Source of the DNA: Proteromonas lacertae | Taxonomy: Eukaryota | Direction: 5' to 3' | NCBI GenBank assembly: GCA_002245135.1 | Contig: NGBS01000599.1 | Span: 1 to 64,000 of the forward strand | Length of the DNA: 64,000 bases | Shown here: positions 1 to 64,000 of the stretch, piece after piece | Numbering within the stretch: the stretch's first letter is position 1 | Layout: each line of letters opens with the position of its first letter | Translations under genes and position numbers: made by a program | Notes under the pieces: generated by a model | What the model was told of the DNA's origin: nothing | The model's database searches: none | What the model saw: only the letters and a program-made list of their open reading frames with translations

Positions 1-3000
1 GTTTCAACTGAGAAAGTAAACTATCAGTATCAGTCATTACATAGTGTTAGCTTATCAGAACCATATTTTTTTCCAATACATCATACCAATATTTTGCATT
101 TTGAGTTTAGATAGTGCTAAGATAACCATTCCAATTTGTATAGGTTTTATTAATTTCATATAGCTTCTTATGAAAATGTGCAATTCTTAAATCACCTTCA
201 ATAATGATAAAGTCTTTAAACCATGGATCACTTGCAGCATCAATCATTTGATCTTCATTAGTAATTAAAGATATGTTACTTCTCTTTTTCAACACGTTCC
301 ATAAATTTACCGTATAAACTATTCATTAATTTCTTTATATAGTCTGGCAGTAGTATTTTGATTGTTTTCTTTAGCTTGGACTCTTTTTTGTACCATAGTA
401 TTAATATATTACCCATATATAGACTTCAGTAAATCTCATTATTCTATACACTTTACCCACTTTATAGCCATGTTCAACTGCAAACTTCAAATTTTGGTAG
501 TGTATTATATATTTTTCTTTAGGATACAAATCAGTTATTAATTTCTCAGTAGCATGGTAAGTACTTCTTTCTTTATGTATAATACCAAGATTTTCAGCTC
601 TTTCAGTTTGTATATCAGATAACCATTCTTTAGGTATTTTCTTCCTTTCAGGTAACAATGGGTATTCTTTAAACTTGTCTTGTAGCTTTATAGGTAACTC
701 GATATCAACTTCCAATATATAACCAAAATCATTATTCTCCAATCTATCTTGATCCATTTCTTCATAATATGGCAAATCAAGTATACTTTCTAATGTAATA
801 GAATTTGGATCAATAAATTCAAAGTCATCTAAAGGCATTTTACAAGAAGCCATAACTGAAGGGTATAAAGAATTATAGTCTTGATATAATAAGAATTTAC
901 TAGGTAAAGTTTCATCATAATTTTTCATAAATTTGTTATTTGCATCTTCCTTACGCTTACCAATATATGATAATCCTCCGTATAAACCATTCAATATAAA
1001 ATCATAGTATTCAGGTTCACAAAGTAATTTAAGTTCCACATCAGATACATGCAAGAATAAATTGAGTGATAAACTGGGTAATGAAATATACCAACAAGGA
1101 TCTATGTGAAAAGTATCAAATATATTATCTCTAAAATCATTAAATATAGACTGAAGAATATAAACATCAATTTTCAAGTAAAATAAATTATATTCACGTA
1201 TATTATCAAATCCAAATATTTGATTTACTTGCATAGCAAAATCAAATTCTTCAGGTTTAATAGTTTCATTATCATTCAATTTAGACTTAAAATTATCTAT
1301 AGTAAGATCTTTGAAATTTTCTTCAAAAGCTTCAAGAGATGTCATATGTTCATATGGAAAATAATTCTTTTGAAGTAAGTATTTTTCAATAATTTCATCA
1401 TCTAGGTAATGTCCATTATATTCTTTAAAATTCTCATAAATTGTTTTGAATTTTTCTTTCTTAGTATTATTTAATTCTGCTGTAATTTTTAGATCACTAG
1501 TTAAATTTGCTAGAGAACCTGCTAAGAATAAATAACTGTCAATAAACACCAAATTCTTGTATTGTATACACTTATAGTTTTCATCTGTATTAGGTATAAT
1601 ATTGAGTGGACTATTAGTTATTGCAGCAAATTTGGCTAATTCCTTTACTATGAAATGCTGGTCATATTTCATAGCATTATGACCTATTATTAGTACTTTT
1701 AATTTTTTTATATCAATATTTAGATTCTCATTACTACCAATTGAAGCAATATAATGACCTGTGAAATGATCATGGTGAAGTACCTTTACATGATCAATAG
1801 AATTAAATGGTTTACCGCAAAAGTCACATTTTTTCTTTTTATTATGTATATCCTTAGCTGTTTCATCTCCATCAAAAGGTTTAGGATTATTTAGTCTGTA
1901 ATTGTAAACTGTACATATTTGATCATATATATTTAATATATCCAATACAAAATCATTTTCAATATTATGATCCTCATTTTGTTTATATTTAATCACAGTA
2001 AAACTGTTTATATCTGGTATTTTATTATCTACATAGATACAGTAAGAATAAAGCTTATGCCTAGCCATAATAGATTGCTCAGTTTTTGATAATTCTATTC
2101 TAGTATCATTATCATCTATTTCTTCCATAGATTTATATCTACTTAAATTCAATTCATTATCATATGGTACAAAATAAGTTTCAGTATCATAATACATAAA
2201 AACTGGTAATGTTTGGAGGTGAGTCCAATGTCTAAATTTTTAGTATGATTTTTCTTTATCATCTTTATCAGGGAATAATCTTAATACATTATCTTTATCT
2301 TGACAGTCATATATTTGGTGATTATTAAAGGATCCATCATCGTAAGTATAGAAGAGACAGTATGGACACACAAATATATTATTAGTATTATTCTTTTTAT
2401 CTATCATTTTTCTAAATAGAGCAGGTAAGGTATTTATTGTTACATAGTGTGAATTTCCATCTTCATTTTTTATTAGCAATAGATTTACAACACTATATTT
2501 TTTAGATTTCTTTTGTTTAGATAAATGAATGGGTAAGAATATTTCTTCTTTATCTTTAGCAATATCAATATAAAATATATTCACATTTAGTCGATTCTTT
2601 GTTTCAAACTTATCAATAGATTCATTATCTGTAGCATCAACAGGGAATGTTAACATACTCCAATCATGTTTCTTTTCATACATTTTGTATTTTTCAGGTT
2701 TATCTTTATTACATTGTAGATTATTAGAATATAATGAACATAGTACACTCCACTTAAAACATTCATTATCTTCATTTATTACATTTGTCAAACATCTAAG
2801 ACCTTGAAGTTTAGCAGGTAAAACAATAAAACTACTTCCACGTATCACTTTAAATTTTGTTACATATAATTCAATAGTATTTACTCTAGCAAAAGTAAGA
2901 CCACTTTGAGGATGATTTGAATCATCTTCTGATATTTGTGTAAATATATTCTCCAGTATAGTTTGTATTTCACCTACAGTAGACATTTTTGTTATTTCAC

Positions 3001-3574
3001 ATAGTCTACTACGACTAAATATAGAAACTTCATCATCACTGTCAGTAGACTCATCAGGTATATAAATTGAACGTACAATAAAGAAGAATTTAATCATATT
3101 CATAGTATCAGCTAGTTCATGTAATATATCTTTGATATCACTATTATTAACAAAATCATGATAACATTGTTGTGGTGTACTGTAATTTCTATTGTTATAA
3201 TTGAAAACCCATTTCCTGGTAACACCTTGAGATGATTTATCAACTTCTCTAGCATCACGTATTCTATCATTAAATCTTTGATTTTGGTTAGGTTTTGGTA
3301 GGGAAGAAGGCATTAATCCACCAAAGAATGTATCACTGATTATTGGTATATCATTATTGTATCTTTTTTTATTTTGAATAGCATCTGTACTAAATAATGG
3401 CGCTAATCTTCGTTTTGGAGCTTCTTCTGGTGGTGCAGGTGGAGGTGGTGGTGGTTCATCTGTATGTTTATGTTTATGATGATGGTGATGCTTATGTTTA
3501 TGATGTTTATTTATATTAAAAGTTTGTTCTATAAGCTTAAAAAATGCTTTTAAAAGCTTTTTATGTTTGCTCAT
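1..3574 (-). pseudogene. Protein-primed family B DNA polymerase (pPolB-A), disrupted
   Basis: ORFs 2240-3604 and 401-2197 are one frame split by a single TAA (EKSY*KFRHW...YYDTE). Motifs: vOTU-like DNECF/SHY, ExoI YYDTE, EndoVII-like HHDHFTG, ExoII GHNAMKYD, Pol A DYNSLYPS; Pol B KLMNSLYGK and Pol C MTDTDS follow further frameshifts at 1-420. Confidence 0.92.
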
Positions 3575-3620
3575 TATATAGACAGAATTCGCGAAATAAA
3601 TCAAAAATGGAAATATGAAA

Positions 3621-3649
3621 TTTGATTGGTCGGATGATTTGATTGGTCG
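3621..3649. promoter_or_regulatory. Tandem inverted CCAAT boxes in the divergent promoter
   Basis: TTTGATTGGTCG repeated at 3621-3632 and 3638-3649, in the ~160-bp gap between pPolB-A and ORF 3734. Confidence 0.5.
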
Positions 3650-3733
3650 ACTTTAAAAATAAAAAGAAATTTTCATTTTCATTTTTCTCAAGATTTTTAG
3701 TCATTTTTTATTTTCATCTCTCCCTTATATAAA

Positions 3734-4510
3734 ATGAGTAACGAAACACCCTATGAAGCTACAGATGTAGAATTCAGTGATTACTACAAAAATCCAAAGT
3801 TATGTAACAAGTGGATTATTAAAGGAATTGTTGAGAGTATTACAGTTAAGCCTACTAAAACTAGTCAATATGTATTGACTACTTTTGTTCATGATTTGGA
3901 TCATAAAGTTGTAATTAATAATGGAAGAGATTTTGAAACATATTCAGCTGATGAAGTAAAATATGTATTAAAACAAATTTATGATAGAAACGAGAATGAC
4001 TTTATAGAAAAAATCATTCGTGGATATTTGATTAGTGTAGGATGTAGAGAACCTCAACATGGTATTAAATACTTCCACAATTTCAATTCTATTATGATAT
4101 GGGATAATAGTAACTATAGAGTTCCATCTGATGTTGATGTTGGTAGTAAAATTGCTGTAAGTGTTGTTGATAATCAAATCTCTATTAAGAGTAATGGTAC
4201 TCAAAACTTTGTTAATCATAGAGTTTGTAGTGATATTGTTGGTTATGATGAAAATCCTGATTTAGCTACAACTATTAGAAGAAGTAATGAGAAGAAAATT
4301 AAGAAAGAACAAGCTAATCAAAACAAATTTGTTTCACCTCCCAGAATTAAGAGAACTAAGATAGAAGATAGTGATTTAATTAGTACTCGTAGACCATTCC
4401 CTGCTAAGAAAGTAATTAGTAATGGTTTTATTAGTGCTGCTAAAGTTATTAACTTTGGTATTGGTGGTAACGCTTTAAGTGATAAGGATTTGGGAGAGGT
4501 AGAAGAATGA
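3734..4510 (+). CDS. Element A hypothetical protein (beta-rich, possibly OB-fold/ssDNA-binding)
   Basis: Intact 258-aa ORF between pPolB and integrase; beta-strand-like pattern with a basic C-terminal tail (SPPRIKR). The fold is a guess. Confidence 0.6.
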   Translation: MSNETPYEATDVEFSDYYKNPKLCNKWIIKGIVESITVKPTKTSQYVLTTFVHDLDHKVVINNGRDFETYSADEVKYVLKQIYDRNENDFIEKIIRGYLISVGCREPQHGIKYFHNFNSIMIWDNSNYRVPSDVDVGSKIAVSVVDNQISIKSNGTQNFVNHRVCSDIVGYDENPDLATTIRRSNEKKIKKEQANQNKFVSPPRIKRTKIEDSDLISTRRPFPAKKVISNGFISAAKVINFGIGGNALSDKDLGEVEE

Positions 4511-4582
4511 TTTAATTATATTTTAATTCATTAATTCTTTAAATATATATCATTCATATTTTTTATATATATATTGTTTTGA

Positions 4583-5702
4583 ATGTCACTACAAGATAAA
4601 ATAAATGAGTTATACAAAATATATGGTTATTTAAACAAACGAGACTTTATTAATTTCTCTGTAAATGAACTTGAGAATAACTTTAAAAAATCTGACATTA
4701 AAAAAGCTAGTAGTGAACTTGTAGAGTCTAAACCAGATTATCAAATCACTGCAACTAAAAGGAATAGAATTAAATATGAAATTGAAAAGTTACCTGGGTC
4801 ATATCAAATAGATTTGGTGTTTTTCAACAATACAAAAGTTCCATTTTTGTTAATTATAGAAGTTGTTAGTCGTAAGTGCTGGATATATTATGTTAAATCT
4901 AAATCAGAAAATGATGTGTATCCAGTGTTTGAAAAATGGTTTTATCAGGGTATGCAATTAACAAAAGTCTGGTATTATCTTTGGTAAGAAATTTTTAGAT
5001 TTGTTTAACAAAAATCATATAAGATTTATACTTAAAGAACGTAATGAACATAATATAATAAAAATATTGGATAGATGTGTGAGAACTATTAAAGATATGT
5101 TTTAAAGAAAAATTAATACATTGTCTGATGAAGAATTTGATAAAATTAACAATATTGAATCATTGTGTAATATAGTATATACTGTTGTAGATGATTACAA
5201 TGCAAAACCACATTCTGCACTCAATAATTTAACTCCAAATGAAGTATTCAATGATTTTGAAGTCCAAGATAGATTGTATAAAGAATCCCATGCTAGAAAC
5301 TTAAAGAAGCGTAAAAGTGATACTCATTTTAAAGCTGATGATTATGTAAGAATAAAAGAACGTAGAGATAACAAGCTTCAAAAAACTACTTATTATACTG
5401 ATAAAGTATACCAAATACACATAGTTGAACCATTTTCATATTCTGTTAAGAACTTGGATGGAACAATACCTAGAGAATTCAATCCTAGAGATATAGGCTC
5501 ATATAGATTCAAATCACATGAAATTAAAAGAGTACCTGTTAATAGTATTACAACAAATGGTATGTTTAGATTAAGACAAATTCATAGCATAAATAATGAA
5601 GCACAACCTATAGAACCAGATATTCAACCAGTACCAGAAGGCAGAAAAAGTAGATATGGTAGAGTATATAAGAAAAATTCGCTATTTAATGATTTCGTAT
5701 AA
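4583..5702 (+). pseudogene. rve-family integrase A, disrupted
   Basis: YQIDLVFF...IIEVVSRK; frameshift/deletion near 4960; ILDRCVRTIK; in-frame TAA at 5103-5105; YNAKPHSALNNLTPNEV; SH3-like FKADDYVRI. Confidence 0.88.
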
Positions 5703-5849
5703 TTTTTTATGCTTTTATTTATGTTATTTTTTACATATTAAACAAACACCAATTCTCATTAAAGTAATGAATTCAAAGTGTTTTTCAAGTATATGAATTA
5801 AAGCATAAACCAGACAAATTTAAAGTATATATTAATACTTATAAGTTCT

Positions 5850-6105
5850 TCATCATCTTCTCAAACTCTTCAGCTTTTTTTCTTTTCTCTTCTTCAATTC
5901 TCTTCTTAAACTTTTCTTCCATTTTCTTTTCTAATTCATCGTTTTCTTTTTTCATCTTTTCTTCCATTTGTCTCTTTTGTTCTAATACCCATTTCTTTCT
6001 TACCTCTTCTTGTTTTCTTTTTCTCTCTGCTTCTTCTTGTAATTTTCTAACTCTTTCTTCTTCTTGTTGTTTTTTCTTTTTTTCTTCATCTTCTTGTTTA
6101 TTATA
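5850..6105 (-). pseudogene. K/E/R-rich coiled-coil C-terminal gene fragment
   Basis: Reverse strand reads KQEDEEKKKKQQEEERVRKLQEEAERKRKQEEVRKKW...; no start codon; cut off at the boundary of the GC-rich block. Confidence 0.5.
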
Positions 6106-6107
6106 AT

Positions 6108-6455
6108 TTGATTATAATAATCCAAATAATAGCGTCTCTGAAGAAGTCAAGTATCGAAGAAGAAGGAGGAATAAGCAAGAGATTGATTGTCTTTAAGAAC
6201 AAGAGCAAGAAGAAGAAGAGTCGTAAGAACAAGTGCAAGTTGATGTACCTAGACGATATTGACTCTGCCGATGATGAGATCATCGTAAGAAGTAGCAGTA
6301 TCATGGATCCTAAGAACTTAGATGATATGATTAACAGCATGGGAATGACTCCATTCTCATCACCTTCAAAGTCAACAACTAAGACCACAGTCAAAGGAGT
6401 TGGAGGTGCTAGTTATAAGACTTCACAGGAGCCGATAGTCCCGATCTATAATTAG
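6108..6455 (+). CDS. Small basic hypothetical protein (possibly 5'-truncated)
   Basis: Open 115-aa frame with Lys-rich patch KNKSKKKKSRK and module-type codon usage. Confidence 0.35.
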   Translation: MIIIIQIIASLKKSSIEEEGGISKRLIVFKNKSKKKKSRKNKCKLMYLDDIDSADDEIIVRSSSIMDPKNLDDMINSMGMTPFSSPSKSTTKTTVKGVGGASYKTSQEPIVPIYN

Positions 6456-6502
6456 CTTAGTTGTTCTTTTCAAATTGATTATCTAAGTAAAGTTCCCGTA
6501 TA

Positions 6503-7800
6503 ATGAAACGGAGATCACCTAGCAAAGATAATCCTTCAACTAATTAGAGAAGAGCAGTGACTTACTTACAAAGGAAGCTTCAGCAAGAGTTCAAAAACCA
6601 GCTAGCAACAATCAATAACGAGGAAGACATCTTGAAGCTCTTTGACTCTTATCTCTGAGAAGATAAGACTGAAGAAAAAGAAGTAGTCAAGGACAGAGAA
6701 GTCATTAGCAAGGAAGATAATGAACCAGAAGAAGATCTATCCAACTCTTACTACTTGAAGAACAACGCATTACTCAAGGACTACCTCCAGGAAGTGAGAT
6801 CCCGAGATCCTAACAACCCCTACAACATACCTTATCAGCAGATAGATGATTACAATAAGTACGTGAACTTAGCAACACCGGAGAGGAGATTGGAGCAGCA
6901 ATAAGAGGTTGTTGGAGTTAGTCATCCGTTAAGGAAGTACTTCCGAAGGTGATCCAACTGGATAAATACGCCGACGTCTAGGACATAAGGAAGAAGGTGG
7001 AAGAGCTTAAACAAGTGAACTACGGAGCTTACAATCAATACATATACAAGTAGTAGAAGCACTTACTCCATACTCACTAGAGATACTGGAAGACTCCTAA
7101 TAAGTAAATTCAATGGAATAGTAGGTAAAGCAGTCAGAACCATCATGATACAGCTACAGAAGGTGCCTTACAAGATAGGTATAGTCTTCCATCCAGTATT
7201 TGTTGGGATGACGATTAACCTCCTGATCCCTTGCAGTACTTACAGGACATGTATGGTGTTATCAAGAGAAGTGTACCCGTTTGAGAATCAACTAGTTCTA
7301 TTCCGATCAGCCCCAGGAAGTGCCCGCGATGATTACAAGAGGATTGCAAGAATATTGGTTCAGCAACTAAGAGTCCAGATGTGCCTTCTTCCCGTGGAGC
7401 AAAGCTAACCTGTGATGGTAATCCCTTACAATGAGATGGCGATGAAGCAAGGATTGTTAGCTATGATCAGAGAAGTAATCCCTTACTATTCCAGGAGCTA
7501 AAGGAGAAGTATCAAGAGGTTGTCAGCTACGTGATAGAAGCATCAGATAGCATAAGCTTAGAGATAGGAGGACAGAACAACTTAAACCTCGTAGCAGGCA
7601 ATGGAGTTTATGGAAATGCAATCCAAGACAATCAGAGATGATAAGATTAGCAATTAGTCGATACGCAGTTCCCGTACTTAGATCAGCTGAAGTTCTTGAA
7701 GCAGTGTACCTTGCATCTCAAGGTTCATCATCTCCAGCGAGTACAGCACTACCGATGATGATGAAGAGTTCATAGAAGAGTGTTCCGAGGAAGTAAGAAG
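6503..7800 (+). pseudogene. Decayed hypothetical gene(s) of the GC-rich module
   Basis: ATG 6503 MKRRSPSKD... continues protein-like through in-frame TAG/TGA/TAA stops; ORF 7145-7408 is a fragment. Confidence 0.45.
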
Positions 7801-7859
7801 CCAAGTGAAAGATGAACTCAATCTATTGATATTCCAAGAATATCAGAACTTTACCAGGC

Positions 7860-8222
7860 AGTTCATAATTAACACGATCAGAAGGATAAGTGGTGCTGCT
7901 TACTTTACATTCCAAGGACTAACAAGATCTCAACGATGTTCCCAGCAAGGATGGTGACTCTTATTACTACGATCCTCTCGGGCATGTGCCTCCTGAGGAA
8001 GACTGGTTAATAGAACAACTACAACAGCTCAAGAGATTTACTGCAAGTGGAAGAGTCCCGTACTTACTTAAGATCAACAGGATAGCGCATAGCCTGGACT
8101 TGTCACAGGCAACTTACAAGAAGCTGATTATCACCAGGTTCTTATCAGTCTACTTTCTATACAACATACTCAGTCAAGAGAAGTCCTTTAAGGAAATCCT
8201 GTGGGTATGCTCGATTAAGTAA
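7860..8222 (+). pseudogene. Adenain-like (Polinton maturation) cysteine protease remnant
   Basis: Across frameshifts: FIINT..., KWCCLLYI (KW where HW is expected), then YYYDPLGHVPPEE, matching the Polinton protease YFDSxGxxPP motif; lies directly upstream of the capsid gene. Confidence 0.45.
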
Positions 8223-8320
8223 GAGACAACAGAATGAACTCAACAAGAAGCCTTATCGTAAAGTGTAAGTAAGCTATTGTGTTATTTCCCAAAGTGATTT
8301 ATTACCTCCTGAATATCGCA

Positions 8321-9447
8321 ATGAGCAAGATCCATACTGGTCCATCCTCCATCATCTCCCAGGAACATGACTTTATCGATGAAGTGCAACCATTAGTAGC
8401 TCTCGATCAACTCATCCCTTTAGTTGCAAGTCAAGGACAACGAGTAGAGATTCCTAAGGCTGCTCTTAGCGATGAAGTCACCTTAGAGATTGTCAAGGAT
8501 AACTTTATAAACTTCACTAAGTCCCACTTACAATATCGACTACATGTAGAAGCAGCTGGTCTCAAGAAAGTTACTTTAGCTGATACCTTCAACCTTGAAA
8601 GTATTACGAGATCTTCCGAGGTATCATGACTAAGATTATGCGTAAGGCAAGTAAGATGGCTCATCACGGGATGTACTACGATGGAGTCTGGATTGATAAG
8701 AAAGGTAAGGTCATTGAAAATGGAATGAAGTTCACAGGAGGTGCTAATGATGATTATGACTACCAACAAACGATAAAAGACAATGCCTTCGACTTGCTTA
8801 TCAAGATCCCTTGCAAGGAGTTGTTTAACACCATCCTCAGTCATCCTACTGATGTCTACTTCGGGGAGAAGGTTTACATCTCTATACGATGGCAAGACAA
8901 AGGTAAGATGGTGGACATCGTTGATGCTACTCTAAAGGATGAGACTATGGTAAGTCTCGAGGATATCTACTTCAAGGCTAACTACAACAAGGACATTGCT
9001 TGCAGCGAGAACACCAAGAAGTACTGCCTTACAAATCCTGTGGACTTCAACGATGTCCATGTTGTTAGAACTCATGTAAGTAACAGCTCCAGCTACTTCA
9101 GCTACTCCTTCAATATCAATAGTTACATCGGATCTTACGTAAAGTTCATCCTTTACAGATGCTATGACAAGGAAGGTAATGTGGTGCCTGTTGCGATGAC
9201 CTCTAAGTTCAAGTGGTGGATCAATGACTTCAACTACAACCCTGACTTCCAAAACATGGAGACTTATGATAGTTACGAGGATATGAAGAGCTTCATCAAG
9301 GGTAGCTACTACGACCAGGCAATTGACCTACCCTTCAATGAGAAGTTCCTTGAGATCCTTAACTTTACCACCTCGGACTTAACCAACATCGAGCACATCT
9401 TGATACGAAGTAAACGTTTAAAGAAAGTCACCTTGATAGGAACATGA
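8321..9447 (+). pseudogene. Putative double-jelly-roll major capsid protein, one frameshift near 8627
   Basis: EVTLEIVKDNFINFTKSHLQYRLHV resembles the Polinton/PLV MCP N-terminal motif; beta-rich; two overlapping ORFs total about 375 aa; viral context. Confidence 0.65.
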
Positions 9448-11672
9448 CCGACAACTACCTTGAGTGAATCACCACTAAAGCTACTTTTAGGGTCGGGTAT
9501 GTTCAAGATAACATCCCAGGTTGTGTACTCAACATGAAGGATGGGATTGCCAGAGTTATCATCTTGAGTAAGTATACTATGGATCTCATTGATCTTCGTA
9601 AGCTGGTCGTGGGAGGTAAAGTCATTGATCTGTGATAAGTGTAAGTACTGCAAGTGATGGAGATCGTTGATATTGCTTTCAAGGCCAGGGAACTTCTCTT
9701 GGATGGTATTGATCCAATTGTAAGTCTTTGTGGTATAGGCAAAGAGATCATTGAACCAGAAGAAGACTGAGAACTTATTCTCAGCATCACCATCAACCAG
9801 TCTCCTGACTTTACCTTGGATCTCACCGACTGAGGTTGTAAGTGATGCTAAGCTAGTACTGATAGAAGTAAGATCGGAAGAGGATGCATTGGAGTTGTTA
9901 TCATTACTACCACCTGAAGATGCTAGAGATGCCTTGATAGACTCTAAGGAAGTATTTACTTTGAACAGCTCCTGGAAGACTGATTGTTGTTGTCCTTGAA
10001 CTAGTGGCTCACCAAGATGCGATAAGAGTAGTGCCTGGTTCTCAAAGAGTGTAGTGTTGACCTTAGGCTTAGGAGATCCGATAAGGTGGTTGATGGCTTC
10101 TAAGTTCTTGAAGACTGTGTTGTAATTGCTACTGCTGCTGGAGCTGCTTCCTAGAAGATCAGTGATTGAAGAGAGATCTACAATGGATGGAATGGAGGAT
10201 CCTCCTGAGGAACCTCCCGAAGATGCATTACCATTGCCAGTAGCTATCCACTTACCGATCATCTTTACATCCTCGTAGATGTCCATCAAGTAGGTGAACA
10301 TGCTTAGCTGTTCCTTATACTTCTCGGGACATGTTCCTATAACTCCATTCAAGGCAACGTGGGCTGTCACCAGATTGACAATGTGGCTACTATAGATAGC
10401 TTGCTGGGACTTCAACTCAATCTCCTTCTTAGCATTCTCAGTCGGTACATTGGGGATGAAGTAGTTAGTGATCAGGTCAACTTTATCACTGAGAGTAGGA
10501 GAAAACGCTACAGGTCGCGCAATGTTGGAAGAGTTGCTTCTGGTTGATATTCAGGACCTGGGTAAGATCCTTTACTGAGATGACTTCATCGTAGAGAGTA
10601 TTGGTACTGTTATCATCGTCGGGGTTGATATCAATTCCTTGCTTCTCAAATTCTTTAGCGATGGCCTGGCAGTAGCTATTGAGACTTTGAAGATCTCCAT
10701 TGAGTTGAACTAAAGCAGCGTTGATATTGTTCTGACTGTAAGTGGTAAGTGAATTCACTTGAGATTGAAGACCGATAGTGAGCTGGTAAAGCTTATCGAT
10801 ATATTCAAAGAGATTGTTAGCTACTGGTGCTGACGGAGTTGAAGAAGAAGGAGAGTCATCATCGGGAGTGTTGATACTATCTGGGATCAAGGAGGAGCTT
10901 AACTTTTCAAGGAGGTCGTAAATGGAGGAAGGTCTATTGAGATCAGTAACTTCCATGGAGGATGGATCATATCGGTGCTTACCAAGGAAGTCCATTGCAG
11001 AGTAGTGATTCTCGGTCATAGCAATCATCGTCTTAGTAAGGGTATCCTCATGATTCTTAAGGACTGCACTAACCTCTCCGATGATACCTATGACTTCATT
11101 GACTTTGTTGAGAGTAGTCTTGGTGCTTATCAAGTAGTTGCTTCACGTTCTCACTCATCGGCTTTATCAGATCATCCATGGCCGACACGGTAGCTGATAT
11201 CTCCTCCAACACCTTGTTGCTATCGGAGGTCTCTTGTTTAGTGGTATTGGTAAAGGACTCAATAGTCTTCTCCAGCTCCTTGATAGTGTTATTGATCACG
11301 GTCGTGTTGGAATTGCTATCACTGTTGGTATTATGAAGTTGTCTTTCAAGGTCTTGGATCTTCTCAAGGAGCTCTTCATGCTGCTCATCGTTCAAGGACA
11401 CAGGAATGCTTTGTAAGGCTAACTTCATCCTGCTAGAGATCTCCTCATAGTTGGTATTGCAAATGAAGGAGGAGTTGCTTAGCATCCTTTGAAAGGTATC
11501 GTTGATCACTCCGATATCGACATTAACAAAGAGTTGTCTTTGAAGGACATCTCGTAGCTCCACAAGAGTGTGGTTGATGTGATCGAATTGATGATTCATC
11601 AGCTCCTTGACAGTTGTAGTCGGTTCAAAGAAGGAGGAGCTGCAGTTCTCATGAAGAGTGTTGTCTTGACTC
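9309..11672 (-). pseudogene. Long coiled-coil/Ser-linker protein (fibre-like?), two frameshifts
   Basis: ORFs 11096-, 10486-11133 and 9309-10415 join through frameshifts near 11130 and 10515 (bridge PVAFSPTLSDKVDL...KEIELKSQQ); heptad segments separated by Ser/Gly/Asn linkers. Confidence 0.6.
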
Positions 11673-12201
11673 AAATCTATATCAATAGATCCTATATATT
11701 TGTTTTTCATGGTATTGAAACTTTCACCTTCATATATTTCTAATGTTTTCTTTCCTCCATCTAAATTCACTTCAATTTCTTTTTTAGCAGGTAGAATATC
11801 CATTTTCTTTAATATCACTTCCATATGATGAACACTAAATATTTTATTAATTTCTATTCCTACAGACTTAGTTAATACATCTCTTATTTCATAATGGTCT
11901 ATATCTACATCAAGTAATGTTTGCTTCTTTTGATAATTCATCATTAAATACTATACTAGCATTTGTATATTTAAGGCGAATCATTTCTTTAATCTTACTT
12001 ATCTCGCTTGACTGAAGTATTTTTTTCAATCATTCTGTCTAATATCTTAACTGTTTTATTGAAATAATTTTTACATTTGTCTTCAAAAACAGATTTTTCA
12101 AGAAGGAATTGAATAATACCATCTAAACATATTTCATAAGTATCTACTGTAGAAAAAGCTATTTTACACTTTTCTGCTTCGATATATATTCTAGTTAACA
12201 A
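11672..12201 (-). pseudogene. Divergent Hsp70-family remnant
   Basis: RIYIEAEKCKIAFS..., KSVFEDKCKNYF, SSEISKIKEMI, IRDVLTKSVGIE, ILPAKKE and LEIYEGE..KNKYIG parallel the Hsp70 motifs RLRTACERAK, RARFEEL, STRIPKIQ, LDVTPLSLGIE, TIPTK and QVYEGE in order. Confidence 0.75.
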
Positions 12202-12595
12202 CGACTTAGTTATTTTATCATCATCTATTCTTTATTTATTTCTTCATATCTTTTCATATTAGTTACTTATAAACTGCTCAAATATATAACATGATCTATT
12301 ATAAACTGCTTATACACTGCTTAATGATGCCTGATTTGGGAATGTAAGTATTTAATTTACATTGAAGTGAGAATATATTGGATGATTATGCTTTTTTTCA
12401 GCTGGCATTTAAAATGCAAATGATTAGTTTGAATAAAGGCTTGTATCAAATTTCATAATAAAATTAAAAAGAACTATATTTTGTCTGTTATAGATTTGTA
12501 TAAGCAAATTTATGATTATATTATTAAATCTATATTATAATAAATTGTTCATTACATGAATTGATATTAAAGAACAGGACAAATCGTAAAAGGAC

Positions 12596-12738
12596 TATCG
12601 CGCGCGATAAAGAAATTTGCGGGATAAAGGAGATAATAATATAGAATAAAGGACCTGGCACACCGAGCCGCATGACTCGGCTCCTGGCGCACCAAATCAA
12701 ACATTCATAAATTACGTGACATATGTCATATTATGTCA
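12596..12738. repeat. GC-rich palindrome/hairpin cluster
   Basis: TATCGCGCGCGATA palindrome (12596-12609), GAGCCG-7nt-CGGCTC hairpin, CCTGGC(A/G)CACC direct repeat, TGACATATGTCA palindrome. Confidence 0.7.
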
Positions 12739-12779
12739 TATTTTATTTTTGCATTTTCTAGAATATTCTTATTTCATAT

Positions 12780-13004
12780 ATGGATAATCTAATTAAAGAA
12801 GAAGCAGAAAATGGATTTGATTCTTTATATGAAATGTGTAATGTATATCTCAATAAGAAAGATGATGGCAGCAATGACTATCAAACATCAATTGAAATAG
12901 CATGTGAGATTATATTAAAATTAAAAGAATTAAATGAAGAATATCATTTAGGATTAGATGATACGGTATTACATCAAATAGGAAGATTAGAAGGGAAAAA
13001 ATAG
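12780..13004 (+). CDS. Small hypothetical helical protein
   Basis: 74-aa ATG-initiated ORF just after the palindrome cluster. Confidence 0.35.
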   Translation: MDNLIKEEAENGFDSLYEMCNVYLNKKDDGSNDYQTSIEIACEIILKLKELNEEYHLGLDDTVLHQIGRLEGKK

Positions 13005-13094
13005 CAAGTCAATATTTACAAAAAGAATTAGAAAAACAATTAAATGAAATAATACCAAGTTTAAACAATATGTTAAAAATCAAATAAAAATTAA

Positions 13095-13568
13095 TTAGTC
13101 TTTATCATCTTCCAATCTGTTTTTAAAAATATTATATATAGAATTTAATTCTGAATTTGTATCGATTAAATAGAGATAATGATTTTTTATATATCTAAAA
13201 TTTTTAATAGTATTTGCATTCAAATTGAAATCTTCTTCAGAAATATATGCAAAATCTTCAACATAGAAAGTGTCCAGTTTATTAATTAATTTTTCTAAGT
13301 CTTCTATAATATCCAGTCTATAAGATGTTAATTCAGATTTGCTACATGTGGTAGCTATTTTACTCCTGTTATATTTCAATTCGATATTTTGTATGAAAGT
13401 TACAAAAGACTTTATTTTATCTCTTAGATCTGTTTTATCTTTACTACTAAAATTTTCACTTAGATTTAATTTATAGACCCTTCTATTTATATCATTTAAA
13501 CTACTAATATAATTTTTAAGTACATCAAAGAATACATAGAATTCATATACTCTAGCAAAATTACTCAT
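13095..13568 (-). CDS. Hypothetical helical protein, divergent from pPolB-B
   Basis: Intact 157-aa intronless ORF. Confidence 0.5.
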   Translation of the reverse strand: MSNFARVYEFYVFFDVLKNYISSLNDINRRVYKLNLSENFSSKDKTDLRDKIKSFVTFIQNIELKYNRSKIATTCSKSELTSYRLDIIEDLEKLINKLDTFYVEDFAYISEEDFNLNANTIKNFRYIKNHYLYLIDTNSELNSIYNIFKNRLEDDKD

Positions 13569-13794
13569 ATATTTGGTATTAATTAATTAGAAATACTACT
13601 AATAGAAATTGTTCTTCTAATTCAAATCTGATCCAAAGAATATAATATAATTCAAGTAAAAGAAAGAAATATAAAACAATAATATAAAATAATAAATATA
13701 AATCGTAAAAGAATTGATATATAACTTTTAGAAATTTATAAAAGAATAAAAATAATAATAAAAATATATAAAAAATTAATTTTTAATTTTCTAG

Positions 13795-16700
13795 ATGAAC
13801 CCTTTCATCCCTCCTTATTATTATTATTCAAACTTTAATTATTATAGTCCACCACCATTTGGAGCACCTTATATTCCTCCTCCACAAAATTATGGATTTA
13901 ATCCCATGCCCATGCCATATCCAGGTATGGCACCTCCTAATATGTATGAACCACCTCCACCTATTCAAAATATTCCAGTAGCTAGAAATTATGTTCCACC
14001 AAGAAATCTAGTTACAAATACAAATCCTGGTTTCAATTATTATCCTGGAAATATAGGAGTAGATTCAACACCTCAAATTAATATTCCTGAACCAGGATTT
14101 GTAACACCACCTCCCAAGAGAAGATTAGATTTCGAAAACATAAGTCCTCCAAAAATACAAAGAAAAGGAGGTATGCAGGTTCCAATGCCTAATCCTAATC
14201 CTAATCCAAATCAACCTGTTGTTAATCAACCTCCACCAAATGCACAACAGCGTAATAGAGTAGCAGATTTAAATTTATCTTATCAAGAAGAAAGAGATTT
14301 AAGAGAAGCAAGCGATATATTAGAAAATCATCCTACTAAATTATTAAAATTACAATATGAAAAGAGATTATATTATATGGACTTAATTCAGAGAAGTACA
14401 GATAATTACAGTAGAACATATCAAATTAACTTTTTAAACGATGTAAATGGTATGGATCCAGATGCTGTAGTTGAAATTATAACTGATCCTAGTAGTCCAT
14501 TAATTACTAAAATAAGAGAATATTTGGAAGATGTTAAATATATAAAAGTAACATTAAGTTTTAGAAGTGGTTATATAGGAGTAGACGATCCAGATTATAA
14601 TAATCCAAATGGTAATAAAATAACAAATTGGGTTTATTTAGAATGTAAACCTGTAGTTATTACAGAATCAGAAATGAATGTAGCTCATAAAATATTAAAA
14701 GATAGAATAAGAACAGAAATGGGACCTTTATGGCATACTGAAAAATCAAGTTTAAAATTTAGACATGTTGGTGAAGTTGAAGTTCATTTAGTCAAAGCAA
14801 CTGCTATGGCAGGTAGTGGTAAAAATAAAGAACTTCCAGATTGGATAACTAATAAAAAATGTGTTATATCAATAGATAATAATAAAGAAAATGATCAATT
14901 ATGTTTTCTATATGCTATAGCAGCAGCATTTTTTCATGGTAATAATAATAATAAGAATTTAAATAGAGTAGAACAATATAAAGATTATATTAGAGTTAAC
15001 TACAATTAGAGTATATTATATTTCCCAGTAGATCCTATTAAACATAATAAACATATTCATGAATTTAAAACAATAATTCATCTAACATTAAATATATTCA
15101 AAATAACAGATAAAGAAGTAGTTCCTATATATGTAATACATATAGATAAATTCAATAATTATCCACATGTGAATTTATTATATAATGATAAACATTATTC
15201 TACTATTACAAAATTAAATGTAATATTAATACCTAAAGGAAAGAAGTGTAAAAATGGTTATCCAAGATGTAATTATTGTTTTGCTTTATTATCAACAGAT
15301 GAAAAAAGAATACAACATGAAAAATATAATTGTCAACAACATAAAGGTATTATAAGAAATTTCCCTGAAAAAAATATTCAATTAGAATTTAAGAACTTTA
15401 AATATATGAATACCTATAGTAATATATTGGGATACTGAAGTTTATCAGGAGAAAGTAACAGATCCAATTTTAAATGAGAAAGGTATTTTATCAAAGCATA
15501 TATTATCCAGTTGGTGTTTATATGTTGTATCTAAATATCCTAATATATATCCTAATAAAATTGAGTATGATTTTAAAACACCTAAAGATAATGAAACAGA
15601 TTTAGAGGATAGATTAATAGCTAAATTTATGGAAATACAAAAAGAAATATTAGATTTATATGAAGAAAAATTAAAAAATCCTGAAAAAATGATAGGATAT
15701 AATAGAGAAGATCCTAAAAATAAATTGAATTATTGTATATACTGTAAAGAACCATTTGATTATAGAAATAAGAATAAAAAACCTGTATTACACCACGACC
15801 ACTTTAGTGGACAATATATAGGTAGAATATGTAATAATTGTAACTTCCATGTAAGTTTAAATAATATGCCAATCCCTTGTATTGCTCATAATTCCAAAAA
15901 TTATGACAATAATTTCATTATTAGAGGATTTTCCAGATGGGATAATAAGTTAAGAGATGAATTTTGTAAAGAAAATAATATTGATCCTAATGTAAATTAT
16001 GCTTCAGATACTGAATCTGATAGTGATACTGAAGAAGAAGAAGATAATACTATTACTAATACTAATTCTATTCCTGTTCCACAGTAAGATAGTGATACAT
16101 TTACTCCATTACCTCCTTATACTAATGGCTTTATAACAGATAATAAAATAAAAGATTATGTGAAAGATTTGAGAAAAGAAAAACAACAAGAAAAAGATGA
16201 TAATAATAATAATAATTTCAGTATGAGTCCATTACATGATTCTTTAAGTGATATGGAAACTCAAGAAGTTGAAAGTGAAGTAATCCAAATTATTAATGAA
16301 GAAGTTAATGCATTATTAGAATTAGAAGAAATGTTAAGAAGAGATAGCCCTAGAAATGCAGAAGATGTTATAGATGAAATAGATGAACAATCTGCTTATA
16401 GAATTATTAAATGTAAAGATGGTAAAATAAGAAAATATAAAAACAAAAAATAATATAAATCACAATTATTAGTATTACCTAAAACAGATAATAAATTTTT
16501 ATTAATAAAGTTCAACAAATTATACTTTATGGACTCATATCAATTCTTACCAAGTTCTTTAGATTCTTTAACAAAGTCATTATATACTCAAGCAATAAGA
16601 GATAATGGAAATTATCAAAAATATTTCAGTTATGTATATGAAGATATTTATAAAAAATATTCTGCTCCTGGTAAATTAGATCATGATATGAAAATTGATG

Positions 16701-18712
16701 CTTTTATCCATAAATGGTGTTTATCTAAAGGATATTTTCCATATGAATATGTGAACTCATTATCTAAATATTTCAATACTTTTGAACTACCTCCTAAAGA
16801 AACATTCTATTCAAAGTTAAAAGATGATAATACTGTAACAGATGTTGAATATGCTAGTTGTCAGGCTTTATGGAAAGTTATTAGATGTGATAACTTAATG
16901 GAATACAATTTATTTTATCTCAGATTAGATGTTCTTACATTAACATGCGTATTTGAACATTTTAGAGATGTTATATGGAATAATTTTACTTTGGATCCAT
17001 TATGGCATTGTAGTTCACCTGGTTTATCTTGGAGTATATTCCTTAAAAATTGTGATGTAAAAATTGATTTAATAAGTGACTCTGATATTTATGACTTTAT
17101 ACATTCTGGATTAATAGGTGGGATTTCTATGGTTGGTAGTATGAGATATGCAGAGTCTTGGAATCATTATCAACCTCAATGGCAAGAGAAAAATAAAAAG
17201 GAAGTACAGGATCCAGATAATCAAGCATATATTATGTATATGGATTATAATTCTTTATATCCAAGTACTATGGCTAGTATGAAGTTACCATATAGTGAAT
17301 TTGAATGGATTGAACCAACTACTGAAAATGTTAAGAAAATATTATCATTACATTACTATGAAGAACAAAGAGAAAAATATTACAATACAGAATGGATTAA
17401 TAAAAATATGTATGGATATATTCTAGAAGTAGATATTTCTCCTCCTAGTAATAGTAATGAAAGAAAAAAATTTGCTGAATATCCTTTGTTACCAGAAAGA
17501 AAAATAGTTGACTATGATAATTTATCTGAAATACAAAAGAAATGGGCAGAATCTTTAGGATTAGTTTCAGAAGCTAAAAATAATATTGATAAACCATATA
17601 AAGTTAAAAAGTTAAAGTCAAATGTTCCTAAAATAGTATGTGATTTAACAACAAAATACAACTATGTTGTTCACTATCAATATTTGAAATTTGCATGTGA
17701 AATGGGTTATGTTATACATCATATTCATAAAATTATCAGATTTAAAGAGTCTAATTATGCACATAACTTTGTAATGATGAATCATAACTTAAGAAGACAA
17801 GCTAAATTAGAAGGAAGGGATGCTGATGCTGATACTTTTAAGCTTATTCTAAATAGTGCTTATAAAAAGACTTGTGAAAATACTGAGAATAGATGTACTT
17901 CCAAATTGGTTAATAATGAAGAAGACTTTTTAAAGTGTACTTCCAATCCATTTTATAGAAGTTTTATTGCTATAGATAATAGTAACTTACGTATATGCAA
18001 ATTTCAAAAATATAAATGCACTATTGATAAACCATTTTATATTGGTATGAGTATATTATGTGAATCTAAAAGGTTAATGGCTCAATTCTGGTATGGACAT
18101 TTATATAGGAAATATGGGACTAGCTTAAGATTATTGATGAGTGATACTGATAGTTTCATATTTATGGTTAAAACTAGAGATTTCTATATGGATATTATGA
18201 ACGATCCACATTTTGAAAAGAAAGTTGATACTGGTAATCTTAATAAACAATACTTAATAACTAAAGGTATACACTATTCAAATGTTAATCAAAGTTCAGA
18301 ACTTAACTTATTAAAAATAGAAGAAAATAAGAATGGTTTATACTCTATTACTAGATTTGCAGGATTAAAACCTAAAATGTATGCCTATGAAAAAGTAAGA
18401 GTAGACGATGATATACATACTGTTACACATGATAGTAGAGCTAAAGGAGTTACAACTGGATATAGAATTAAAACTTGTGATTTTGACTTTTATAGAAAAA
18501 TATTAACAGATGCTGAAGATGAAAAGTCTTACAGAGTTGATAAAATCAAACAATATAGTTTCAGAAGTATTAACCAAACTTTATATACTATGGAACAAAA
18601 TAAGTTGGCTTTCAGCATATTTGATTCTAAAAGGTATTATTTAGATGTTTATCATAGTATTCCTTTTAATGATTATTATCCACCTATTATTAATAACACT
18701 ACTAATGTTTGA
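13795..18712 (+). pseudogene. Protein-primed family B DNA polymerase (pPolB-B), disrupted
   Basis: Five ORFs join via TAG 15007, a frameshift near 15410, TAA 16085 and TAA 16451. Motifs: NDQLCF/KHY, YWDTE, HHDHFSG..CNNCN, AHNSKNYD, DYNSLYPS, KLILNSAYKK (G lost), SDTDS, LKPKMYA, AKGV. Confidence 0.93.
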
Positions 18713-18806
18713 AACTTTGATATTTCTTTTTTATATTATTATTATTATAATATTATGATATTTTTTATTATTATTTTTTTTATATTATATTATAAAATAA
18801 AAAATA

Positions 18807-20168
18807 ATGTATTTCGGATGGGATCCTGCTAAAGCATTTTTTAATACTATGAATGATATAGGTAACTTAATGGAAGAAAGACAACAGCCTCCTCCTAAAC
18901 CTGACTATTCTTTACAATATTATATGAATAATGGTAGAGATGCTATTAAACGTTTTGCACCTCCTGAAAAATATAACCCTTATCCTAATCCTCAATATTC
19001 TCAATATCAAAATTGTTTACAACAACTATATAATAAATATCATTATTTAAGTGATAGAGATTTTATTAAAATGGTAATGAATCCTGTTAATAAAAATGAA
19101 ACTCCACCACCTATAGATGCTATAAAAGAATTTTTAGCTAGACAACCTGTTCGTCAGATTGTAGACTTTCACTATAAACGTGACCATCCATTTGCAAGTA
19201 TTAAAAAGCCTGGATGGTTCCAGATGGATATAGTTTTCTTTTTACCAGAACTTAAACATTTATAAATCATAGAAACTAATTCTCGTAAAGTGTGTGTTAT
19301 TCCAATACAAAGTAAAGGAGGTGATGAAAATTTAAACGCTTGTAAATCGTGGTATTATAAAGAAGATGCAGATTCTTATTTAAATGGAAATTATCAACCT
19401 AATATAGTAGCTAAAAGAAGAGTTATTAGTATTTTGAGTGATTATGAAAATGGTTTTGAAACAATAAAAGAATTTTGTAATAAAGAAGGTATAAATACTT
19501 ATTAAAAGAATCCTTCAGAACATAGAATAATGAGTGTATTAGATAGAAGTGTTTCTATTGTTAAAAAACTATTGTATAAACGTCTTATAGATATAAATTT
19601 TGATGCTCCTTTTCGTTCTTTTAATGTTAATAATAATCATAGAGAATCTATGTATAATCAATATATGTCTGAATGGATAAAAACATTTAATAGAGAAGTA
19701 TATGCAGTAGTACAAGACTATAATAATAAACCTCATCCTGCATAAAAAGGATATACTCCAAATGAAGTATATCATTCTGAAATATTACAAAAGAAAATAT
19801 TAGTAGATAGTATAAATAAAAATGTAGATAATGAATTTAAATTAGAAGATAAACAAAAATTTAAAATAGGTGATATTGCTAGATTTAAAGAAAGAAGAAG
19901 ACAATTAGATAAAATAACTACTTGGAGTGATGATGTTTATATGATTATAAATAAGTTTAGATTTTCTTATCAAATAGGTGATACTAATGGTAACTTTGTA
20001 CCTACTGTTAGTAATCAGAGGTTTAAGCATTATGAATTAGAATTAGTAGAAAGAGCGCAAGATAGAAAAGCTTATTTTAGAGCGTATCAAGCAAACAGAA
20101 GATTTTTTAATCAACATTTTAGAAAAATATTACCAAGGCCAGCAACAATTCAAAAGGGAATAGTATAA
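18807..20168 (+). pseudogene. rve-family integrase B, three in-frame TAA stops
   Basis: One frame throughout: FQMDIVFF, IIETNSRK, ILSDYENGF, VLDRSVSIVK, YNNKPHPA*KGYTPNEV, FKIGDIARF; stops at 19263, 19503 and 19743. Confidence 0.9.
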
Positions 20169-20201
20169 TATATTCCATTAATTAATTAATTAATTAATTA
20201 T

Positions 20202-20873
20202 TTAAAGTTCTGATATGTCAATAACTGCTCTGCTATTGACAGGAACTTTTGATAAATTATTATTATCTTCTGGAGGAGGAGGAGGAGGTTCTTCTTGTTT
20301 AATTTTGGGCTTTGGAGTTTCTTTTTTTTCTTTAATGATATGGTGTTCTTTTGAAACTCTTCTTCTTTTGTTATATTTTCTATCTTCTTCATAATCATCA
20401 CTATCATTATCACTACTACTACTACTACTACTATCACTACTAGAACTATCATTTTCTATATCAACATCTTCATACAATAAGTTTTCTATTTTATCTGGAT
20501 TCACATATGAAGGAATTACTGGATATTTGAATGTAGACCACCTATATATATTAATTTCTGTTTTCTTTAGAAAATACCACTTTTCATTTTTTGATTTAGC
20601 ATCTTCTGAAAATTTTTGAAAATCACCTGTAAATTGAATATGTAATGTGTTGAATTTGGCAAATATTTTTATATTACTATTAACATATTTTATTTCATCA
20701 CAATTTGTTACAGCTATTGTTACTAAATTATCCTCAAAAAATTGATTCTGAAATAGGATATCATTGTATAAATTCATAATATAAGTTGTTGGTAAATATT
20801 TCATATAATCATATAAATCAAATTGAAAATCATTAATTAATACATTATTTTTTGAATTGAATTTAATTTGCAC
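20202..20873 (-). CDS. Element B hypothetical protein with acidic/basic/Pro-rich tail
   Basis: 223-aa open frame with poly-Ser/Asp, KRRR and poly-Pro; start uncertain. Confidence 0.5.
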   Translation of the reverse strand: MQIKFNSKNNVLINDFQFDLYDYMKYLPTTYIMNLYNDILFQNQFFEDNLVTIAVTNCDEIKYVNSNIKIFAKFNTLHIQFTGDFQKFSEDAKSKNEKWYFLKKTEINIYRWSTFKYPVIPSYVNPDKIENLLYEDVDIENDSSSSDSSSSSSSDNDSDDYEEDRKYNKRRRVSKEHHIIKEKKETPKPKIKQEEPPPPPPEDNNNLSKVPVNSRAVIDISEL

Positions 20874-20905
20874 TTTAGAAGTAGTAAAAATTATTTTGTA
20901 TTTAT

Positions 20906-21720
20906 TTATAAAATTTCTAATGGATAAAAAATAGTATTATCATCCAAAATTTTATTAAGAGGAATAGTATTTTTGCAGAATAATGAATTAATTTTACTTC
21001 GTGTATTTGTTTTTCGGTTTTTTGCATCCATATACTTATCTTTCAAATAAATAAAAATATCTTGATATGCAACAAAGGATAAACTATAATATTCTGGATT
21101 GTCATCACATATATAAAATTTTAGTATATTTATTTTATTTTTGTAATCACAACTATATTTAATAGTTGTCCATATATAATTAATATCATTTTTGAGATTA
21201 TTATTATGTTCCTTAAAATATAATTTGATAGGATTGTGGAATAAACAAAATTTGAAATATCTTTCATCCATAATATAAAAAGGAATTTCACAAGACCATG
21301 TATAAAAATGTTGACCTCTATTCATATTAGTAATTATTTTTAAACACATAAAAGTGTTGAATAAGAAAATCCAATTTCGATACCCAGTCCAACTGTGGGT
21401 ATCTTCATATGCAATATAATAATTGCCTTCCATGTATTTTTTGACACAGGAATAATCAACACCAATATTTCAGACATTATTATTATAATATATAAAGATA
21501 TCTGATTCTGTAATTAAAAAATTATGTAAGTGTTTGCTATGGACAAATTCCTCCCAACAATATACACCTTGAAATTGACCATTAAAATTTTTATATCTAA
21601 TTTTTATAATGTCTTCTATATCAAAATTTGAGAGTGCATCTTCAGACAATTTGTTTAATATTACTTTTCGACGAGATATTATTCTCCGTCTTTTTCTTTT
21701 ATTATATCTACCTAATCCAT
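20906..21720 (-). pseudogene. Degenerate adenain-like protease homologue
   Basis: From ATG 21720: LSNFDIEDIIK...FQGVYCW resembles the Polinton protease N-terminus; GYRNWIFL sits where GTHW is expected; stops and a frameshift lie upstream of ORF 20906-21433. Confidence 0.35.
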
Positions 21721-21795
21721 TTTTATATATATTATAAAGTTGATTAACATTTGCATAAGAAGTGCCAAAATTAGTTAATTCAACAGGTAAATTAA

Positions 21796-23460
21796 TTATT
21801 CAGCAGGTATTGCAAATATACTATTAGAAGTTGCAGGATTTGATTTTAAGAAGCTAAATAATCCTCCAGCATCTAATAAACCAAATATAGAACCTGCTGC
21901 AGTTACTAAGACACCTATAAAACCTATCCATCCTATAAATCCTTTAACATCCCAAGGTGAAGTAGGATAGTTAGGAAGCCAATTTTTACTATCCCAGAAT
22001 TTTTCAGGCTTTCCAAAACTAGCAAATTTAGCAAACTGAGGAAGTGCAGCTAAGAAAAATTGTATATATGGATGATTTCCTAATAAAAATGAACTTGCAA
22101 AGTTCCACAAAAATCCAAGTGGTAGCTTTGAATTTCTTATAGAATCAGGCAAATAGGATTCTATAGAACTATATTCAGCATTATATAATTGTTCTAATGG
22201 TGGTAACCTTCCACCAGATAAATTTTGTATTATTCTATAATAATCAGGTAAAAAATGCTAAAAAACATAAAATAATCCTCTCATTCCATAATAACCTTTC
22301 TAATATCCCCACCAAGCTATAGCTGTCATTATTACAGCATGTATTTGTTTCATTACATATTCTATTTCTACTCTATTTGGAGTAACTCCACCATATAAAT
22401 AATTCTTCATTTCATAATAAAACATAGGAAATATCATTAAAACATTATCAACACATTTTATTAAATTCCACAACATCACCATGTTGTATATTATCCATAG
22501 CTTTTTTAAATTGACTACCTTCATAACCTTTCCACTTACTGCAAGCATCTTTTAATATTCTCATACCTATATCATATTTTTCAGCATCTGAAGCTCCATT
22601 CCATCCTTTAAATGTTTCACTATTTCTTAATTTTGCTATATTTTTTGACCTCCTTTGATTTTCATCTATAACAGTTGATTTATTTATATTTATAGGATTA
22701 GGATTTTTAATAGCTTTAAATTTATCCATTGTTTTAGGATCAGCGTGAAGCATATAATAAAGATAACCTCTTTCTTCTATATCTTCTGGTTTAAGTAATC
22801 TAGGAGCTAATTGATTAGCTAAAGCTTGATTATCATTAAATTTTTTAAAGTCAGGAGGATATTCTTTTGCTGCATCTTCCATATTTTTTAAAGCTGAAAA
22901 TAATTCTTGTTTTAATAATTCTTGTTCTAATTGATTTATATTTCTATATCTAAATTGAATTTTATCTCCTAATATGAATATTTCATAAGGCTTTTCTCTA
23001 GCTGCTTGATAAAATGTTTGATTAGTAGGAACTCCCATAGCATTTTTTAATTGTTCTGTTGTCATATTTACTATTTCAGGATTTAATTTAACTAAAGGAT
23101 TATTTATAGTATTTACTCCATTATCATAAGGATGAAAGTATTCATCAGAATTCACTTCTTTTACAATTGAATTTAATTTGACAGGTAAAACTATATTAGC
23201 CCTAGGATTTCTAGGATCTATATATTTTGTATTATATTTACCTAAAAATGGAAGGGAAGTAAAATCATTATTCAAAAATGGTTGATAATATTCTTCATCA
23301 AGACGAGGTATCTTTTGATATACCTTCATTATATAATTTTTCTAAGTTCCAGTTATAATCCCAACCAACTTGCTGGCCATTTTTAAATAATCTACCAACT
23401 CGCAAAGAATTATTATTATTAACAGTTGTATCTGTTGTATTAGTTGCACCTCCTAATTTT
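21796..23460 (-). pseudogene. Disrupted gene with C-terminal hydrophobic/membrane segments
   Basis: ORFs 22448-23329, 22300-22548 and 21796-22152 join via a frameshift and two in-frame TAGs; hydrophobic segment GFIGWIGFIGVLVTAAGSIFGLL. Confidence 0.5.
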
Positions 23461-23523
23461 TTATTATTATTATTATTTAATAATCAACTATGACAGCGAT
23501 GCCTCCGTGGTATCTTATTTTTA

Positions 23524-24999
23524 CTATTTAACTCTGCTATGATATTTTTGAATATTTCTTCTACCTGTTCCTGATTTTTTACCATTCCACCAATTTATTA
23601 TAGCATTTACAGGATTTAAACTAAGATTTGAAGGAACTCTATTTATATCAATAGCTAAATTAGGATCATATTTATGTTCTTCTATTAAGTCTTTCCAGTG
23701 ATTATTTATCCAAAAGTTTTCTAAATTAGGATATTTAGTTTTCAACTTAACTAAGTCAACATTTCCATGTCTAAACCACTTTTGAACTTCTTCAGTTACT
23801 CCTGCCAAGTTATCAGGTAACCCAGGATTATGAATTGGTGGAGGTACATAAGCTGGATTAGGAAGCTGCGGCGACAATAAACTACTATTTTTCTTGTAAC
23901 CATATACAGTAAAATTAGGATTAGGACAAGTTGCAGTTGGGTTAGGACATTGAGCATTATTTGCTTAGTATTCATTATAAGGTGTATAAGCTGGATCAGG
24001 ACATTTATCCCAACCAAACCATCATGCAAATTTATTACTTATTTTATTTAATGCCCATTTAAAAGGTGTTAATAACCATGAAATAGTAATAAATACTGTA
24101 TTTAAAAGATTTGGAGCAGAGTCTCCTTTAAACCGATTGACAAAATAAGTCCAAAACTCTCTTTGATATGACCATAATATTGCACTTAAACCTCCAGCCC
24201 ATTTAAGTTTAGTTTCATCAAAACCAAACATTTTATTCATTAACCAATGCTTGTTCTATACTACCTCCCATTAAAGCTAACATTAATACTCCACAACCCC
24301 ACCATAACCACTCTGCTGCAGTTGTTATATGATGATCTTTAAACCATTCAATAACTTGATTACTAAACCAGTGTTTTTGTTCTGTATTCATACTCTCTAT
24401 TTTATTTGTTAAATTTTGACTATCTTGTTGAGAAAGATTAAATTTTCTTTGCCATTCTTGTGCTTCTTCATTATATTGACCATTTGTATTATTCCATCGT
24501 TGGCTGTTAACATAAGAACCTGTATTATAAGCAGCAGGATTTTGTAAGTTATGAACATAATTAGTACCATTAACCCACTGTCCTTGATCGTTTTGATAAA
24601 ACATATTTTGAGTATTTGGAATAAAAGGGTTTTGATATTGTGTAGTCATATTAGCTGGATCTCCATAATTACTATATGGTGTAATAAATTGCCCAATATT
24701 TTTATAATATCTTCCAAATTGGTCTGTTATTTGAGACATATATAATTTATATTTATCTTCATCAGACATATAATTATTTAATAGAGTAGAATCATATAGT
24801 TCTAATTGTGTATTAGCAGAATCAGCTAAATCTTTATCTACATTGACTGTAGGATTAGCTAAATTTGATAAGTCTGACTTTATTTTTTTATTACTAGATA
24901 ATTTTCCTCACTATTTATTTCATCCTCATACTGTATCTTTCTCTTTTTATTATTATGTTGTTTATGTTTACGTGTTCTAACTTGTTTAATAACAGGCAT
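23524..24999 (-). pseudogene. Disrupted gene with basic N-terminus, N/Q-rich region and Trp-rich hydrophobic segments
   Basis: ATG 24999 MPVIKQVRTRKHK; ORFs 24233-24769, 24022-24240 and 23524-23877 link by frameshift and in-frame TGA/TAA. Confidence 0.5.
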
Positions 25000-25061
25000 T
25001 ATATAATATATAAATAGAAATATTATCAAAAAGAAGAATATAAAGATAAAGAATATTATTA

Positions 25062-25289
25062 TTAAGCTTCATTTAATAAATTTTCAAATATAATAATAAC
25101 TACATCTTTTCTGTTAACTGAAGCGCTAGTTCCACCTACACCTGGAATTTTATTTATTTTAACACTAGCATCAGCTATACCTTTTACTAATTTTTCATAA
25201 TCTGGTCTATTGCTGTTTGTGTACAACATTGAGCCAAATAAATGTTGGTCGTCCAATTCTCTTTGAGTTGAAGCAATAAGATTAGCCAT
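25062..25289 (-). CDS. Short ORF, possibly a truncated capsid N-terminus
   Basis: MANLIAST...RPDY...KINKIPGVGGTS...VIIIFEN is loosely like MCP N-termini. Confidence 0.25.
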   Translation of the reverse strand: MANLIASTQRELDDQHLFGSMLYTNSNRPDYEKLVKGIADASVKINKIPGVGGTSASVNRKDVVIIIFENLLNEA

Positions 25290-25609
25290 ATTATTCCTGT
25301 ATATATTAGAAAATCTCAACAAATACAAAATCAACAACAATAAGTACCGCCACCTCCACTTCAAACTCCATCAACTCAAAATCAAAATCAATCACAAATG
25401 GATCAAAAAGCAGAAGAAGCATACAACGAATTAATGGCTGATTTACCTCCACAAATGAAAGATTTATTAAACAATATAAATCCATCAACATTAGAACAGG
25501 CTATATTTGAATTAAATAGAATAGCTGATGAAGCTCTTAAACAACTGCATAAATATCTGTTATACTTTTAATGATAACTATTCTTTGTTTTTGTCTGTAA
25601 TAATATAAA

Positions 25610-26205
25610 ATGAGTTCTATGCACATATTTAACATAGTAGACGATGATTTGAGTGATAATCCAGACCATAACTAAAAAAAATATAACTGCTAAGAAAAGA
25701 AAGCGTAATGCTGAACAGGATTATGAGAATATGATGGATTACTTCTATGGAGAAGCTGAAGGTTGTGGAGGTTCAGACGATGAGGATTCATACGATTCTG
25801 AAGATGATGAAAATGCATCAGATGTCGATTCAGATGGTAACTTAATAGGTTTCATAACTAACGATAACGATGATGATGAGTCATATGAGCCAACAAAATC
25901 TGAAGAGGAGGAGATGGAATACGCATCTAGCGATGATGATAAGCAAGATAAAAATAAAGATGATATAATAATAATAAAAGGTAAAAGAAAAAATATAACA
26001 AATGCTTTATTAAACTCATTAGCTCCATTAAATTTATCTGAAGCAGAAAGAATTAACCAGAAGGCAGAAGATATATTAAAGAAGTTAAGTCAAAGTAGAT
26101 CAATTATGTGAAAATGCAAGTACTCCATATGGCATTATTATAAGAAGTTTAAATCAAACAGTGAAAGCATTATTTGAAATATCTTCAGAAAATAGAAGTA
26201 ATTTT
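25610..26205 (+). pseudogene. Acidic nuclear protein N-terminus, interrupted by hAT
   Basis: NLS-like KKRKR, YFYGEAE..SDDED...DSDGNLIGFITND; frameshifts near 25675 and 26090; the shifted frame runs into the hAT end. Confidence 0.5.
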
Positions 26206-27280
26206 CAGGGTTGTATTTATCGGTTACCGACGGAGATAGGTCAAAACCTATAGGTTTTGCCTTGACTGTAGGTAGGTCAAGCCTTACAAGCCGTATATTA
26301 TAAAATCTATTTTAATTCATTATATACTAATTTTCCCTTCATAAAAACTATCTTATAATATATTTTAATACTTGATTCATATATTTTCAATTCAATTAAA
26401 TAATTTTTAACTTTTTTATAAAGAATTACAATTTAATACTCAACAATAATTAGGTATTTTATATAATTATGTTCTTATTTATTTCTACTAATCATCAGTT
26501 TCATTTGTAATCTATCACATGATAAATTTGATTTGAATAAGTTACTTATTTATCCAGCCTCGGAAAATATTCTTTCTAGCTCTGAAGATGTTGCTAGACT
26601 GTTTAAACTGTTTTTGGCAAGTATGTATACCCTAGGAAACTTGGACTTTATTGATAGCCAGATATTTCCAATGGTTTCAGAGGTGCTGTAATGAATATCA
26701 TATTGCAAATATTCTTGTACTTCATTTGGCATAATTAATCTCTTTCTTTTTACTGCAAATGCATTTATCAAGGCTTTTTATCTTTAACATATTATACCAA
26801 AAGGCTTTGTAGAAGTTAAAATTAAGATGTTTAAGCATATTTGCCTCTATTAAGGCAATAACTTCACGAGCCGCTCCAATTGGTAAAACTATACTCCTAG
26901 AATATATAATGATAGATTATATTAGATACATTTATGATAATTTTAAGAAATGATTAATGTCAAGCTAAAAGTTTGCCATTTTTTCTTTCAAATTTTTATA
27001 ATCATTCTATACTTTATATTACATATATAACACAATAGTATAACTCATTGGTAAGGTTAGATTCAATTATGAAGAAAGAAAAAAGCGCATCAACCGACGG
27101 TTAATTCGGTATTTTATAGAATGATATATAGAGCTTGAATTCAATATGTACAGTTAGATAATATTATTAATATCACATGTTTAGGAGGAGGTCAGCTAAT
27201 AGTTACTACAGCCTGGTGTCGGTCAACATTTGTTTATTGACCTACGACCGATCGGTTTCTCCGTCGGTCAATACAACCGA
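26206..27280 (-). mobile_element. Internally deleted hAT DNA transposon
   Basis: Left end CAGGGTTGTATT, right end AATACAACCG (degraded); inverted subterminal ACCGACGGAGA; 18-bp palindrome at 26242-26259; internal transposase remnant. Confidence 0.8.
26550..26771 (-). pseudogene. hAT transposase C-terminal dimerisation domain
   Basis: EVQEYL...W...KFPRVYILAK..L...ATSSELERIFSEAG matches the hAT dimerisation motif. Confidence 0.88.
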
Positions 27281-28396
27281 ATTTAGGTGAAATATAATAA
27301 CATAAAGAAACGATAATCAATATGTGAAATATAAGTAACAATATTATACTGTGTTCTTTTCATTTATATTTTTTTGAAATTTAGGCTTGAGCTTAATAAC
27401 AGAGACAAAAAATATTGAACTTATAACATTATAGCACCAACAAACGATTTGTATTGATATATGTATGGACTTACATCTGCAAGTAATGATCTATCTTCTG
27501 GAGGTGATCACTTTCATTCTAGCAAAATAATTCTCTGAATATTATAATTTATATATATATATATATATATTAATATCAATTGAATAATATATTAGTATGA
27601 TGATAATGATAATCTTGATATTATTTGTTGATATGATAATCTTGTTATTAGTGTGAAAACCACTCTGAAAGTGGTTTATTAAAAATCATTTATAAGTAAG
27701 AATAAAGATAATTAATAATAACATTGATAATCTGGGCTACCTTCTTCACTTTCATCATCATCATCACTTTGCTCATCATCTTCTTTACTTACGATGCTGA
27801 TGAAGATAATGTCAAATAGAAGAATAGATATTATGCATTATATTATTAGGAACTATATTACTTATGATATTATATTACATATGTATAGAAAGAATTACAC
27901 ATATTTAAAAGATAATTACATATCTTACTTTAATATAGCAAGACATTTCTATTTAAATGCATCATATAAAACATATTTATATCAGAAAGGTATAAAAACT
28001 AATCATATAAAATTATGGGGCTGTTGTCATTTTTTACCAAAGCAGTATCATATAAGTAATGGATGGATTACAATCAAATGAAGATGTATCTATTCAGAGA
28101 GCTGAAGATAGTGAATATAACGGAAGAGTAATTGCAAAGGGTTATAAAGCTTTAATGCTAACATTAGTGTTGGGATACTATTCAAAGCAAAACATCTGTA
28201 ATATGATGTAATATATAAATCTTATGTTTTATTTAAGGGGAAAAATTAATAGATTTATAGTTTTTATTGAAATTGTTAACAATTAATGAGTTAATGATTA
28301 ATGTCCTATTATTATCTTGATTTTTTAACTACAACTTAATGTTTATCATACAGTGATTTTACTTTTGCTTAAGATAATTTTCGAAAAACTTAAGCT

Positions 28397-29206
28397 AGCC
28401 TTCGAGTTATTTTCAAAATACTTAAGTGTGAAACCGACGTTTTCTAAAAACTTGAGATTTATTTCGAAATACTAGAGCTTTTTTCAAGCTCTCTTTTAAA
28501 GTGAGATATTTCATTTTAAGCATAATAAACCTATAATAGTTTATATTTTATTTATGATATTGTAGATATTATAACTGAGAATTATAGAGGTTATAGTAAC
28601 TAATAGTAGTAAATTAGGTTGAAATACCGATCTGCTTGGTAAAATACTTTCAAATCCTATTCTGCTGAAGATTATATTTAATTATATGATATTATTGTAG
28701 TTATAAATCTGTCATTTACATTTATACTGTTTTTTGTGGAATTAATACTCAGATTATCATTAGAATGTGTTTATTATCTTTTTTTAATAATAATATGTGG
28801 AAATGAAAGCATAAATAGTAATTATAGAAGTATTGATATAATGTTAAGTAATTAGTTAATAAATACTTCTTATAGTGTGTATTAAAAGGATATATACTAT
28901 TTATAGGAAGTAGTATATCTTAGGATGAAATTAAGTGTAATTTATATGTGTTGTAGTTGTTATTAATATCAGAATTAAGTAGTGCTAATTATATGTGCTA
29001 AAAGTGAGATATTTTGTTAAAAGATGAATTGGTTATTGTTTGTATTATGTATTGTGTTTTTAGATAGATTATTAATTAATTTGGGAAAGAAAAATATCTC
29101 ACTTTAAAAGAGAGTTTGAAAAAAGCTCAAGTATTTCGCAATAAATCTCAAGTTTTTAGAAAATGTCGGTTTCACACTTAAGTATTTTGAAAATAACTCA
29201 AAGGCT
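28397..29206. mobile_element. Non-autonomous element with ~115-bp terminal inverted repeats
   Basis: 28397-28511 is the reverse complement of 29092-29206 with few mismatches; non-coding interior; no clear target-site duplication. Confidence 0.8.
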
Positions 29207-29448
29207 TTGTTGTTCCCCGTTGAGTACAACTCCCCGTTGAACGATTAGAAACTTTAGAAACAAACTAATTACATAATGTTATTACTCAAAAGTGACAAAA
29301 TTTAAGGATTTAAGAATTATACCCCTTCTGACGTCAGTGTTTTCACACAAACTTTCTCAAACTACATTCATTTCATTTTTTTGATTTTAAAACTATTAAA
29401 ATAGTTAATATTATTGTAATTTAAATAATTAGCATAATTGGATTTTTA

Positions 29449-30147
29449 TCATACAAAATTTGCTGTTTTTATATCACCAATATAGATCTTATAATTATTG
29501 GATGTTATTAATGTACCATTGTCACTACTATTATTTTTGCTTAAAGATTTACTGATAGGATAATACTGTACTTTTTTGATGTGGCTTTCTAATGTATATG
29601 TTGTTTTCCAATTTTTAAATGACGTAAAAACACTTATATTACTAATCTTCTTAATAAATTCATCACTTTTTTTAATTGATATACCATTCATTTTAAAAAA
29701 TTCAAGTAAATATAATGAAAACTTGTCAATGTCAGAAAGATTGTTCAAACTACTCTCACCATTATTTTCTGCAGAACTATCAATATTTATTTCAATTTGA
29801 TCATTTTCCGGACTTTCTTCTCCATCACTTTCATATTCATCATTTTTTTCTCCATCACTTTCTTCTCCATTGAAATGAAAAATATCTTCATCGATTGGTT
29901 CATCTTCAAATACTATCATTTCTTCTCCTTCGTAATCATTTTCTAAAACTTTTTTACTGCCTATTTTGTTTTTATTGTAATCATAATCTTCATCTTTTCC
30001 ATCACTTTTATCTTCATAATTATTGCTTTCATCATTCTGATTATCATTATCTTCATAAATATTATTCTCATATATTACACATTGATTCTCATCATCATCT
30101 TCTATTTCCATTTCTGTTACTGAAGGTTGTTTATTATTATACCTCAA
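29449..30147 (-). pseudogene. Acidic ORF, possibly a truncated DNA-transposase N-terminus
   Basis: Acidic tract, then LLEFFKMNGISIKKSDEFIKKI...KTTYTL, loosely like CACTA/CMC-type N-termini; about 230 bp from a TIR-like end at 29207. Confidence 0.3.
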
Positions 30148-30379
30148 TCTCTTGATATTAAAATAAATATCTTCAACTCTATATGGTTTATTTTTACAAT
30201 CAAATAATATGAATCTGCTTTTTAATGTTTTATTTATATTATTATTTAAATCTTTATAATTATAAGAATGATTGTTATATTTTTAATATTTATATTAAAG
30301 TATTTATATTTTAATATATATTTGTTGTATATATCCATTAATTTATAAAAATTTAATTGTTTATGTATACTACAAAAGT

Positions 30380-30706
30380 TTAAAAGAAATAAAAAATTGG
30401 AATATGAATCATCATTATCATTATAATTTTTAATTTTTCGGTTATTATGAATACACTGTAGTGCATCAAAGAAATAACAATTTGATTATTAGTAGTTAAG
30501 AAATATATATTGCTATCGGGATATTCTTTAATTATTTGATTTATTGGTGTTGAAATATTATATTTAATAGTAGCTCTAAAATGTGATTTGAAATCTATTC
30601 CTATACTACCTGTGGTATAGAATAATATATTATTTTTATTATAAAAAATCAAATCAGTTTCAGCTAGAGGATATGCTGCTGCTATGATATTTTCTAAAAT
30701 ACTCAT
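30380..30706 (-). CDS. Hypothetical ORF or gene fragment
   Basis: 108-aa ATG-initiated ORF with no recognisable motif. Confidence 0.25.
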   Translation of the reverse strand: MSILENIIAAAYPLAETDLIFYNKNNILFYTTGSIGIDFKSHFRATIKYNISTPINQIIKEYPDSNIYFLTTNNQIVISLMHYSVFIITEKLKIIMIMMIHIPIFYFF

Positions 30707-31039
30707 TTTCGATTTTGAAAATTCTATAAAATTCTCAAACTATAAACGTATTTTGAATCTAATTATTTTTTTATTGTTATTTTATGCAGTTCAAGCAGTA
30801 TATTTATATTATTAATATTTCCTCTTTCCTTTCTTTCCTTTCTTTCATTTCTTTCAAATCTTATTTTAAATCTTTTTTTTATAGAATTGATATGTATTTG
30901 GTAGTTCTATAAATTGTAATTGAATAACCTTCGATTTAGGAATATGGGCTAGTTTGATGGTATATGTGTTATTACAAGAATATTTTAGATATCAGTATTG
31001 CTTTTTTTGCAACTCCTTCACTTTATTAAGGTTAAATAA

Positions 31040-33090
31040 ACTCAGAGAAACAGAAAAGATAGATTTGAGAAGTATAATTTAATATTTTTATATTCATTTA
31101 GATAATCAACATATGAAAGTGTAGAAATACATATTAGCCGTTTATTTTCAGTGTCAAATCTTAAAGAACTTCAATTGGATGGAAATGAGACTGCAGATTC
31201 AGGAATACATTTACATTAAAAGATGAAGAATTATTGAAACCAAGAGTAAAAGCGCAAGATTCCTTTCTCAACTAAAACAGAAAAGAAAGAGTAAATATTC
31301 AATAACAAAATCTATTGATGAGATTGAGAATAAAGAGAACGAACATATTTATAATCCAACTCCTCCTCCAACAGTATTTATATTTCATAATATATAAGCC
31401 ATTTAGATGATACACAAATAGAATGTGAATAATATATAAACAAAATCATTAAAAGAATCTCCAAGTAATAGTAATATTAATGGAAGTACAAAATTAAATA
31501 ATTTGAATTTAAATACTTCATTATATCAAGTCACCAATTTCACCTCGTTTATTGAATGGAGAAAATGAATTAGTTCGTAGTAGTGCACCAGTTGCTGCTC
31601 CAGTATAAAGCAGTTGTTCACAGTGAGACAATGAAATTTACTGATCATTTATCCAATATATTAGTTCATAAAAGAATGTATAATACTAATAATTAATATT
31701 ATTTTATATATTAATGTAAATTATAGTGTTATCAATATTCCGTATATCCAAAGTTACTGAAATGAAGTAATTGGATATATAATTTGGTGTGATGGAAGTA
31801 AAGGATGCTGCTTATGAAGAATTATTGAAACAAAGAGTAGAAAAGAAAGTATTATTTACAGGTATCATTTATAGATATCATTTACAGGTAGTTTAGTAAG
31901 AGAAATTAAATATATTATATATAGAATTATTCGCATATAAAGAGGAGTTTAATAGAATACATTTTAATAGAATCTTCAATAGAGATAGAATTATCTTCAA
32001 GTGGATTAAATATTATTTTACAAGTTATTCATTAACAGTATATATATTTATATTAATAATATTCAATAATTATAATGAAATAGATATTCAAATTGATATG
32101 TTAGTTCATAAAGGTGAGATGAATTACAATTGATAATCTATTGAAAAGTTCTTCATTCATAAGTATATGTTTATATGTGATAATATTTATATTACAATAG
32201 ATTATCGACTGAATAGTATTTTAATTGAAGATGAAGGCGTGATGCTATTAACAAATGAACTAGATTCAGTTGAGTAGAATGTATATTTTATTTATTTTAT
32301 TATGTTGTAGATGGAAAAACCTTAAGTATATTTTTATTTTTTTTATAATTTTTTTTAGAATTAGATGTTTGCAATAGTATAATTAATTATTTTTCTTATA
32401 TTTATATAGGTTGGATTACAAAGAATATGTGTAATATATTGTTGTTCCCCGTATGGCGGAAATCTATATTGTAGAATGATTCAATCAAAACTAATATGAT
32501 ATTCATGATGTTTGGAGTCAGTTATTAACAAATATATAGTTAGTTTGTCATATGACCTACATCTGTGATATACTTTTTTATGAACTTCATTATTATCAAT
32601 ATTAAACTAATTTTTGTATATTTTCTATTTTAATGTATCAGTGACTACTACAGTCTAAAATACATTATCTGATATGAATAGAATTCACTATTTTTAATGT
32701 TAAGGCGGTTAAAAAAGAAAAAAGAAAAAATAAGCTCAAGCCTCACTCAAGCCTGCTATTTAATTTCCTTTTTTATTACCTTAACATTAAAAATAATGTA
32801 TTCTATTCATATCAGATAATGTATTTTAGACTGTAGTAGTCACTGATACATTAAAATAAAAAATATACAAAAATTAGTTTAATATTGATAATAATGAAGT
32901 TCATAAATAAGTATATCACAGATGTAGGTCATATGACAAACTAACTATATATTTGTTAATAACTAACTCCGAACATCATGAATATCATATTAGTTTTGAT
33001 TGAATCATTCTGCAATATAGATTTCCGCCATACGGGGATTTCCGCCATACGGGGAACAACAATATATGATGGTGAAGATATTATATTATA
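31040..33090 (+). pseudogene. Decayed intron-rich host gene carrying a MITE insertion
   Basis: Protein-like exon pieces separated by ~30-nt GT-AG introns (e.g. 31072-31101), with many stops; last exon VGLQRICVI[MITE]YDGEDIIL*. Confidence 0.5.
32439..33062. mobile_element. Foldback/MITE element with ~270-bp arms
   Basis: Near-perfect inverted repeat TTGTTGTTCCCCGTATGGCGG...CCGCCATACGGGGAACAACAA; ~70-bp spacer; TATA on both flanks; 17-bp tandem duplication at 33021-33054. Confidence 0.92.
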
Positions 33091-33855
33091 AATTAATTAA
33101 TTTTGTTTGTGTTTTATGTAATAATCATAATTGCAATAGAATAGCATTCATTCTATAAATGAAATATAAATTACCAACTTTGACATTACCTATCTAAATT
33201 ACCTCTCTTATAACACTTAGCTATATATACCAAAAGTAAACTGCATATCCAGGCATTCTGTTTCCTTAATATTAATTTATTTGACTTCCTATTAATATAT
33301 GAATTTTGAGATTTTCGATTCTGACAATTTTTTTAGGTGTTTGGTTTTCGGATTTTTACCTACTTTTACTCACTTTAAATATATTTTTAGCAACTCGTAG
33401 AAAGAATATTTAAAAGAAAATTCTTCATGTTATGTATTTTGGTTAGAGTTATCAAAATTTACATATAAAATTAAAAAAGAAGAAATGACCAAAATCAAGT
33501 ATTTTTGAAACTAACTACACCAGTATATAGTCCAACTCATAACTCATATAGTGGCAAATTTTTATCGTCCAATTTATTTTAGTTATTGAGAAAAAACGTT
33601 TCAAAGTCAAAAAAGAACCTTATAAATTTGTTATGGTGAAGTCCTGCTGATCGTGGATGTTATGATAGTGTTTGGTATATATATTATATAGTGTTTTTAA
33701 TGTAATTGTAGTTGTGTTCTTTTATCAATAAAAATAATCAGAATTCAATCATTCGGTTTAAATAGCGAGATAAATGGGGAGGAACACAATATTTAATAAT
33801 CAAAGAAAATTGATTCACTTTGCTGTTAATCACTATACATCAAGATCATTTCTTT

Positions 33856-34543
33856 ATGAGTAGAATTTTCATCTCTATCCTATTAATAAGCGCAGTCTGG
33901 GCGAATGGTTGCATTAAGACATATAATTGTGAAAAAGACAACTATTTTGACGATGTAATATTTGATGGTCATAAAGATTTTGAAAATCACTTAAAAAACA
34001 TCAGCAGTATGGAGAAATGCAATTGATAAAGAGGTACCTGATGTAATAAGCTGCTATTTAAAGAAGTCTAAACAATATAAATATTATGTCTTGTCAGATG
34101 TTGATATTATACTAATCAACATTCCTAACAATATGTTTGATTTATATAGCACAATTCTATCTAGTTGTAAGGTTAATGTAGTTGGGCCATCTTTAATGAT
34201 AAATGATATATCAATGCTATTTCCAGATTATAAAAGAGTTTATAATTTTGAAACAAAATATCTTAAAAGCAATCATTATGATGTTCTATATAAAAATTAT
34301 TATGTATCATTTATTGAAGCTGATATCGATACAATATTTGGAATGAGAAAAAGTACTGCAAGATTTAAAAGACATAGTAAATTATCATTTAGATCTCTAT
34401 CTCCTTATATATCACATCATATTGATTGGTATATCACAGCTAAATCTATTCCTAAATCTTTTATATACTATGTCAATCATTCAAAATCCATAAATCACTC
34501 TGGTTCTGCATTTAAAATTTCCAATTCACTAAAACAACCTTAG
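33856..34543 (+). CDS. GT-A fold glycosyltransferase (bacterial GT2-like), frameshifted at an A6 run
   Basis: Removing one A at 33993-33998 fuses two ORFs; hydrophobic N-terminus, YVLSDVDI (DxD), VGPSLMINDI, ADIDTIF, PYISHHIDWY. Confidence 0.6.
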
Positions 34544-34552
34544 AATTGATAA

Positions 34553-35509
34553 ATGTTAAATATATTTATTATATATTTTATTTTAATGGTGATTTGTGTT
34601 AGATACTATGATTATATTTTTAATAATTATATCTTTACAAGGATTACATTTAACAGAAATGATAATTTATCAGAATTGTTTATTAATTCTGTTAATATAT
34701 ACAATCAAAGAATAGATTATATAAATCGTATGTACAAAATGAATCAGATATGTAAGGGATGGAAGAAAGCAATAATTGTACTATTAAAATATGATGAAAT
34801 TAAAAAGTTTATAAATAGAAACTACTTATTTCTTATACAAAAATATCATGATGAATTAATATTCTTTGTTACTGAAAGAATATCTAAAACAACTTTATAT
34901 AAAGATATAAAATATATAGTAGTGGATATATCTGAAATTTTTTTCTCATTTCCTTATAAATTTAATCAATCAGCACATAAACCAAACTATATGAAGAGAG
35001 GAAAATGGAATTACCAACATATGTGTAGATTCTTTTTTAAAAATATATTTTTTCATCCCATATTGTGTGATGTTGATATTTATATGAGGCTTGATTCAGA
35101 ATCAATACTAAATACTACTCAAAATTTATTTAATTTAATGGGGGAAGGAATTGTCTATATGCACAATAAAATAATGAATGATTGTGGTAGATTAGTAGAA
35201 GGATTAAAACAATATATTTTTTCTTTTGTAAAAGCATTGAATATAGATATAAAAGATAAAGAAAAGTATTATTTAGCATTTAATAAAACTGCCCTATTAT
35301 ATTACAATAATTTTGAAATATGTCAAATGAAATTTTTTAGAAGTAAAGAAATGATTCTATTATCCAGTTTAATTGATTACAGTTATGGACAGTTTATTTA
35401 TAGATGGGGAGATGCTCCTTTAAGATATATTAGTTTATCTATGTTTGCTGATAACTCTTCAATAATTGCATTACCTCATTCAGTAAAATATTGCCATCAA
35501 AATTGTTAA
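34553..35509 (+). CDS. GT15 (Kre2/Mnt1-like) alpha-1,2-mannosyltransferase
   Basis: YQHMCRFF, YMRLDSE, YYNNFEI and RWGDAP motifs; N-terminal signal anchor. Confidence 0.9.
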   Translation: MLNIFIIYFILMVICVRYYDYIFNNYIFTRITFNRNDNLSELFINSVNIYNQRIDYINRMYKMNQICKGWKKAIIVLLKYDEIKKFINRNYLFLIQKYHDELIFFVTERISKTTLYKDIKYIVVDISEIFFSFPYKFNQSAHKPNYMKRGKWNYQHMCRFFFKNIFFHPILCDVDIYMRLDSESILNTTQNLFNLMGEGIVYMHNKIMNDCGRLVEGLKQYIFSFVKALNIDIKDKEKYYLAFNKTALLYYNNFEICQMKFFRSKEMILLSSLIDYSYGQFIYRWGDAPLRYISLSMFADNSSIIALPHSVKYCHQNC

Positions 35510-35518
35510 CTTAAAGTA

Positions 35519-35549
<31 letters not shown>

Positions 35550-35905
35550 TTATATAAAATCAACAAATTGTTAAAATTACTGTAATAGATTTTTTAATCT
35601 TTCAGTTGATGATATTTTACGTATTTGAATAGAAGCACCAGGAATAGAAACATAAGCAAAGCATAACTTATTTTTAGAATATAGTTCAATTATACTACTG
35701 ACAATAAGTAACTAGAGTAACTCTTATTAACCTATTTTTCTAATAGATAAGAAATTGACAAATATATCAATATTTTATATTATGTAATACATAGAGTAAA
35801 AGAAAAATATTTATACTGTCAACATAATTTATTGTACATGAGAATATATTATTACAATCCTTATAAAAAGAGTAAAAATTTCTATTAACAACCATATTTT
35901 AAAAT

Positions 35906-36901
35906 CTAGAATTTGTGATAATTTTTAATATATTTGCAAAATTTGCATGGCGTAAATATGTAATGTTTCATATTTTTATACCAATCTTTTGAATAATTGT
36001 AAGGCCAATTTATATATTCACTTAATATCTTTCTATCATTTCTAATTAAATAAACATAATTTATTAATTCGCTATAATTTTTAAAATCTTTTGCATTAAT
36101 AATTGAAAAATTAGTTGGATAAAATTTCTCAACATTTTTTGCTCCAAAATATATGGGAATTGATCCTCCTCTCATGCAATCCCATAGTTTTTCTGTTACA
36201 TAATCATCATCAATCGTATCTGAATGCATTTGTCCCCATTTAACTTGATTAATAGTATTTTCTATTGCTAAACAGAATTTATAATTTTTAATAAGTAAAT
36301 ATTTTTGATTGGGCAAGTTATCAGGCCATTTAAGATGATTCTTAAACGCTTGACCAAAAATATCTACTTTCATTTTTCTATTAAACATTTGGCATATTAA
36401 ATTTCTATTTTTGTATGGTTGTCTATAAATAAAGACAATATCTTTTCTTTTCATAAAATCATCAATTGATCTTAGAGATGCTTTTCCATCATTAATAATA
36501 TGAACAATATTATGATAATATGGATATGAGAAATGATGTTTTGATATGAGAAGTTTATAACTAATCAAAACATCAAATGAATTATCTCTTCCACTGCTAA
36601 TATATAGCATATTTTTCCATCTACTTAATGCTTCTACATTTATTTTTATATTTAAAATGTGATTATTTTTTCTTTGAGATAATGATTTTATGTAGCGATT
36701 ATACATAACAGCATTATAGTTATACATATTGTTATTATTTATAATACATTTTACATTTCCACATTTATATTTAGTATTATTTAGTCCAAACCATTCATCC
36801 ATATATCTACTATTTATGTATATATTATATAATTTGTTTTTCTTCCAAACTGCAATACAACCAACTATTAAAACAATAAATATATTTTGCGCTATTGTCA
36901 T
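35906..36901 (-). CDS. GT10 alpha-1,3/4-fucosyltransferase
   Basis: YKFCLAIEN...DDDYVTEKLWDC...SIPIYFGA; N-terminal signal anchor. Confidence 0.92.
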   Translation of the reverse strand: MTIAQNIFIVLIVGCIAVWKKNKLYNIYINSRYMDEWFGLNNTKYKCGNVKCIINNNNMYNYNAVMYNRYIKSLSQRKNNHILNIKINVEALSRWKNMLYISSGRDNSFDVLISYKLLISKHHFSYPYYHNIVHIINDGKASLRSIDDFMKRKDIVFIYRQPYKNRNLICQMFNRKMKVDIFGQAFKNHLKWPDNLPNQKYLLIKNYKFCLAIENTINQVKWGQMHSDTIDDDYVTEKLWDCMRGGSIPIYFGAKNVEKFYPTNFSIINAKDFKNYSELINYVYLIRNDRKILSEYINWPYNYSKDWYKNMKHYIFTPCKFCKYIKNYHKF

Positions 36902-36981
36902 TTACCAATTAAAAATATACAATATATATTGTATTAATAAGCCAATTTTAAAATTACATTTTTATTTTTTTCTTAATAAGA

Positions 36982-37166
36982 TCAAGATGGTGAATAGTTC
37001 TTCTTCGGTATATCTATTTATCTTCTGTAATTTCTGGGAATTTCAAGCAACAGAACATTCATAAGCGATCGGTGATCACTACAAGAGGAGTCACAGCAAC
37101 CAGAAATTACAGAATGTGCTGTTGACAATAACTACCTCCGGAACTTTAGGAATAGCCAATCTTGAA
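36982..37166. other. Long branched hairpin, candidate structured ncRNA or old MITE
   Basis: Perfect 15-bp stem 37023-37037/37100-37114; outer TCAAGAT/ATCTTGA and AGTTC/GAACT pairs; locally GC-enriched. Confidence 0.4.
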
Positions 37167-37327
37167 TAAAATGGAAATGAAATAGGAAATGAAAATATGA
37201 AATTATTATCTTCACATTTGCATTTATTGAAAGATTATGATATTTAAATGAATGCTTCAAGTATAATGATAATGTTAATGTGATATAGAAATGGGATTAT
37301 CATCAATTGGATTACACTTAATATTAG

Positions 37328-38323
37328 TTGATGATAATTGCAATTATATTAATTTGTATAATATTGTATGTATATATTCAATATTTAAATATTGATATTG
37401 GTAATTTGTTTTTAAATTATTTATTATATAGAGTATTAGATAAATCATTCACAAAAATCATTAAAAATGAGGCAAAATACTATACCACCTTTAACGATAC
37501 AGATTTAAACCTTCCACACATTATTGATTTTTCTGTAGTAAAAAATATAAAATGTTTTTACAAACCAAAAATAATCATTGCTGTTTTATCATCTCCTCAT
37601 AATTTTAAGAAGAGATTTTCATTTAGATATATCAGCAAAAATTATTGTAATGCTAAAACAAAATGCAAATTCATTTTCTTTATGGGATCGTCATATTATG
37701 AAGATAAAGTATTAATAAACAAAGAAACTGCTGCTTTTAATGATTTAGTACAGTTTTCATTTCAAAATAGTTATTTAAATTTGACAATTTTGTCTATCAT
37801 GGCTATAAAGTATTGCTATAGAATCTTTAAATATCTACATTATTACATTAAGACAGATGACGATGTTTTAATCAATTATTCTTTGTTATTCAATATTTTA
37901 ACCAGAATAAATATAAGTAATAACCATGTATTTGGACATTATGATGGTAAATTTACTGTAAACAGAAATAAAAACAGTAAAAGCTACATACCTTATTTTC
38001 AATATCCATATAAAGTAAGTCCAGCATATGTATATGGTGGATTAATAATTGTAACACAATCATCATTACATAAAATATATAAAGAAATAAGCAAAAATCA
38101 TTCATATGTTTGGAAAGAAGATGTAAATTTCGGAATTATATGCAAATGGTGTAATGTGACTGTCTTGCAATATCCTTGTTGTGTAGATGCAAAAAATAAA
38201 AGAAAAGAATGTGTAATTGATAATAATACTATTGCAATTGAAATATATAATAAAATAGATTCTTTCTATTGTATAAAACAATTTATAGTAAAATTTCATC
38301 AATTATTAGTAAATTCAGTCTAA
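37328..38323 (+). CDS. GT31 beta-1,3-galactosyltransferase-like
   Basis: IIIAVLS, DLVQFSFQNSYLNLT, YYIKTDDDV, PAYVYGG and EDV motifs; signal anchor. Confidence 0.92.
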   Translation: MMIIAIILICIILYVYIQYLNIDIGNLFLNYLLYRVLDKSFTKIIKNEAKYYTTFNDTDLNLPHIIDFSVVKNIKCFYKPKIIIAVLSSPHNFKKRFSFRYISKNYCNAKTKCKFIFFMGSSYYEDKVLINKETAAFNDLVQFSFQNSYLNLTILSIMAIKYCYRIFKYLHYYIKTDDDVLINYSLLFNILTRINISNNHVFGHYDGKFTVNRNKNSKSYIPYFQYPYKVSPAYVYGGLIIVTQSSLHKIYKEISKNHSYVWKEDVNFGIICKWCNVTVLQYPCCVDAKNKRKECVIDNNTIAIEIYNKIDSFYCIKQFIVKFHQLLVNSV

Positions 38324-38524
38324 ATTACTTCTTGTTGTTTAAAATATATAGTGATTATATAAAATATAGTGATTTAATTGATTATATATACTCTATTACA
38401 AATAATAATAATAAACTGAGCGTGTATATAAAACTATAAAAATTGGTAATAGTGAATAGAAAATCATGGTTATAAATATAATAAAAAATATAGCAACATT
38501 ACTCCTCTCTATTATTTTTATAAA

Positions 38525-39271
38525 TTGTTAATGATTCTGATAATCATTTTCATATTTCATTTATTTTTACTTATTAACATATGTATCTTTGTTTTATTTG
38601 TAAATGATAATCAAATGTGCATGTGGTATAATATAAATACAACCACTAATTTTGATACTAATAAATCAAATTTAATAAAAGGATATTTTCAAGTATTACA
38701 CATATTGAAAGTAAAATATTTTCTCGGATTTGGCTCTGAATTGGGTAGTTTTCGAAACAAAGGAATAATAAAGAATGATCATGATGTTGATATTCTTATA
38801 CCAATATGGATGAATTATCACATATTTAAATGTAATCATTATTTGCACTACTATCCTCAGAAATGTAATATATATACTAATCCTAATTATAAAATATGTA
38901 ATAAAACAAGAATAGAATATTTATTTATGTTCAAGGAGTACATAGAAAATATAAGTAAATCAAAAAGCGATTATTCATGTAAGTATTGGGGAAAATATGG
39001 TTATACTAGTTGTTGGATGTTTAAATCAGAATATTTATTTTTAGATATTTGGGTGTTAATAGGGAATGAATATGTTTACAATGATATTGATATTTGTAGA
39101 TGTTCATTTTCTGATAATATTGTCTATTGTAATAAAAATGCATTGAAATCAATTATTAGATTATATGGAAAAAATTATATGATTCCAAACAAAAAAGGGA
39201 GTGGAGATGTATTATGCAAAATAATAATCAACCCAAATAGAAATAATTCAATTTTACTTACAACTAGTTGA
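38525..39271 (+). CDS. LicD/fukutin-family nucleotidyltransferase-fold protein
   Basis: YFLGFGSELGSFRNKGIIKNDHDVDI, LDIW and LYGKNYMIP motifs; signal anchor. Confidence 0.88.
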   Translation: MLMILIIIFIFHLFLLINICIFVLFVNDNQMCMWYNINTTTNFDTNKSNLIKGYFQVLHILKVKYFLGFGSELGSFRNKGIIKNDHDVDILIPIWMNYHIFKCNHYLHYYPQKCNIYTNPNYKICNKTRIEYLFMFKEYIENISKSKSDYSCKYWGKYGYTSCWMFKSEYLFLDIWVLIGNEYVYNDIDICRCSFSDNIVYCNKNALKSIIRLYGKNYMIPNKKGSGDVLCKIIINPNRNNSILLTTS

Positions 39272-39466
39272 GTTGTCTAAAAAACTTAAGTATTTATATA
39301 CATCGATGGATGGAAATAAGAACAATCAAATAATAACAGTAGTTACAATAAACAATTGGATAAAAGCCATATAATTCGCTTTATAATATTGTAATTACTA
39401 ACTTCTTTCTGTGGAAATAAAAAGAGTAAAAAAGTCTTATCAAAATAATTTAAAAAACAAAATAAT

Positions 39467-41365
39467 TTATACTACCTTTTCTGGATTATTACTAACATTC
39501 TCATGTAATCTCTCATTAAGATTATTATCATTTCTAATAACTGGTAAACTTCTTTGAGCTGGGATTACATTTTCATCTATATTACTATTACTATTTGTTG
39601 TATTACTTGTATTTTCAGATAGTTTTGATTTATGTTTACAACAATTCATCTTCTTGAAATATCCTCTTTTATACATCTGATAAAACAATGTAATAAAGAA
39701 TGCTTGACAAACCAATCCAACAGGCAAAGTAACATACAACACACCATCTGCAAGACCACCAATTAAAAATCCAAATGAACAACTACAAGCAGTTGTTAAT
39801 GCATAAGGCAATTGTGTAGCAACATGTTGCATATGAACACAATCACTAGATGTTGAAGACATGACTGTAGTATCAGAAATAGGAGAACAATGATCGCCAA
39901 ATATACTACCTGATAATACAGCAGCTAAACATATTGTATGTAATTCTGGACATACCCTTTCACAAATACCATTCATTATAGGAATTAATATACCAAAGGT
40001 ACCCCAAGCTGAACCTATTGAAAATGCTAAAATTGCAGAGAATATAAACACAATAAAAGGTAATATTCTACTTGGGAAATTTGATTTTTGTATTACATCT
40101 CCAATCCACACACCTGTTTGTAAATACTCTTTAGCTACAGATCCAATAGCCCAAGCCAAACATAATATAATCATTGTAGGCATCATCATCTTCATACCTT
40201 CTTTCACACCTTCTAATACATCAACAAATGTCATTATTTTTCTTGGGATATACATCAACATACATACAACTAAACATACACCACTTGACATACATAATGA
40301 AGTAGCTGAATCTCCATCTCCAAATACATCTGCAATTGATTTACCATTTCCTTCAAAACCACCACCATTGTAGATCATAAATACAAACACTAATATTATT
40401 AATAATATCAATGGAATTAATAAATCAAATACTCTTCCTTTGGTGGATATTTTTACTGTTGCTAAATCTTTTTCTTGTTTTATTACACTCTCTTCTACTT
40501 GACTTAATCTTCTATCGTCTGTTTCAGGTGCTTCTACTTTGTGTAATGCTCTTTGCTCTGCTTCAGCCATTGGACCATAATCAATTCCTGTTATACTGAT
40601 TGTTATTACCATTACTATTGTCAATACACCATATAAATTGTATGGAATTGTTTTGACGAATTGAACCATTCCATTTTTAACTATTTCTGATTCTTCCATT
40701 GCTGAGACTATTACAGCTGCCCAACTTGATATTGGAATAATGACACACATTGCTGCTCCTGTTGCATCTACAATGTAAGCTAATTTCTCTCTTGAGATCT
40801 TATTTAAATCAGTAACTGGCTTCATCACAGTACCTGTTGCAATACACGAGAAGTAATCATCGATAAATATAATTGCTCCTAGAAATGCTGTTGCTAATTG
40901 AGCACCAACTTTAGTATGGATGGCTTTTATTGCCCATCGACCATATGCTACTGTTCCTCCAGCTGCTGTCATTATATAAACTAACGAACCTAACATTAGA
41001 CAAAACATAATGATTGTAGCTCCACTACCAATGGATTCTGCGAGAATTATAAATGGTAATCTTAATATTTCTAAGAAAAATTCACCTTTTACACAAATAT
41101 AAATCAACGAACCTAACAAAATACCTGACATTAAAGAAGTTAATACTTCTTTAGTGACAAGAGCTAAAGCTAAAGCTAAAATGGGAGGTAAAATAGAGTA
41201 CCATGCTGGTTTTATACCAATGGAGTCGGTATTTGCCGTAGTTGGAGGGAAAGTTGTTATATCTGTATCATTGCCTAATAATGATGCATTTAAAGCAAGA
41301 GCAGCAGCAGTTGTGAGTGCTTTTGTCACAATGTGGTTATTTACCATTCTAGTAACAAAATTCAA
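39467..41365 (-). CDS. NhaC-family Na+/H+ antiporter-like transporter
   Basis: Multi-TM 632 aa; FIDDYF, ISREKLAYIVD, PISSWAA, GSAWGTFGILIP, GDHCSPISDTT and HVATQLPYA motifs; intronless. Confidence 0.9.
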   Translation of the reverse strand: MNFVTRMVNNHIVTKALTTAAALALNASLLGNDTDITTFPPTTANTDSIGIKPAWYSILPPILALALALVTKEVLTSLMSGILLGSLIYICVKGEFFLEILRLPFIILAESIGSGATIIMFCLMLGSLVYIMTAAGGTVAYGRWAIKAIHTKVGAQLATAFLGAIIFIDDYFSCIATGTVMKPVTDLNKISREKLAYIVDATGAAMCVIIPISSWAAVIVSAMEESEIVKNGMVQFVKTIPYNLYGVLTIVMVITISITGIDYGPMAEAEQRALHKVEAPETDDRRLSQVEESVIKQEKDLATVKISTKGRVFDLLIPLILLIILVFVFMIYNGGGFEGNGKSIADVFGDGDSATSLCMSSGVCLVVCMLMYIPRKIMTFVDVLEGVKEGMKMMMPTMIILCLAWAIGSVAKEYLQTGVWIGDVIQKSNFPSRILPFIVFIFSAILAFSIGSAWGTFGILIPIMNGICERVCPELHTICLAAVLSGSIFGDHCSPISDTTVMSSTSSDCVHMQHVATQLPYALTTACSCSFGFLIGGLADGVLYVTLPVGLVCQAFFITLFYQMYKRGYFKKMNCCKHKSKLSENTSNTTNSNSNIDENVIPAQRSLPVIRNDNNLNERLHENVSNNPEKVV

Positions 41366-41651
41366 TTATAATTAAATGACGAATCTCAAACATGTTTGAA
41401 AATGAAACGATTTTATTTGCTGATTTTCATTAATAAAAATGACTCAAAATTTAGCGAAAATATCCTAAAGTTAGCTTCACATAGTGTTTTACAAGATAGG
41501 CGTTTGCTATATGCAAATAGGTTTAACATCCTTTGAAATATTGATGGAATATCTTTTGTTTCATGCCTAAAAATTCCTATAATGTATAACCAATTGAACT
41601 ATCCAACAGAAAACCAAAACTGTAAAAACATTTGTTTAAATAATTACTATT

Positions 41652-44600
41652 TTAGTCATCATCAGGAAATACTCGTTTCTCCTTAACACTTAACATAATA
41701 ATATCTCTCAAGAGTCTTTCTGAAGGAGATCCTGAATTAATAACACTCAACTGATACATTGGTGGATTGTGCTTCTCCCAGAACAATACCCACAATAATT
41801 CTGTATTTTTCAAATAACTCAATAACAGCTATAATATAATAATAATATAATAAATACTCTAACAATCAAAAATGGTAATTTGTTAATCATTGTGTCTGGC
41901 TTTTTCTTTATTTTCGTTGGCTTTAGTTTCTCTACAGATACTCGACATAATAATTCTAAGAAATCTTCATAAGTAAGTGCATTATAAACATATCTAAAAA
42001 CAATAATAAATAATAATACTTCATATCTGGTGTATATTCATCTTCTGATAAACATACTAACTTAGACAGTGGAAATAATTGAAATACTCTTTCTCGTGGA
42101 AATATTGGTGTAATAACAATAGAAGTTTCAAATAAATTCAAACATTCTTCTAAAGTCATAAAACAGTTGTTTTTTGAAACACATTTTTTGCAATGTGCTT
42201 TAAATATATATCTTAATTGTGGTTCAATATATGTAAATAGTGTTGTTACTTTATTATTCTAATAATAATAATAATATAAGATATAAATACATGTAATTGG
42301 TTAATACATCTAAAATCATTCCCATCAATATATTTACCTCTTGAAAGTATGTGCTTTCTTAATAACAATTTCATTGCTTCATTTAAATCAGGACATTCTC
42401 CAGAATCAATATATTTCTTTATTCCAATTCGTATTAACGCTTCAATAAATTGATATCTCCTCATTTCTTTATTCAATAATAACTGTGAAGTTGAATCTTT
42501 ACTTTCATTACCAATATTATTTTTATCTGTTTTTATTGGTGAAGATGGCAGTTGTTGTTGTTGTTGTTCTTTTACTGTTAAATAAAATATATGATCTAAA
42601 TCTTTAATATTACAATATTTATCATCAAAAAATCCTAATTCTCTACAACAACTAATGAAACATTTCCTATTCAATGAAAATGGATTGTTTAAATTAGCAG
42701 AAGAATAATATCTGAATAATTCTCTCACTATCTTATAATGTGATTTGAATAGATTTAATACCATACTGTACTTTTGTTGATTACAATCAAATAATTGAAA
42801 TAATTTGTTTTTTTCACAATCTTTTATAAATGTATCGTGATATACATCAGGTGTGTCATATAAGTTCTTTGAATCAGTATAACTTCTTCTTGGCTCAAAT
42901 ACTGTATTAACTGCATCTTGTCCACTGTTTATTTCATTATCATCTAATCTGAAATGCAAATTTCTTTCTCTGATCACTTCTGGATATTCAATATGAAATT
43001 CTAAAGGCTTGACTCGATCATCTAAAATACACTGTATTGTATCGTATAATTTTTGTATTTCTTGTATTGGATCTGCAAGTATTAATGTTGAACGATGTGC
43101 TAATGTGGCTAATTCACCTGCATTCTCTATACCTAAATACTGTAAAGAATGATTTGATTTTAAACCATTTATAATATCAGTAAAAAAGAAAAAGAAAAAA
43201 TTAAGAAAATTTGATTATTAAAAATAAAATATATAAAAAAAAGATATAAGCATCCTCGAATAGTAAATGGATTAAAACTCAATTTCAATGTTTTTAGTAC
43301 AAAATTCTTAGCAATTCCTTTTCCAATTTCCATAGCAGATCGATATTTAAACTGATTATAACTTGCATCTAAAATCAACAAAATTGTATTACTTCCAATA
43401 ACTTGTCCTAGTAATTTCCCAACATCCGTTTTCAATGAATTATATGAAATATATAATTCTTCTAAAGCATAAGAATCTTTTAAACTCTCCAATAATATTT
43501 CAGCTCCTCTATCTGCAATTATATTGGCTGAAAGATTCAATGATCTTAATGAACCACCATTCTTTTTGAAATATTCTTCTATTCCTTTAATCCCTTTTGG
43601 ACCAATGGAATTATTACTTAAATCTAATATTGACAATGAATAATTTGATAAAATAGAATTCCATAATTCTATTCCAAATTCATCACTTAAATCATTACTT
43701 GCTAAATATAATTCTTTTATTGATTTATTCGTTTTTAAAACTTCAGTCAATTGTATTCCCATTCTATTACCAATATGATTATTATTCAAATTCAATTTCT
43801 TTAAATATTTACACATATTTATATCATCTACTAGAGTTGGTATATGTATTTGACCTAATTGATTAGATGATAAATCTAATTGAATTAACTCCTGATTCTG
43901 AGAAAACATCTTTAATATTTCATGTAAATGCTCATCTTTTATTGTAAAATGACTCAAATCAATAAGCGATGAATCTTTATATTTGTTTGGTATAAATGGT
44001 AAATTATGTTCAATCAACCACATATCAATATGATATTTATTCATATTATTTGGTTTATTTTGAGTCCTGATTTCTGTATCATATATTGAACCATTAAACC
44101 CTATTAGTGATATACAACTGTCAGTTGGTATGTTATTTGGATATAATGAATAAGGATAACATGATTGAATAGTTGTACTTATAGGAGTTGGTTTATTTAC
44201 AATTGGTGAAGAAATGGGATTATAAGATGGTTCATCTACTGAATGGATTTCATATCTTTTCTTTAATCTTTCTTCTGAATTCATATTGTTGGTATTTTCA
44301 TGAGTTTTTGAAAATGAGAGTAAATCGGAGAATGAACAAGCTAGAAACTTGGGTGGTAAATGTGGTAATTCGGATTTTGCCCATTCTTTATCTTTTACTA
44401 CATCTTGATAGACTGGTATTGATTTATGAAGGATTAAAGCTCTACTGAAGTAATTATTTGATTTTGCCATTGTATGTACCATAGTTGGGTCAAATGGTTC
44501 TAATAATGGTCTATCTGGTGGTTTAGGTGGAGCATGTTCGTTTATTTTGAAGGATTCTATTGGACTTCTTGGAATCTAATGATATACGATTAAATAAAAT

Positions 44601-44787
44601 ATAGAAAATATACAACATCACCACTAATATCATCATCAAATTTATACCATTCTTTCAAATGAGGTTTTTCACAACATTCATGTCTCTTTGATGTTCTACC
44701 CATCTCTCCACCCCTAAAATATAAATTCATATCAAGTATATACCATGTAAATGAGAATTTACTGTATTTGATCTGATCTTCTTCCAT
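41652..44787 (-). CDS. RNI-like leucine-rich-repeat protein with a C-terminal EF-hand-like helical region (spliced)
   Basis: LxxLxLxxN repeats; introns 44714-44743, 44576-44613, 43180-43247 (AT-AC), 42259-42290, 41994-42019 and 41829-41857 give one frame. Confidence 0.85.
43180..43247 (-). other. U12-type (minor spliceosome) AT-AC intron, 68 nt
   Basis: 5' ATATCTTT, branch-like TTTTCTTAAT, 3' AC; removal yields in-frame IRGCFDIINGLKSNHSLQYL. Confidence 0.85.
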
Positions 44788-44964
44788 AAATCATTAAAAA
44801 ATAAAAAATCGTTATAACAAAACGACTATATTTTAATTCTATTATGAATAAATCAATTTTCTTCTTTCAAACACACAAAAGACATATAGACAGAATAAAT
44901 TTCTTTTTTTATATTTGATGAGTATATGTTTGATTATATAAATATAGTTTAATTAGCTTATAAA

Positions 44965-46471
44965 TCACAGAGATAATTGATTAGTTACTGAAGTTAGAGC
45001 ATTCTTCCTCAAAACAGTCTTTTCTTTCACATTTTGTTTCGATTTTTCTATTTTCATTTCTAAAATGGAAATATTCTCTAAAGATGATTTTTTGAATTTT
45101 TCAACATTATCTTGATTCTATACATAATATATATTTATAAATCATATACATGTTCTAATTCCTTTGATAATTTCTCAAACGCTTCTTTTCTGATCTGTCT
45201 TTGTTGATTCAAAGCATCAGGATCATATTTAAACAACTGTTTTTCTGAAGCTGATAAGTGATAATTCAATATATTAATTTGGTTATAACTGTCATTCAAT
45301 TTAATCTTTAAAAATTGAATTTCTTTCTCAAAATGATTCAATTCTGCTTCTTTCAATAGACATCGTGTATTTGTATGTTGATTCATTGCTTTCATTTCAT
45401 CTTCGTATGCTTTTAACAAGTTATTAATTGCTGCTTTCATTGTTTCTATCTTGAAATTTTCACTTTCAATTTTTCTGATTTTTCTTTCCAATTCATCATT
45501 CCTTTCACATAATTTGTCATTTTTTACATCTAATTCCTTATTTTGAGCTTCAATTGTTTGATATTTTGCTTCTAAGGCTTTATATTTCATATCTAAATTA
45601 CTATCATCCATTGTAGTGGAATTTAACATTTTCAATTTTGATTCAAGTGTTTGTATTTGGTTCATTAATTCTTTAATTTTCTTTTCTTTTTCTGATAATT
45701 GTAAGTTCATTTCATTGAGTTTTTCTTCATAATTGAGTGATTTTAATATGTTTAATTCATTTAATAGTTTTGTAACTTCCAAATCTTTAGTTTCATAATC
45801 TATTGATAATTTTCTATATTTTTCATTAATATCTGCAAAATCAGCTTCTAATTGTGAATTTCTTTGCTTAATATCTGTTATTGTTTGCTATATAATAATA
45901 GATGATAATAATTATAATTATTATATACATTTAATTCTTTAATTTTCAACTTATATTCTTCAATTTCTGATGTATTTGATATATTGATTTGTTTCTCATT
46001 TATCTCTTTCAAATGTGTTATTGTTACATCATAAGTACTTATTTGTTGTCTTAAATTTTCAATTAAATTAAGATGCTCTTTACAAGCTGTCTATTCAAAT
46101 AAATTAATTAATAAAAATATATATCTATACTTCTCTTTCTTCCAATAATTCCTTCAACTTTTGTATTTCATTTTCGTCTTTCTTAATCTCATTATCTTTC
46201 TCATTCACTTGTTGTTTTAACATTTTTATATCTTGAATATGTTTAACACATGGATTACTATTACCTTTTATGGATAATAATTCCATTTTCATTGATTCAT
46301 TCTCATAATTTAACATTTTAATTTTCTCTTGAGATACTAAGTTATGTGTTAAATTGGTTGTTGATATTATTGGACTATGTTTCCCACAACCACAAGTTCT
46401 CTTATTGCTATTGTTTTTATCATTCAACATATTGTTCAATTGATTTATTTGCTTATTCTATTTTCATAATA

Positions 46472-46509
<38 letters not shown>

Positions 46510-47415
46510 TGCATCTAATAATTGTGATTCTAAATTCTGTTTATCATTCATTGATTTGGCTTTCAATTCATTCAACTCGATTTGTATTTGGTTAATTGAT
46601 TCTATTTTCTTATCAATTGTTTTTAAATGCATTTTAATCAAATTATCTTTCTCACTCATCAACTTCTTGTGTTGTTCCATTGGAATCATTTTCTTTCCTT
46701 TTTCTTTCTTATTGTCATTCTTCTCTACAATTATATTATTATTGTTATTTTCTAAAGCCTTTATTTGTTGTTGGAGTTTCTCTATTGTTGCAGTTAATTC
46801 TTTGATTTTTGCTTCATTTATTTCATGATTCGCTAATTGAGATTTTAATAAAGCAATTTCTTTATTTTTTGATTCTACCAATAATTTTGATTCTTTTTGT
46901 ACTCGAGATAATTCACTCTATAAAATATTATAATATATTACTTATACTTGAGTATCTGATAGTGCCATCCTCACTTCTCCTAAATCTTTTCTCAATATCC
47001 TAATTGTACTGTCTTTATCGATTGGAGACTAATAATTATGAATATAAATGTGAATAATATACATGTAAATCAACCATATTATTCTCGATTTCTATTATAG
47101 AGTAAAATAAGTAAAATACTTGACTTTCTTGGACCATTTTCTCCAGAGCTAGATGGTTTTGGTGGATTGACCTTCATAGTTTTCTAGAAATAACATTCAT
47201 TCTGATGTATATACAGTAGATGTTCCACTTGAGTAACTATTTCGGGATTTCTTCTGTTTACTAATTGGATATACACTATTGGGGATCTACAAAATTAATA
47301 ATAATATTGGGAGTTATACTGGAGGTGTTTTAGGAACTAAGTCATAATGAGAGGAATGTTCGTTTTCTGCTGGTTCCATTGAGTTTTTACTATTAATTCT
47401 AGGTAATGTAGACAT
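44965..47415 (-). CDS. Coiled-coil protein (spliced, many ~30-nt introns)
   Basis: ATG 47415 MSTLPR; ORFs 46453-46881, 46125-46439 and 45135-45782 are exons bounded by GT-AG introns; TGA at 44965. Confidence 0.75.
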
Positions 47416-47593
47416 AAATAACGATTAAAAATGGATAATGAAAAACAGCAGTTGTTTTTTCTTTTTAAATTTTTATAAAACGGTTATATTTATATTCTTT
47501 ATTGACAATTATCTCTCAAACAAACCAACAAAACACATTTTCATTCATAATATATATTATATTTTTAAACTGACTGATTTATTATAATAACAA

Positions 47594-50500
47594 TTACTTT
47601 TGAGGCTTGATCTTCTTCACATCCATAAAACATTTCACTCCAATAAACACTATTAGTGCAAGCACAATAACACCCAAAATACTTACAATTATAACAGCAG
47701 CTAAAGCACCATCTTTCAATGAATTATCCACTTCTTCTCTATAAATTGGTTCATCAAATGTTCCATCCACTGTTTCATACTTAACACCAGTAGCATTAGT
47801 TTCTAAATCACTATATCTAATATCTTCATTCTTCATTGCATTGATAATACTTCCATCATTCACTAATTCAGTTACTTTCTTACTTAATTCAGCATTATTT
47901 CGATCATTAGCCTTAATAACTAAAACGAATGAATTTCCTGTAACACTTTCAATACTTATATCATTGATATCAATTCCACTCAATTCACTTAATTTTCTTT
48001 TATAAGCATCTCTTACTTCCCAATCTTCAAATGTTAATTTATCTTCTAATTCTCTCAATATTCTTTCAGGCTTGACTGGATTGCTTGAGTATGTTATTTC
48101 AATCTTAATAATTACATCATCACCTTTACTTGGTTTGGTTTGTATATTTGAATATACACAGCTATCTCTATCTACATCATTCCATTCACCATCATCATTA
48201 CATTGACGATATTCTAAACCAATATAACCATCTGTACAATTCTTGGAGATGGTTTTACCTATATCAGTTGCATTCCAATAACCATCTTTTGGACATTTCT
48301 TTTCTACTACTTCGTAGTTTAATATGTATTCTTCTTTACCGTTGGATGTTGATGCAATTATTGTAAGATTATTTCCACCTGGCAATGATGAATCAATTGT
48401 AATTTTACCACTCTCTTGATCAATTATTACTTTTCTATCTTTCTTTTCATTTGGTTTATATACTATTGAGTATTGAATATTATCATATTTGTTGTAATGA
48501 TAATACATATTATCTTCTGGTGTTAGTATAAAATCTTCAAATTGATTGATTGTCCATTTTTCACTTGATTGTTGACAGGTTTCATTGTAATATGGTTTTA
48601 ATTCTTTACAATAGGTTAATGATACTGGAGAATAAAGTGATTCAGTTAATGAGGAGAATACATAATCAGAAAAAATTCTGTCTTTATTATCATTAGTGAT
48701 TTTCATTTTACTTAATGCTAAATCTAATGCTGATTTATAATCACTTTCTATTTCATTTCTTTCAGTAGTTGGTGTAATTTCTACAAATAATGTGATTTTC
48801 AATTGAACAATTGTTGATAATTGACGTATTTCTGGATGAATATATTCAATCTTTATATCTTCAATATTTGGAGAAGGGAATTCTAATTTAGTATTATTTA
48901 AAAGTGATAATCTCCATTGAAATAATAATTCACTTCTTATTTTATCAAATAATGTTTCAAAATCAGTATTTGCAGTTGAAACTGTTACATTATATTCAAA
49001 CTTAACGTATGTTTTATTTTCATTACTATCAATATTTCTACAATTAGTATTATCAATTTCAGACCATTTATTACCAGTTAAACATTTTCTATATCTATAA
49101 CCAACTTTACCATCAACACATTGTATTTTTACCCTTTCACCAACTTTAGTATTTGGCCATACATTCTCACCGATACATCCTTCAAATTCTTTATCTAAAA
49201 CTATGTTAATAGTAATATTCTGTAAAATAGTATTACCATCTTTTTCTTTGATTCTAAGTGTAGTATACTTTACATCAACATTACTTTTTGTGGATAATGC
49301 TGATATTCTTCCTGTCTTTCCATCAAACACAACATTGCTACTTTCATTATCATCACATTCACATTTTAATTCTCTAATAACTCCTTTGTATGATGGTAAA
49401 ATTGAAAATGGAATAATTCTTGGAGAAACAGTATATTCATCAAAATCATATTTAAAATCTTTAATTGGTTCAATTTGCTTTGTTTTAGTTATTCCCCATC
49501 TTTTATCATTACATTGTAATTTGAAATCATCTTCATAATATTCACTACTTATATTATAATTATCTAATATTGAACTAGTATTGTAAACATCAAAACCAGG
49601 ACAGGTAATAGGTAAACAATACTTGAAGAATATTCTATTGAGTGTAAAGTTATAACTATTATCATGATAGAAGGTAATATTGTAATATTTATAACTGGTT
49701 GCAGTAATTGATAATGAGAAATTAGTGAAATAAGATGTATTTAATGGATATACTGGAATAGACATATCTGATAATAATAATTTACCATTACTCTCTTTCA
49801 AATCATTATCATTAACATATCCATATATTACAACACCTGTAATTGATGTAATTTCCTTTTTATCATCCATTTTTATCTCTTTAAATCCAAAATTACTAAT
49901 TGGGACTCTAACAACATCAGAATATGATATTAACAATGAAACTGGAGTAGATGAATTGAATGTAATTCCTTTATAATCATCACTATCTACATCATTTCTG
50001 AATAGTTTTGATAAATCTGCTTTTTCAGGTGATGTTGTTTTTGTGTCTTTTTCTTCTTTTACTTCTATTACATCTGTAATATTTGTATTTACATTCATTT
50101 TCTTATATGTATTTGTTAAAATTGCTGTAATATCCATACAATCACCATTATAATTATCATACTTAGTAATCTTCAAATTTGGGAAATATAACTTTTTACC
50201 TGTCGTATTTGTATGGTATTCAATTCCAATAGTATTAACACCATTCAAATGTAATATTTCATTAGGAGGAACAACTTTAATATTCTTATAGTCAGTTTCA
50301 ACAGTTTCTTGTTCATATAATTTAATACCATTTACATATATACTACACTTATACTTATTATCAATATCAACTACAAAACTAGAAATAGGATTGTTTTGAC
50401 TTTGTAAGTTATAATCTGTTTTAATATATAAATCATTCTTTTCTGTTATTATTGTTTCATTTCCTAATACATTATCCCAATCTTTTACATTTACTGATGG

Positions 50501-52514
50501 TAAATACCATTCCTTATTACTGGGAGTATCTAATGTGTAATAGATTATTTGATTTTCACCAATTATTATATCTTTACCATTACTTTCTTCTATTGTATAT
50601 AAACCTTCAGTAAATTTATAACCATTTACTTTTAATTTAACAATACCTTTTGTTTTATATACTCCATTTGGTAAACACTTCATTCCTTTAACTACTTTGT
50701 CATTATCAGAATCAGTTAATTTAGCTACAATTACATGATTTGGAGATATAATATAAGCAACATTATCTTTTTCTTTTTCTTTCTTTTGTAATGTATATTC
50801 CACCATATTTGGTTCTTCTTCATTACAACTTCTAATCTCAATCGTTATTTCAACTCTCTTACACTCTTTTACCATTGTATATGGTTGAATTATCAAAGTA
50901 TAACTTCCTAATTCAGCTGAACTAATATTAACTTCACAATTCTTATTAATTTCAATTCTACTAGATACATTTACACTATTAATAATTATACAATCAACTA
51001 TTCTATTCAACTCTTCATCTGTATTAATTGGTTTTATTGTTGTATATGTCAACACTGGGAATCTAAAGATATTACCATCATATCTTACATCTACTGTAGA
51101 GGTATCAACTTCCTTTGGATTACAGACTAATGAATTACTATTGAATGAAATAGCTTCACCTTTATCTTTATTTGTTATTTCTAATTTTATTGTTTTTTCA
51201 TCTTTCTTTTGTTGAAGAAGTCTACCTTTTATTTCTGTTTTCTTCATTTCAAATTCAATAGCTAATGAACTATATTGGAATATAAAAACTTCCTCACCTC
51301 CTTTATAAACTTTATCATTAATCATATAAACAACATTGTCAACATTATAATCTGCAGAATTATTGGTTAATTCAATCTTATAATTACCTTCTTCTAAATT
51401 CAAATATGTATATAACATACCTCTTGTCACATTCACTGGTAGAGTAATAGTACCATCATTAGCAATCTGTAAAACAGTATCTTTAACTTCCTTTCCATCA
51501 TCATTATATAATAATGATCTAATACCTCTAGCATATTCATTCAATACGTAATAAGTATAATTCACATTATAACTTTCACTCAAATCATTTCTACACTTTA
51601 TATTCATTGTATAATTATTACTATCTAAGAATACTGCATTTCCTACTATTGAATAAATACCATTCACTAATCTTAAACTCATTCCATAAGGTAAATTCTC
51701 ACCAACACATTCTTTAGCATTTCCACTCATTATTAATTCAATTTCACTGTATTTTCCATTTATGAAGTTACCCATATTTATTGGTAATTTTAAATCTCTT
51801 AACGGATAATAGTCATCCACTTCATTACTTAATTCGATTTCTATTACACTACTCACTGTATGTTCCTCATTATTGTCAATATATTTCAAAGTAATTGTAT
51901 AATGATCTAATGGTTGACTGGTCTTGGAAGTTGTTTTAATTATTCCACTCTTTACATCACATGTAAAACTGTTAGTATTTGGTAGAATTGTACAATCAGT
52001 TATTGTTTTAGATGGAATACATAATGGGATTAATCTATAATCTTCAGTTGGCATTTTAATAGATTTAACACCATAAATATCACTGCATAATGGATCAACA
52101 ATACCACTTCTTATATCTAATAAATAGGTTGATGGAATGGTTGATATTTTAGCTACTGTTGTATTATCTACTTCAATATTTACTGATTTAGTTTCATTAT
52201 TGGATTCAAATATTAAGTTGATGAATAAATCAGATGGTACACAATATGTTAAGTTTCTTGCTTTAGTAGCTGTAGTTGGATGGAAGTAAATACCATTTGT
52301 AATTGCTGCAGTAATGTCTGTATCATTATCACTGGTTATGTTTAATTTCTTTGATTTATCTACACATACTACATCTTCATTTTCTTCACATTGTAAATAT
52401 AAATAATAATGATTATTGTTTAATACTGCATCAATCTTGTAATTTACACATGCATTTATTGTTATTAAATGATTCTTTAAATCAATGATAAATTCTGGTT
52501 GTTTTGGAGGTTGT

Positions 52515-52545
<31 letters not shown>

Positions 52546-54424
52546 GAGTTGTTGTAATCATTTCATCTCCTGGAGTTGTTGTAATTATTACATCTTCTGG
52601 AGTTGTTGTAATTATTACATCTCCTCCATCTGTATTTGGTGTTATTTCTTCTTCATCTGTATTTGATATAATTACTTCATCTCCTTCTTCATCTCCTTCA
52701 TTTACATCTGCAATTTTTCTTTTTGCTGCTTCTCCTTCTGGTGGTTCTGTTGTTAGTTCTGGTATTATAACTAATTCATTTTTATTATTATATACTTTAA
52801 TATCTTCAGCATTTTCAGCTTTAATTGTTATTTTACCATTGTCAACAATATCATAATGATTATATATTATTCTATTAATTCCTTTGGCTAATGTAGTGTC
52901 TATTTTTACTTCAATCTCTTCATCAGCTTTAGCATTCTTTTCATCTACTTGATGTGTTTTAGATATTTCTTCTACTTCCACTATATTAAATAATACTTTC
53001 TTATCATTATTCATTATATTAATATGAACAATACAACTAATCTCTTTACCATCAGCTAAAATACCAGTAATACTATACTCCTTCTCATTTCCACTAACAC
53101 TACTAATATTTCCACTTATTACACCAGTAATCTCATCAATAGTTAAACCTATTGATTTCATGGATGGTTTACTCATATATTTCACTATTTTTATATTTTC
53201 ATCATATATTATTGGTTTAATAATAACATTCTTTTCATCAGAATTCACGCTAATGATCTCTCTATCATAACTTAAGATAGTATTTGGTGAAATATAAAAG
53301 TATGATTTATCAATAACTTTATAATCAGCTTCAGTTGTCTTTTTCCATTCTAAAGTTAAGTTTTTACTTATTCCATTCATATTGTAATAAAACACTTCAA
53401 TTTCATGAATACCTTTGTTTAAATCAATTGTAGTTTTACTTTCATAAATACCATCTACTGTTACTGGACATCCTTGAATTACATAATTACGATTAACTCT
53501 TAAATAAGCACCACTTCCTGATTCTGTTGTTATTCTAAATGAATATTTGTTCGTTTCATCTATTTTAATATATCCGTTATAGCTTCTTCCATTTTTATAA
53601 TCAGTTTCTTCACCTTGTATTAATGATTCTACGATGTAACGTTCAGTGATCTTTGTATAGTGATTATTGTTAGGATTAATCAAACCACAACTCATGTCAG
53701 TATCTTTATTAATCCATTTCCATTCATTCACTTTTAAACCATGAAAACTATCTAATGGCATTGTATTTAAGGATGAAATATTGAAACTAACCTTATTTGT
53801 CTCTGATTTACCATTAACACAATAAAATGTCAATTGTTGACTCTCTATTACATTTGATATTACCATCTCACCTTCATAATATTTGGTATCTAAACTAAAA
53901 CCACCTATTTCTTTACTAACTACACAGGACTTAGCTATACCTGACATTCTCAATGGGATCTTGTAATGAAAGCCAGGAATGAACTGGTATGAAGGATAAT
54001 CACCAACTGATAAGTATCTGACTGGTTCTTCTAATACAGATAAATCTTCACAACTAATTGTGATGGTAACATTGAATACATTGTTGTCAAAGTCTAAAAC
54101 GGTCAATAGGTAATTTTTAGCTGTGTACTTCACGTCTTTGAATAACTGGATTATACCTGTTGAATTACTGAAACGACCATTAGTTAATGAGGGTGTAATT
54201 CTTATTGTGTTCAAATCACCTTCATATCTTGGTTCAATAGTCTCAACTTCTTTAGATGATGGATCATACTTAACAATGTATTTTGATACACCGTAATTGA
54301 AGTTAAATACTCCTGATGCTAAATCAAATATATAAATGATAGATATAATACCTTCTACACATGCCAAACAGATTACTGAAAATAGGCACAAGTTATAAAT
54401 TGCATTTCTCTTAGCACTAAACAT
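47594..54424 (-). CDS. Large type-I membrane surface protein (PA14-like, Ig-like, Thr-rich mucin patch, Cys/Trp HRM-like modules)
   Basis: 2276-aa intronless ORF; N-terminal hydrophobic segment; GYIKI..YSFRI..GIHEIEVFY..LTLEWK; two C-W-C-G-G-RxC-W-C modules; C-terminal TM and short basic tail. Confidence 0.85.
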
Positions 54425-54690
54425 CTTCTGCCTCTAAAATATTCAAAATTATATTAACAGTTGATGAAATTATAACCTTCGGTGCTGCGGTTTTCAAAGA
54501 TGAAAATTTGATTCAAGCCAGCTTTCAAGCCTATTTTTTTAATTTTTGTTATTCTCTCGCTGGAATGGATATTATTGCAAAATAATAACATTTTTATTTT
54601 TTTGTTAAGATATGTTATACAATATTCTTTTTTAAGAAACTAAACAAAAACAATACAATATAAAACATAGAAATACATAGATTTAATAAA

Positions 54691-57600
54691 TTAATACAAA
54701 AACAAATCTTTAAATAATGTTTCAAAATCACTCTTCTTCAATACACTATCTTCATTGGGGAAATACTTCTCCAGAATCGACTTCACATCTTCTTCAGTCA
54801 TAAACTTCTTACCTCTATTATTAGCAGATGTAAATGTATTATATAAATCTTGAAAACTAATAACACCCTTCTTCTTTCTATCACATAATCTAAACATTTC
54901 TTCCATTTCTTTCTTCTGTTTTTCAGTCAATTTCTTATTACCATATCCTTTATATAACAAATCATTAGGATCCTGTTGAGTTTCTAGTGTCTTTACAAAT
55001 TCTAACATATCTTTAATATCCTTCTGTGTAGCATATGGTAAGGCAGCTCTTAAGACTTCATCAAAACCTAAACAGCCACTTCCATCTGTATCTATTGTCT
55101 CAAACATTGCATCTTTCAATCCAGCATTTTTAGAACCTTGCATCATTGGGAATGCAGCAAATTCTTCAATATCAATATATCCACTATGATCAGTATCACA
55201 ATTATCAAATAGTTTTTTTAATTCAATAACTTCTTTCATTGAATATACACCAATATTCTTACTCTTATGAGGAGAGGTGAAATGACGATTATGTGATTTT
55301 GTTTTGGATATTATTCTACTATAAGAAGCAGAACGAATTGGTTTTAATGCTTTACAGGAGTTGACTAATTGATTTGTTTCTTCTAAAGCTTTTTCATGTT
55401 CTTCTTTTGTATAATGTTTATGTCTTGGAGGAGGTGGTGGTGATGAAATAACATATTCTAATTTTTGATAATATTTATCAATTAATTCCATCTCTGATTT
55501 TGTATAAGAACCAATTGCACTTACTTCATTACTATTATCAATACTTTGGTTAAAAGTATCAAAAGAGGAAGAGGAATTATAAATATTATATTCTTCATCA
55601 CTTTGTTTCTGTTGTAAAGCAGCTGATTCTCTCAATAACTGTGAATGTGTAGTTGCCATATATTTACTAGACATTAATTCAGGCATTGATTTACTAAATC
55701 GATCATGGTAAATAAGTGGAATATGTCTTTTCTTAAATTGACTTGTTAAAAAATCACTTGGTGTTGTATCTAATTTAGTTTTGAATGAAATATTTAATTG
55801 TCTTCCTCTTGCTTTCTCGGAGTTGTAATTATTATAAACATCACCACTTGCAGCATATACTGGCTTAGGTTCTTCATATTGAACTGATATTAATGAACTT
55901 CTTCTCTTTTGCATTAATATACTATCATCTACAATATAATCTTCCTTTTCTTCTATTGTGATTTTCTTATCTACTATCTGTTCTAATATTTTGTTGTGTT
56001 TTGTTAATTTTTGAGTTTCATGTTCATCCATTGAACTTGTCATTGATTGAACCTTTGGTAGATCGATATGTACAGCTGGTAATATTGATGATCTTCGTGT
56101 TTTTAACTTATCTCTTTTGATTTGATTTAACATAGTTTTTGATTGACTATCCATCTTTTCAACTATTGCATCATAACCAACATCAAATATATATTTTTCT
56201 CCTTTTATATCTCCTCTATTAATAGCATCAGCTTCTTCCATACTTCGATTTAATACACCTAAACAATGACCATCACAACTCCATAACTTTACAGATAAAT
56301 CATAAGAACCACTTATAAAAGTATTATTCTTTTCATTATAACGTAATAAAGTGATTAATTCATTATGTGCTTTAAATGTAGTTACTAAATTCTGAACTGG
56401 ATTAAACCTTCTCATTACCATTTCTACTTCCTTTTGCTGTTCATCAATTTGTTCTTTATCTAAATATAAATAAGGAGTTTGATAAACCAAAGCATCACTC
56501 TTCTTACATGTACTAAAATTACGTCTTCTACTGGTATAAGATGCTTTATTACATGGGAAATCATTATCACTTAAATGCCTTAATCTTCTACTTTCTATTA
56601 ACTTTGCAATATTCCATACACGAATATAACCTTTTTCATCACCTGTAATAATCAAAAATTGATTTCTTTCAGAGTTAAAAGCTGCACATACCTTTGCAAA
56701 TGGAAATGTTTCTATTTTACTGGAAGTTTGTTGTTGTACAAATGATGTTGATGTTTGTGTTGGTAAAGAAGTGATAAATGTAGAAGCAGAATCTTTGGAA
56801 CTTACAGAGACACTATCTTTATCTTTTAGGAATATTCTACTGTTAGTATTCTCTCTAGAAATCATTGTTTCTCTTCTTGCTTCAGATTTATTATCATTTT
56901 CTTTATTATTTTCATTATTTTCATTATTATTATTATTATCATTATCATCGTTGTTGTCATTATTATTATTACTATTAATTATAATTGACGATTGTTTAGA
57001 TTGAGTATCACCTTCATGTACAAAGTTAGGAATAACTTGTAACAGTTTGTATTTATAATTACTATATCTCCATATCAACATATATCCATCACAATCAATA
57101 CTCACTATCAACGCATATTCAGGGATAATACACACATCCACAATCTCAGCAGTATGTCCAGTTAAACATGCTAATATATTCAAAGATTGAAAATCAAATA
57201 ATCTCAATGTAAAATCAGCTGAACCAGTTGCTATTAAACATAATTCTCTACTGAAAGCTGAACATGTTACATCCATATCGTGTATATTATTCATCTGTCT
57301 CATTACTATTAAATCATCTTGATCATTCTCATCATAAACTGTTAATACACCATCCATTGAGATTGTAACAATCATTCTATCCACTGCACAATAATGACAA
57401 CCAATCAAATCCTTTGTACCTGTTGGCTTCTCTTTCATTACAATACCATTGGTTGTATTTAAGACTTGGATTTTTCCATCTGATCGACCAATAATAATCT
57501 TTCTTTCTCTATCATCTAAACAACATCCAGTAATCTCACTTTCTGTATTATAAGTGGATATTTGTTCACCTGTTCTTGCATTCCATACACTAATATCACT

Positions 57601-59002
57601 ACCAGCTATAGTATAAAATGCAAAATTTGTTTCACTGTAAATACATTCAGATGGAATAGATTCAACAACATGTGTTCTAGTACATCTAAAATAATATAAT
57701 TTATTAAAACCAGCCATTATTAAATCACGATTCGGTCTATTGACAATCATACCAACTGGATAGAATTTACTCAATACACTGGAAGTGGTAAACATTTGTA
57801 AACATGGAGCAACTCCATTATGAGTTCTTCTAGCATCCCACATACGATAATTACCTTTCTGATCACCTGTTATTACACGTTCTGGTATAAATGGAGGATT
57901 ACAGATTTGAGCTAATGGGAAACGATGACCAACCAATTTTAATAAACATCTTTTTGTACTATTTAAAAAAATATATATAAAAAAAAATACTTTAAATCCC
58001 AACCAAAAGCATCATACTCAAATCCAATACTAAACAATAGATCAGATGATGGAACATAAACCATTTTAGTCACACCCAATGTATGACCTTTTAAACTTCC
58101 TCTATATACATAACTTCTAATATCCCAAGTAGCAATCGTATGATCTAATGAACAACTACATATTAACTCATGCAATGGGACTTCTACTAAATCCATTACT
58201 CTTTCAGTATGTTGCACTAATATATCACGTGTTGTACGAGTATGCATATCCCAAACTTTAACTTCTGGACCTCCAGAGGTAAATAATGTACATCCAATAG
58301 ATGAATAACACATGACATTTTGAAATATATTATTATGGAATCTACACTGGAATTTGTAGAATTCTGTATCCCATAAGGTTATACTGAATGAATCACTACA
58401 TATGCCAATATAATTTAAATCTTTTATATAACAACTACAAGCCAAACCACATCGATTAGTAGCATCTCCATAACCTTCATCTACTACTTCAATTTCATGA
58501 ATTAAATTAAAGTTTACATCGAAAATTTTTAAATGATTATCACTTTTTTCACACACCATTAAATATTGCTTCTCTGGAACCCAACATATGTGTCTGATAC
58601 CTGTGTGTAAGTATTTATCATTGTGTTTATCTTCTTCTTGAACGTATGTGTGGTTATTTACGAGTGGAGTTGGTTGAGTTGCTATCATACCAGCTTCTAC
58701 ACAAAACATAGTAAATTCTGACCATTCTAAATCGCCCTATATAATAATAACTAAATAGATAAATAATACATCTCCATTTACATCAATCTGTGCAAACAAA
58801 TCTCTTAATTTTGAAACTAATGACACTATTTGGATAAATAACAAGAATTAAAAATACCTTGTTCTGCTTCACTTCTTGGTGGCAGACGTTGCAACATCTC
58901 ATCAACAAATTGAGTCAAAACAAGTGAATTATTTGGTTCTTCTAAGAATCTAAGTCTAAGGGAATTTAAATCATTCCCATCTAATTCCATCATAATATCC
59001 AT
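54691..59002 (-). CDS. EF-hand plus WD40-repeat protein (WDR49/EFCAB8-like architecture, spliced)
   Basis: Introns 58826-58857, 58737-58769 and 57959-57990; N-terminal EF-hand DVNGDGDLEWSEF; GH...WD repeats; C-terminal DTDHSGYIDIEE and DTDGSGCLGFDE. Confidence 0.88.
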
Positions 59003-59378
59003 TTTGAGTTAAATAATTTATAAATTAATATAAAACCTAGATAAAGAGAAAATTGATTTTAAAATAGTAACGAAATCGAAACGATTATATTTTTGAAATA
59101 AAATTTCAGTTTGATTTTTTTGAATTTGAAATTCCAATTACAATTACTACATTTGCTTAATAAATATAACTATTTATATATACAAATAAATAAAACTAAA
59201 CTAATGATCTTCTTTATATTCCAATAACCTTTGAAGTAATTCTTGATTTCTCATAACCAGGTATTTATTCATTATCTCATATTGATTTATCATTAACAAT
59301 CAATTCTAGATTGGAATTATTTTCAATTCTGGTAAATTAAAGCATATATACTTCAAATTAACTTTAGATCATTTCTGG

Positions 59379-62300
59379 CTAATTTTCCTCCATAATTGTA
59401 TTGATTCTATCATAAATAACAATATTATTATCACATAATCTATTTGCTAAATCTTTTAAATACTGTTTATAAGCATTATATCTTTCTTCTAAGATATTTA
59501 GTTTCTTCAATAACATATTCTTGTCTTCAGTGAGATTGTTTATCATATTACAATGTTCTTCGATAACATCATCCAAATCATATACCAAATCATTCAATTC
59601 ATTTATTTCATATGAAAATGATGGATCTAATTGTTTATTTACCATTCTTATAATACTAGATGGTGGTATAATTGAAGATACTTCATTATATTCAATTGTT
59701 GATAAATCCAAATTTCTTAATTCATGTGAAGATTCATTCATTTCATTTTCTGGAATGTAATTCAATGATGAGCTTTCTAAAGAGTGAGTATCATCTTTCA
59801 TTGTGTAGATTATAATATCAATTTGATACTCATTCAAACCTAATTCTACAGTTTCAATTATACTATCAACATTTAATAATGATGAATTGTAATGAATTGA
59901 CTTATTTATTATATCCTCTTCATATTTTATATCGATTGAATGACATAACACTGATAATTGCTCTTCATTTTCTTCATTATCTTCCTTATCTTCACATCTT
60001 AGATCAACTGACTGTTGGATTAACTTCAACTCACATTTCTGTTTTTCATCTTCATTGCTAAAATCTATGGAATGTTGAATTAATGATAAAGATGATTCTT
60101 TTCTTTCTCTAATAATTTCTTCTAATTTTATTTCTTCATATTTCATAAAAACACATTCTTTGTTTATTCTTTCTTCACATTCTACATCTATTGATTCTTG
60201 AATTAATTGAAAACTGTATTGTCTTTCATCATCTTCACATATCAAATCAATAGAATGTTGTAGTAATAAAATATTCTTGCTTATTATATATTCATCATCA
60301 TTCTTTCCATTTTCATCAACTTCTTCATTTTTTCTTCCACATCCATCAACAATTGTGTTTTCTTCCTTATTTACATCCACTTCTTCAAATCTAATATCGA
60401 TTAATTCTTGAATAAATTGAAGATTACTTTCATCTTCATATTCAATATCAATGGAATGTCCAATTATACTAAAATCATATCCTCTTTTGTTATCATACTT
60501 TACATCCAACGAATTATGAAATATTGATAATTCTTCTTGATTTTCTTCTGTATTCATTTCTTTATAATTAAAATTAATACATTCTTGGATTAAAACAAGA
60601 TTATCTTCTATATTTCTATTTTCCTTGTTTATACTTTCTTCTACACTTCTTAAACAAATAATATCTGGAATAAAAACAATTTCACACTCTTTTCTATTTA
60701 CATTTTCCTCATTACATCTATTATCATCCTCTTCTAACTCTTTTCCATTTTTATCTTCTTTTCTTTCTTCTACATAATCTTCATCTGTTAATTCTTTATC
60801 ATAAGTAATGTTTATTAATTCCTTAATTATACCAAAATCAATTTCTTTTTCTTTCATTTCATCTTCTTTTAATTTTTTATTCATTTTCACTTCTTCATAA
60901 ATTATATCATAAAAATATTGAATAAATGATAATTCTTCTTCAATCTCATTAACTTTTACTTCATCATATCTTATTTCAAGAGTATCTGTAATTAAATGTA
61001 AATCATATTCTTTTCTATTTTCATCCTTCATACTATCTTCCTTATTATCTGTTTCATTTCCTATATAATTCTTATTTACTTTAAAATATTCTTCTTCATC
61101 TTTATTCTCTTCATTTTTATCCTCAACACTTGCTAAAGAAATTATTTCTGGAATATAAACAACATCATATTCTTTTTCTTCTTCCATCTCTTTTCTTTTT
61201 TCTTTATCATATTCTATATTCAATGACTGCTGAAGTAATGATAATTCTTTTTGTATTTGCCATTTTTCTACATTTTCTTCATCTACACCATCACATGTTA
61301 TGTTAATTGAATATTGAATCAGAATAAGATCTTCATCTTTTTCTTTACCACTACCTTCATCTAATTCATCATATTTTAAGTAGATTATCTCTTGGATCAG
61401 ATGAAGATTAGACTGTTTTTCTTTACTTCTATTATTTCTACATCCATCTATCACATCCATTAATTCTTTATTTTCTTCATTTTCATCTTCTTCTATACTT
61501 CTTAAACTAATTATATCTGGAATATAAATATAATCATATTCCTTTCTTTCTTCTTTTTCATTCCTTTCTTTATCATCTTTATCATATTTTAAATCTAATG
61601 AGTAACATATAACAGACAATCCCTTTTGTGTTTGTTGAATTTCTATTCCATCTTCAGTATCAGTTATATCATCACCAATTAAATCAATTGATTCTTTTAT
61701 TAATTGATAATTATATTCTCTTTCATCTTTTCTACTTTCTTCATCATTTTGTATCTCTATACTTCTTAAACTGATTATTTCTGGTATGAAAACAACATCA
61801 TCTTCTTTTCTTTCTTCATTTTCTAAATCATCATATATTATATCTAACGAATAACGTTCCAATGATAGTTTCTCTGATATTTGATGAATTTCTTCATTCT
61901 CTCCTTCATATCTTTCTGCACTTACATTGACTGGACTATAATCTACAGTAGATAGTTCTAATTCCTCCATTTCTTTCTCATTCTCAATTCTGAATGAATT
62001 TGATTTCGATTGCATTTCAATACTATCTTGTATTAATGTCATCGCTGTTTGAAGATTGTGTTTAATACTCTTTTCAAACTTTATTTGTTCTGATTCAAAA
62101 ATCATATTTACATTTTCATTAACAATAATTTCCAACCCAATAAAATCCTCAAATTCAACATCTATATCACCATTATTTACCATAGATAGCTGTATATTTT
62201 CTTTTACTGTTGAAATTCTCATATCATCAGAAGAATAAATATAATTAATTGGATGGTAAAGAATTATACAAAATTCATAATTGTGATATATTGTTGGAGA

Positions 62301-64000
62301 TAATGATGGAGATGTAATAGCTATATTCCTAAAAGACTTTGGAGTTGAGATGAATGATACTTTTTCTTCTTGTTCTGGTTTATAATATTCTGAAATGATA
62401 GGGTAATACTGTAAAGAAATAACTTCTTCATTTAGTGTTGAGTTGTATAAATCTATTGTATTATACTCAACTAGTACAAGTTTATCATCACCATCAATGA
62501 ATTGGCATTTCATTAAATTCTTAATACTAGAAATTTCACTATACGAATCTATATCATTATCAACAATATTCTCATGATTCTCTACTATAAAATCAGACCT
62601 TTGATTATTAATCAACGATAATTCATCTTCTATTATAATAGTTTCTGTACCACTTGTTGTTAATCGTTTCATATCACATTCTCTATTCTCATTAATACTA
62701 TCAACACTACTATTAAATGATAAAATCTGCAGTTTGATTGGTTCTTGTATAATGTCAGTTACTGGGTAAATAATTCGACTATATTCTACTGCAGGGTAAT
62801 AATATATATCAATTTCTTCTGCAGAAATTGAAAAATCATCATTATCTTTATTTATTATTTCAATTAAATCATTCTCTTTAGTTACAAATGGAGATATTTC
62901 TTCAATTGAATTAGTAAGTTCAAACTGGCAAGTTGATGATTGTTGTTGATAGGTGATTGAATGTAAAGGAGATTTAATCTCTTCTAATATACTATCATCT
63001 TTTATATAATTCTCTATTAAATAGTTATTAACATTTAATCTTTCTTTTCTAACATAAGATACAATAGGATTGGATATTTTAACAAGTTGTAAAGGATTGT
63101 ATAAAAGGTTATTTATTTCATATGATTTACACTCATTATTATCCAAATCTACAATAATATCAATCAATTCTTGAGTTAGATGAATCTGTGGATTTGTAGA
63201 AATGTAATTCACTTGTTCATTATCATTATTAAACTCCAATAAAGAAAGTGGCTTATTCTTTAATTCTTCAATATAATTACAATATCCATTTATCTCTTCT
63301 TTAAGGCTTAGACATGTAGTTTGCAATTCTAATTGGTGATTATTCATAAAAGACATTGATTCTTCAAAACTAGTCATTTTCTCTATTAATTCGTTATTAT
63401 TATCTTCATATTGTTGATTTTGTAATAGCAATTGGTTGTTTTGTTCTTTAAACTCGTGATTCTGTTGAAGTAAAACGGAATTCTGTTTTTGAAACTGTTT
63501 ATTTTGTTTAAAAAATCCATATTTTGGTTGTTTATTTCTTCATTTTCATTGTTTAAATTCTGTATTACTTCAACATATTTCTTATTACTTTGCTTAAATT
63601 TATCAATTTCATCATTCAAACTAATTAGTTCATTCTTAAAACATTCATTCTCTTCTTTTGTATTTTCACATTCTAATTTCAGTTTTTCTAATTGTTTTTG
63701 AAGTTCATTCTTTTCATATTTTAATGTACTGATTTGATTCTGTAGATGTGTAGTATTCTCTTTACCAATAGATAGATTCTGTCTTAATTTCAGCAATTTT
63801 GATTGATTGTTTTTCTCATTTTCTTTCATGTCTTTATTATCTGACTGTAATTTTACATATTTTTCTTGTAAATTCTTTAATTTTGTCTGTTCTTTACTTA
63901 TTTTCTGTTGAAAATCATTAATTCTCTTTTCATATATCTCATTATCATTCTGATGTAATTCTATTACTTTTTTCAAATTCTCAAAACTATTATCACTTTT
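59379..64000 (-). CDS. Large coiled-coil plus acidic degenerate-repeat protein (5' part off-window)
   Basis: ORFs 63386-63976 and 59379-63431 join by a 1-nt indel near 63510; recurring L-x-LIQ-x-SID-x-Y and V-x-IPEIISLRS units; 3' end may extend to about 59201. Confidence 0.7.

What the first reader, a model, noticed from the sequence alone, without database searches (positions are those of the whole stretch)
1..26205. Cluster of three compositionally distinct endogenous Polinton-like viral segments in a Blastocystis-like genome
Seen: two clearly divergent pPolB + rve-integrase elements with different gene order and head-to-head polymerases, flanking a GC-rich capsid/protease module. Known: pPolB, rve integrase, DJR capsid and adenain define Polintons/Mavericks. 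Inference: repeated integration at one hotspot by at least two, probably three, DNA virus lineages that may be undescribed in this host. Many ORFs have no recognisable family, and I saw no A32 packaging ATPase or TIR pair.
Basis: partly seen in the sequence, partly recalled or inferred. Interest (0 to 1): 0.85.

Follow-up and report, generated by a model that had tools for sequence, protein, structure and literature searches.

The report
Decayed Polinton-like virus nest in protist
This is a broken-down pile of DNA from likely three virus-like jumping elements in an AT-rich single-celled eukaryote, likely a Blastocystis relative: two distant polymerase-integrase sets and a GC-richer capsid block of an unnamed family, an arrangement of a known kind with new members.

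Summary
The cluster is real but partly overstated. Two broken protein-primed polymerases (1-3574 minus, cut by the window edge; 13795-18712 plus) point away from each other. They are about 34% identical, and each has a likely DDE integrase (31-33% identical to each other). Composition gives two classes, not three: both polymerase segments match the host (26% GC), and only 6131-11672 differs (42% GC, third-position GC 0.4-0.6). That block carries a broken capsid gene. It belongs to an unnamed family seen only in Logan assemblies; a model of a 34%-identical relative has a double jelly-roll fold (Z 23.9, at most 13% identity to any structural hit). The protease claim is unconfirmed; I found no ATPase, penton or TIR pair. 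Both edges of the GC block cut AT-rich genes, the right edge in frame. Most likely several Polinton-like viruses integrated in tandem or nested, then were trimmed by deletions; a capsid-module-swapped recombinant virus is the main rival. A Blastocystis MELD virus (Starrett 2021) and tandem, mosaic polisuvirus clusters (Barth 2026) are already published. Host identity and contiguity could not be tested. Verdict: new members of a known kind.

The parts
1..3574 (-). pPolB-A, broken (in-frame stop at 2240-2242, frameshifts from about 400 down); about 170 C-terminal residues lie beyond the window edge
   Evidence: PF03175 E 2e-18; 68% identical to P0004 over 353 columns
3734..4510 (+). Open 258-aa ORF of element A, no family
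4583..5702 (+). Likely DDE/rve-type integrase A, broken (frameshift near 4979, stop at 5103)
   Evidence: rve E 0.016, rve_3 0.006; IS30 2e-4; PHROG transposase 3e-4; breaks
5838..6108 (-). K/E-rich coding fragment without a start, cut at the left GC junction
   Evidence: codon-model path; AT-type codon use
6131..11672 (.). GC-rich virion-gene block G (GC 0.418); no polymerase, integrase or terminal repeat
   Evidence: change points and GC3; codon model; repeats
6131..8300 (+). String of short or broken ORFs; 7745-8219 resembles an adenain-like protease by recalled motifs only
   Evidence: six frames; no support
8324..9447 (+). Double jelly-roll major capsid gene of an unnamed family, in two frames; about 16 family columns absent at the break near 8600, and the last 55 profile positions unmatched
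   Evidence: 15 phmmer hits, 11 at E<=1e-10; alignment; profile 5-79 and 121-410 of 465; fold of relative P0137
9309..11142 (-). Two overlapping ORFs (413 and 218 aa stop to stop), S/N-rich with weak coiled-coil-type hits; possibly fibre-like (inferred)
11096..11944 (-). Chimeric ORF: about 90 AT-type codons fused in frame to about 190 GC-type codons across the right junction
   Evidence: running GC3 0.07-0.27 before 11674 and 0.33-0.80 after
11673..13790 (.). AT-rich stretch with short ORFs (12231-12016 minus, 12777-13001 plus, 13568-13098 minus) and a non-coding region with CG-rich motifs; cannot be assigned to A or B
   Evidence: log-odds within 6 units
13795..18712 (+). pPolB-B, broken (three stops, one frameshift); proline-rich N-terminus and long acidic insert
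   Evidence: PF03175 E 6e-21, PF02945 9e-4; 58% identical to P0001, 44% to P0002; breaks
18807..20168 (+). Likely DDE/rve-type integrase B, three in-frame stops
   Evidence: 33% identical to INT-A, E 1e-19; PHROG transposase E 0.02
20202..25370 (-). Block of broken genes of element B, no family; some hydrophobic stretches; no capsid gene of the G family
20906..21799 (-). Candidate adenain-like gene; only a 27-residue N-terminal match
   Evidence: 12 of 27 identical to the L004 protease-like ORF; score 57 against a maximum of 44 in 20 shuffles, best of 24 comparisons
25725..26111 (+). Acidic ORF, viral or host unresolved
26206..27279 (-). hAT transposon remnant that bounds the cluster on the right
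   Evidence: PF05699 E 2e-6, above cut-off; imperfect inverted ends

Best explanation
The region holds two broken polymerase genes with likely integrase partners and a broken capsid-gene block of different base composition, likely left by three Polinton-like DNA viruses that integrated in tandem or inside one another and were then trimmed by deletions. SHOWN: the genes, their breaks, the two composition classes, the sharp junctions, the capsid family and the fold of its relative. INFERRED from family knowledge: such viruses copy a linear genome with a protein-primed polymerase, package it in a double jelly-roll capsid and enter host chromosomes through a DDE integrase acting on the genome ends. 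INFERRED for this locus: A and B are AT-rich sister lineages long adapted to this host's composition. G came from a higher-GC virus whose own polymerase, integrase and ends were lost. Stops, frameshifts, small deletions and a hAT insertion then inactivated everything. The locus is predicted to make no particles.
For: Separate polymerase branches inside one clade (support 1.0, stem 0.68), each with its own nearest relative (70 sequences; 6 of 74 hits dropped by the length filter on the aligned region). G codon use is unlike A, B and host: all 5 G gene pieces favour the G model by 30-154 log units. Local deletions are demonstrably common: the capsid gene lacks internal and C-terminal family columns. 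In-frame stops number 2 in 5,016 nt (A, excluding bases 1-403, which hold further breaks) and 6 in 6,273 nt (B), against 0 in 16,182 nt of long host ORFs (those ORFs were picked for being open). Both junctions cut AT-rich minus-strand coding sequence. Tandem integration followed by internal deletion is the route proposed in Barth 2026 section 13.
Against: No TIR or target-site duplication marks any element end, so the number and order of insertions are inferred. G supplies just the kind of genes A lacks, at the place they would stand, and the right junction is in frame, which fits a recombinant virus as well. Bellas 2023 (passages) warns that stops in protist viral insertions are often assembly artefacts. 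The right 3.3 kb of G has no in-frame stop. No reads were available.
Confidence: 0.5

Rival explanations
1. Only two elements integrated. The left one (A plus G plus part of 11673-12700) was already a recombinant virus that had swapped its own AT-rich virion module for one from a higher-GC virus by two crossovers, and it replicated before integrating.
For: G has no replication genes or ends, and A shows no capsid gene in the window. The right junction is an open in-frame fusion; only 255 of 4,942 minus-strand positions in G give 190 open codons. The joined length would be about 13 kb, like the 13,355-nt contig that carries relative P0002 (completeness unknown). Exchange of replication and morphogenetic modules is common in this group (Barth 2026 section 11).
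Against: If both sides are same-strand coding, an in-frame join has a 1 in 3 chance. The left junction leaves a start-less gene fragment, which a working virus would not need. 11673-13790 cannot be assigned to A. No second copy could be sought.
Confidence: 0.3
2. The cluster, or the G block alone, is a chimeric assembly: reads from a co-sequenced higher-GC virus, or from several copies, were joined, and many breaks are consensus errors.
For: Sharp composition steps; position at the window start; published cases of artefactual stops in protist viral insertions.
Against: No long repeat lies at either junction. One junction is an in-frame fusion. The capsid break removes many family columns, not one base. 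Neighbouring host ORFs of 626-2,276 codons are open.
Confidence: 0.12
3. Element B was never a virus but a capsid-less, transpoviron-like polymerase-integrase replicon that inserted beside a viral relic.
For: No capsid gene of the G family and no Walker A motif in 13795-26205. Such elements are described next to polisuviruses.
Against: B has about 5 kb of unassigned genes, one with an adenain-like start. A second, unrelated capsid family would be missed, and none of these proteins was folded. This reading is compatible with the best explanation and only changes what B was.
Confidence: 0.3

Closest known systems
Blastocystis MELD virus (Starrett et al. 2021, PMC8502044, section 3.4 and Fig. 5 legend read)
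   Same: Adintovirus-like PolB plus integrase, with virion proteins not recognisable by primary sequence; long PolB branch away from animal clades; likely the same host group.
   Different: Here the copies are broken, clustered and in a 26% GC genome, whereas human isolates are 39-55% GC (PMC12129017 Table 1). The published sequence could not be obtained, so identity at family level is untested.
Polintons/Mavericks (Polintoviricetes; animal adintoviruses)
   Same: pPolB with the PF02945-like zinc region; nearest named hits are insect and Hydractinia proteins at 24-39% identity; likely DDE integrase.
   Different: The window polymerases form a separate clade. The capsid family profile does not recognise the capsid-like ORFs of the Maverick-like loci L004/L005 (best E 4.9). 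No ATPase, penton or TIR was found.
Tandem and multi-replicase polisuvirus clusters, transpovirons (Barth et al. 2026, 10.64898/2026.10.13.758929, abstract and sections 11 and 13 read)
   Same: Several replicases side by side, degraded endogenous copies, and reassociation of replication and virion modules.
   Different: Here both replicases are pPolB of one clade, and the module boundary is visible as a GC step through an open reading frame.
Endogenous PLVs and virophages of protists (Bellas et al. 2023, PMC10120064, passages read)
   Same: 15-30 kb insertions with capsid, pPolB and rve genes, often with GC unlike the host; only 47% of high-quality loci had TIRs.
   Different: 'Blastocystis' does not occur in that paper's main text. 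Whether this capsid family is among its 121 clusters was not testable.

Membership tests
Polinton-like viruses in the wide sense (Polisuviricotina, MELD) | Double jelly-roll major capsid protein | tested here: met
   Window gene is in the family. Model of relative P0137: pLDDT 83.7, pTM 0.84; Foldseek E 6e-13 to a PBCV-1 capsid chain; Z 23.9, rmsd 4.4, 356 aligned. The window protein folded alone failed (pLDDT 31.8).
Polinton-like viruses in the wide sense (Polisuviricotina, MELD) | A32-type packaging ATPase | tested here: inconclusive
   No Walker A motif in 1-28400, no Pfam hit in read-through frames, no match to the L004 ATPase. The region is broken and element A runs off the window.
Polinton-like viruses in the wide sense (Polisuviricotina, MELD) | Minor capsid protein (penton) | tested here: inconclusive
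   No match to the L004 penton-like ORF (label recalled). The same test also missed the known capsid gene, so power is low.
Polinton/Maverick in the strict sense | Protein-primed DNA polymerase B | tested here: met
   PF03175 above cut-off twice; polymerase motifs align with relatives.
Polinton/Maverick in the strict sense | Retroviral-like DDE integrase | tested here: inconclusive
   Four weak hits agree on DDE enzymes and the two genes are homologous, but none passes a curated cut-off.
Polinton/Maverick in the strict sense | Maverick-Polinton clade capsid protein | tested here: not met
   The family profile does not detect the capsid-like ORFs of L004/L005; at most 13% identity to any of the 50 viral structure rows shown, adintovirus and MELD rows included. 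One comparator type only.
Polinton/Maverick in the strict sense | Adenain-like cysteine protease | tested here: inconclusive
   None supported in G (34 against shuffle mean 34). A 27-residue match lies in B. Pfam also misses the L004 comparator.
Polinton/Maverick in the strict sense | Terminal inverted repeats and target-site duplication | tested here: inconclusive
   None in the window, but the left end lies outside it and the right end abuts a hAT insertion.
Blastocystis MELD virus (Starrett 2021) | Sequence relationship to the deposited genome | not testable with these tools
   No mention in the one supplementary file held as text; no capsid match among phage records or IMG/VR.
Blastocystis MELD virus (Starrett 2021) | Blastocystis host | tested here: inconclusive
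   Host part is 25.6% GC with AT-rich GT-AG introns of variable length, read by eye. This fits tortoise Blastocystis (21-23%) or Proteromonas (27%) in PMC12129017. 0 of 5 host proteins were found by exact look-up.
Transpoviron-like element (for B) | pPolB plus DDE enzyme with no morphogenetic genes | tested here: inconclusive
   No capsid gene of the G family, but about 5 kb of unassigned genes were not folded.

The most novel reading that the evidence does not exclude
A capsid-module swap caught in the act. An AT-rich Polinton-like virus of a gut protist acquired its whole virion module, built on a so far unnamed double jelly-roll capsid family, from a virus adapted to a much higher-GC host. 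It spliced the module in through an open reading frame and replicated as a hybrid before integrating. This would imply that these viruses move between deeply diverged Blastocystis-like hosts and co-infect them.
Probability: 0.25. Interest if true: 0.65.

Novelty: new member of a known kind. Interest (0 to 1): 0.42.

Why it matters
Blastocystis-like protists are the commonest gut eukaryotes, and their DNA viruses are barely described: 5 papers in the library hold both 'Blastocystis' and 'Polinton'. This locus yields two usable markers. One is a capsid family with no Pfam, PHROG or PDB sequence match; the other is a polymerase clade whose other members are four unnamed Logan proteins. Either could be used to mine gut data and to tie free viral contigs to a host. 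If the GC block proves a pre-integration swap, it gives base-level junctions for the module exchange that is so far inferred mostly from trees. If it is post-integration debris, it is an ordinary viral graveyard.

Tried and rejected
No whole genome is held, so other copies, TIRs and empty sites could not be sought. Sequencing runs: none was listed; no reads were laid. IMG/VR scans with the capsid, both polymerase types and two alignments gave no relative; the GTDB scan gave none. The metagenome scan gave 7 loci of 326 candidates, all distant (29-42% in the best segment), and none shared capsid-block genes. Word-indexed protein searches missed the capsid family; only the full phmmer found it. 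One of its 15 hits, P0148, is a 2,662-aa repeat protein, and I dropped it as spurious. The ESM Atlas gave no usable hit for the capsid fragment and only weak viral hypothetical hits for 20909-21469. PDB sequence searches gave nothing. A shared 5-mer at the two GC junctions was rejected as a target-site duplication: several such matches are expected within the junction intervals (hand estimate). Recoded stop codons were rejected: frameshifts occur too, and genes here end in ordinary stops. Shared upstream motifs did not assign 11673-13790 to A or B. Rfam: 0 matches. Earlier scan findings: nothing for this genome or these sequences; the 8 notes listed concern Polintons of other genomes. Literature searches; none listed a description of endogenous Polinton clusters in an AT-rich Blastocystis relative. 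Subscription papers and bioRxiv supplements were not visible, and the one PMC8502044 supplement is held at about 4.0 million characters, possibly cut.
Full report
WHAT IS THERE. Bases 1-26205 hold viral genes. From about 29 kb on, the window holds intron-containing host genes: glycosyltransferases, an NhaC-family antiporter, LRR, WD40/EF-hand and a 2,275-aa PA14 protein. No whole genome was available.

POLYMERASES AND INTEGRASES. pPolB-A runs from 3574 leftwards off the window; pPolB-B runs 13795-18712. Both pass the PF03175 cut-off. They share about 34% identity in the polymerase core and 25-28% upstream. A search with the B core gave 74 proteins at E<=1e-10 among 6,222 candidates. The four best are unnamed Logan proteins; P0004 is 68% identical to A and P0001 58% to B. 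In a FastTree tree of 70 sequences (6 hits dropped by a length filter on the aligned region, 579 columns, midpoint root), A, B and these four form one clade (support 1.0, stem 0.68), apart from the named insect and Hydractinia proteins. A pairs with P0004 and B with P0001, at an A-B distance of 1.58. The integrase-like genes are homologous to each other (33%, E 1e-19) and have only weak DDE-family hits. Order differs: divergent with an intervening ORF in A, tandem in B.

COMPOSITION. There are two classes. A (0.266), B (0.265) and host (0.256) are alike; 6131-11672 is 0.418 GC, with change points resolved to about 40-50 nt. All 5 G gene pieces prefer a G codon model by 30-154 log units. A and B differ slightly from each other, and the four ORFs in 11673-13790 fit either. 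'Three compositionally distinct segments' is therefore an overstatement.

THE CAPSID. The 282-aa ORF at 8599-9447 had no match in Pfam, PHROGs, PDB, the word-indexed search or the Atlas. phmmer over 1.84 billion representatives gave 15 hits, 11 at E<=1e-10 and 33-44% identity. Nine of the 10 looked up are Logan-only and unnamed; the tenth is the spurious P0148. A profile of 11 relatives matches 8354-8575 and 8602-9396 and nothing else in the window, so one gene is split and its C-terminal part is unmatched. AlphaFold2 on relative P0137 (34% identical to the window fragment; 23-row alignment) gave pLDDT 83.7. The model matches double jelly-roll capsid chains of PBCV-1, iridovirus, mavirus, Sputnik and PRD1 (Foldseek E 6e-13 at best; 6-12% identity; Z 23.9). 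In BFVD the best rows include NCLDV, adintovirus and 'MELD virus sp.' proteins at no more than 13% identity. The fold is shown for the relative and inferred for the window gene.

OTHER VIRION GENES. The protease claimed for G resembles adenain only by motifs I recall; no test supported it. These tests are weak: Pfam missed the comparator, and the alignment test missed the capsid control. The one above-background signal of 24 comparisons was a 27-residue adenain-like start in B at 21572-21649. No ATPase or penton was found.

JUNCTIONS AND ENDS. At the right edge of G, one ORF (11944 to 11096, minus) switches from GC3 0.07-0.27 to 0.33-0.80 at codon 91 without a break. At the left edge, a start-less K/E-rich minus-strand fragment begins at 6108. 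G thus sits inside AT-rich viral coding DNA and has no ends, polymerase or integrase of its own. No TIR pair exists in the window. The right boundary is a hAT remnant starting at 26206.

DECAY OR ERROR. Stops number 2 in 5,016 nt of A (bases 1-403 excluded; they hold more breaks), 6 in 6,273 nt of B, 0 in 3,294 nt of G's longer ORFs and 0 in 16,182 nt of long host ORFs. That is roughly 1-2% neutral change in A and B, with wide intervals. The host figure is biased, because those ORFs were chosen for being open. A multi-codon loss in the capsid gene argues for real deletions. Bellas 2023 (passages) shows such breaks can be artefacts, and no run was listed to check.

HOW IT LIKELY AROSE. From family knowledge, these elements replicate linear genomes by protein priming and integrate through the DDE enzyme. 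I favour tandem or nested integration of three viruses followed by deletion (0.5) over a hybrid A+G virus formed before integration (0.3) and over misassembly (0.12). The first two are stages of the process that Barth 2026 proposes (sections 11 and 13); they differ in whether the hybrid ever replicated. The in-frame join is weak evidence: 255 of 4,942 positions would give it at random, or 1 in 3 given same-strand coding on both sides.

WHAT IS KNOWN. Starrett 2021 (section 3.4 read) describes a Blastocystis MELD virus with this gene logic, and a 2022 preprint uses it in trees (one passage). Lind 2025 (PMC12129017; sections 5 and 6 and passages) gives the GC ranges that make an AT-rich Blastocystis relative plausible; 'Polinton' did not bring it up. 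A 2026 PLV framework places MELDs among PLVs (one passage). Passages of three more papers added nothing. The published Blastocystis virus sequence could not be compared.

VERDICT. A real, likely decayed cluster of Polinton-like viral DNA. The kind of element, the clustering and the likely host group are known. The unnamed capsid family, the polymerase clade and the sharp in-frame module junction are the new items. Interest 0.42.

Noticed in passing
window 32434-33067 and 28397-29206: Two foldback elements: 275-nt arms, 96% complementary, 43 nt apart; and 115-nt arms, 96%, 580 nt apart. A 14-nt motif at the left end of the first recurs just right of the second, so they may be related small transposons.
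   Followed up: no
window 34553-39271: Four glycan-modifying genes in a row, each one long open ORF: GT15 mannosyltransferase-like, GT10 fucosyltransferase, galactosyltransferase and LicD-like.
   Followed up: no
window 39470-41347 (minus): Unbroken 626-aa NhaC-family antiporter of bacterial type (PF03553 E 3e-47). Its best NCBIfam hit is Tet(35) at 205 bits against a cut-off of 750, so this is family-level similarity only. Possible gene transfer from bacteria.
   Followed up: partly
window 47594-54424 (minus): 2,275-aa likely surface protein with PA14 and HRM-like domains, a threonine-rich stretch and a C-terminal hydrophobic segment.
   Followed up: no
window 15960-16460: Acidic insert of about 170 codons, with two stops, inside the exonuclease region of pPolB-B; relative P0002 has a much shorter acidic loop there.
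   Followed up: partly
window 12250-12770 and 3575-3733: Both divergent intergenic regions carry CG-rich motifs in CpG-poor DNA. There is also a 12-nt triple repeat at 12267-12321 and an 11-nt motif repeated at 12581 and 13700 upstream of plus-strand genes. Possible promoters or a decayed element end; chance is not excluded.
   Followed up: partly
window 21799-22452 and 23527-24907 (minus): Broken genes of element B with Trp/Gly-rich hydrophobic stretches (peak hydropathy 2.0 and 1.5); no family found.
   Followed up: partly
window 59379-63539 (minus): 1,386-aa acidic host ORF with dispersed internal repeats.
   Followed up: no
L004:1279-12788: A degraded Maverick-like locus with protease-, penton-, ATPase- and capsid-like ORFs (labels recalled), used only as a comparator.
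   Followed up: partly

Follow-up and report, generated by a model that had tools for sequence, protein, structure and literature searches.

A GC-rich block in an AT-rich cluster of decaying elements is probably a broken virion-gene region of a Polinton-like virus

Introduction

How does a GC-rich block of about 5.5 kb with a capsid gene come to lie within the AT-rich DNA of a single-celled eukaryote? We address this question in a window of 64 kb, the whole stretch of DNA analysed, whose host genes appear Blastocystis-like. An initial annotation had read the block either as acquired from a virus of a higher-GC host or as a structural module complementing its neighbours. Endogenous Polinton-like fragments that contrast in GC with their surroundings are common, and the locus itself is a case of ordinary decay. 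What it adds is a setting for an unnamed capsid family, known only from Logan proteins, which is now placed in a eukaryotic chromosome context with a predicted fold and is usable as a probe for gut-protist viruses.

Table 1. Features of the block, its junctions and the neighbouring elements (positions in the window).
Feature	Position	Strand	Details
Protein-primed polymerase B (pPolB) gene, AT-rich, broken	401..3652	-	PF03175 E 2.4e-18
rve-type integrase, AT-rich, broken	4583..5702	+	rve E 0.016, rve_3 E 0.006, under curated cut-off
AT-rich K/E-rich coiled-coil 3' remnant	5833..6111	-	start missing
Left junction hairpin	6098..6120	.	perfect, 10-bp arms
Left junction exact 18-nt copy	6110..6127	.	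of 14593-14610, ~8.5 kb away
GC-rich block	6132..11672	.	41.9% GC, GC3 0.51, A/T-stretch-poor; gene-cutting at both ends
5'-truncated ORF	6132..6455	+	107 codons to stop; K/S-rich
Heavily broken coding relic(s)	6454..7724	+	best frame path over 6132-8320
Candidate cysteine-protease relic, two frames	7727..8219	+	IINT and YYDPLG-type motifs; beside MCP
Major capsid protein (MCP), N-terminal piece	8321..8602	+	family profile positions 2-103, domain E 2e-19
Major capsid protein, second piece	8605..9393	+	profile 120-408 of 463, domain E 1e-93
Helical, coiled-coil-like gene	9396..11671	-	three frames, 177 + 204 + 377 codons, without stops; both ends truncated
Putative Hsp70-like gene fragment, AT-rich, decayed	11673..12231	-	cut in putative substrate-binding domain; in-frame fusion with helical gene
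Second pPolB and integrase, AT-rich, broken	13795..20168	+	PF03175 E 5.9e-21

Composition of the block

Maximum-likelihood change points fall at 6132 (2-log range 6117-6165) and 11673 (2-log range 11644-11695), narrow ranges that bear out the sharp boundaries first described. GC and codon analysis returns a uniform, shifted block: across 11 bins of 500 nt the GC content does not vary (chi-square p = 0.80), and there is no gradient toward the ends. GC is indeed raised, by 16 points at the join, but not roughly doubled as had been noted in sampled lines, since 41.9% against 25.6-26.6% in the flanks is a 1.6-fold contrast. Most of the shift lies at third codon positions, in agreement with the reported C/G-ending codons: GC3 is 0.51 in the block versus 0.14-0.16 in flanking elements and host genes, with smaller differences for GC1 (0.43 versus 0.37-0.39) and GC2 (0.33 versus 0.27-0.30). 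Hypermutation of AT-rich DNA in place was rejected, given this third-position bias and the fact that codons of the A>G type are affected as well as those of the T>C type. The rest of the 64-kb window holds no second GC-rich stretch.

The GC3 surplus sits in codons whose first two bases are A/T (0.68, versus 0.35 at four-fold sites), unlike in five control sets (six Polinton loci), where GC3 is flat across codon classes; these composition controls are six of the seven pPolB loci, L007 being left out. Long A/T runs are few, as the initial annotation had it, with 9 of length at least 4 versus 56.7±5.2 expected from base shuffles, and A, T and G runs are all depleted. A/T-only stretches of at least 6 nt number 11, versus 37.7±5.0 in synonymous-codon shuffles; avoidance of such stretches in the block exceeds what codon usage accounts for. 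AATAAA and ATTAAA are both absent (5.7 and 3.9 expected, respectively). Host genes and resident elements have A/T-only stretches at 0.97-1.01 of expectation. Control locus L001 (48% GC) is partly depleted (x0.50) and the other control loci range over x0.63-0.99, so that the block lies at the far end of a range and is not alone in its signature. Frames of 177-377 codons remain open in the block, and on that ground we rejected homopolymer sequencing error as a source of the run depletion.

The capsid gene and its family

The capsid gene spans 8321 to approximately 9393 in two pieces, having lost about 16 internal codons (about 50 nt) together with its reading frame, and its last 55-60 residues at the 3' end. 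Nothing in 1-28 kb significantly matches profile positions 104-119 or 409-463. Relative to an intact relative of 449 residues, the window's capsid stops at residue 388; residues 389-449, including the last three strands, are absent, leaving the second jelly roll incomplete. The second piece instead reads on to a stop at 9447, antisense to the next gene. The MCP-like ORF of the initial annotation is thus a genuine MCP gene, although not an intact ORF. Judged from its reading frames, this copy is dead and would yield no capsid today.

Fourteen of the 15 matches in a capsid search belong to one family at 33-44% identity, so far consisting of unnamed proteins in Logan assemblies only. Pfam, PDB sequences and IMG/VR returned nothing significant for the family, and a word-index protein search missed it; nor does its profile recognise by sequence the capsid of locus L002, which is of the canonical Polinton type (probability 0.3%). 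No capsid-family locus was present in IMG/VR, JGI metagenomes or the phage records scanned, and pPolB scans returned 7 distant loci (25-30% identity), none carrying the family. The largely open-access literature gave no account of the family, nor of A/T-stretch avoidance in Polintons. In a tree, the window's capsid forms a long branch outside any well-supported group. Its amino-acid composition is within the family range and is therefore uninformative on the GC of its relatives.

A single-sequence model of the window's own piece was not usable (pLDDT 31.8). For the intact relative (P0031, 35% identical), the model reached pLDDT 84.4 and aligned with the PBCV-1 capsid (Z 23.4, rmsd 5.2 Å over 349 residues); Foldseek also matched it to capsids of iridovirus, faustovirus and virophages (E 3e-13). 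The model consists of two tandem jelly-roll beta-sandwiches that correspond to solved capsids along the entire chain. By way of this 35%-identical relative, a double-jelly-roll fold is predicted for the capsid family, in line with what the initial annotation expected of its capsid.

Other genes in the block

Within 6132-11672 there is neither a pPolB nor an rve integrase, as had been reported. The truncated first ORF has no significant Pfam or PHROGs match and the relic that follows no family match; the best frame path over 6132-8320 takes 9 shifts and crosses 8 stops, true gene ends perhaps among them. No family match to a minor capsid protein (penton) was obtained for any piece of the block. 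For a packaging ATPase (A32-like), 1-28 kb holds no open-frame Walker A and no match to a two-sequence ATPase profile; a decayed copy may lie within 6454-7724.

The ORF earlier called protease-like fares less well. Inspection by eye gave no catalytic His-Trp or Cys-Gly, and no support came from Pfam, PHROGs, PDB or Atlas, which leaves the motif likeness. Pairwise, it scores E = 0.05 with one Polinton protease-like ORF and does not match a second; it adjoins the MCP in the same arrangement as at Polinton locus L002. A coiled-coil-like gene is present as described, of about 760 codons, resting on weak, sub-threshold Pfam helical matches, and its third piece has no relative in IMG/VR. It may encode a fibre- or tape-like virion protein.

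The initial annotation had also held that several stops fit C>T changes, which we do not uphold. All stop codons start with T, and there is no close orthologue with which to polarise changes. In-frame stops are absent from the MCP and helical genes, both of which are broken by deletions and frameshifts. Moreover, the block is less CpG-depleted than its flanks (0.49 versus 0.30), and TpG is not raised (1.09 versus 1.08-1.25).

Junctions and neighbouring elements

As assembled, both ends of the block run through genes. At the left, genes on opposite strands meet with the starts missing from both. Target-site duplication is a feature of Polinton elements, and none is present at the change points. 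Neither does the block have terminal repeats, which Polintons carry in inverted form (PMC10120064); matches between its two ends are short, at most 11 nt in direct and 7 nt in inverted orientation. The copied 18 nt at the left junction, noticed after the fact, are one of six exact long-range repeats of at least 18 nt outside MITE-like pairs. It is possible that the sequence at 6098..6127 is end-joining filler.

At the right junction, GC3 goes from 0.58 on the block side to 0.19 in the flank. Searched with a four-sequence Hsp70 profile, two collinear pieces of the flanking gene rank as the top 2 of 1163 window pieces (E 0.10 and 0.13); the best PDB match is BiP (E 0.26) and the best NCBIfam match a chaperone model (E 0.067). 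There is no Pfam HSP70 match, and the AT-rich piece has no word-index protein match. These scores are individually weak but come in the right nucleotide-binding/substrate-binding order, and from sequence we describe the right flank as Hsp70-like. A homologous exchange between fibre genes at this end was rejected, the junction partner being Hsp70-like. The coiled-coil remnant left of the block ranks 8 of 1163 against the same profile (E 3.7) and may be what is left of the opposite half of that Hsp70-like gene.

The two pPolB/integrase elements sit 0.4 kb left and 2.1 kb right of the block, the first integrase ending 430 nt from it. Their pPolBs are 38% identical to each other and their integrases 33-36%. 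Both elements resemble the host (GC3 0.15, no A/T-stretch avoidance), and by sequence search neither has a capsid gene of this family or a Pfam capsid match; some of their ORFs, at 20-25 kb, are unannotated. Further to the right, host genes have long, uninterrupted frames, indicating good base accuracy there.

Origin of the block

The sharp, uniform, gene-cutting shift and the fold of the family together support a foreign origin, the source being a double-jelly-roll virus whose composition differed. The donor was likely a Polinton-like virus, a label drawn from the modelled fold, gene size and neighbourhood. We consider it probable that the block is a broken virion-gene region of such a virus, joined into an AT-rich decaying cluster. 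The donor would have evolved under sequence pressures unlike those of the present genome. After the virus had infected or entered the cell, part of its linear genome would have been captured between the two resident elements, in or beside the Hsp70-like gene. Either non-homologous repair or a nested insertion with deletions after it would have made the join. Later deletions would have removed about 50 nt from the capsid gene and, separately, brought the capsid and helical genes, which converge, together at their 3' ends.

Three other histories are less probable. That the block is a functional structural module supplying capsids to capsid-less neighbours is very improbable: the neighbours do lack a recognisable capsid gene, but the MCP of the block is frameshifted and without its last strands, the helical gene is split over three frames, the protease is only a candidate, the search of 1-28 kb gave no ATPase, the block lacks termini proper to it, and the neighbouring elements are likewise broken. 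This idea of the initial annotation we therefore drop. Misassembly, with a repeat-rich viral cluster wrongly joined to DNA from a virus or from some co-occurring organism of higher GC, is improbable to a lesser degree. The ends are sharp and fall within genes, misassembly of multi-copy viral regions is a known problem, and many stops in endogenous viruses were found to be assembly artefacts (PMC10120064). Two misjoins without shared sequence would be needed, however, the flanks on either side are same-strand gene remnants, the multi-codon deletions go beyond single-base errors, and the left-junction hairpin and distant 18-nt copy argue weakly against it. Somewhat less unlikely is a recombinant virus, whose AT-rich replication module (401-5702) took up a GC-rich virion module, integrated as one element and then decayed. 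The integrase lies close to the block, the left element is without a window-family capsid gene of its own, and capsid-module exchange has a precedent, having been proposed for EMALE02 (PMC8547959). Against this, the left junction strips gene starts on both sides, the right one enters an Hsp70-like fragment rather than a homologous viral gene, terminal repeats were not found and composition has no gradient toward the ends.

A fourth alternative concerns the donor alone and is compatible with the captured-fragment reading: a virus lineage resident in the same host, without any jump, may owe its GC and A/T-stretch avoidance to its own polymerase or to the transcription signals of a helper giant virus. 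Low- and mid-GC virophage classes share one flagellate host, and GC is thought quick to adapt (PMC8547959); neither the GC nor the codon use of a virus has to follow its host (PMC8547959, PMC11702301), and codon use predicts the host poorly (PMC11702301). Run depletion extends over A, T and G, a pattern for which host 3'-processing need not be the cause. Both resident elements nevertheless match the host, and no further GC-rich stretch occurs within 64 kb; we hold this alternative to be less likely than not. A higher-GC host for the donor, as first proposed, is plausible because neither host genes nor resident elements avoid A/T stretches. On balance, though less firmly than for the capture itself, we think that the donor came from a host richer in GC, one in which A/T-only stretches are penalised by transcription or 3'-processing. 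A host jump as such is plausible but unproven. We offer only tentatively, as a minority prospect, the wider view that this unnamed double-jelly-roll family of gut-type protists includes A/T-stretch-avoiding lineages, and that the block is the fossil of a cross-host jump into a far AT-richer host. If true, such a jump is visible between protists whose genomes differ greatly in composition, and the avoidance of A/T-only stretches, which in the donor goes further than GC and codon bias, could serve as a host signature. If the avoidance matches host or helper virus, host range and switching become testable from sequence.

Relation to known elements

With endogenous Polintons and Polinton-like viruses (PLVs) of protists, as portrayed in PMC11071308 and PMC10120064, the locus has in common decay, GC contrast with the host, a pPolB and rve integrase nearby and, in its relatives, a double-jelly-roll capsid of 420-510 aa. 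Unlike them, the block is a 5.5-kb fragment without terminal repeats, ATPase, recognisable penton or polymerase, is GC-richer than host and neighbours alike, and has a capsid family not significantly matched in Pfam, PDB-sequence and IMG/VR searches. EMALE02 of Cafeteria burkhardae likewise joins capsid genes of another lineage to resident replication genes, in a host whose elements differ in GC class; it is, however, one complete element, reportedly with no obvious degradation (PMC8547959), whereas the block is dead, has gene-cutting junctions and steps by 16 GC points.

The Blastocystis and rumen MELD viruses (PMC8502044 and PMC4409740) resemble the window in combining a pPolB and an integrase with virion proteins unrecognisable by sequence, in gut-type protists. 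Four capsid-family motifs have no match in the accessible supplement text of the Blastocystis MELD virus study (PMC8502044), and the best BFVD entry named 'MELD virus sp.' is just 10% identical to the capsid model. Rumen virophages, for their part, have a virophage-type capsid (PMC4409740), whereas the capsid model of the window's family scores nearer to PBCV-1 and faustovirus (Z 23) than to Sputnik or mavirus (Z 17-18).

A sharply bounded block with its own codon bias

Change-point analysis places the edges of the GC-rich block at 6132 (6117–6165) and 11673 (11644–11695). Its GC content of 41.9%, compared to 26.6% on the left, 25.9% on the right and 25.6% where the host genes lie, is level throughout (11 bins of 500 nt, p = 0.80), and no second stretch of this kind is present elsewhere in the 64-kb window. 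The elevated GC is therefore real and sharply bounded, as the initial annotation had described, but the excess is 1.6-fold and not double. Third-position GC (GC3) is 0.51 versus 0.14–0.16 outside, confirming the preference for C/G-ending codons (Lys AAG 83%, Tyr TAC 75%, Phe TTC 69%, Ile ATC 61%).

Plain GC pressure is insufficient to account for this bias, because third-position GC differs by codon class (0.68 in codons starting with two A/T bases, 0.42 for D/E/H/Q and 0.35 at four-fold sites) and is flat over the same classes in five control sets from six distant Polinton loci (34–48% GC). The coding pieces contain 11 A/T-only stretches of at least 6 nt, versus 65 in base shuffles and 37.7 ± 5.0 in synonymous-codon shuffles, so that the scarcity of A/T runs noted by eye holds up. 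Relative to the synonymous shuffles, host genes stand at 0.97, resident elements at 1.01 and the Polinton controls at 0.53–1.05, with one control locus (L001) partly depleted too. A, T and G runs are all scarcer than expected on the coding strand, and both AATAAA (5.7 expected) and ATTAAA (3.9 expected) are absent. The base composition of the block provides no backing for the proposed C>T origin of several of its stops.

An unnamed capsid family

A search of 1.84 billion representatives (E ≤ 0.001) with the broken major capsid gene gave 15 matches, 14 of which belong to one family (33–44% identity); a profile search added five further members. P0013, another sequence matched, was dropped as an unrelated repeat protein. 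All 46 cluster members listed, out of 50, are unnamed sequences found only in Logan, and Pfam and PDB sequence searches gave no significant match to the family. The intact relative P0031 (approximately 35% identical), folded from a 21-row alignment, gave a model with pLDDT 84.4 and pTM 0.83 that matches iridovirus and PBCV-1 capsids (E 3e-13). Its BFVD list consists of viral capsids throughout, and superposition yields Z 23.4 for the PBCV-1 capsid (rmsd 5.2 Å, 349 residues) and Z 17–18 for those of Sputnik and mavirus. The family is therefore predicted to adopt a double jelly roll, in line with what had been expected of the capsid-like ORF.

The window does have a major capsid gene, but not an intact one. 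Profile positions 2–103 lie in one frame and 120–408 of 463 in another, with about 16 codons absent at 8603. Matching ends at residue 388 of 449, which leaves out the model's final three strands, and the piece folded alone has no usable fold (pLDDT 31.8). Beyond approximately 9393 the coding strand turns minus; two converging genes have therefore probably been joined at their 3' ends by a deletion.

The minus-strand member of this pair, a helical gene, probably corresponds to a coiled-coil ORF of the initial annotation; its Pfam scores are weak and of coiled-coil type only, and it may encode a fibre. Across 6132–8320 the best frame path has 9 shifts and passes 8 stops. The candidate protease piece has two suggestive motifs, and no library match supports it. 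No packaging ATPase was found in 1–28 kb. By definition, a Polinton encodes pPolB, an integrase, a protease, an ATPase and two capsid proteins (PMC11071308); of this set, the block has the major capsid only.

Junctions with resident elements

Broken AT-rich pPolB and integrase genes flank the block on either side, the left integrase ending 430 nt away. No terminal repeat or target duplication was found at the block ends. On the left, the starts are missing both from a GC-rich gene on the plus strand and from a K/E-rich, AT-rich gene on the minus strand. The junction has a hairpin (arms of 10 bp) and 18 nt that repeat 14593–14610 exactly, an observation made after the fact that fits end-joining filler; the copy is one of six such repeats outside two MITE-like pairs.

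On the right, an open frame spans the boundary (GC3 0.19 before, 0.58 after). Scored against an Hsp70 profile, its AT-rich part and the piece upstream are the two best of 1163 pieces from the window, and they are collinear with the profile. The best PDB match is BiP and the best NCBIfam match a chaperone model; Pfam HSP70 was not matched, and the upstream piece retrieved no Hsp70 from PDB. Since the partner is Hsp70-like, the two genes were probably joined by a non-homologous fusion that happens to keep the frame. The left K/E-rich remnant may be the rest of this gene.

Features of the block and its surroundings
Feature	Position	Strand	Remarks
Candidate protease piece	7727–8219		IINT and YYDPLG motifs; adjoins capsid gene, as expected of a Polinton protease
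Helical gene	11671–9396	-	758 codons spread over three frames, no stop
Decayed gene fragment, probably Hsp70-family	11673–12231	-	between two Polinton-like elements; may be a host pseudogene or viral cargo
Short GC-richer non-coding patch	12580–12700		between the two elements; palindrome-like motifs; might be an element terminus or a regulatory region; the rest of the window has no long match to it
ORF run, second AT-rich element	20202–25370	-	unannotated, several N/Q/P-rich, without Pfam capsid match; may hold a different virion module
GC-richer non-coding patches	26220–26290, 27080–27290		far edge of second element; related ACCGACGG motifs
Perfect 18-nt palindrome	26242–26259
MITE-like elements	28397–29206, 32434–33067		inverted arms of 115 nt and 275 nt, 96% complementary
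Four clustered host glycosylation genes	34553–39271		GT15-like, fucosyltransferase GT10, galactosyltransferase, LicD-like
Na+/H+ antiporter family gene	39467–41347	-	single ORF, PF03553 E 3.5e-47

Origin of the block

The block, real and with sharp edges, is probably the dead remnant of a Polinton-like virus with an unnamed capsid family. We favour, with some reserve, a foreign-virus fragment captured or inserted among resident elements and then eroded. Non-homologous repair would have captured a portion of the genome of a double-jelly-roll virus of foreign composition within a cluster of decaying resident elements, with erosion following; alternatively, the virus would have inserted whole and then lost both ends.

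A recombinant virus of the EMALE02 type is an unlikely alternative: EMALEs are reported to exchange capsid modules and to have coexisting GC classes (PMC8547959); here, composition is level up to both edges and the right-hand partner is Hsp70-like. Misassembly is less probable again. Endogenous viruses that contrast in GC occur widely among protists, and stops in them often prove to be assembly artefacts (PMC10120064); the present block carries a deletion of several codons in its capsid gene and, as a weaker indication, possible filler sequence at its left end. That it is a working module complementing capsid-poor neighbours, as first suggested, is highly improbable, as its capsid copy is broken and capsids cannot be made from it.

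From 29 kb onwards the window carries long, uninterrupted AT-rich genes of eukaryotic type (glycosyltransferases, WD40/EF-hand, LRR, PA14/HRM), which may be Blastocystis-like. The donor virus probably lived in a different, more GC-rich host; a same-host lineage or a helper-virus effect is less probable. Blastocystis GC spans 21–55% (PMC12129017); if the assumed likeness is right, hosts near 42% GC are therefore to be found among the relatives. Hosts of giant viruses are poorly predicted by codon use (PMC11702301). The Na+/H+ antiporter family PF03553, present among the window's genes, may be of bacterial origin.

The value of the block lies in its capsid family and A/T-stretch signature, of which we found no account in the literature searched, mostly outside subscription journals. 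Rumen virophage–Polinton hybrids are known (PMC4409740). Blastocystis datasets contain pPolB/integrase viruses with unrecognisable virion proteins (PMC8502044); the portion of the supplement available has no match to the capsid family, and the accessible part of an egovirus preprint (10.1101/2024.03.23.586382) has nothing on it. Two distant loci are unannotated Polinton-like genomes: L001, covering 16 kb in a 23-kb IMG/VR contig, and L002, 12.9 kb long. Both carry pPolB, integrase, an A32-like ATPase and ORFs resembling a protease and a capsid gene, and a repeat-rich, fibre-like ORF of 700 aa is also present in L001.

Follow-up and report, generated by a model that had tools for sequence, protein, structure and literature searches.

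To our knowledge, clusters of unrelated genes that build glycans are rare in eukaryotes, and most documented cases come from Mamiellales algae, trypanosomatids and fungi. The co-regulated galactosaminogalactan cluster of Aspergillus fumigatus is devoted to a single polymer, and has genes for an epimerase, a synthase, a deacetylase and hydrolases. A self-contained pathway cluster is expected to carry a gene for donor synthesis, nucleotide-sugar transport or export. In Leishmania, transcription is polycistronic. On chromosome 2 of Leishmania major the SCGR/SCA array contains two interspersed kinds of surface-glycan side-chain transferase, with gain and loss between species (PMC6993435). On the small outlier chromosomes of the Mamiellales (chromosome 19 in both Ostreococcus tauri and Bathycoccus) glycosyltransferases of mixed families are packed together. 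Introns are few on these chromosomes; their genes include lineage-specific ones, transposon-related genes are close by, and paralogues are found in shifting contexts. A role in surface glycans has been proposed, and co-regulation has been shown in virus-resistant lines (PMC5082852, PMC3491373).

The locus described here occupies 5.4 kb (33856-39271) of the window, i.e. the whole 64-kb stretch of DNA that was analysed (Table 1). Four intact adjacent genes belong to four non-homologous enzyme families (GT15, GT10, GT31 and LicD), with no unrelated genes between them. The first-pass annotation had proposed an operon-like cluster of five enzymes. The co-location of unrelated glycan genes is borne out, but the five are four intact genes and one remnant, so that one of five members is truncated. 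The order of strands is +,+,-,+,+, with gaps of 9, 396, 429 and 207 bp. The gap of 9 bp between the first two genes is as described, but its upstream partner is the truncated remnant; since the strands are also mixed, this is not an operon. A scan for sigma-70 promoters did no better than chance, and in a eukaryote its result carries no meaning. No other glycosyltransferase was found in the rest of the 64-kb window, using a scan of 27 ORF proteins and homolog tblastn, so the island is tight and is not a broad glycosyltransferase-rich zone. We note that this tightness would suit a selected unit equally well.

Table 1. Positions of the island genes and of neighbouring features within the window.
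Feature	Position	Strand	Remarks
DNA polymerase B genes of the protein-primed type (two); weak matches to integrase cores	404..26108		
MITE-like palindromic element, 634 bp	32434..33067		~0.8 kb upstream of island
5′ 56-codon ORF	33856..34026	+	Signal-like N-terminus; probably a spurious ORF; no homology with the remnant's family
Remnant of a likely GT-A-fold (GT2-like) gene, 177 codons, the 3′ part of a ~304-aa type II family gene	34010..34543	+	
GT15 (Kre2/Mnt1-type) glycosyltransferase, 318 aa	34553..35509	+	Intact; N-terminal anchor
GT10 fucosyltransferase-family gene, 331 aa	35906..36901	-	Intact; eukaryote-type
GT31 beta-1,3-glycosyltransferase-family gene, 330 aa	37331..38323	+	Intact
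Predicted divergent LicD/fukutin-type phosphotransferase, 246 aa	38531..39271	+	Nucleotidyltransferase motif intact
NhaC-family antiporter-like neighbour	39467..41347	-	Outside island; one open frame; LicD is 195 bp away

The GT15, GT10, GT31 and LicD genes are each a single open frame encoding an N-terminal hydrophobic stretch (max KD15 2.4-3.3), and the GC3 of the cluster genes is like that of the host (0.14-0.19 in host exons). Hydrophobic N-termini had been ascribed to all five genes; this holds for these four, but the hydrophobic start of gene 1 is that of the out-of-frame 56-codon ORF. All the genes had been described as intronless, but the heuristic used to count candidate introns flags three inside GT31, and intronlessness is therefore unproven without RNA. 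Of seven neighbouring genes, supposed to be mostly intron-rich, three are so (1.6-5.2 candidate introns per kb) but four are not (0-0.5 per kb).

The GT15 protein matches its Pfam family (PF01793) at 35.3 bits against a cut-off of 25, and the Kre2-type motifs YQHMCRF, NNFEI, RWGDAP and YCH are all present. On comparison by sequence with proteins of solved structure its family profile matches Kre2 at 1.3e-45; relative to yeast Kre2/Ktr4, the window protein has RLDS at the position of RVEP in Kre2. The GT10 protein scores 82.6 bits with the C-terminal profile (PF00852; cut-off 23.9), with no match to the Pfam N-terminal GT10 domain. It contains the alpha-1,3-fucosyltransferase motif YKFCLAIEN...DYVTEKLW...GGSIPIYFG, and by sequence it matches the solved plant FucT and human FUT9 at 2e-21 to 2e-19. 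GT31 (PF01762; 90.3 bits, cut-off 23) has KTDDDV and EDVNFG, i.e. the DDD and EDV motifs. Human B3GALT5, matched at 2.6e-14, and B3GNT2 are among its best solved-structure matches by sequence. The LicD protein (PF04991) scores 21.1 bits, just below the cut-off of 22.6 (E 3.6e-4); 15 of 18 aligned family members match the profile, the best at 4.9e-10. The nucleotidyltransferase motif GS...R...DxDxD is present as GSELGSFR and DHDVD, and the protein matches FKRP at 1.6e-5 in the comparison by sequence with solved structures. From its sequence we assign this gene as a predicted divergent LicD/fukutin-type phosphotransferase. Note that the solved enzymes (Kre2/Ktr4, FucT/FUT9, B3GALT5/B3GNT2 and FKRP/LicD) have motifs in common with the window genes, yet are distant relatives.

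Gene 1 is not one ORF. The 56-codon ORF, with a GC3 of 0.36 compared to 0.14-0.19 in host exons, is followed by 33995-34543 in a different frame. Six relatives, 264-318 aa long (63-74% identity), align to 34010-34540 only, corresponding to residues 128-304 of P0036. The remnant is thus without residues 1-127, and lacks the anchor, the stem and the initial strands of the subdomain that binds the nucleotide sugar. Aligning the first 127 residues of the relatives upstream of the remnant gave a score of 28, no better than chance (control mean 35, sd 6; 34 of 40 controls were as high, and the positive control scored 460). A single frameshift is ruled out, because these residues are absent upstream and the change is not one indel. 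The remnant is likely to be dead. Alternatively, the break could be an error of assembly, with five intact genes at this locus in the organism. The remnant is open over 177 codons at 66-74% identity with a host-like GC3, and has therefore decayed little; but ~380 bp of coding sequence is missing from the entire window, so that an assembly error would require a mis-join. We regard this as very unlikely.

The fold of the gene-1 family is likely to be GT-A. None of seven proteins (the window read-through and the six relatives) matches the Pfam GT2 profile or any GT family at E<=1, and there is no match by sequence to solved structures. However, in the Atlas the family goes at 0.96 to clusters in which 29-38% of the members are GT2, and a model of low confidence (pLDDT 45) aligns with GT-A structures over ~100-165 columns, with a best E of 8.7e-4. 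By profile comparison the family is unrelated to GT15.

The remnant family, GT15, GT10 and LicD have each separately expanded, with close relatives. There are 16 relatives of GT15 (45-64%), seven of GT10 (56-63%) and 22 clusters of LicD relatives at E<=1e-10. All the close relatives of GT15, GT10 and the remnant are Logan proteins, as are the eight best full-length LicD matches that were looked up. Exact look-up of five proteins of the window gave no hit for any of them. In quick trees, the window copies lie within clades of 14 rows for GT15 (support 100), eight for GT10 (support 99) and 17 for LicD (support 99). These trees bear upon the possibility that the block was captured from a bacterium, as a capsule operon, or from a giant virus, and is tied to the nearby endogenous viral elements. 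Such an origin would account for the single open frames and the 9-bp gap, and there are partial precedents: one bacterial operon (L027) has adjoining GT15 and GT10 genes, a giant-virus protein (L077) fuses GT2, GT10 and LicD domains, GT15 is present in giant viruses, and the NhaC neighbour is closest to mostly bacterial clusters. By contrast, the GT15 and GT10 trees group the window copies with paralogues of the lineage, away from the L027 operon and the giant-virus GT15 clade. The N-terminal anchors and host-like GC3 also argue against capture, as do the best solved-structure matches, that are to eukaryotic enzymes. Viral scans gave none of 14 for GT15, none of 120 for the remnant family, none of 20 for GT31 and, for GT10, six of 138 distant matches at 25-41%; the scan of prokaryote genomes gave just one of 49, a match of 46 residues. 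Recent capture of the block is largely refuted by the trees, the viral scans and the prokaryote genomes, and we give it hardly any credence. Ancient transfers of single genes may have occurred.

It had been suggested that expansion of these families might make a cluster expected by chance. The mix of families suggests that the host is a Proteromonas-like stramenopile, and we took such a genome as proxy, having 387 GT-like genes of 23,189 (GT31 59, GT92 48, GT10 25, GT15 14). With even scatter of these numbers 0.002 runs of four are expected per genome, or 0.0003-0.01 for 250-600 GT-like genes; one run would be expected only with ~2,000 such genes. The families are therefore strongly expanded, but still too few for a chance run under even scatter, and by these proxy counts the co-location is non-random. 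The very many windows that were scanned would cause rare runs to be picked out; even so, pure chance is highly improbable. If 80% of GT-like genes are assumed to lie in 10% of genes, 0.64 runs of four are expected, and in half of random draws four glycosyltransferases would each come from a different family (proxy counts). Regional crowding is an assumption of this model, and its gene counts come from the proxy genome. In Blastocystis ST1 there is no clustering, with one adjacent pair among 125 GT locus tags compared to 2.4 expected, taking the tags to be positional. GT10, GT15 and LicD are absent from all eight Blastocystis genomes compared, and protein-primed polymerase B from seven of the eight; AT-rich Blastocystis was rejected as the host on these grounds. 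The best segments in a search for close loci were only 24-42%.

The four enzymes might alternatively be a selected, co-regulated pathway cluster acting in turn on a single glycan, for instance a mannose core that is extended through beta-1,3 linkage, capped with fucose and given a phospho-alcohol; the block would be passed on, or exchanged, as a haplotype that sets the glycotype. In favour of this, each of the five slots is taken by a glycan gene of a different family, and no unrelated gene intervenes. Even scatter would rarely give such a run, and knowledge of the families indicates that the activities are compatible in their chemistry. GT10 and GT31 are divergent over 429 bp, so that a shared promoter is possible. 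Moreover, co-regulated blocks of glycosyltransferases are known on O. tauri chromosome 19 (PMC5082852). Against this, one member is truncated, and the run has no gene for donor synthesis, nucleotide-sugar transport or export. None of the longest-contig values is common to the lists for GT15 (22), GT10 (8), the remnant (6) and LicD (27), although this is a weak proxy for linkage because each entry lists the longest contig only; those reaching 2.2 kb number 13, four, one and 13 respectively. A gene of one of the other island families is near just one of 76 distant GT15 loci, a bacterial capsule operon. We consider a pathway cluster possible but rather unlikely. It is distinctly unlikely that the locus is a swappable glycotype cassette, in which four co-regulated Golgi enzymes would build one fucosylated, phospho-alcohol-capped surface glycan and isolates would differ like serotypes; here fucose would be salvaged from host or bacteria, and the pressure would come from host immunity or adjacent integrated Polinton-like viruses.

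On balance we consider it somewhat more likely than not that the locus is a birth-and-death island, whose Golgi enzymes would decorate surface glycans, in a transposon-rich, rearranging region, and not one operon. The TE- and virus-rich surroundings reported earlier are confirmed by the MITE-like element and the polymerase B and integrase-core matches upstream; the latter, probably Polinton-like elements, are at least 8 kb upstream of the island. There are no terminal repeats of >=40 nt around the island, and no telomere repeats in the 64-kb window. The proposed link to a mucin-like protein is not upheld, as this is 8 kb away with 15% Ser+Thr and one short Thr/Pro tract. Knowledge of the families makes a role in surface glycans likely for these unrelated Golgi-type genes. 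In a turnover island each of the four genes would be transcribed alone and would encode a Golgi-anchored product. GDP-Man would serve GT15 as donor of alpha-mannose, a UDP-sugar would serve GT31 as donor of beta-1,3-linked Gal or GlcNAc, GDP-Fuc would serve GT10 as donor of alpha-1,3/4-fucose, and LicD would transfer a phospho-alcohol from a CDP donor. GDP-Fuc would probably be made via salvage; no genes for de novo synthesis are listed in the proxy genome. Gene copies of ~1 kb would be gained, moved and lost in rearranging regions. The remnant may simply be recent, or it may persist because it carries the promoter and 5′ UTR of GT15, that must overlap it because the gap is 9 bp.

As a turnover island this would be a modest genomic observation, while a true co-regulated variable cassette would mean serotype-like genetics in a eukaryote. 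With four ~1-kb genes at one locus, it is a small testable unit. Like the A. fumigatus cluster it has adjoining non-homologous glycan genes in a eukaryote, but it lacks donor, export and hydrolase genes and one member is truncated. The Leishmania array comprises tandem paralogues of two families, whereas in the island five families are represented once each and the strands are mixed. The small outlier chromosomes of the Mamiellales are whole chromosomes of 150-250 kb that include methyltransferases, epimerases and transporters, while the island is 5.4 kb of transferases only, probably in a different supergroup. Yet the island shares with them mixed glycosyltransferases, few introns and transposons nearby, at the 5-kb scale only, and this tight run of four families in a likely opalinate gut protist carries the known pattern to a further lineage.

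The window is eukaryotic and AT-rich, with GC mostly between 22 and 31% and a single block close to 41%; several of its host genes have short introns of ~26-49 nt by a heuristic assessment. The four intact open frames are members of the GT15, GT10, GT31 and LicD-like families, each with a hydrophobic stretch at its N-terminal start and the family motifs retained, bearing out the co-location of anchored genes proposed by the first-pass annotation. The LicD-like gene falls slightly under its Pfam cut-off; 15 of the 18 members of its alignment match LicD, and the profile from that alignment matches FKRP. Among solved structures the best matches are to eukaryotic enzymes: Kre2/Ktr4 for GT15, plant FucT and FUT9 for GT10, and B3GALT5 for GT31. 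Directly after the GT31 anchor there is an AT-rich intron-like stretch, a 39-nt version of which would keep the frame, so that GT31 may be spliced.

Features of the window and of two distant loci (positions are those of the window unless prefixed by a locus)
Feature	Position	Strand	Size or property
Gene-1 region	33856-34543	+	two frames
Gene-1 part aligned by relatives	34010-34540	+	66-74% identity
Four intact open frames	34553-39271		
GT15		+	318 aa; above Pfam cut-off
GT10		-	331 aa; above Pfam cut-off
GT31		+	330 aa; above Pfam cut-off
LicD-like		+	246 aa; Pfam 21.1 vs cut-off 22.6 bits
Intron-like stretch	37401-37439	+	39 nt
NhaC-like gene	39467-41347	-	single frame
PA14 membrane protein	47597-54433	-	type I
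MITE-like element	32434-33067		634 bp
Second inverted-repeat element	28397-29206		
Third copy of MITE-like end	29208		12 nt
Polinton-like region	404-26108		
Higher-GC block	~6000-12000		40% GC vs 25% background
Capsule/O-antigen operon	L027:9722-11537	+	
Multidomain viral protein	L077:6381-13766	+	2,462 aa

Five enzymes had been claimed. Four are intact, but the fifth (gene 1, annotated as GT2-like) is a remnant that lacks residues 1-127 of its relatives, in a region that reads in two frames. A read-through query gave six relatives of 264-318 aa among 112 candidates, five of them with an N-terminal anchor; for all six, the alignment to the window starts only at residue ~128. Their residues 1-127 were not detected in the 610 bp upstream by frameshift-aware alignment (score 28; control mean 35, 34 of 40 as high; positive control 460). 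The hydrophobic N-terminus attributed to this gene belongs instead to a separate 56-codon ORF with a GC3 of 0.36, compared with 0.14-0.19 in host exons. None of the seven gene-1 proteins has a Pfam GT family match. In a low-confidence family model (pLDDT 45), strands alternate with helices between residues 61 and 157, and the model resembles GT-A structures; in the Atlas a full-length member adjoins GT2-bearing clusters (0.96); the family is predicted to be GT-A-like. Because the window copy has neither the anchor nor predicted strands one to three, it is likely inactive.

The arrangement is not operon-like as had been suggested, since the genes lie on mixed strands (+,+,-,+,+) with gaps of 9, 396, 429 and 207 bp. 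The 9-bp gap exists, but follows the remnant rather than an intact gene. This implies that the promoter and 5′ UTR of GT15 overlap the remnant or are located upstream of it, and the gap suggests that a complete gene formerly stood directly ahead of GT15. The contrast between an intronless cluster and intron-rich neighbours is weaker than claimed; three of seven neighbours are intron-rich, while the other four have exons of 1.9-6.7 kb.

Chance was calculated from 387 GT-like entries (overlaps summed) in the P. lacertae table (PMC10690189), which served as a proxy. Under even scatter the number expected per genome is 0.002 for runs of four and 3e-5 for runs of five, and the run of four is therefore non-random. 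We consider a selected, co-regulated cluster rather improbable. Placing 80% of GT-like genes within 10% of the genome gives 0.64 runs of four and 0.085 of five, and within 5% gives 4.3 and 1.2, so regional crowding would account for the run without pathway selection; four random GT genes all come from different families in half of draws. General crowding is itself opposed by its absence among 125 tagged GT genes of Blastocystis ST1 (supplement 28 of PMC5608401, with the tags taken to be positional), and by the lack of further GTs among the scanned window ORFs beyond the island. A second family was nearby in one of 76 distant loci in a metagenome scan, and no contig size was common to the families' match lists, a weak proxy for linkage.

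GT15, GT10 and LicD each belong to a separate expansion. The GT15 search gave 28 matches from 678 candidates, of which 16 fall at 45-64% and are all Logan proteins; the GT10 search gave 11 from 516, seven of them at 56-63%. For LicD, 22 of the 54 cluster representatives reach E<=1e-10, and the best eight of ten looked up are Logan-only. GT15 is usually regarded as fungal. A quick GT15 tree was built from 50 rows, after 24 near-duplicates had been removed from 74 and ORFs shorter than 190 aa excluded. It places the window copy in a 14-row clade (support 100) beside eukaryote-type loci such as L005, while the giant-virus clade (L026, L058) and the copy in a bacterial capsule operon (L027) are separate. 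The GT10 copy lies in an 8-row clade (support 99), and the bacterial and viral sequences of that tree fall outside it. No close relative came from scans of viral, prokaryote and phage sequences, and GC3 of the island genes is host-like; taken together these make recent block transfer from a bacterium or virus unlikely.

We note that the GT15 clade of L026, L058 and related loci occurs in giant-virus-like contigs near topoisomerase IA, and that GT15 and GT10 genes are adjacent in the L027 operon. One protein of the viral contig L077 joins GT2, GT10, GT49, MGAT2, LicD and GH38 domains, apparently a one-chain glycan assembly line; L078 has the same domain matches.

The MITE-like palindromic element lies 0.8 kb upstream of the island and seems to have inserted into the final exon of a gene rich in introns. 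Its 275-nt arms are 96% complementary, the same 6-base AT repeat flanks both sides, and its 12-nt end occurs a third time beside the second inverted-repeat element. Further away, two protein-primed-type PolB genes, weak integrase-core matches, many orphan ORFs and several broken ORFs suggest a Polinton-like region. We modestly favour a reading in which GT15, GT10, GT31 and LicD are putative type II Golgi enzymes, each transcribed separately, that from family knowledge would add mannose, a beta-1,3-linked sugar, fucose and phospho-alcohol to surface glycans. On this reading the genes would enter and leave this region, with its MITE and Polinton-like elements, as small units. All remaining explanations together are slightly less probable than co-regulation. 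The original observation is thus partly confirmed and its interpretation partly supported. A literature search by title and abstract start, the P. lacertae genome paper being outside its scope, found no GT cluster described in Proteromonas or Blastocystis.

The supposed mucin-like protein 8 kb away contains PA14 and is not a mucin. It has PA14 and HRM-like matches, 36 N-glycosylation sequons and a single short Thr/Pro tract, and is a possible glycan acceptor. The NhaC-family antiporter-like gene, 195 bp from LicD, has mostly bacterial nearest clusters and was possibly acquired from a bacterium long ago.

The P. lacertae table (PMC10690189) lists 11 FUT8-like genes besides GT10, two L-fucokinases and no GDP-mannose dehydratase or GDP-fucose synthase. 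The fucosyltransferases would then need salvaged fucose or another donor, which suggests that fucosylation is salvage-dependent. By its gene families the window best fits a Proteromonas-like stramenopile: in the InterPro table of that paper GT10, GT15 and LicD are absent from all eight Blastocystis genomes. The tabulated P. lacertae genome (27% GC, 23,189 genes) has 25 GT10, 14 GT15, three LicD, 59 GT31, 74 PA14, four NhaC and 172 protein-primed PolB, and the window holds all seven of these families.
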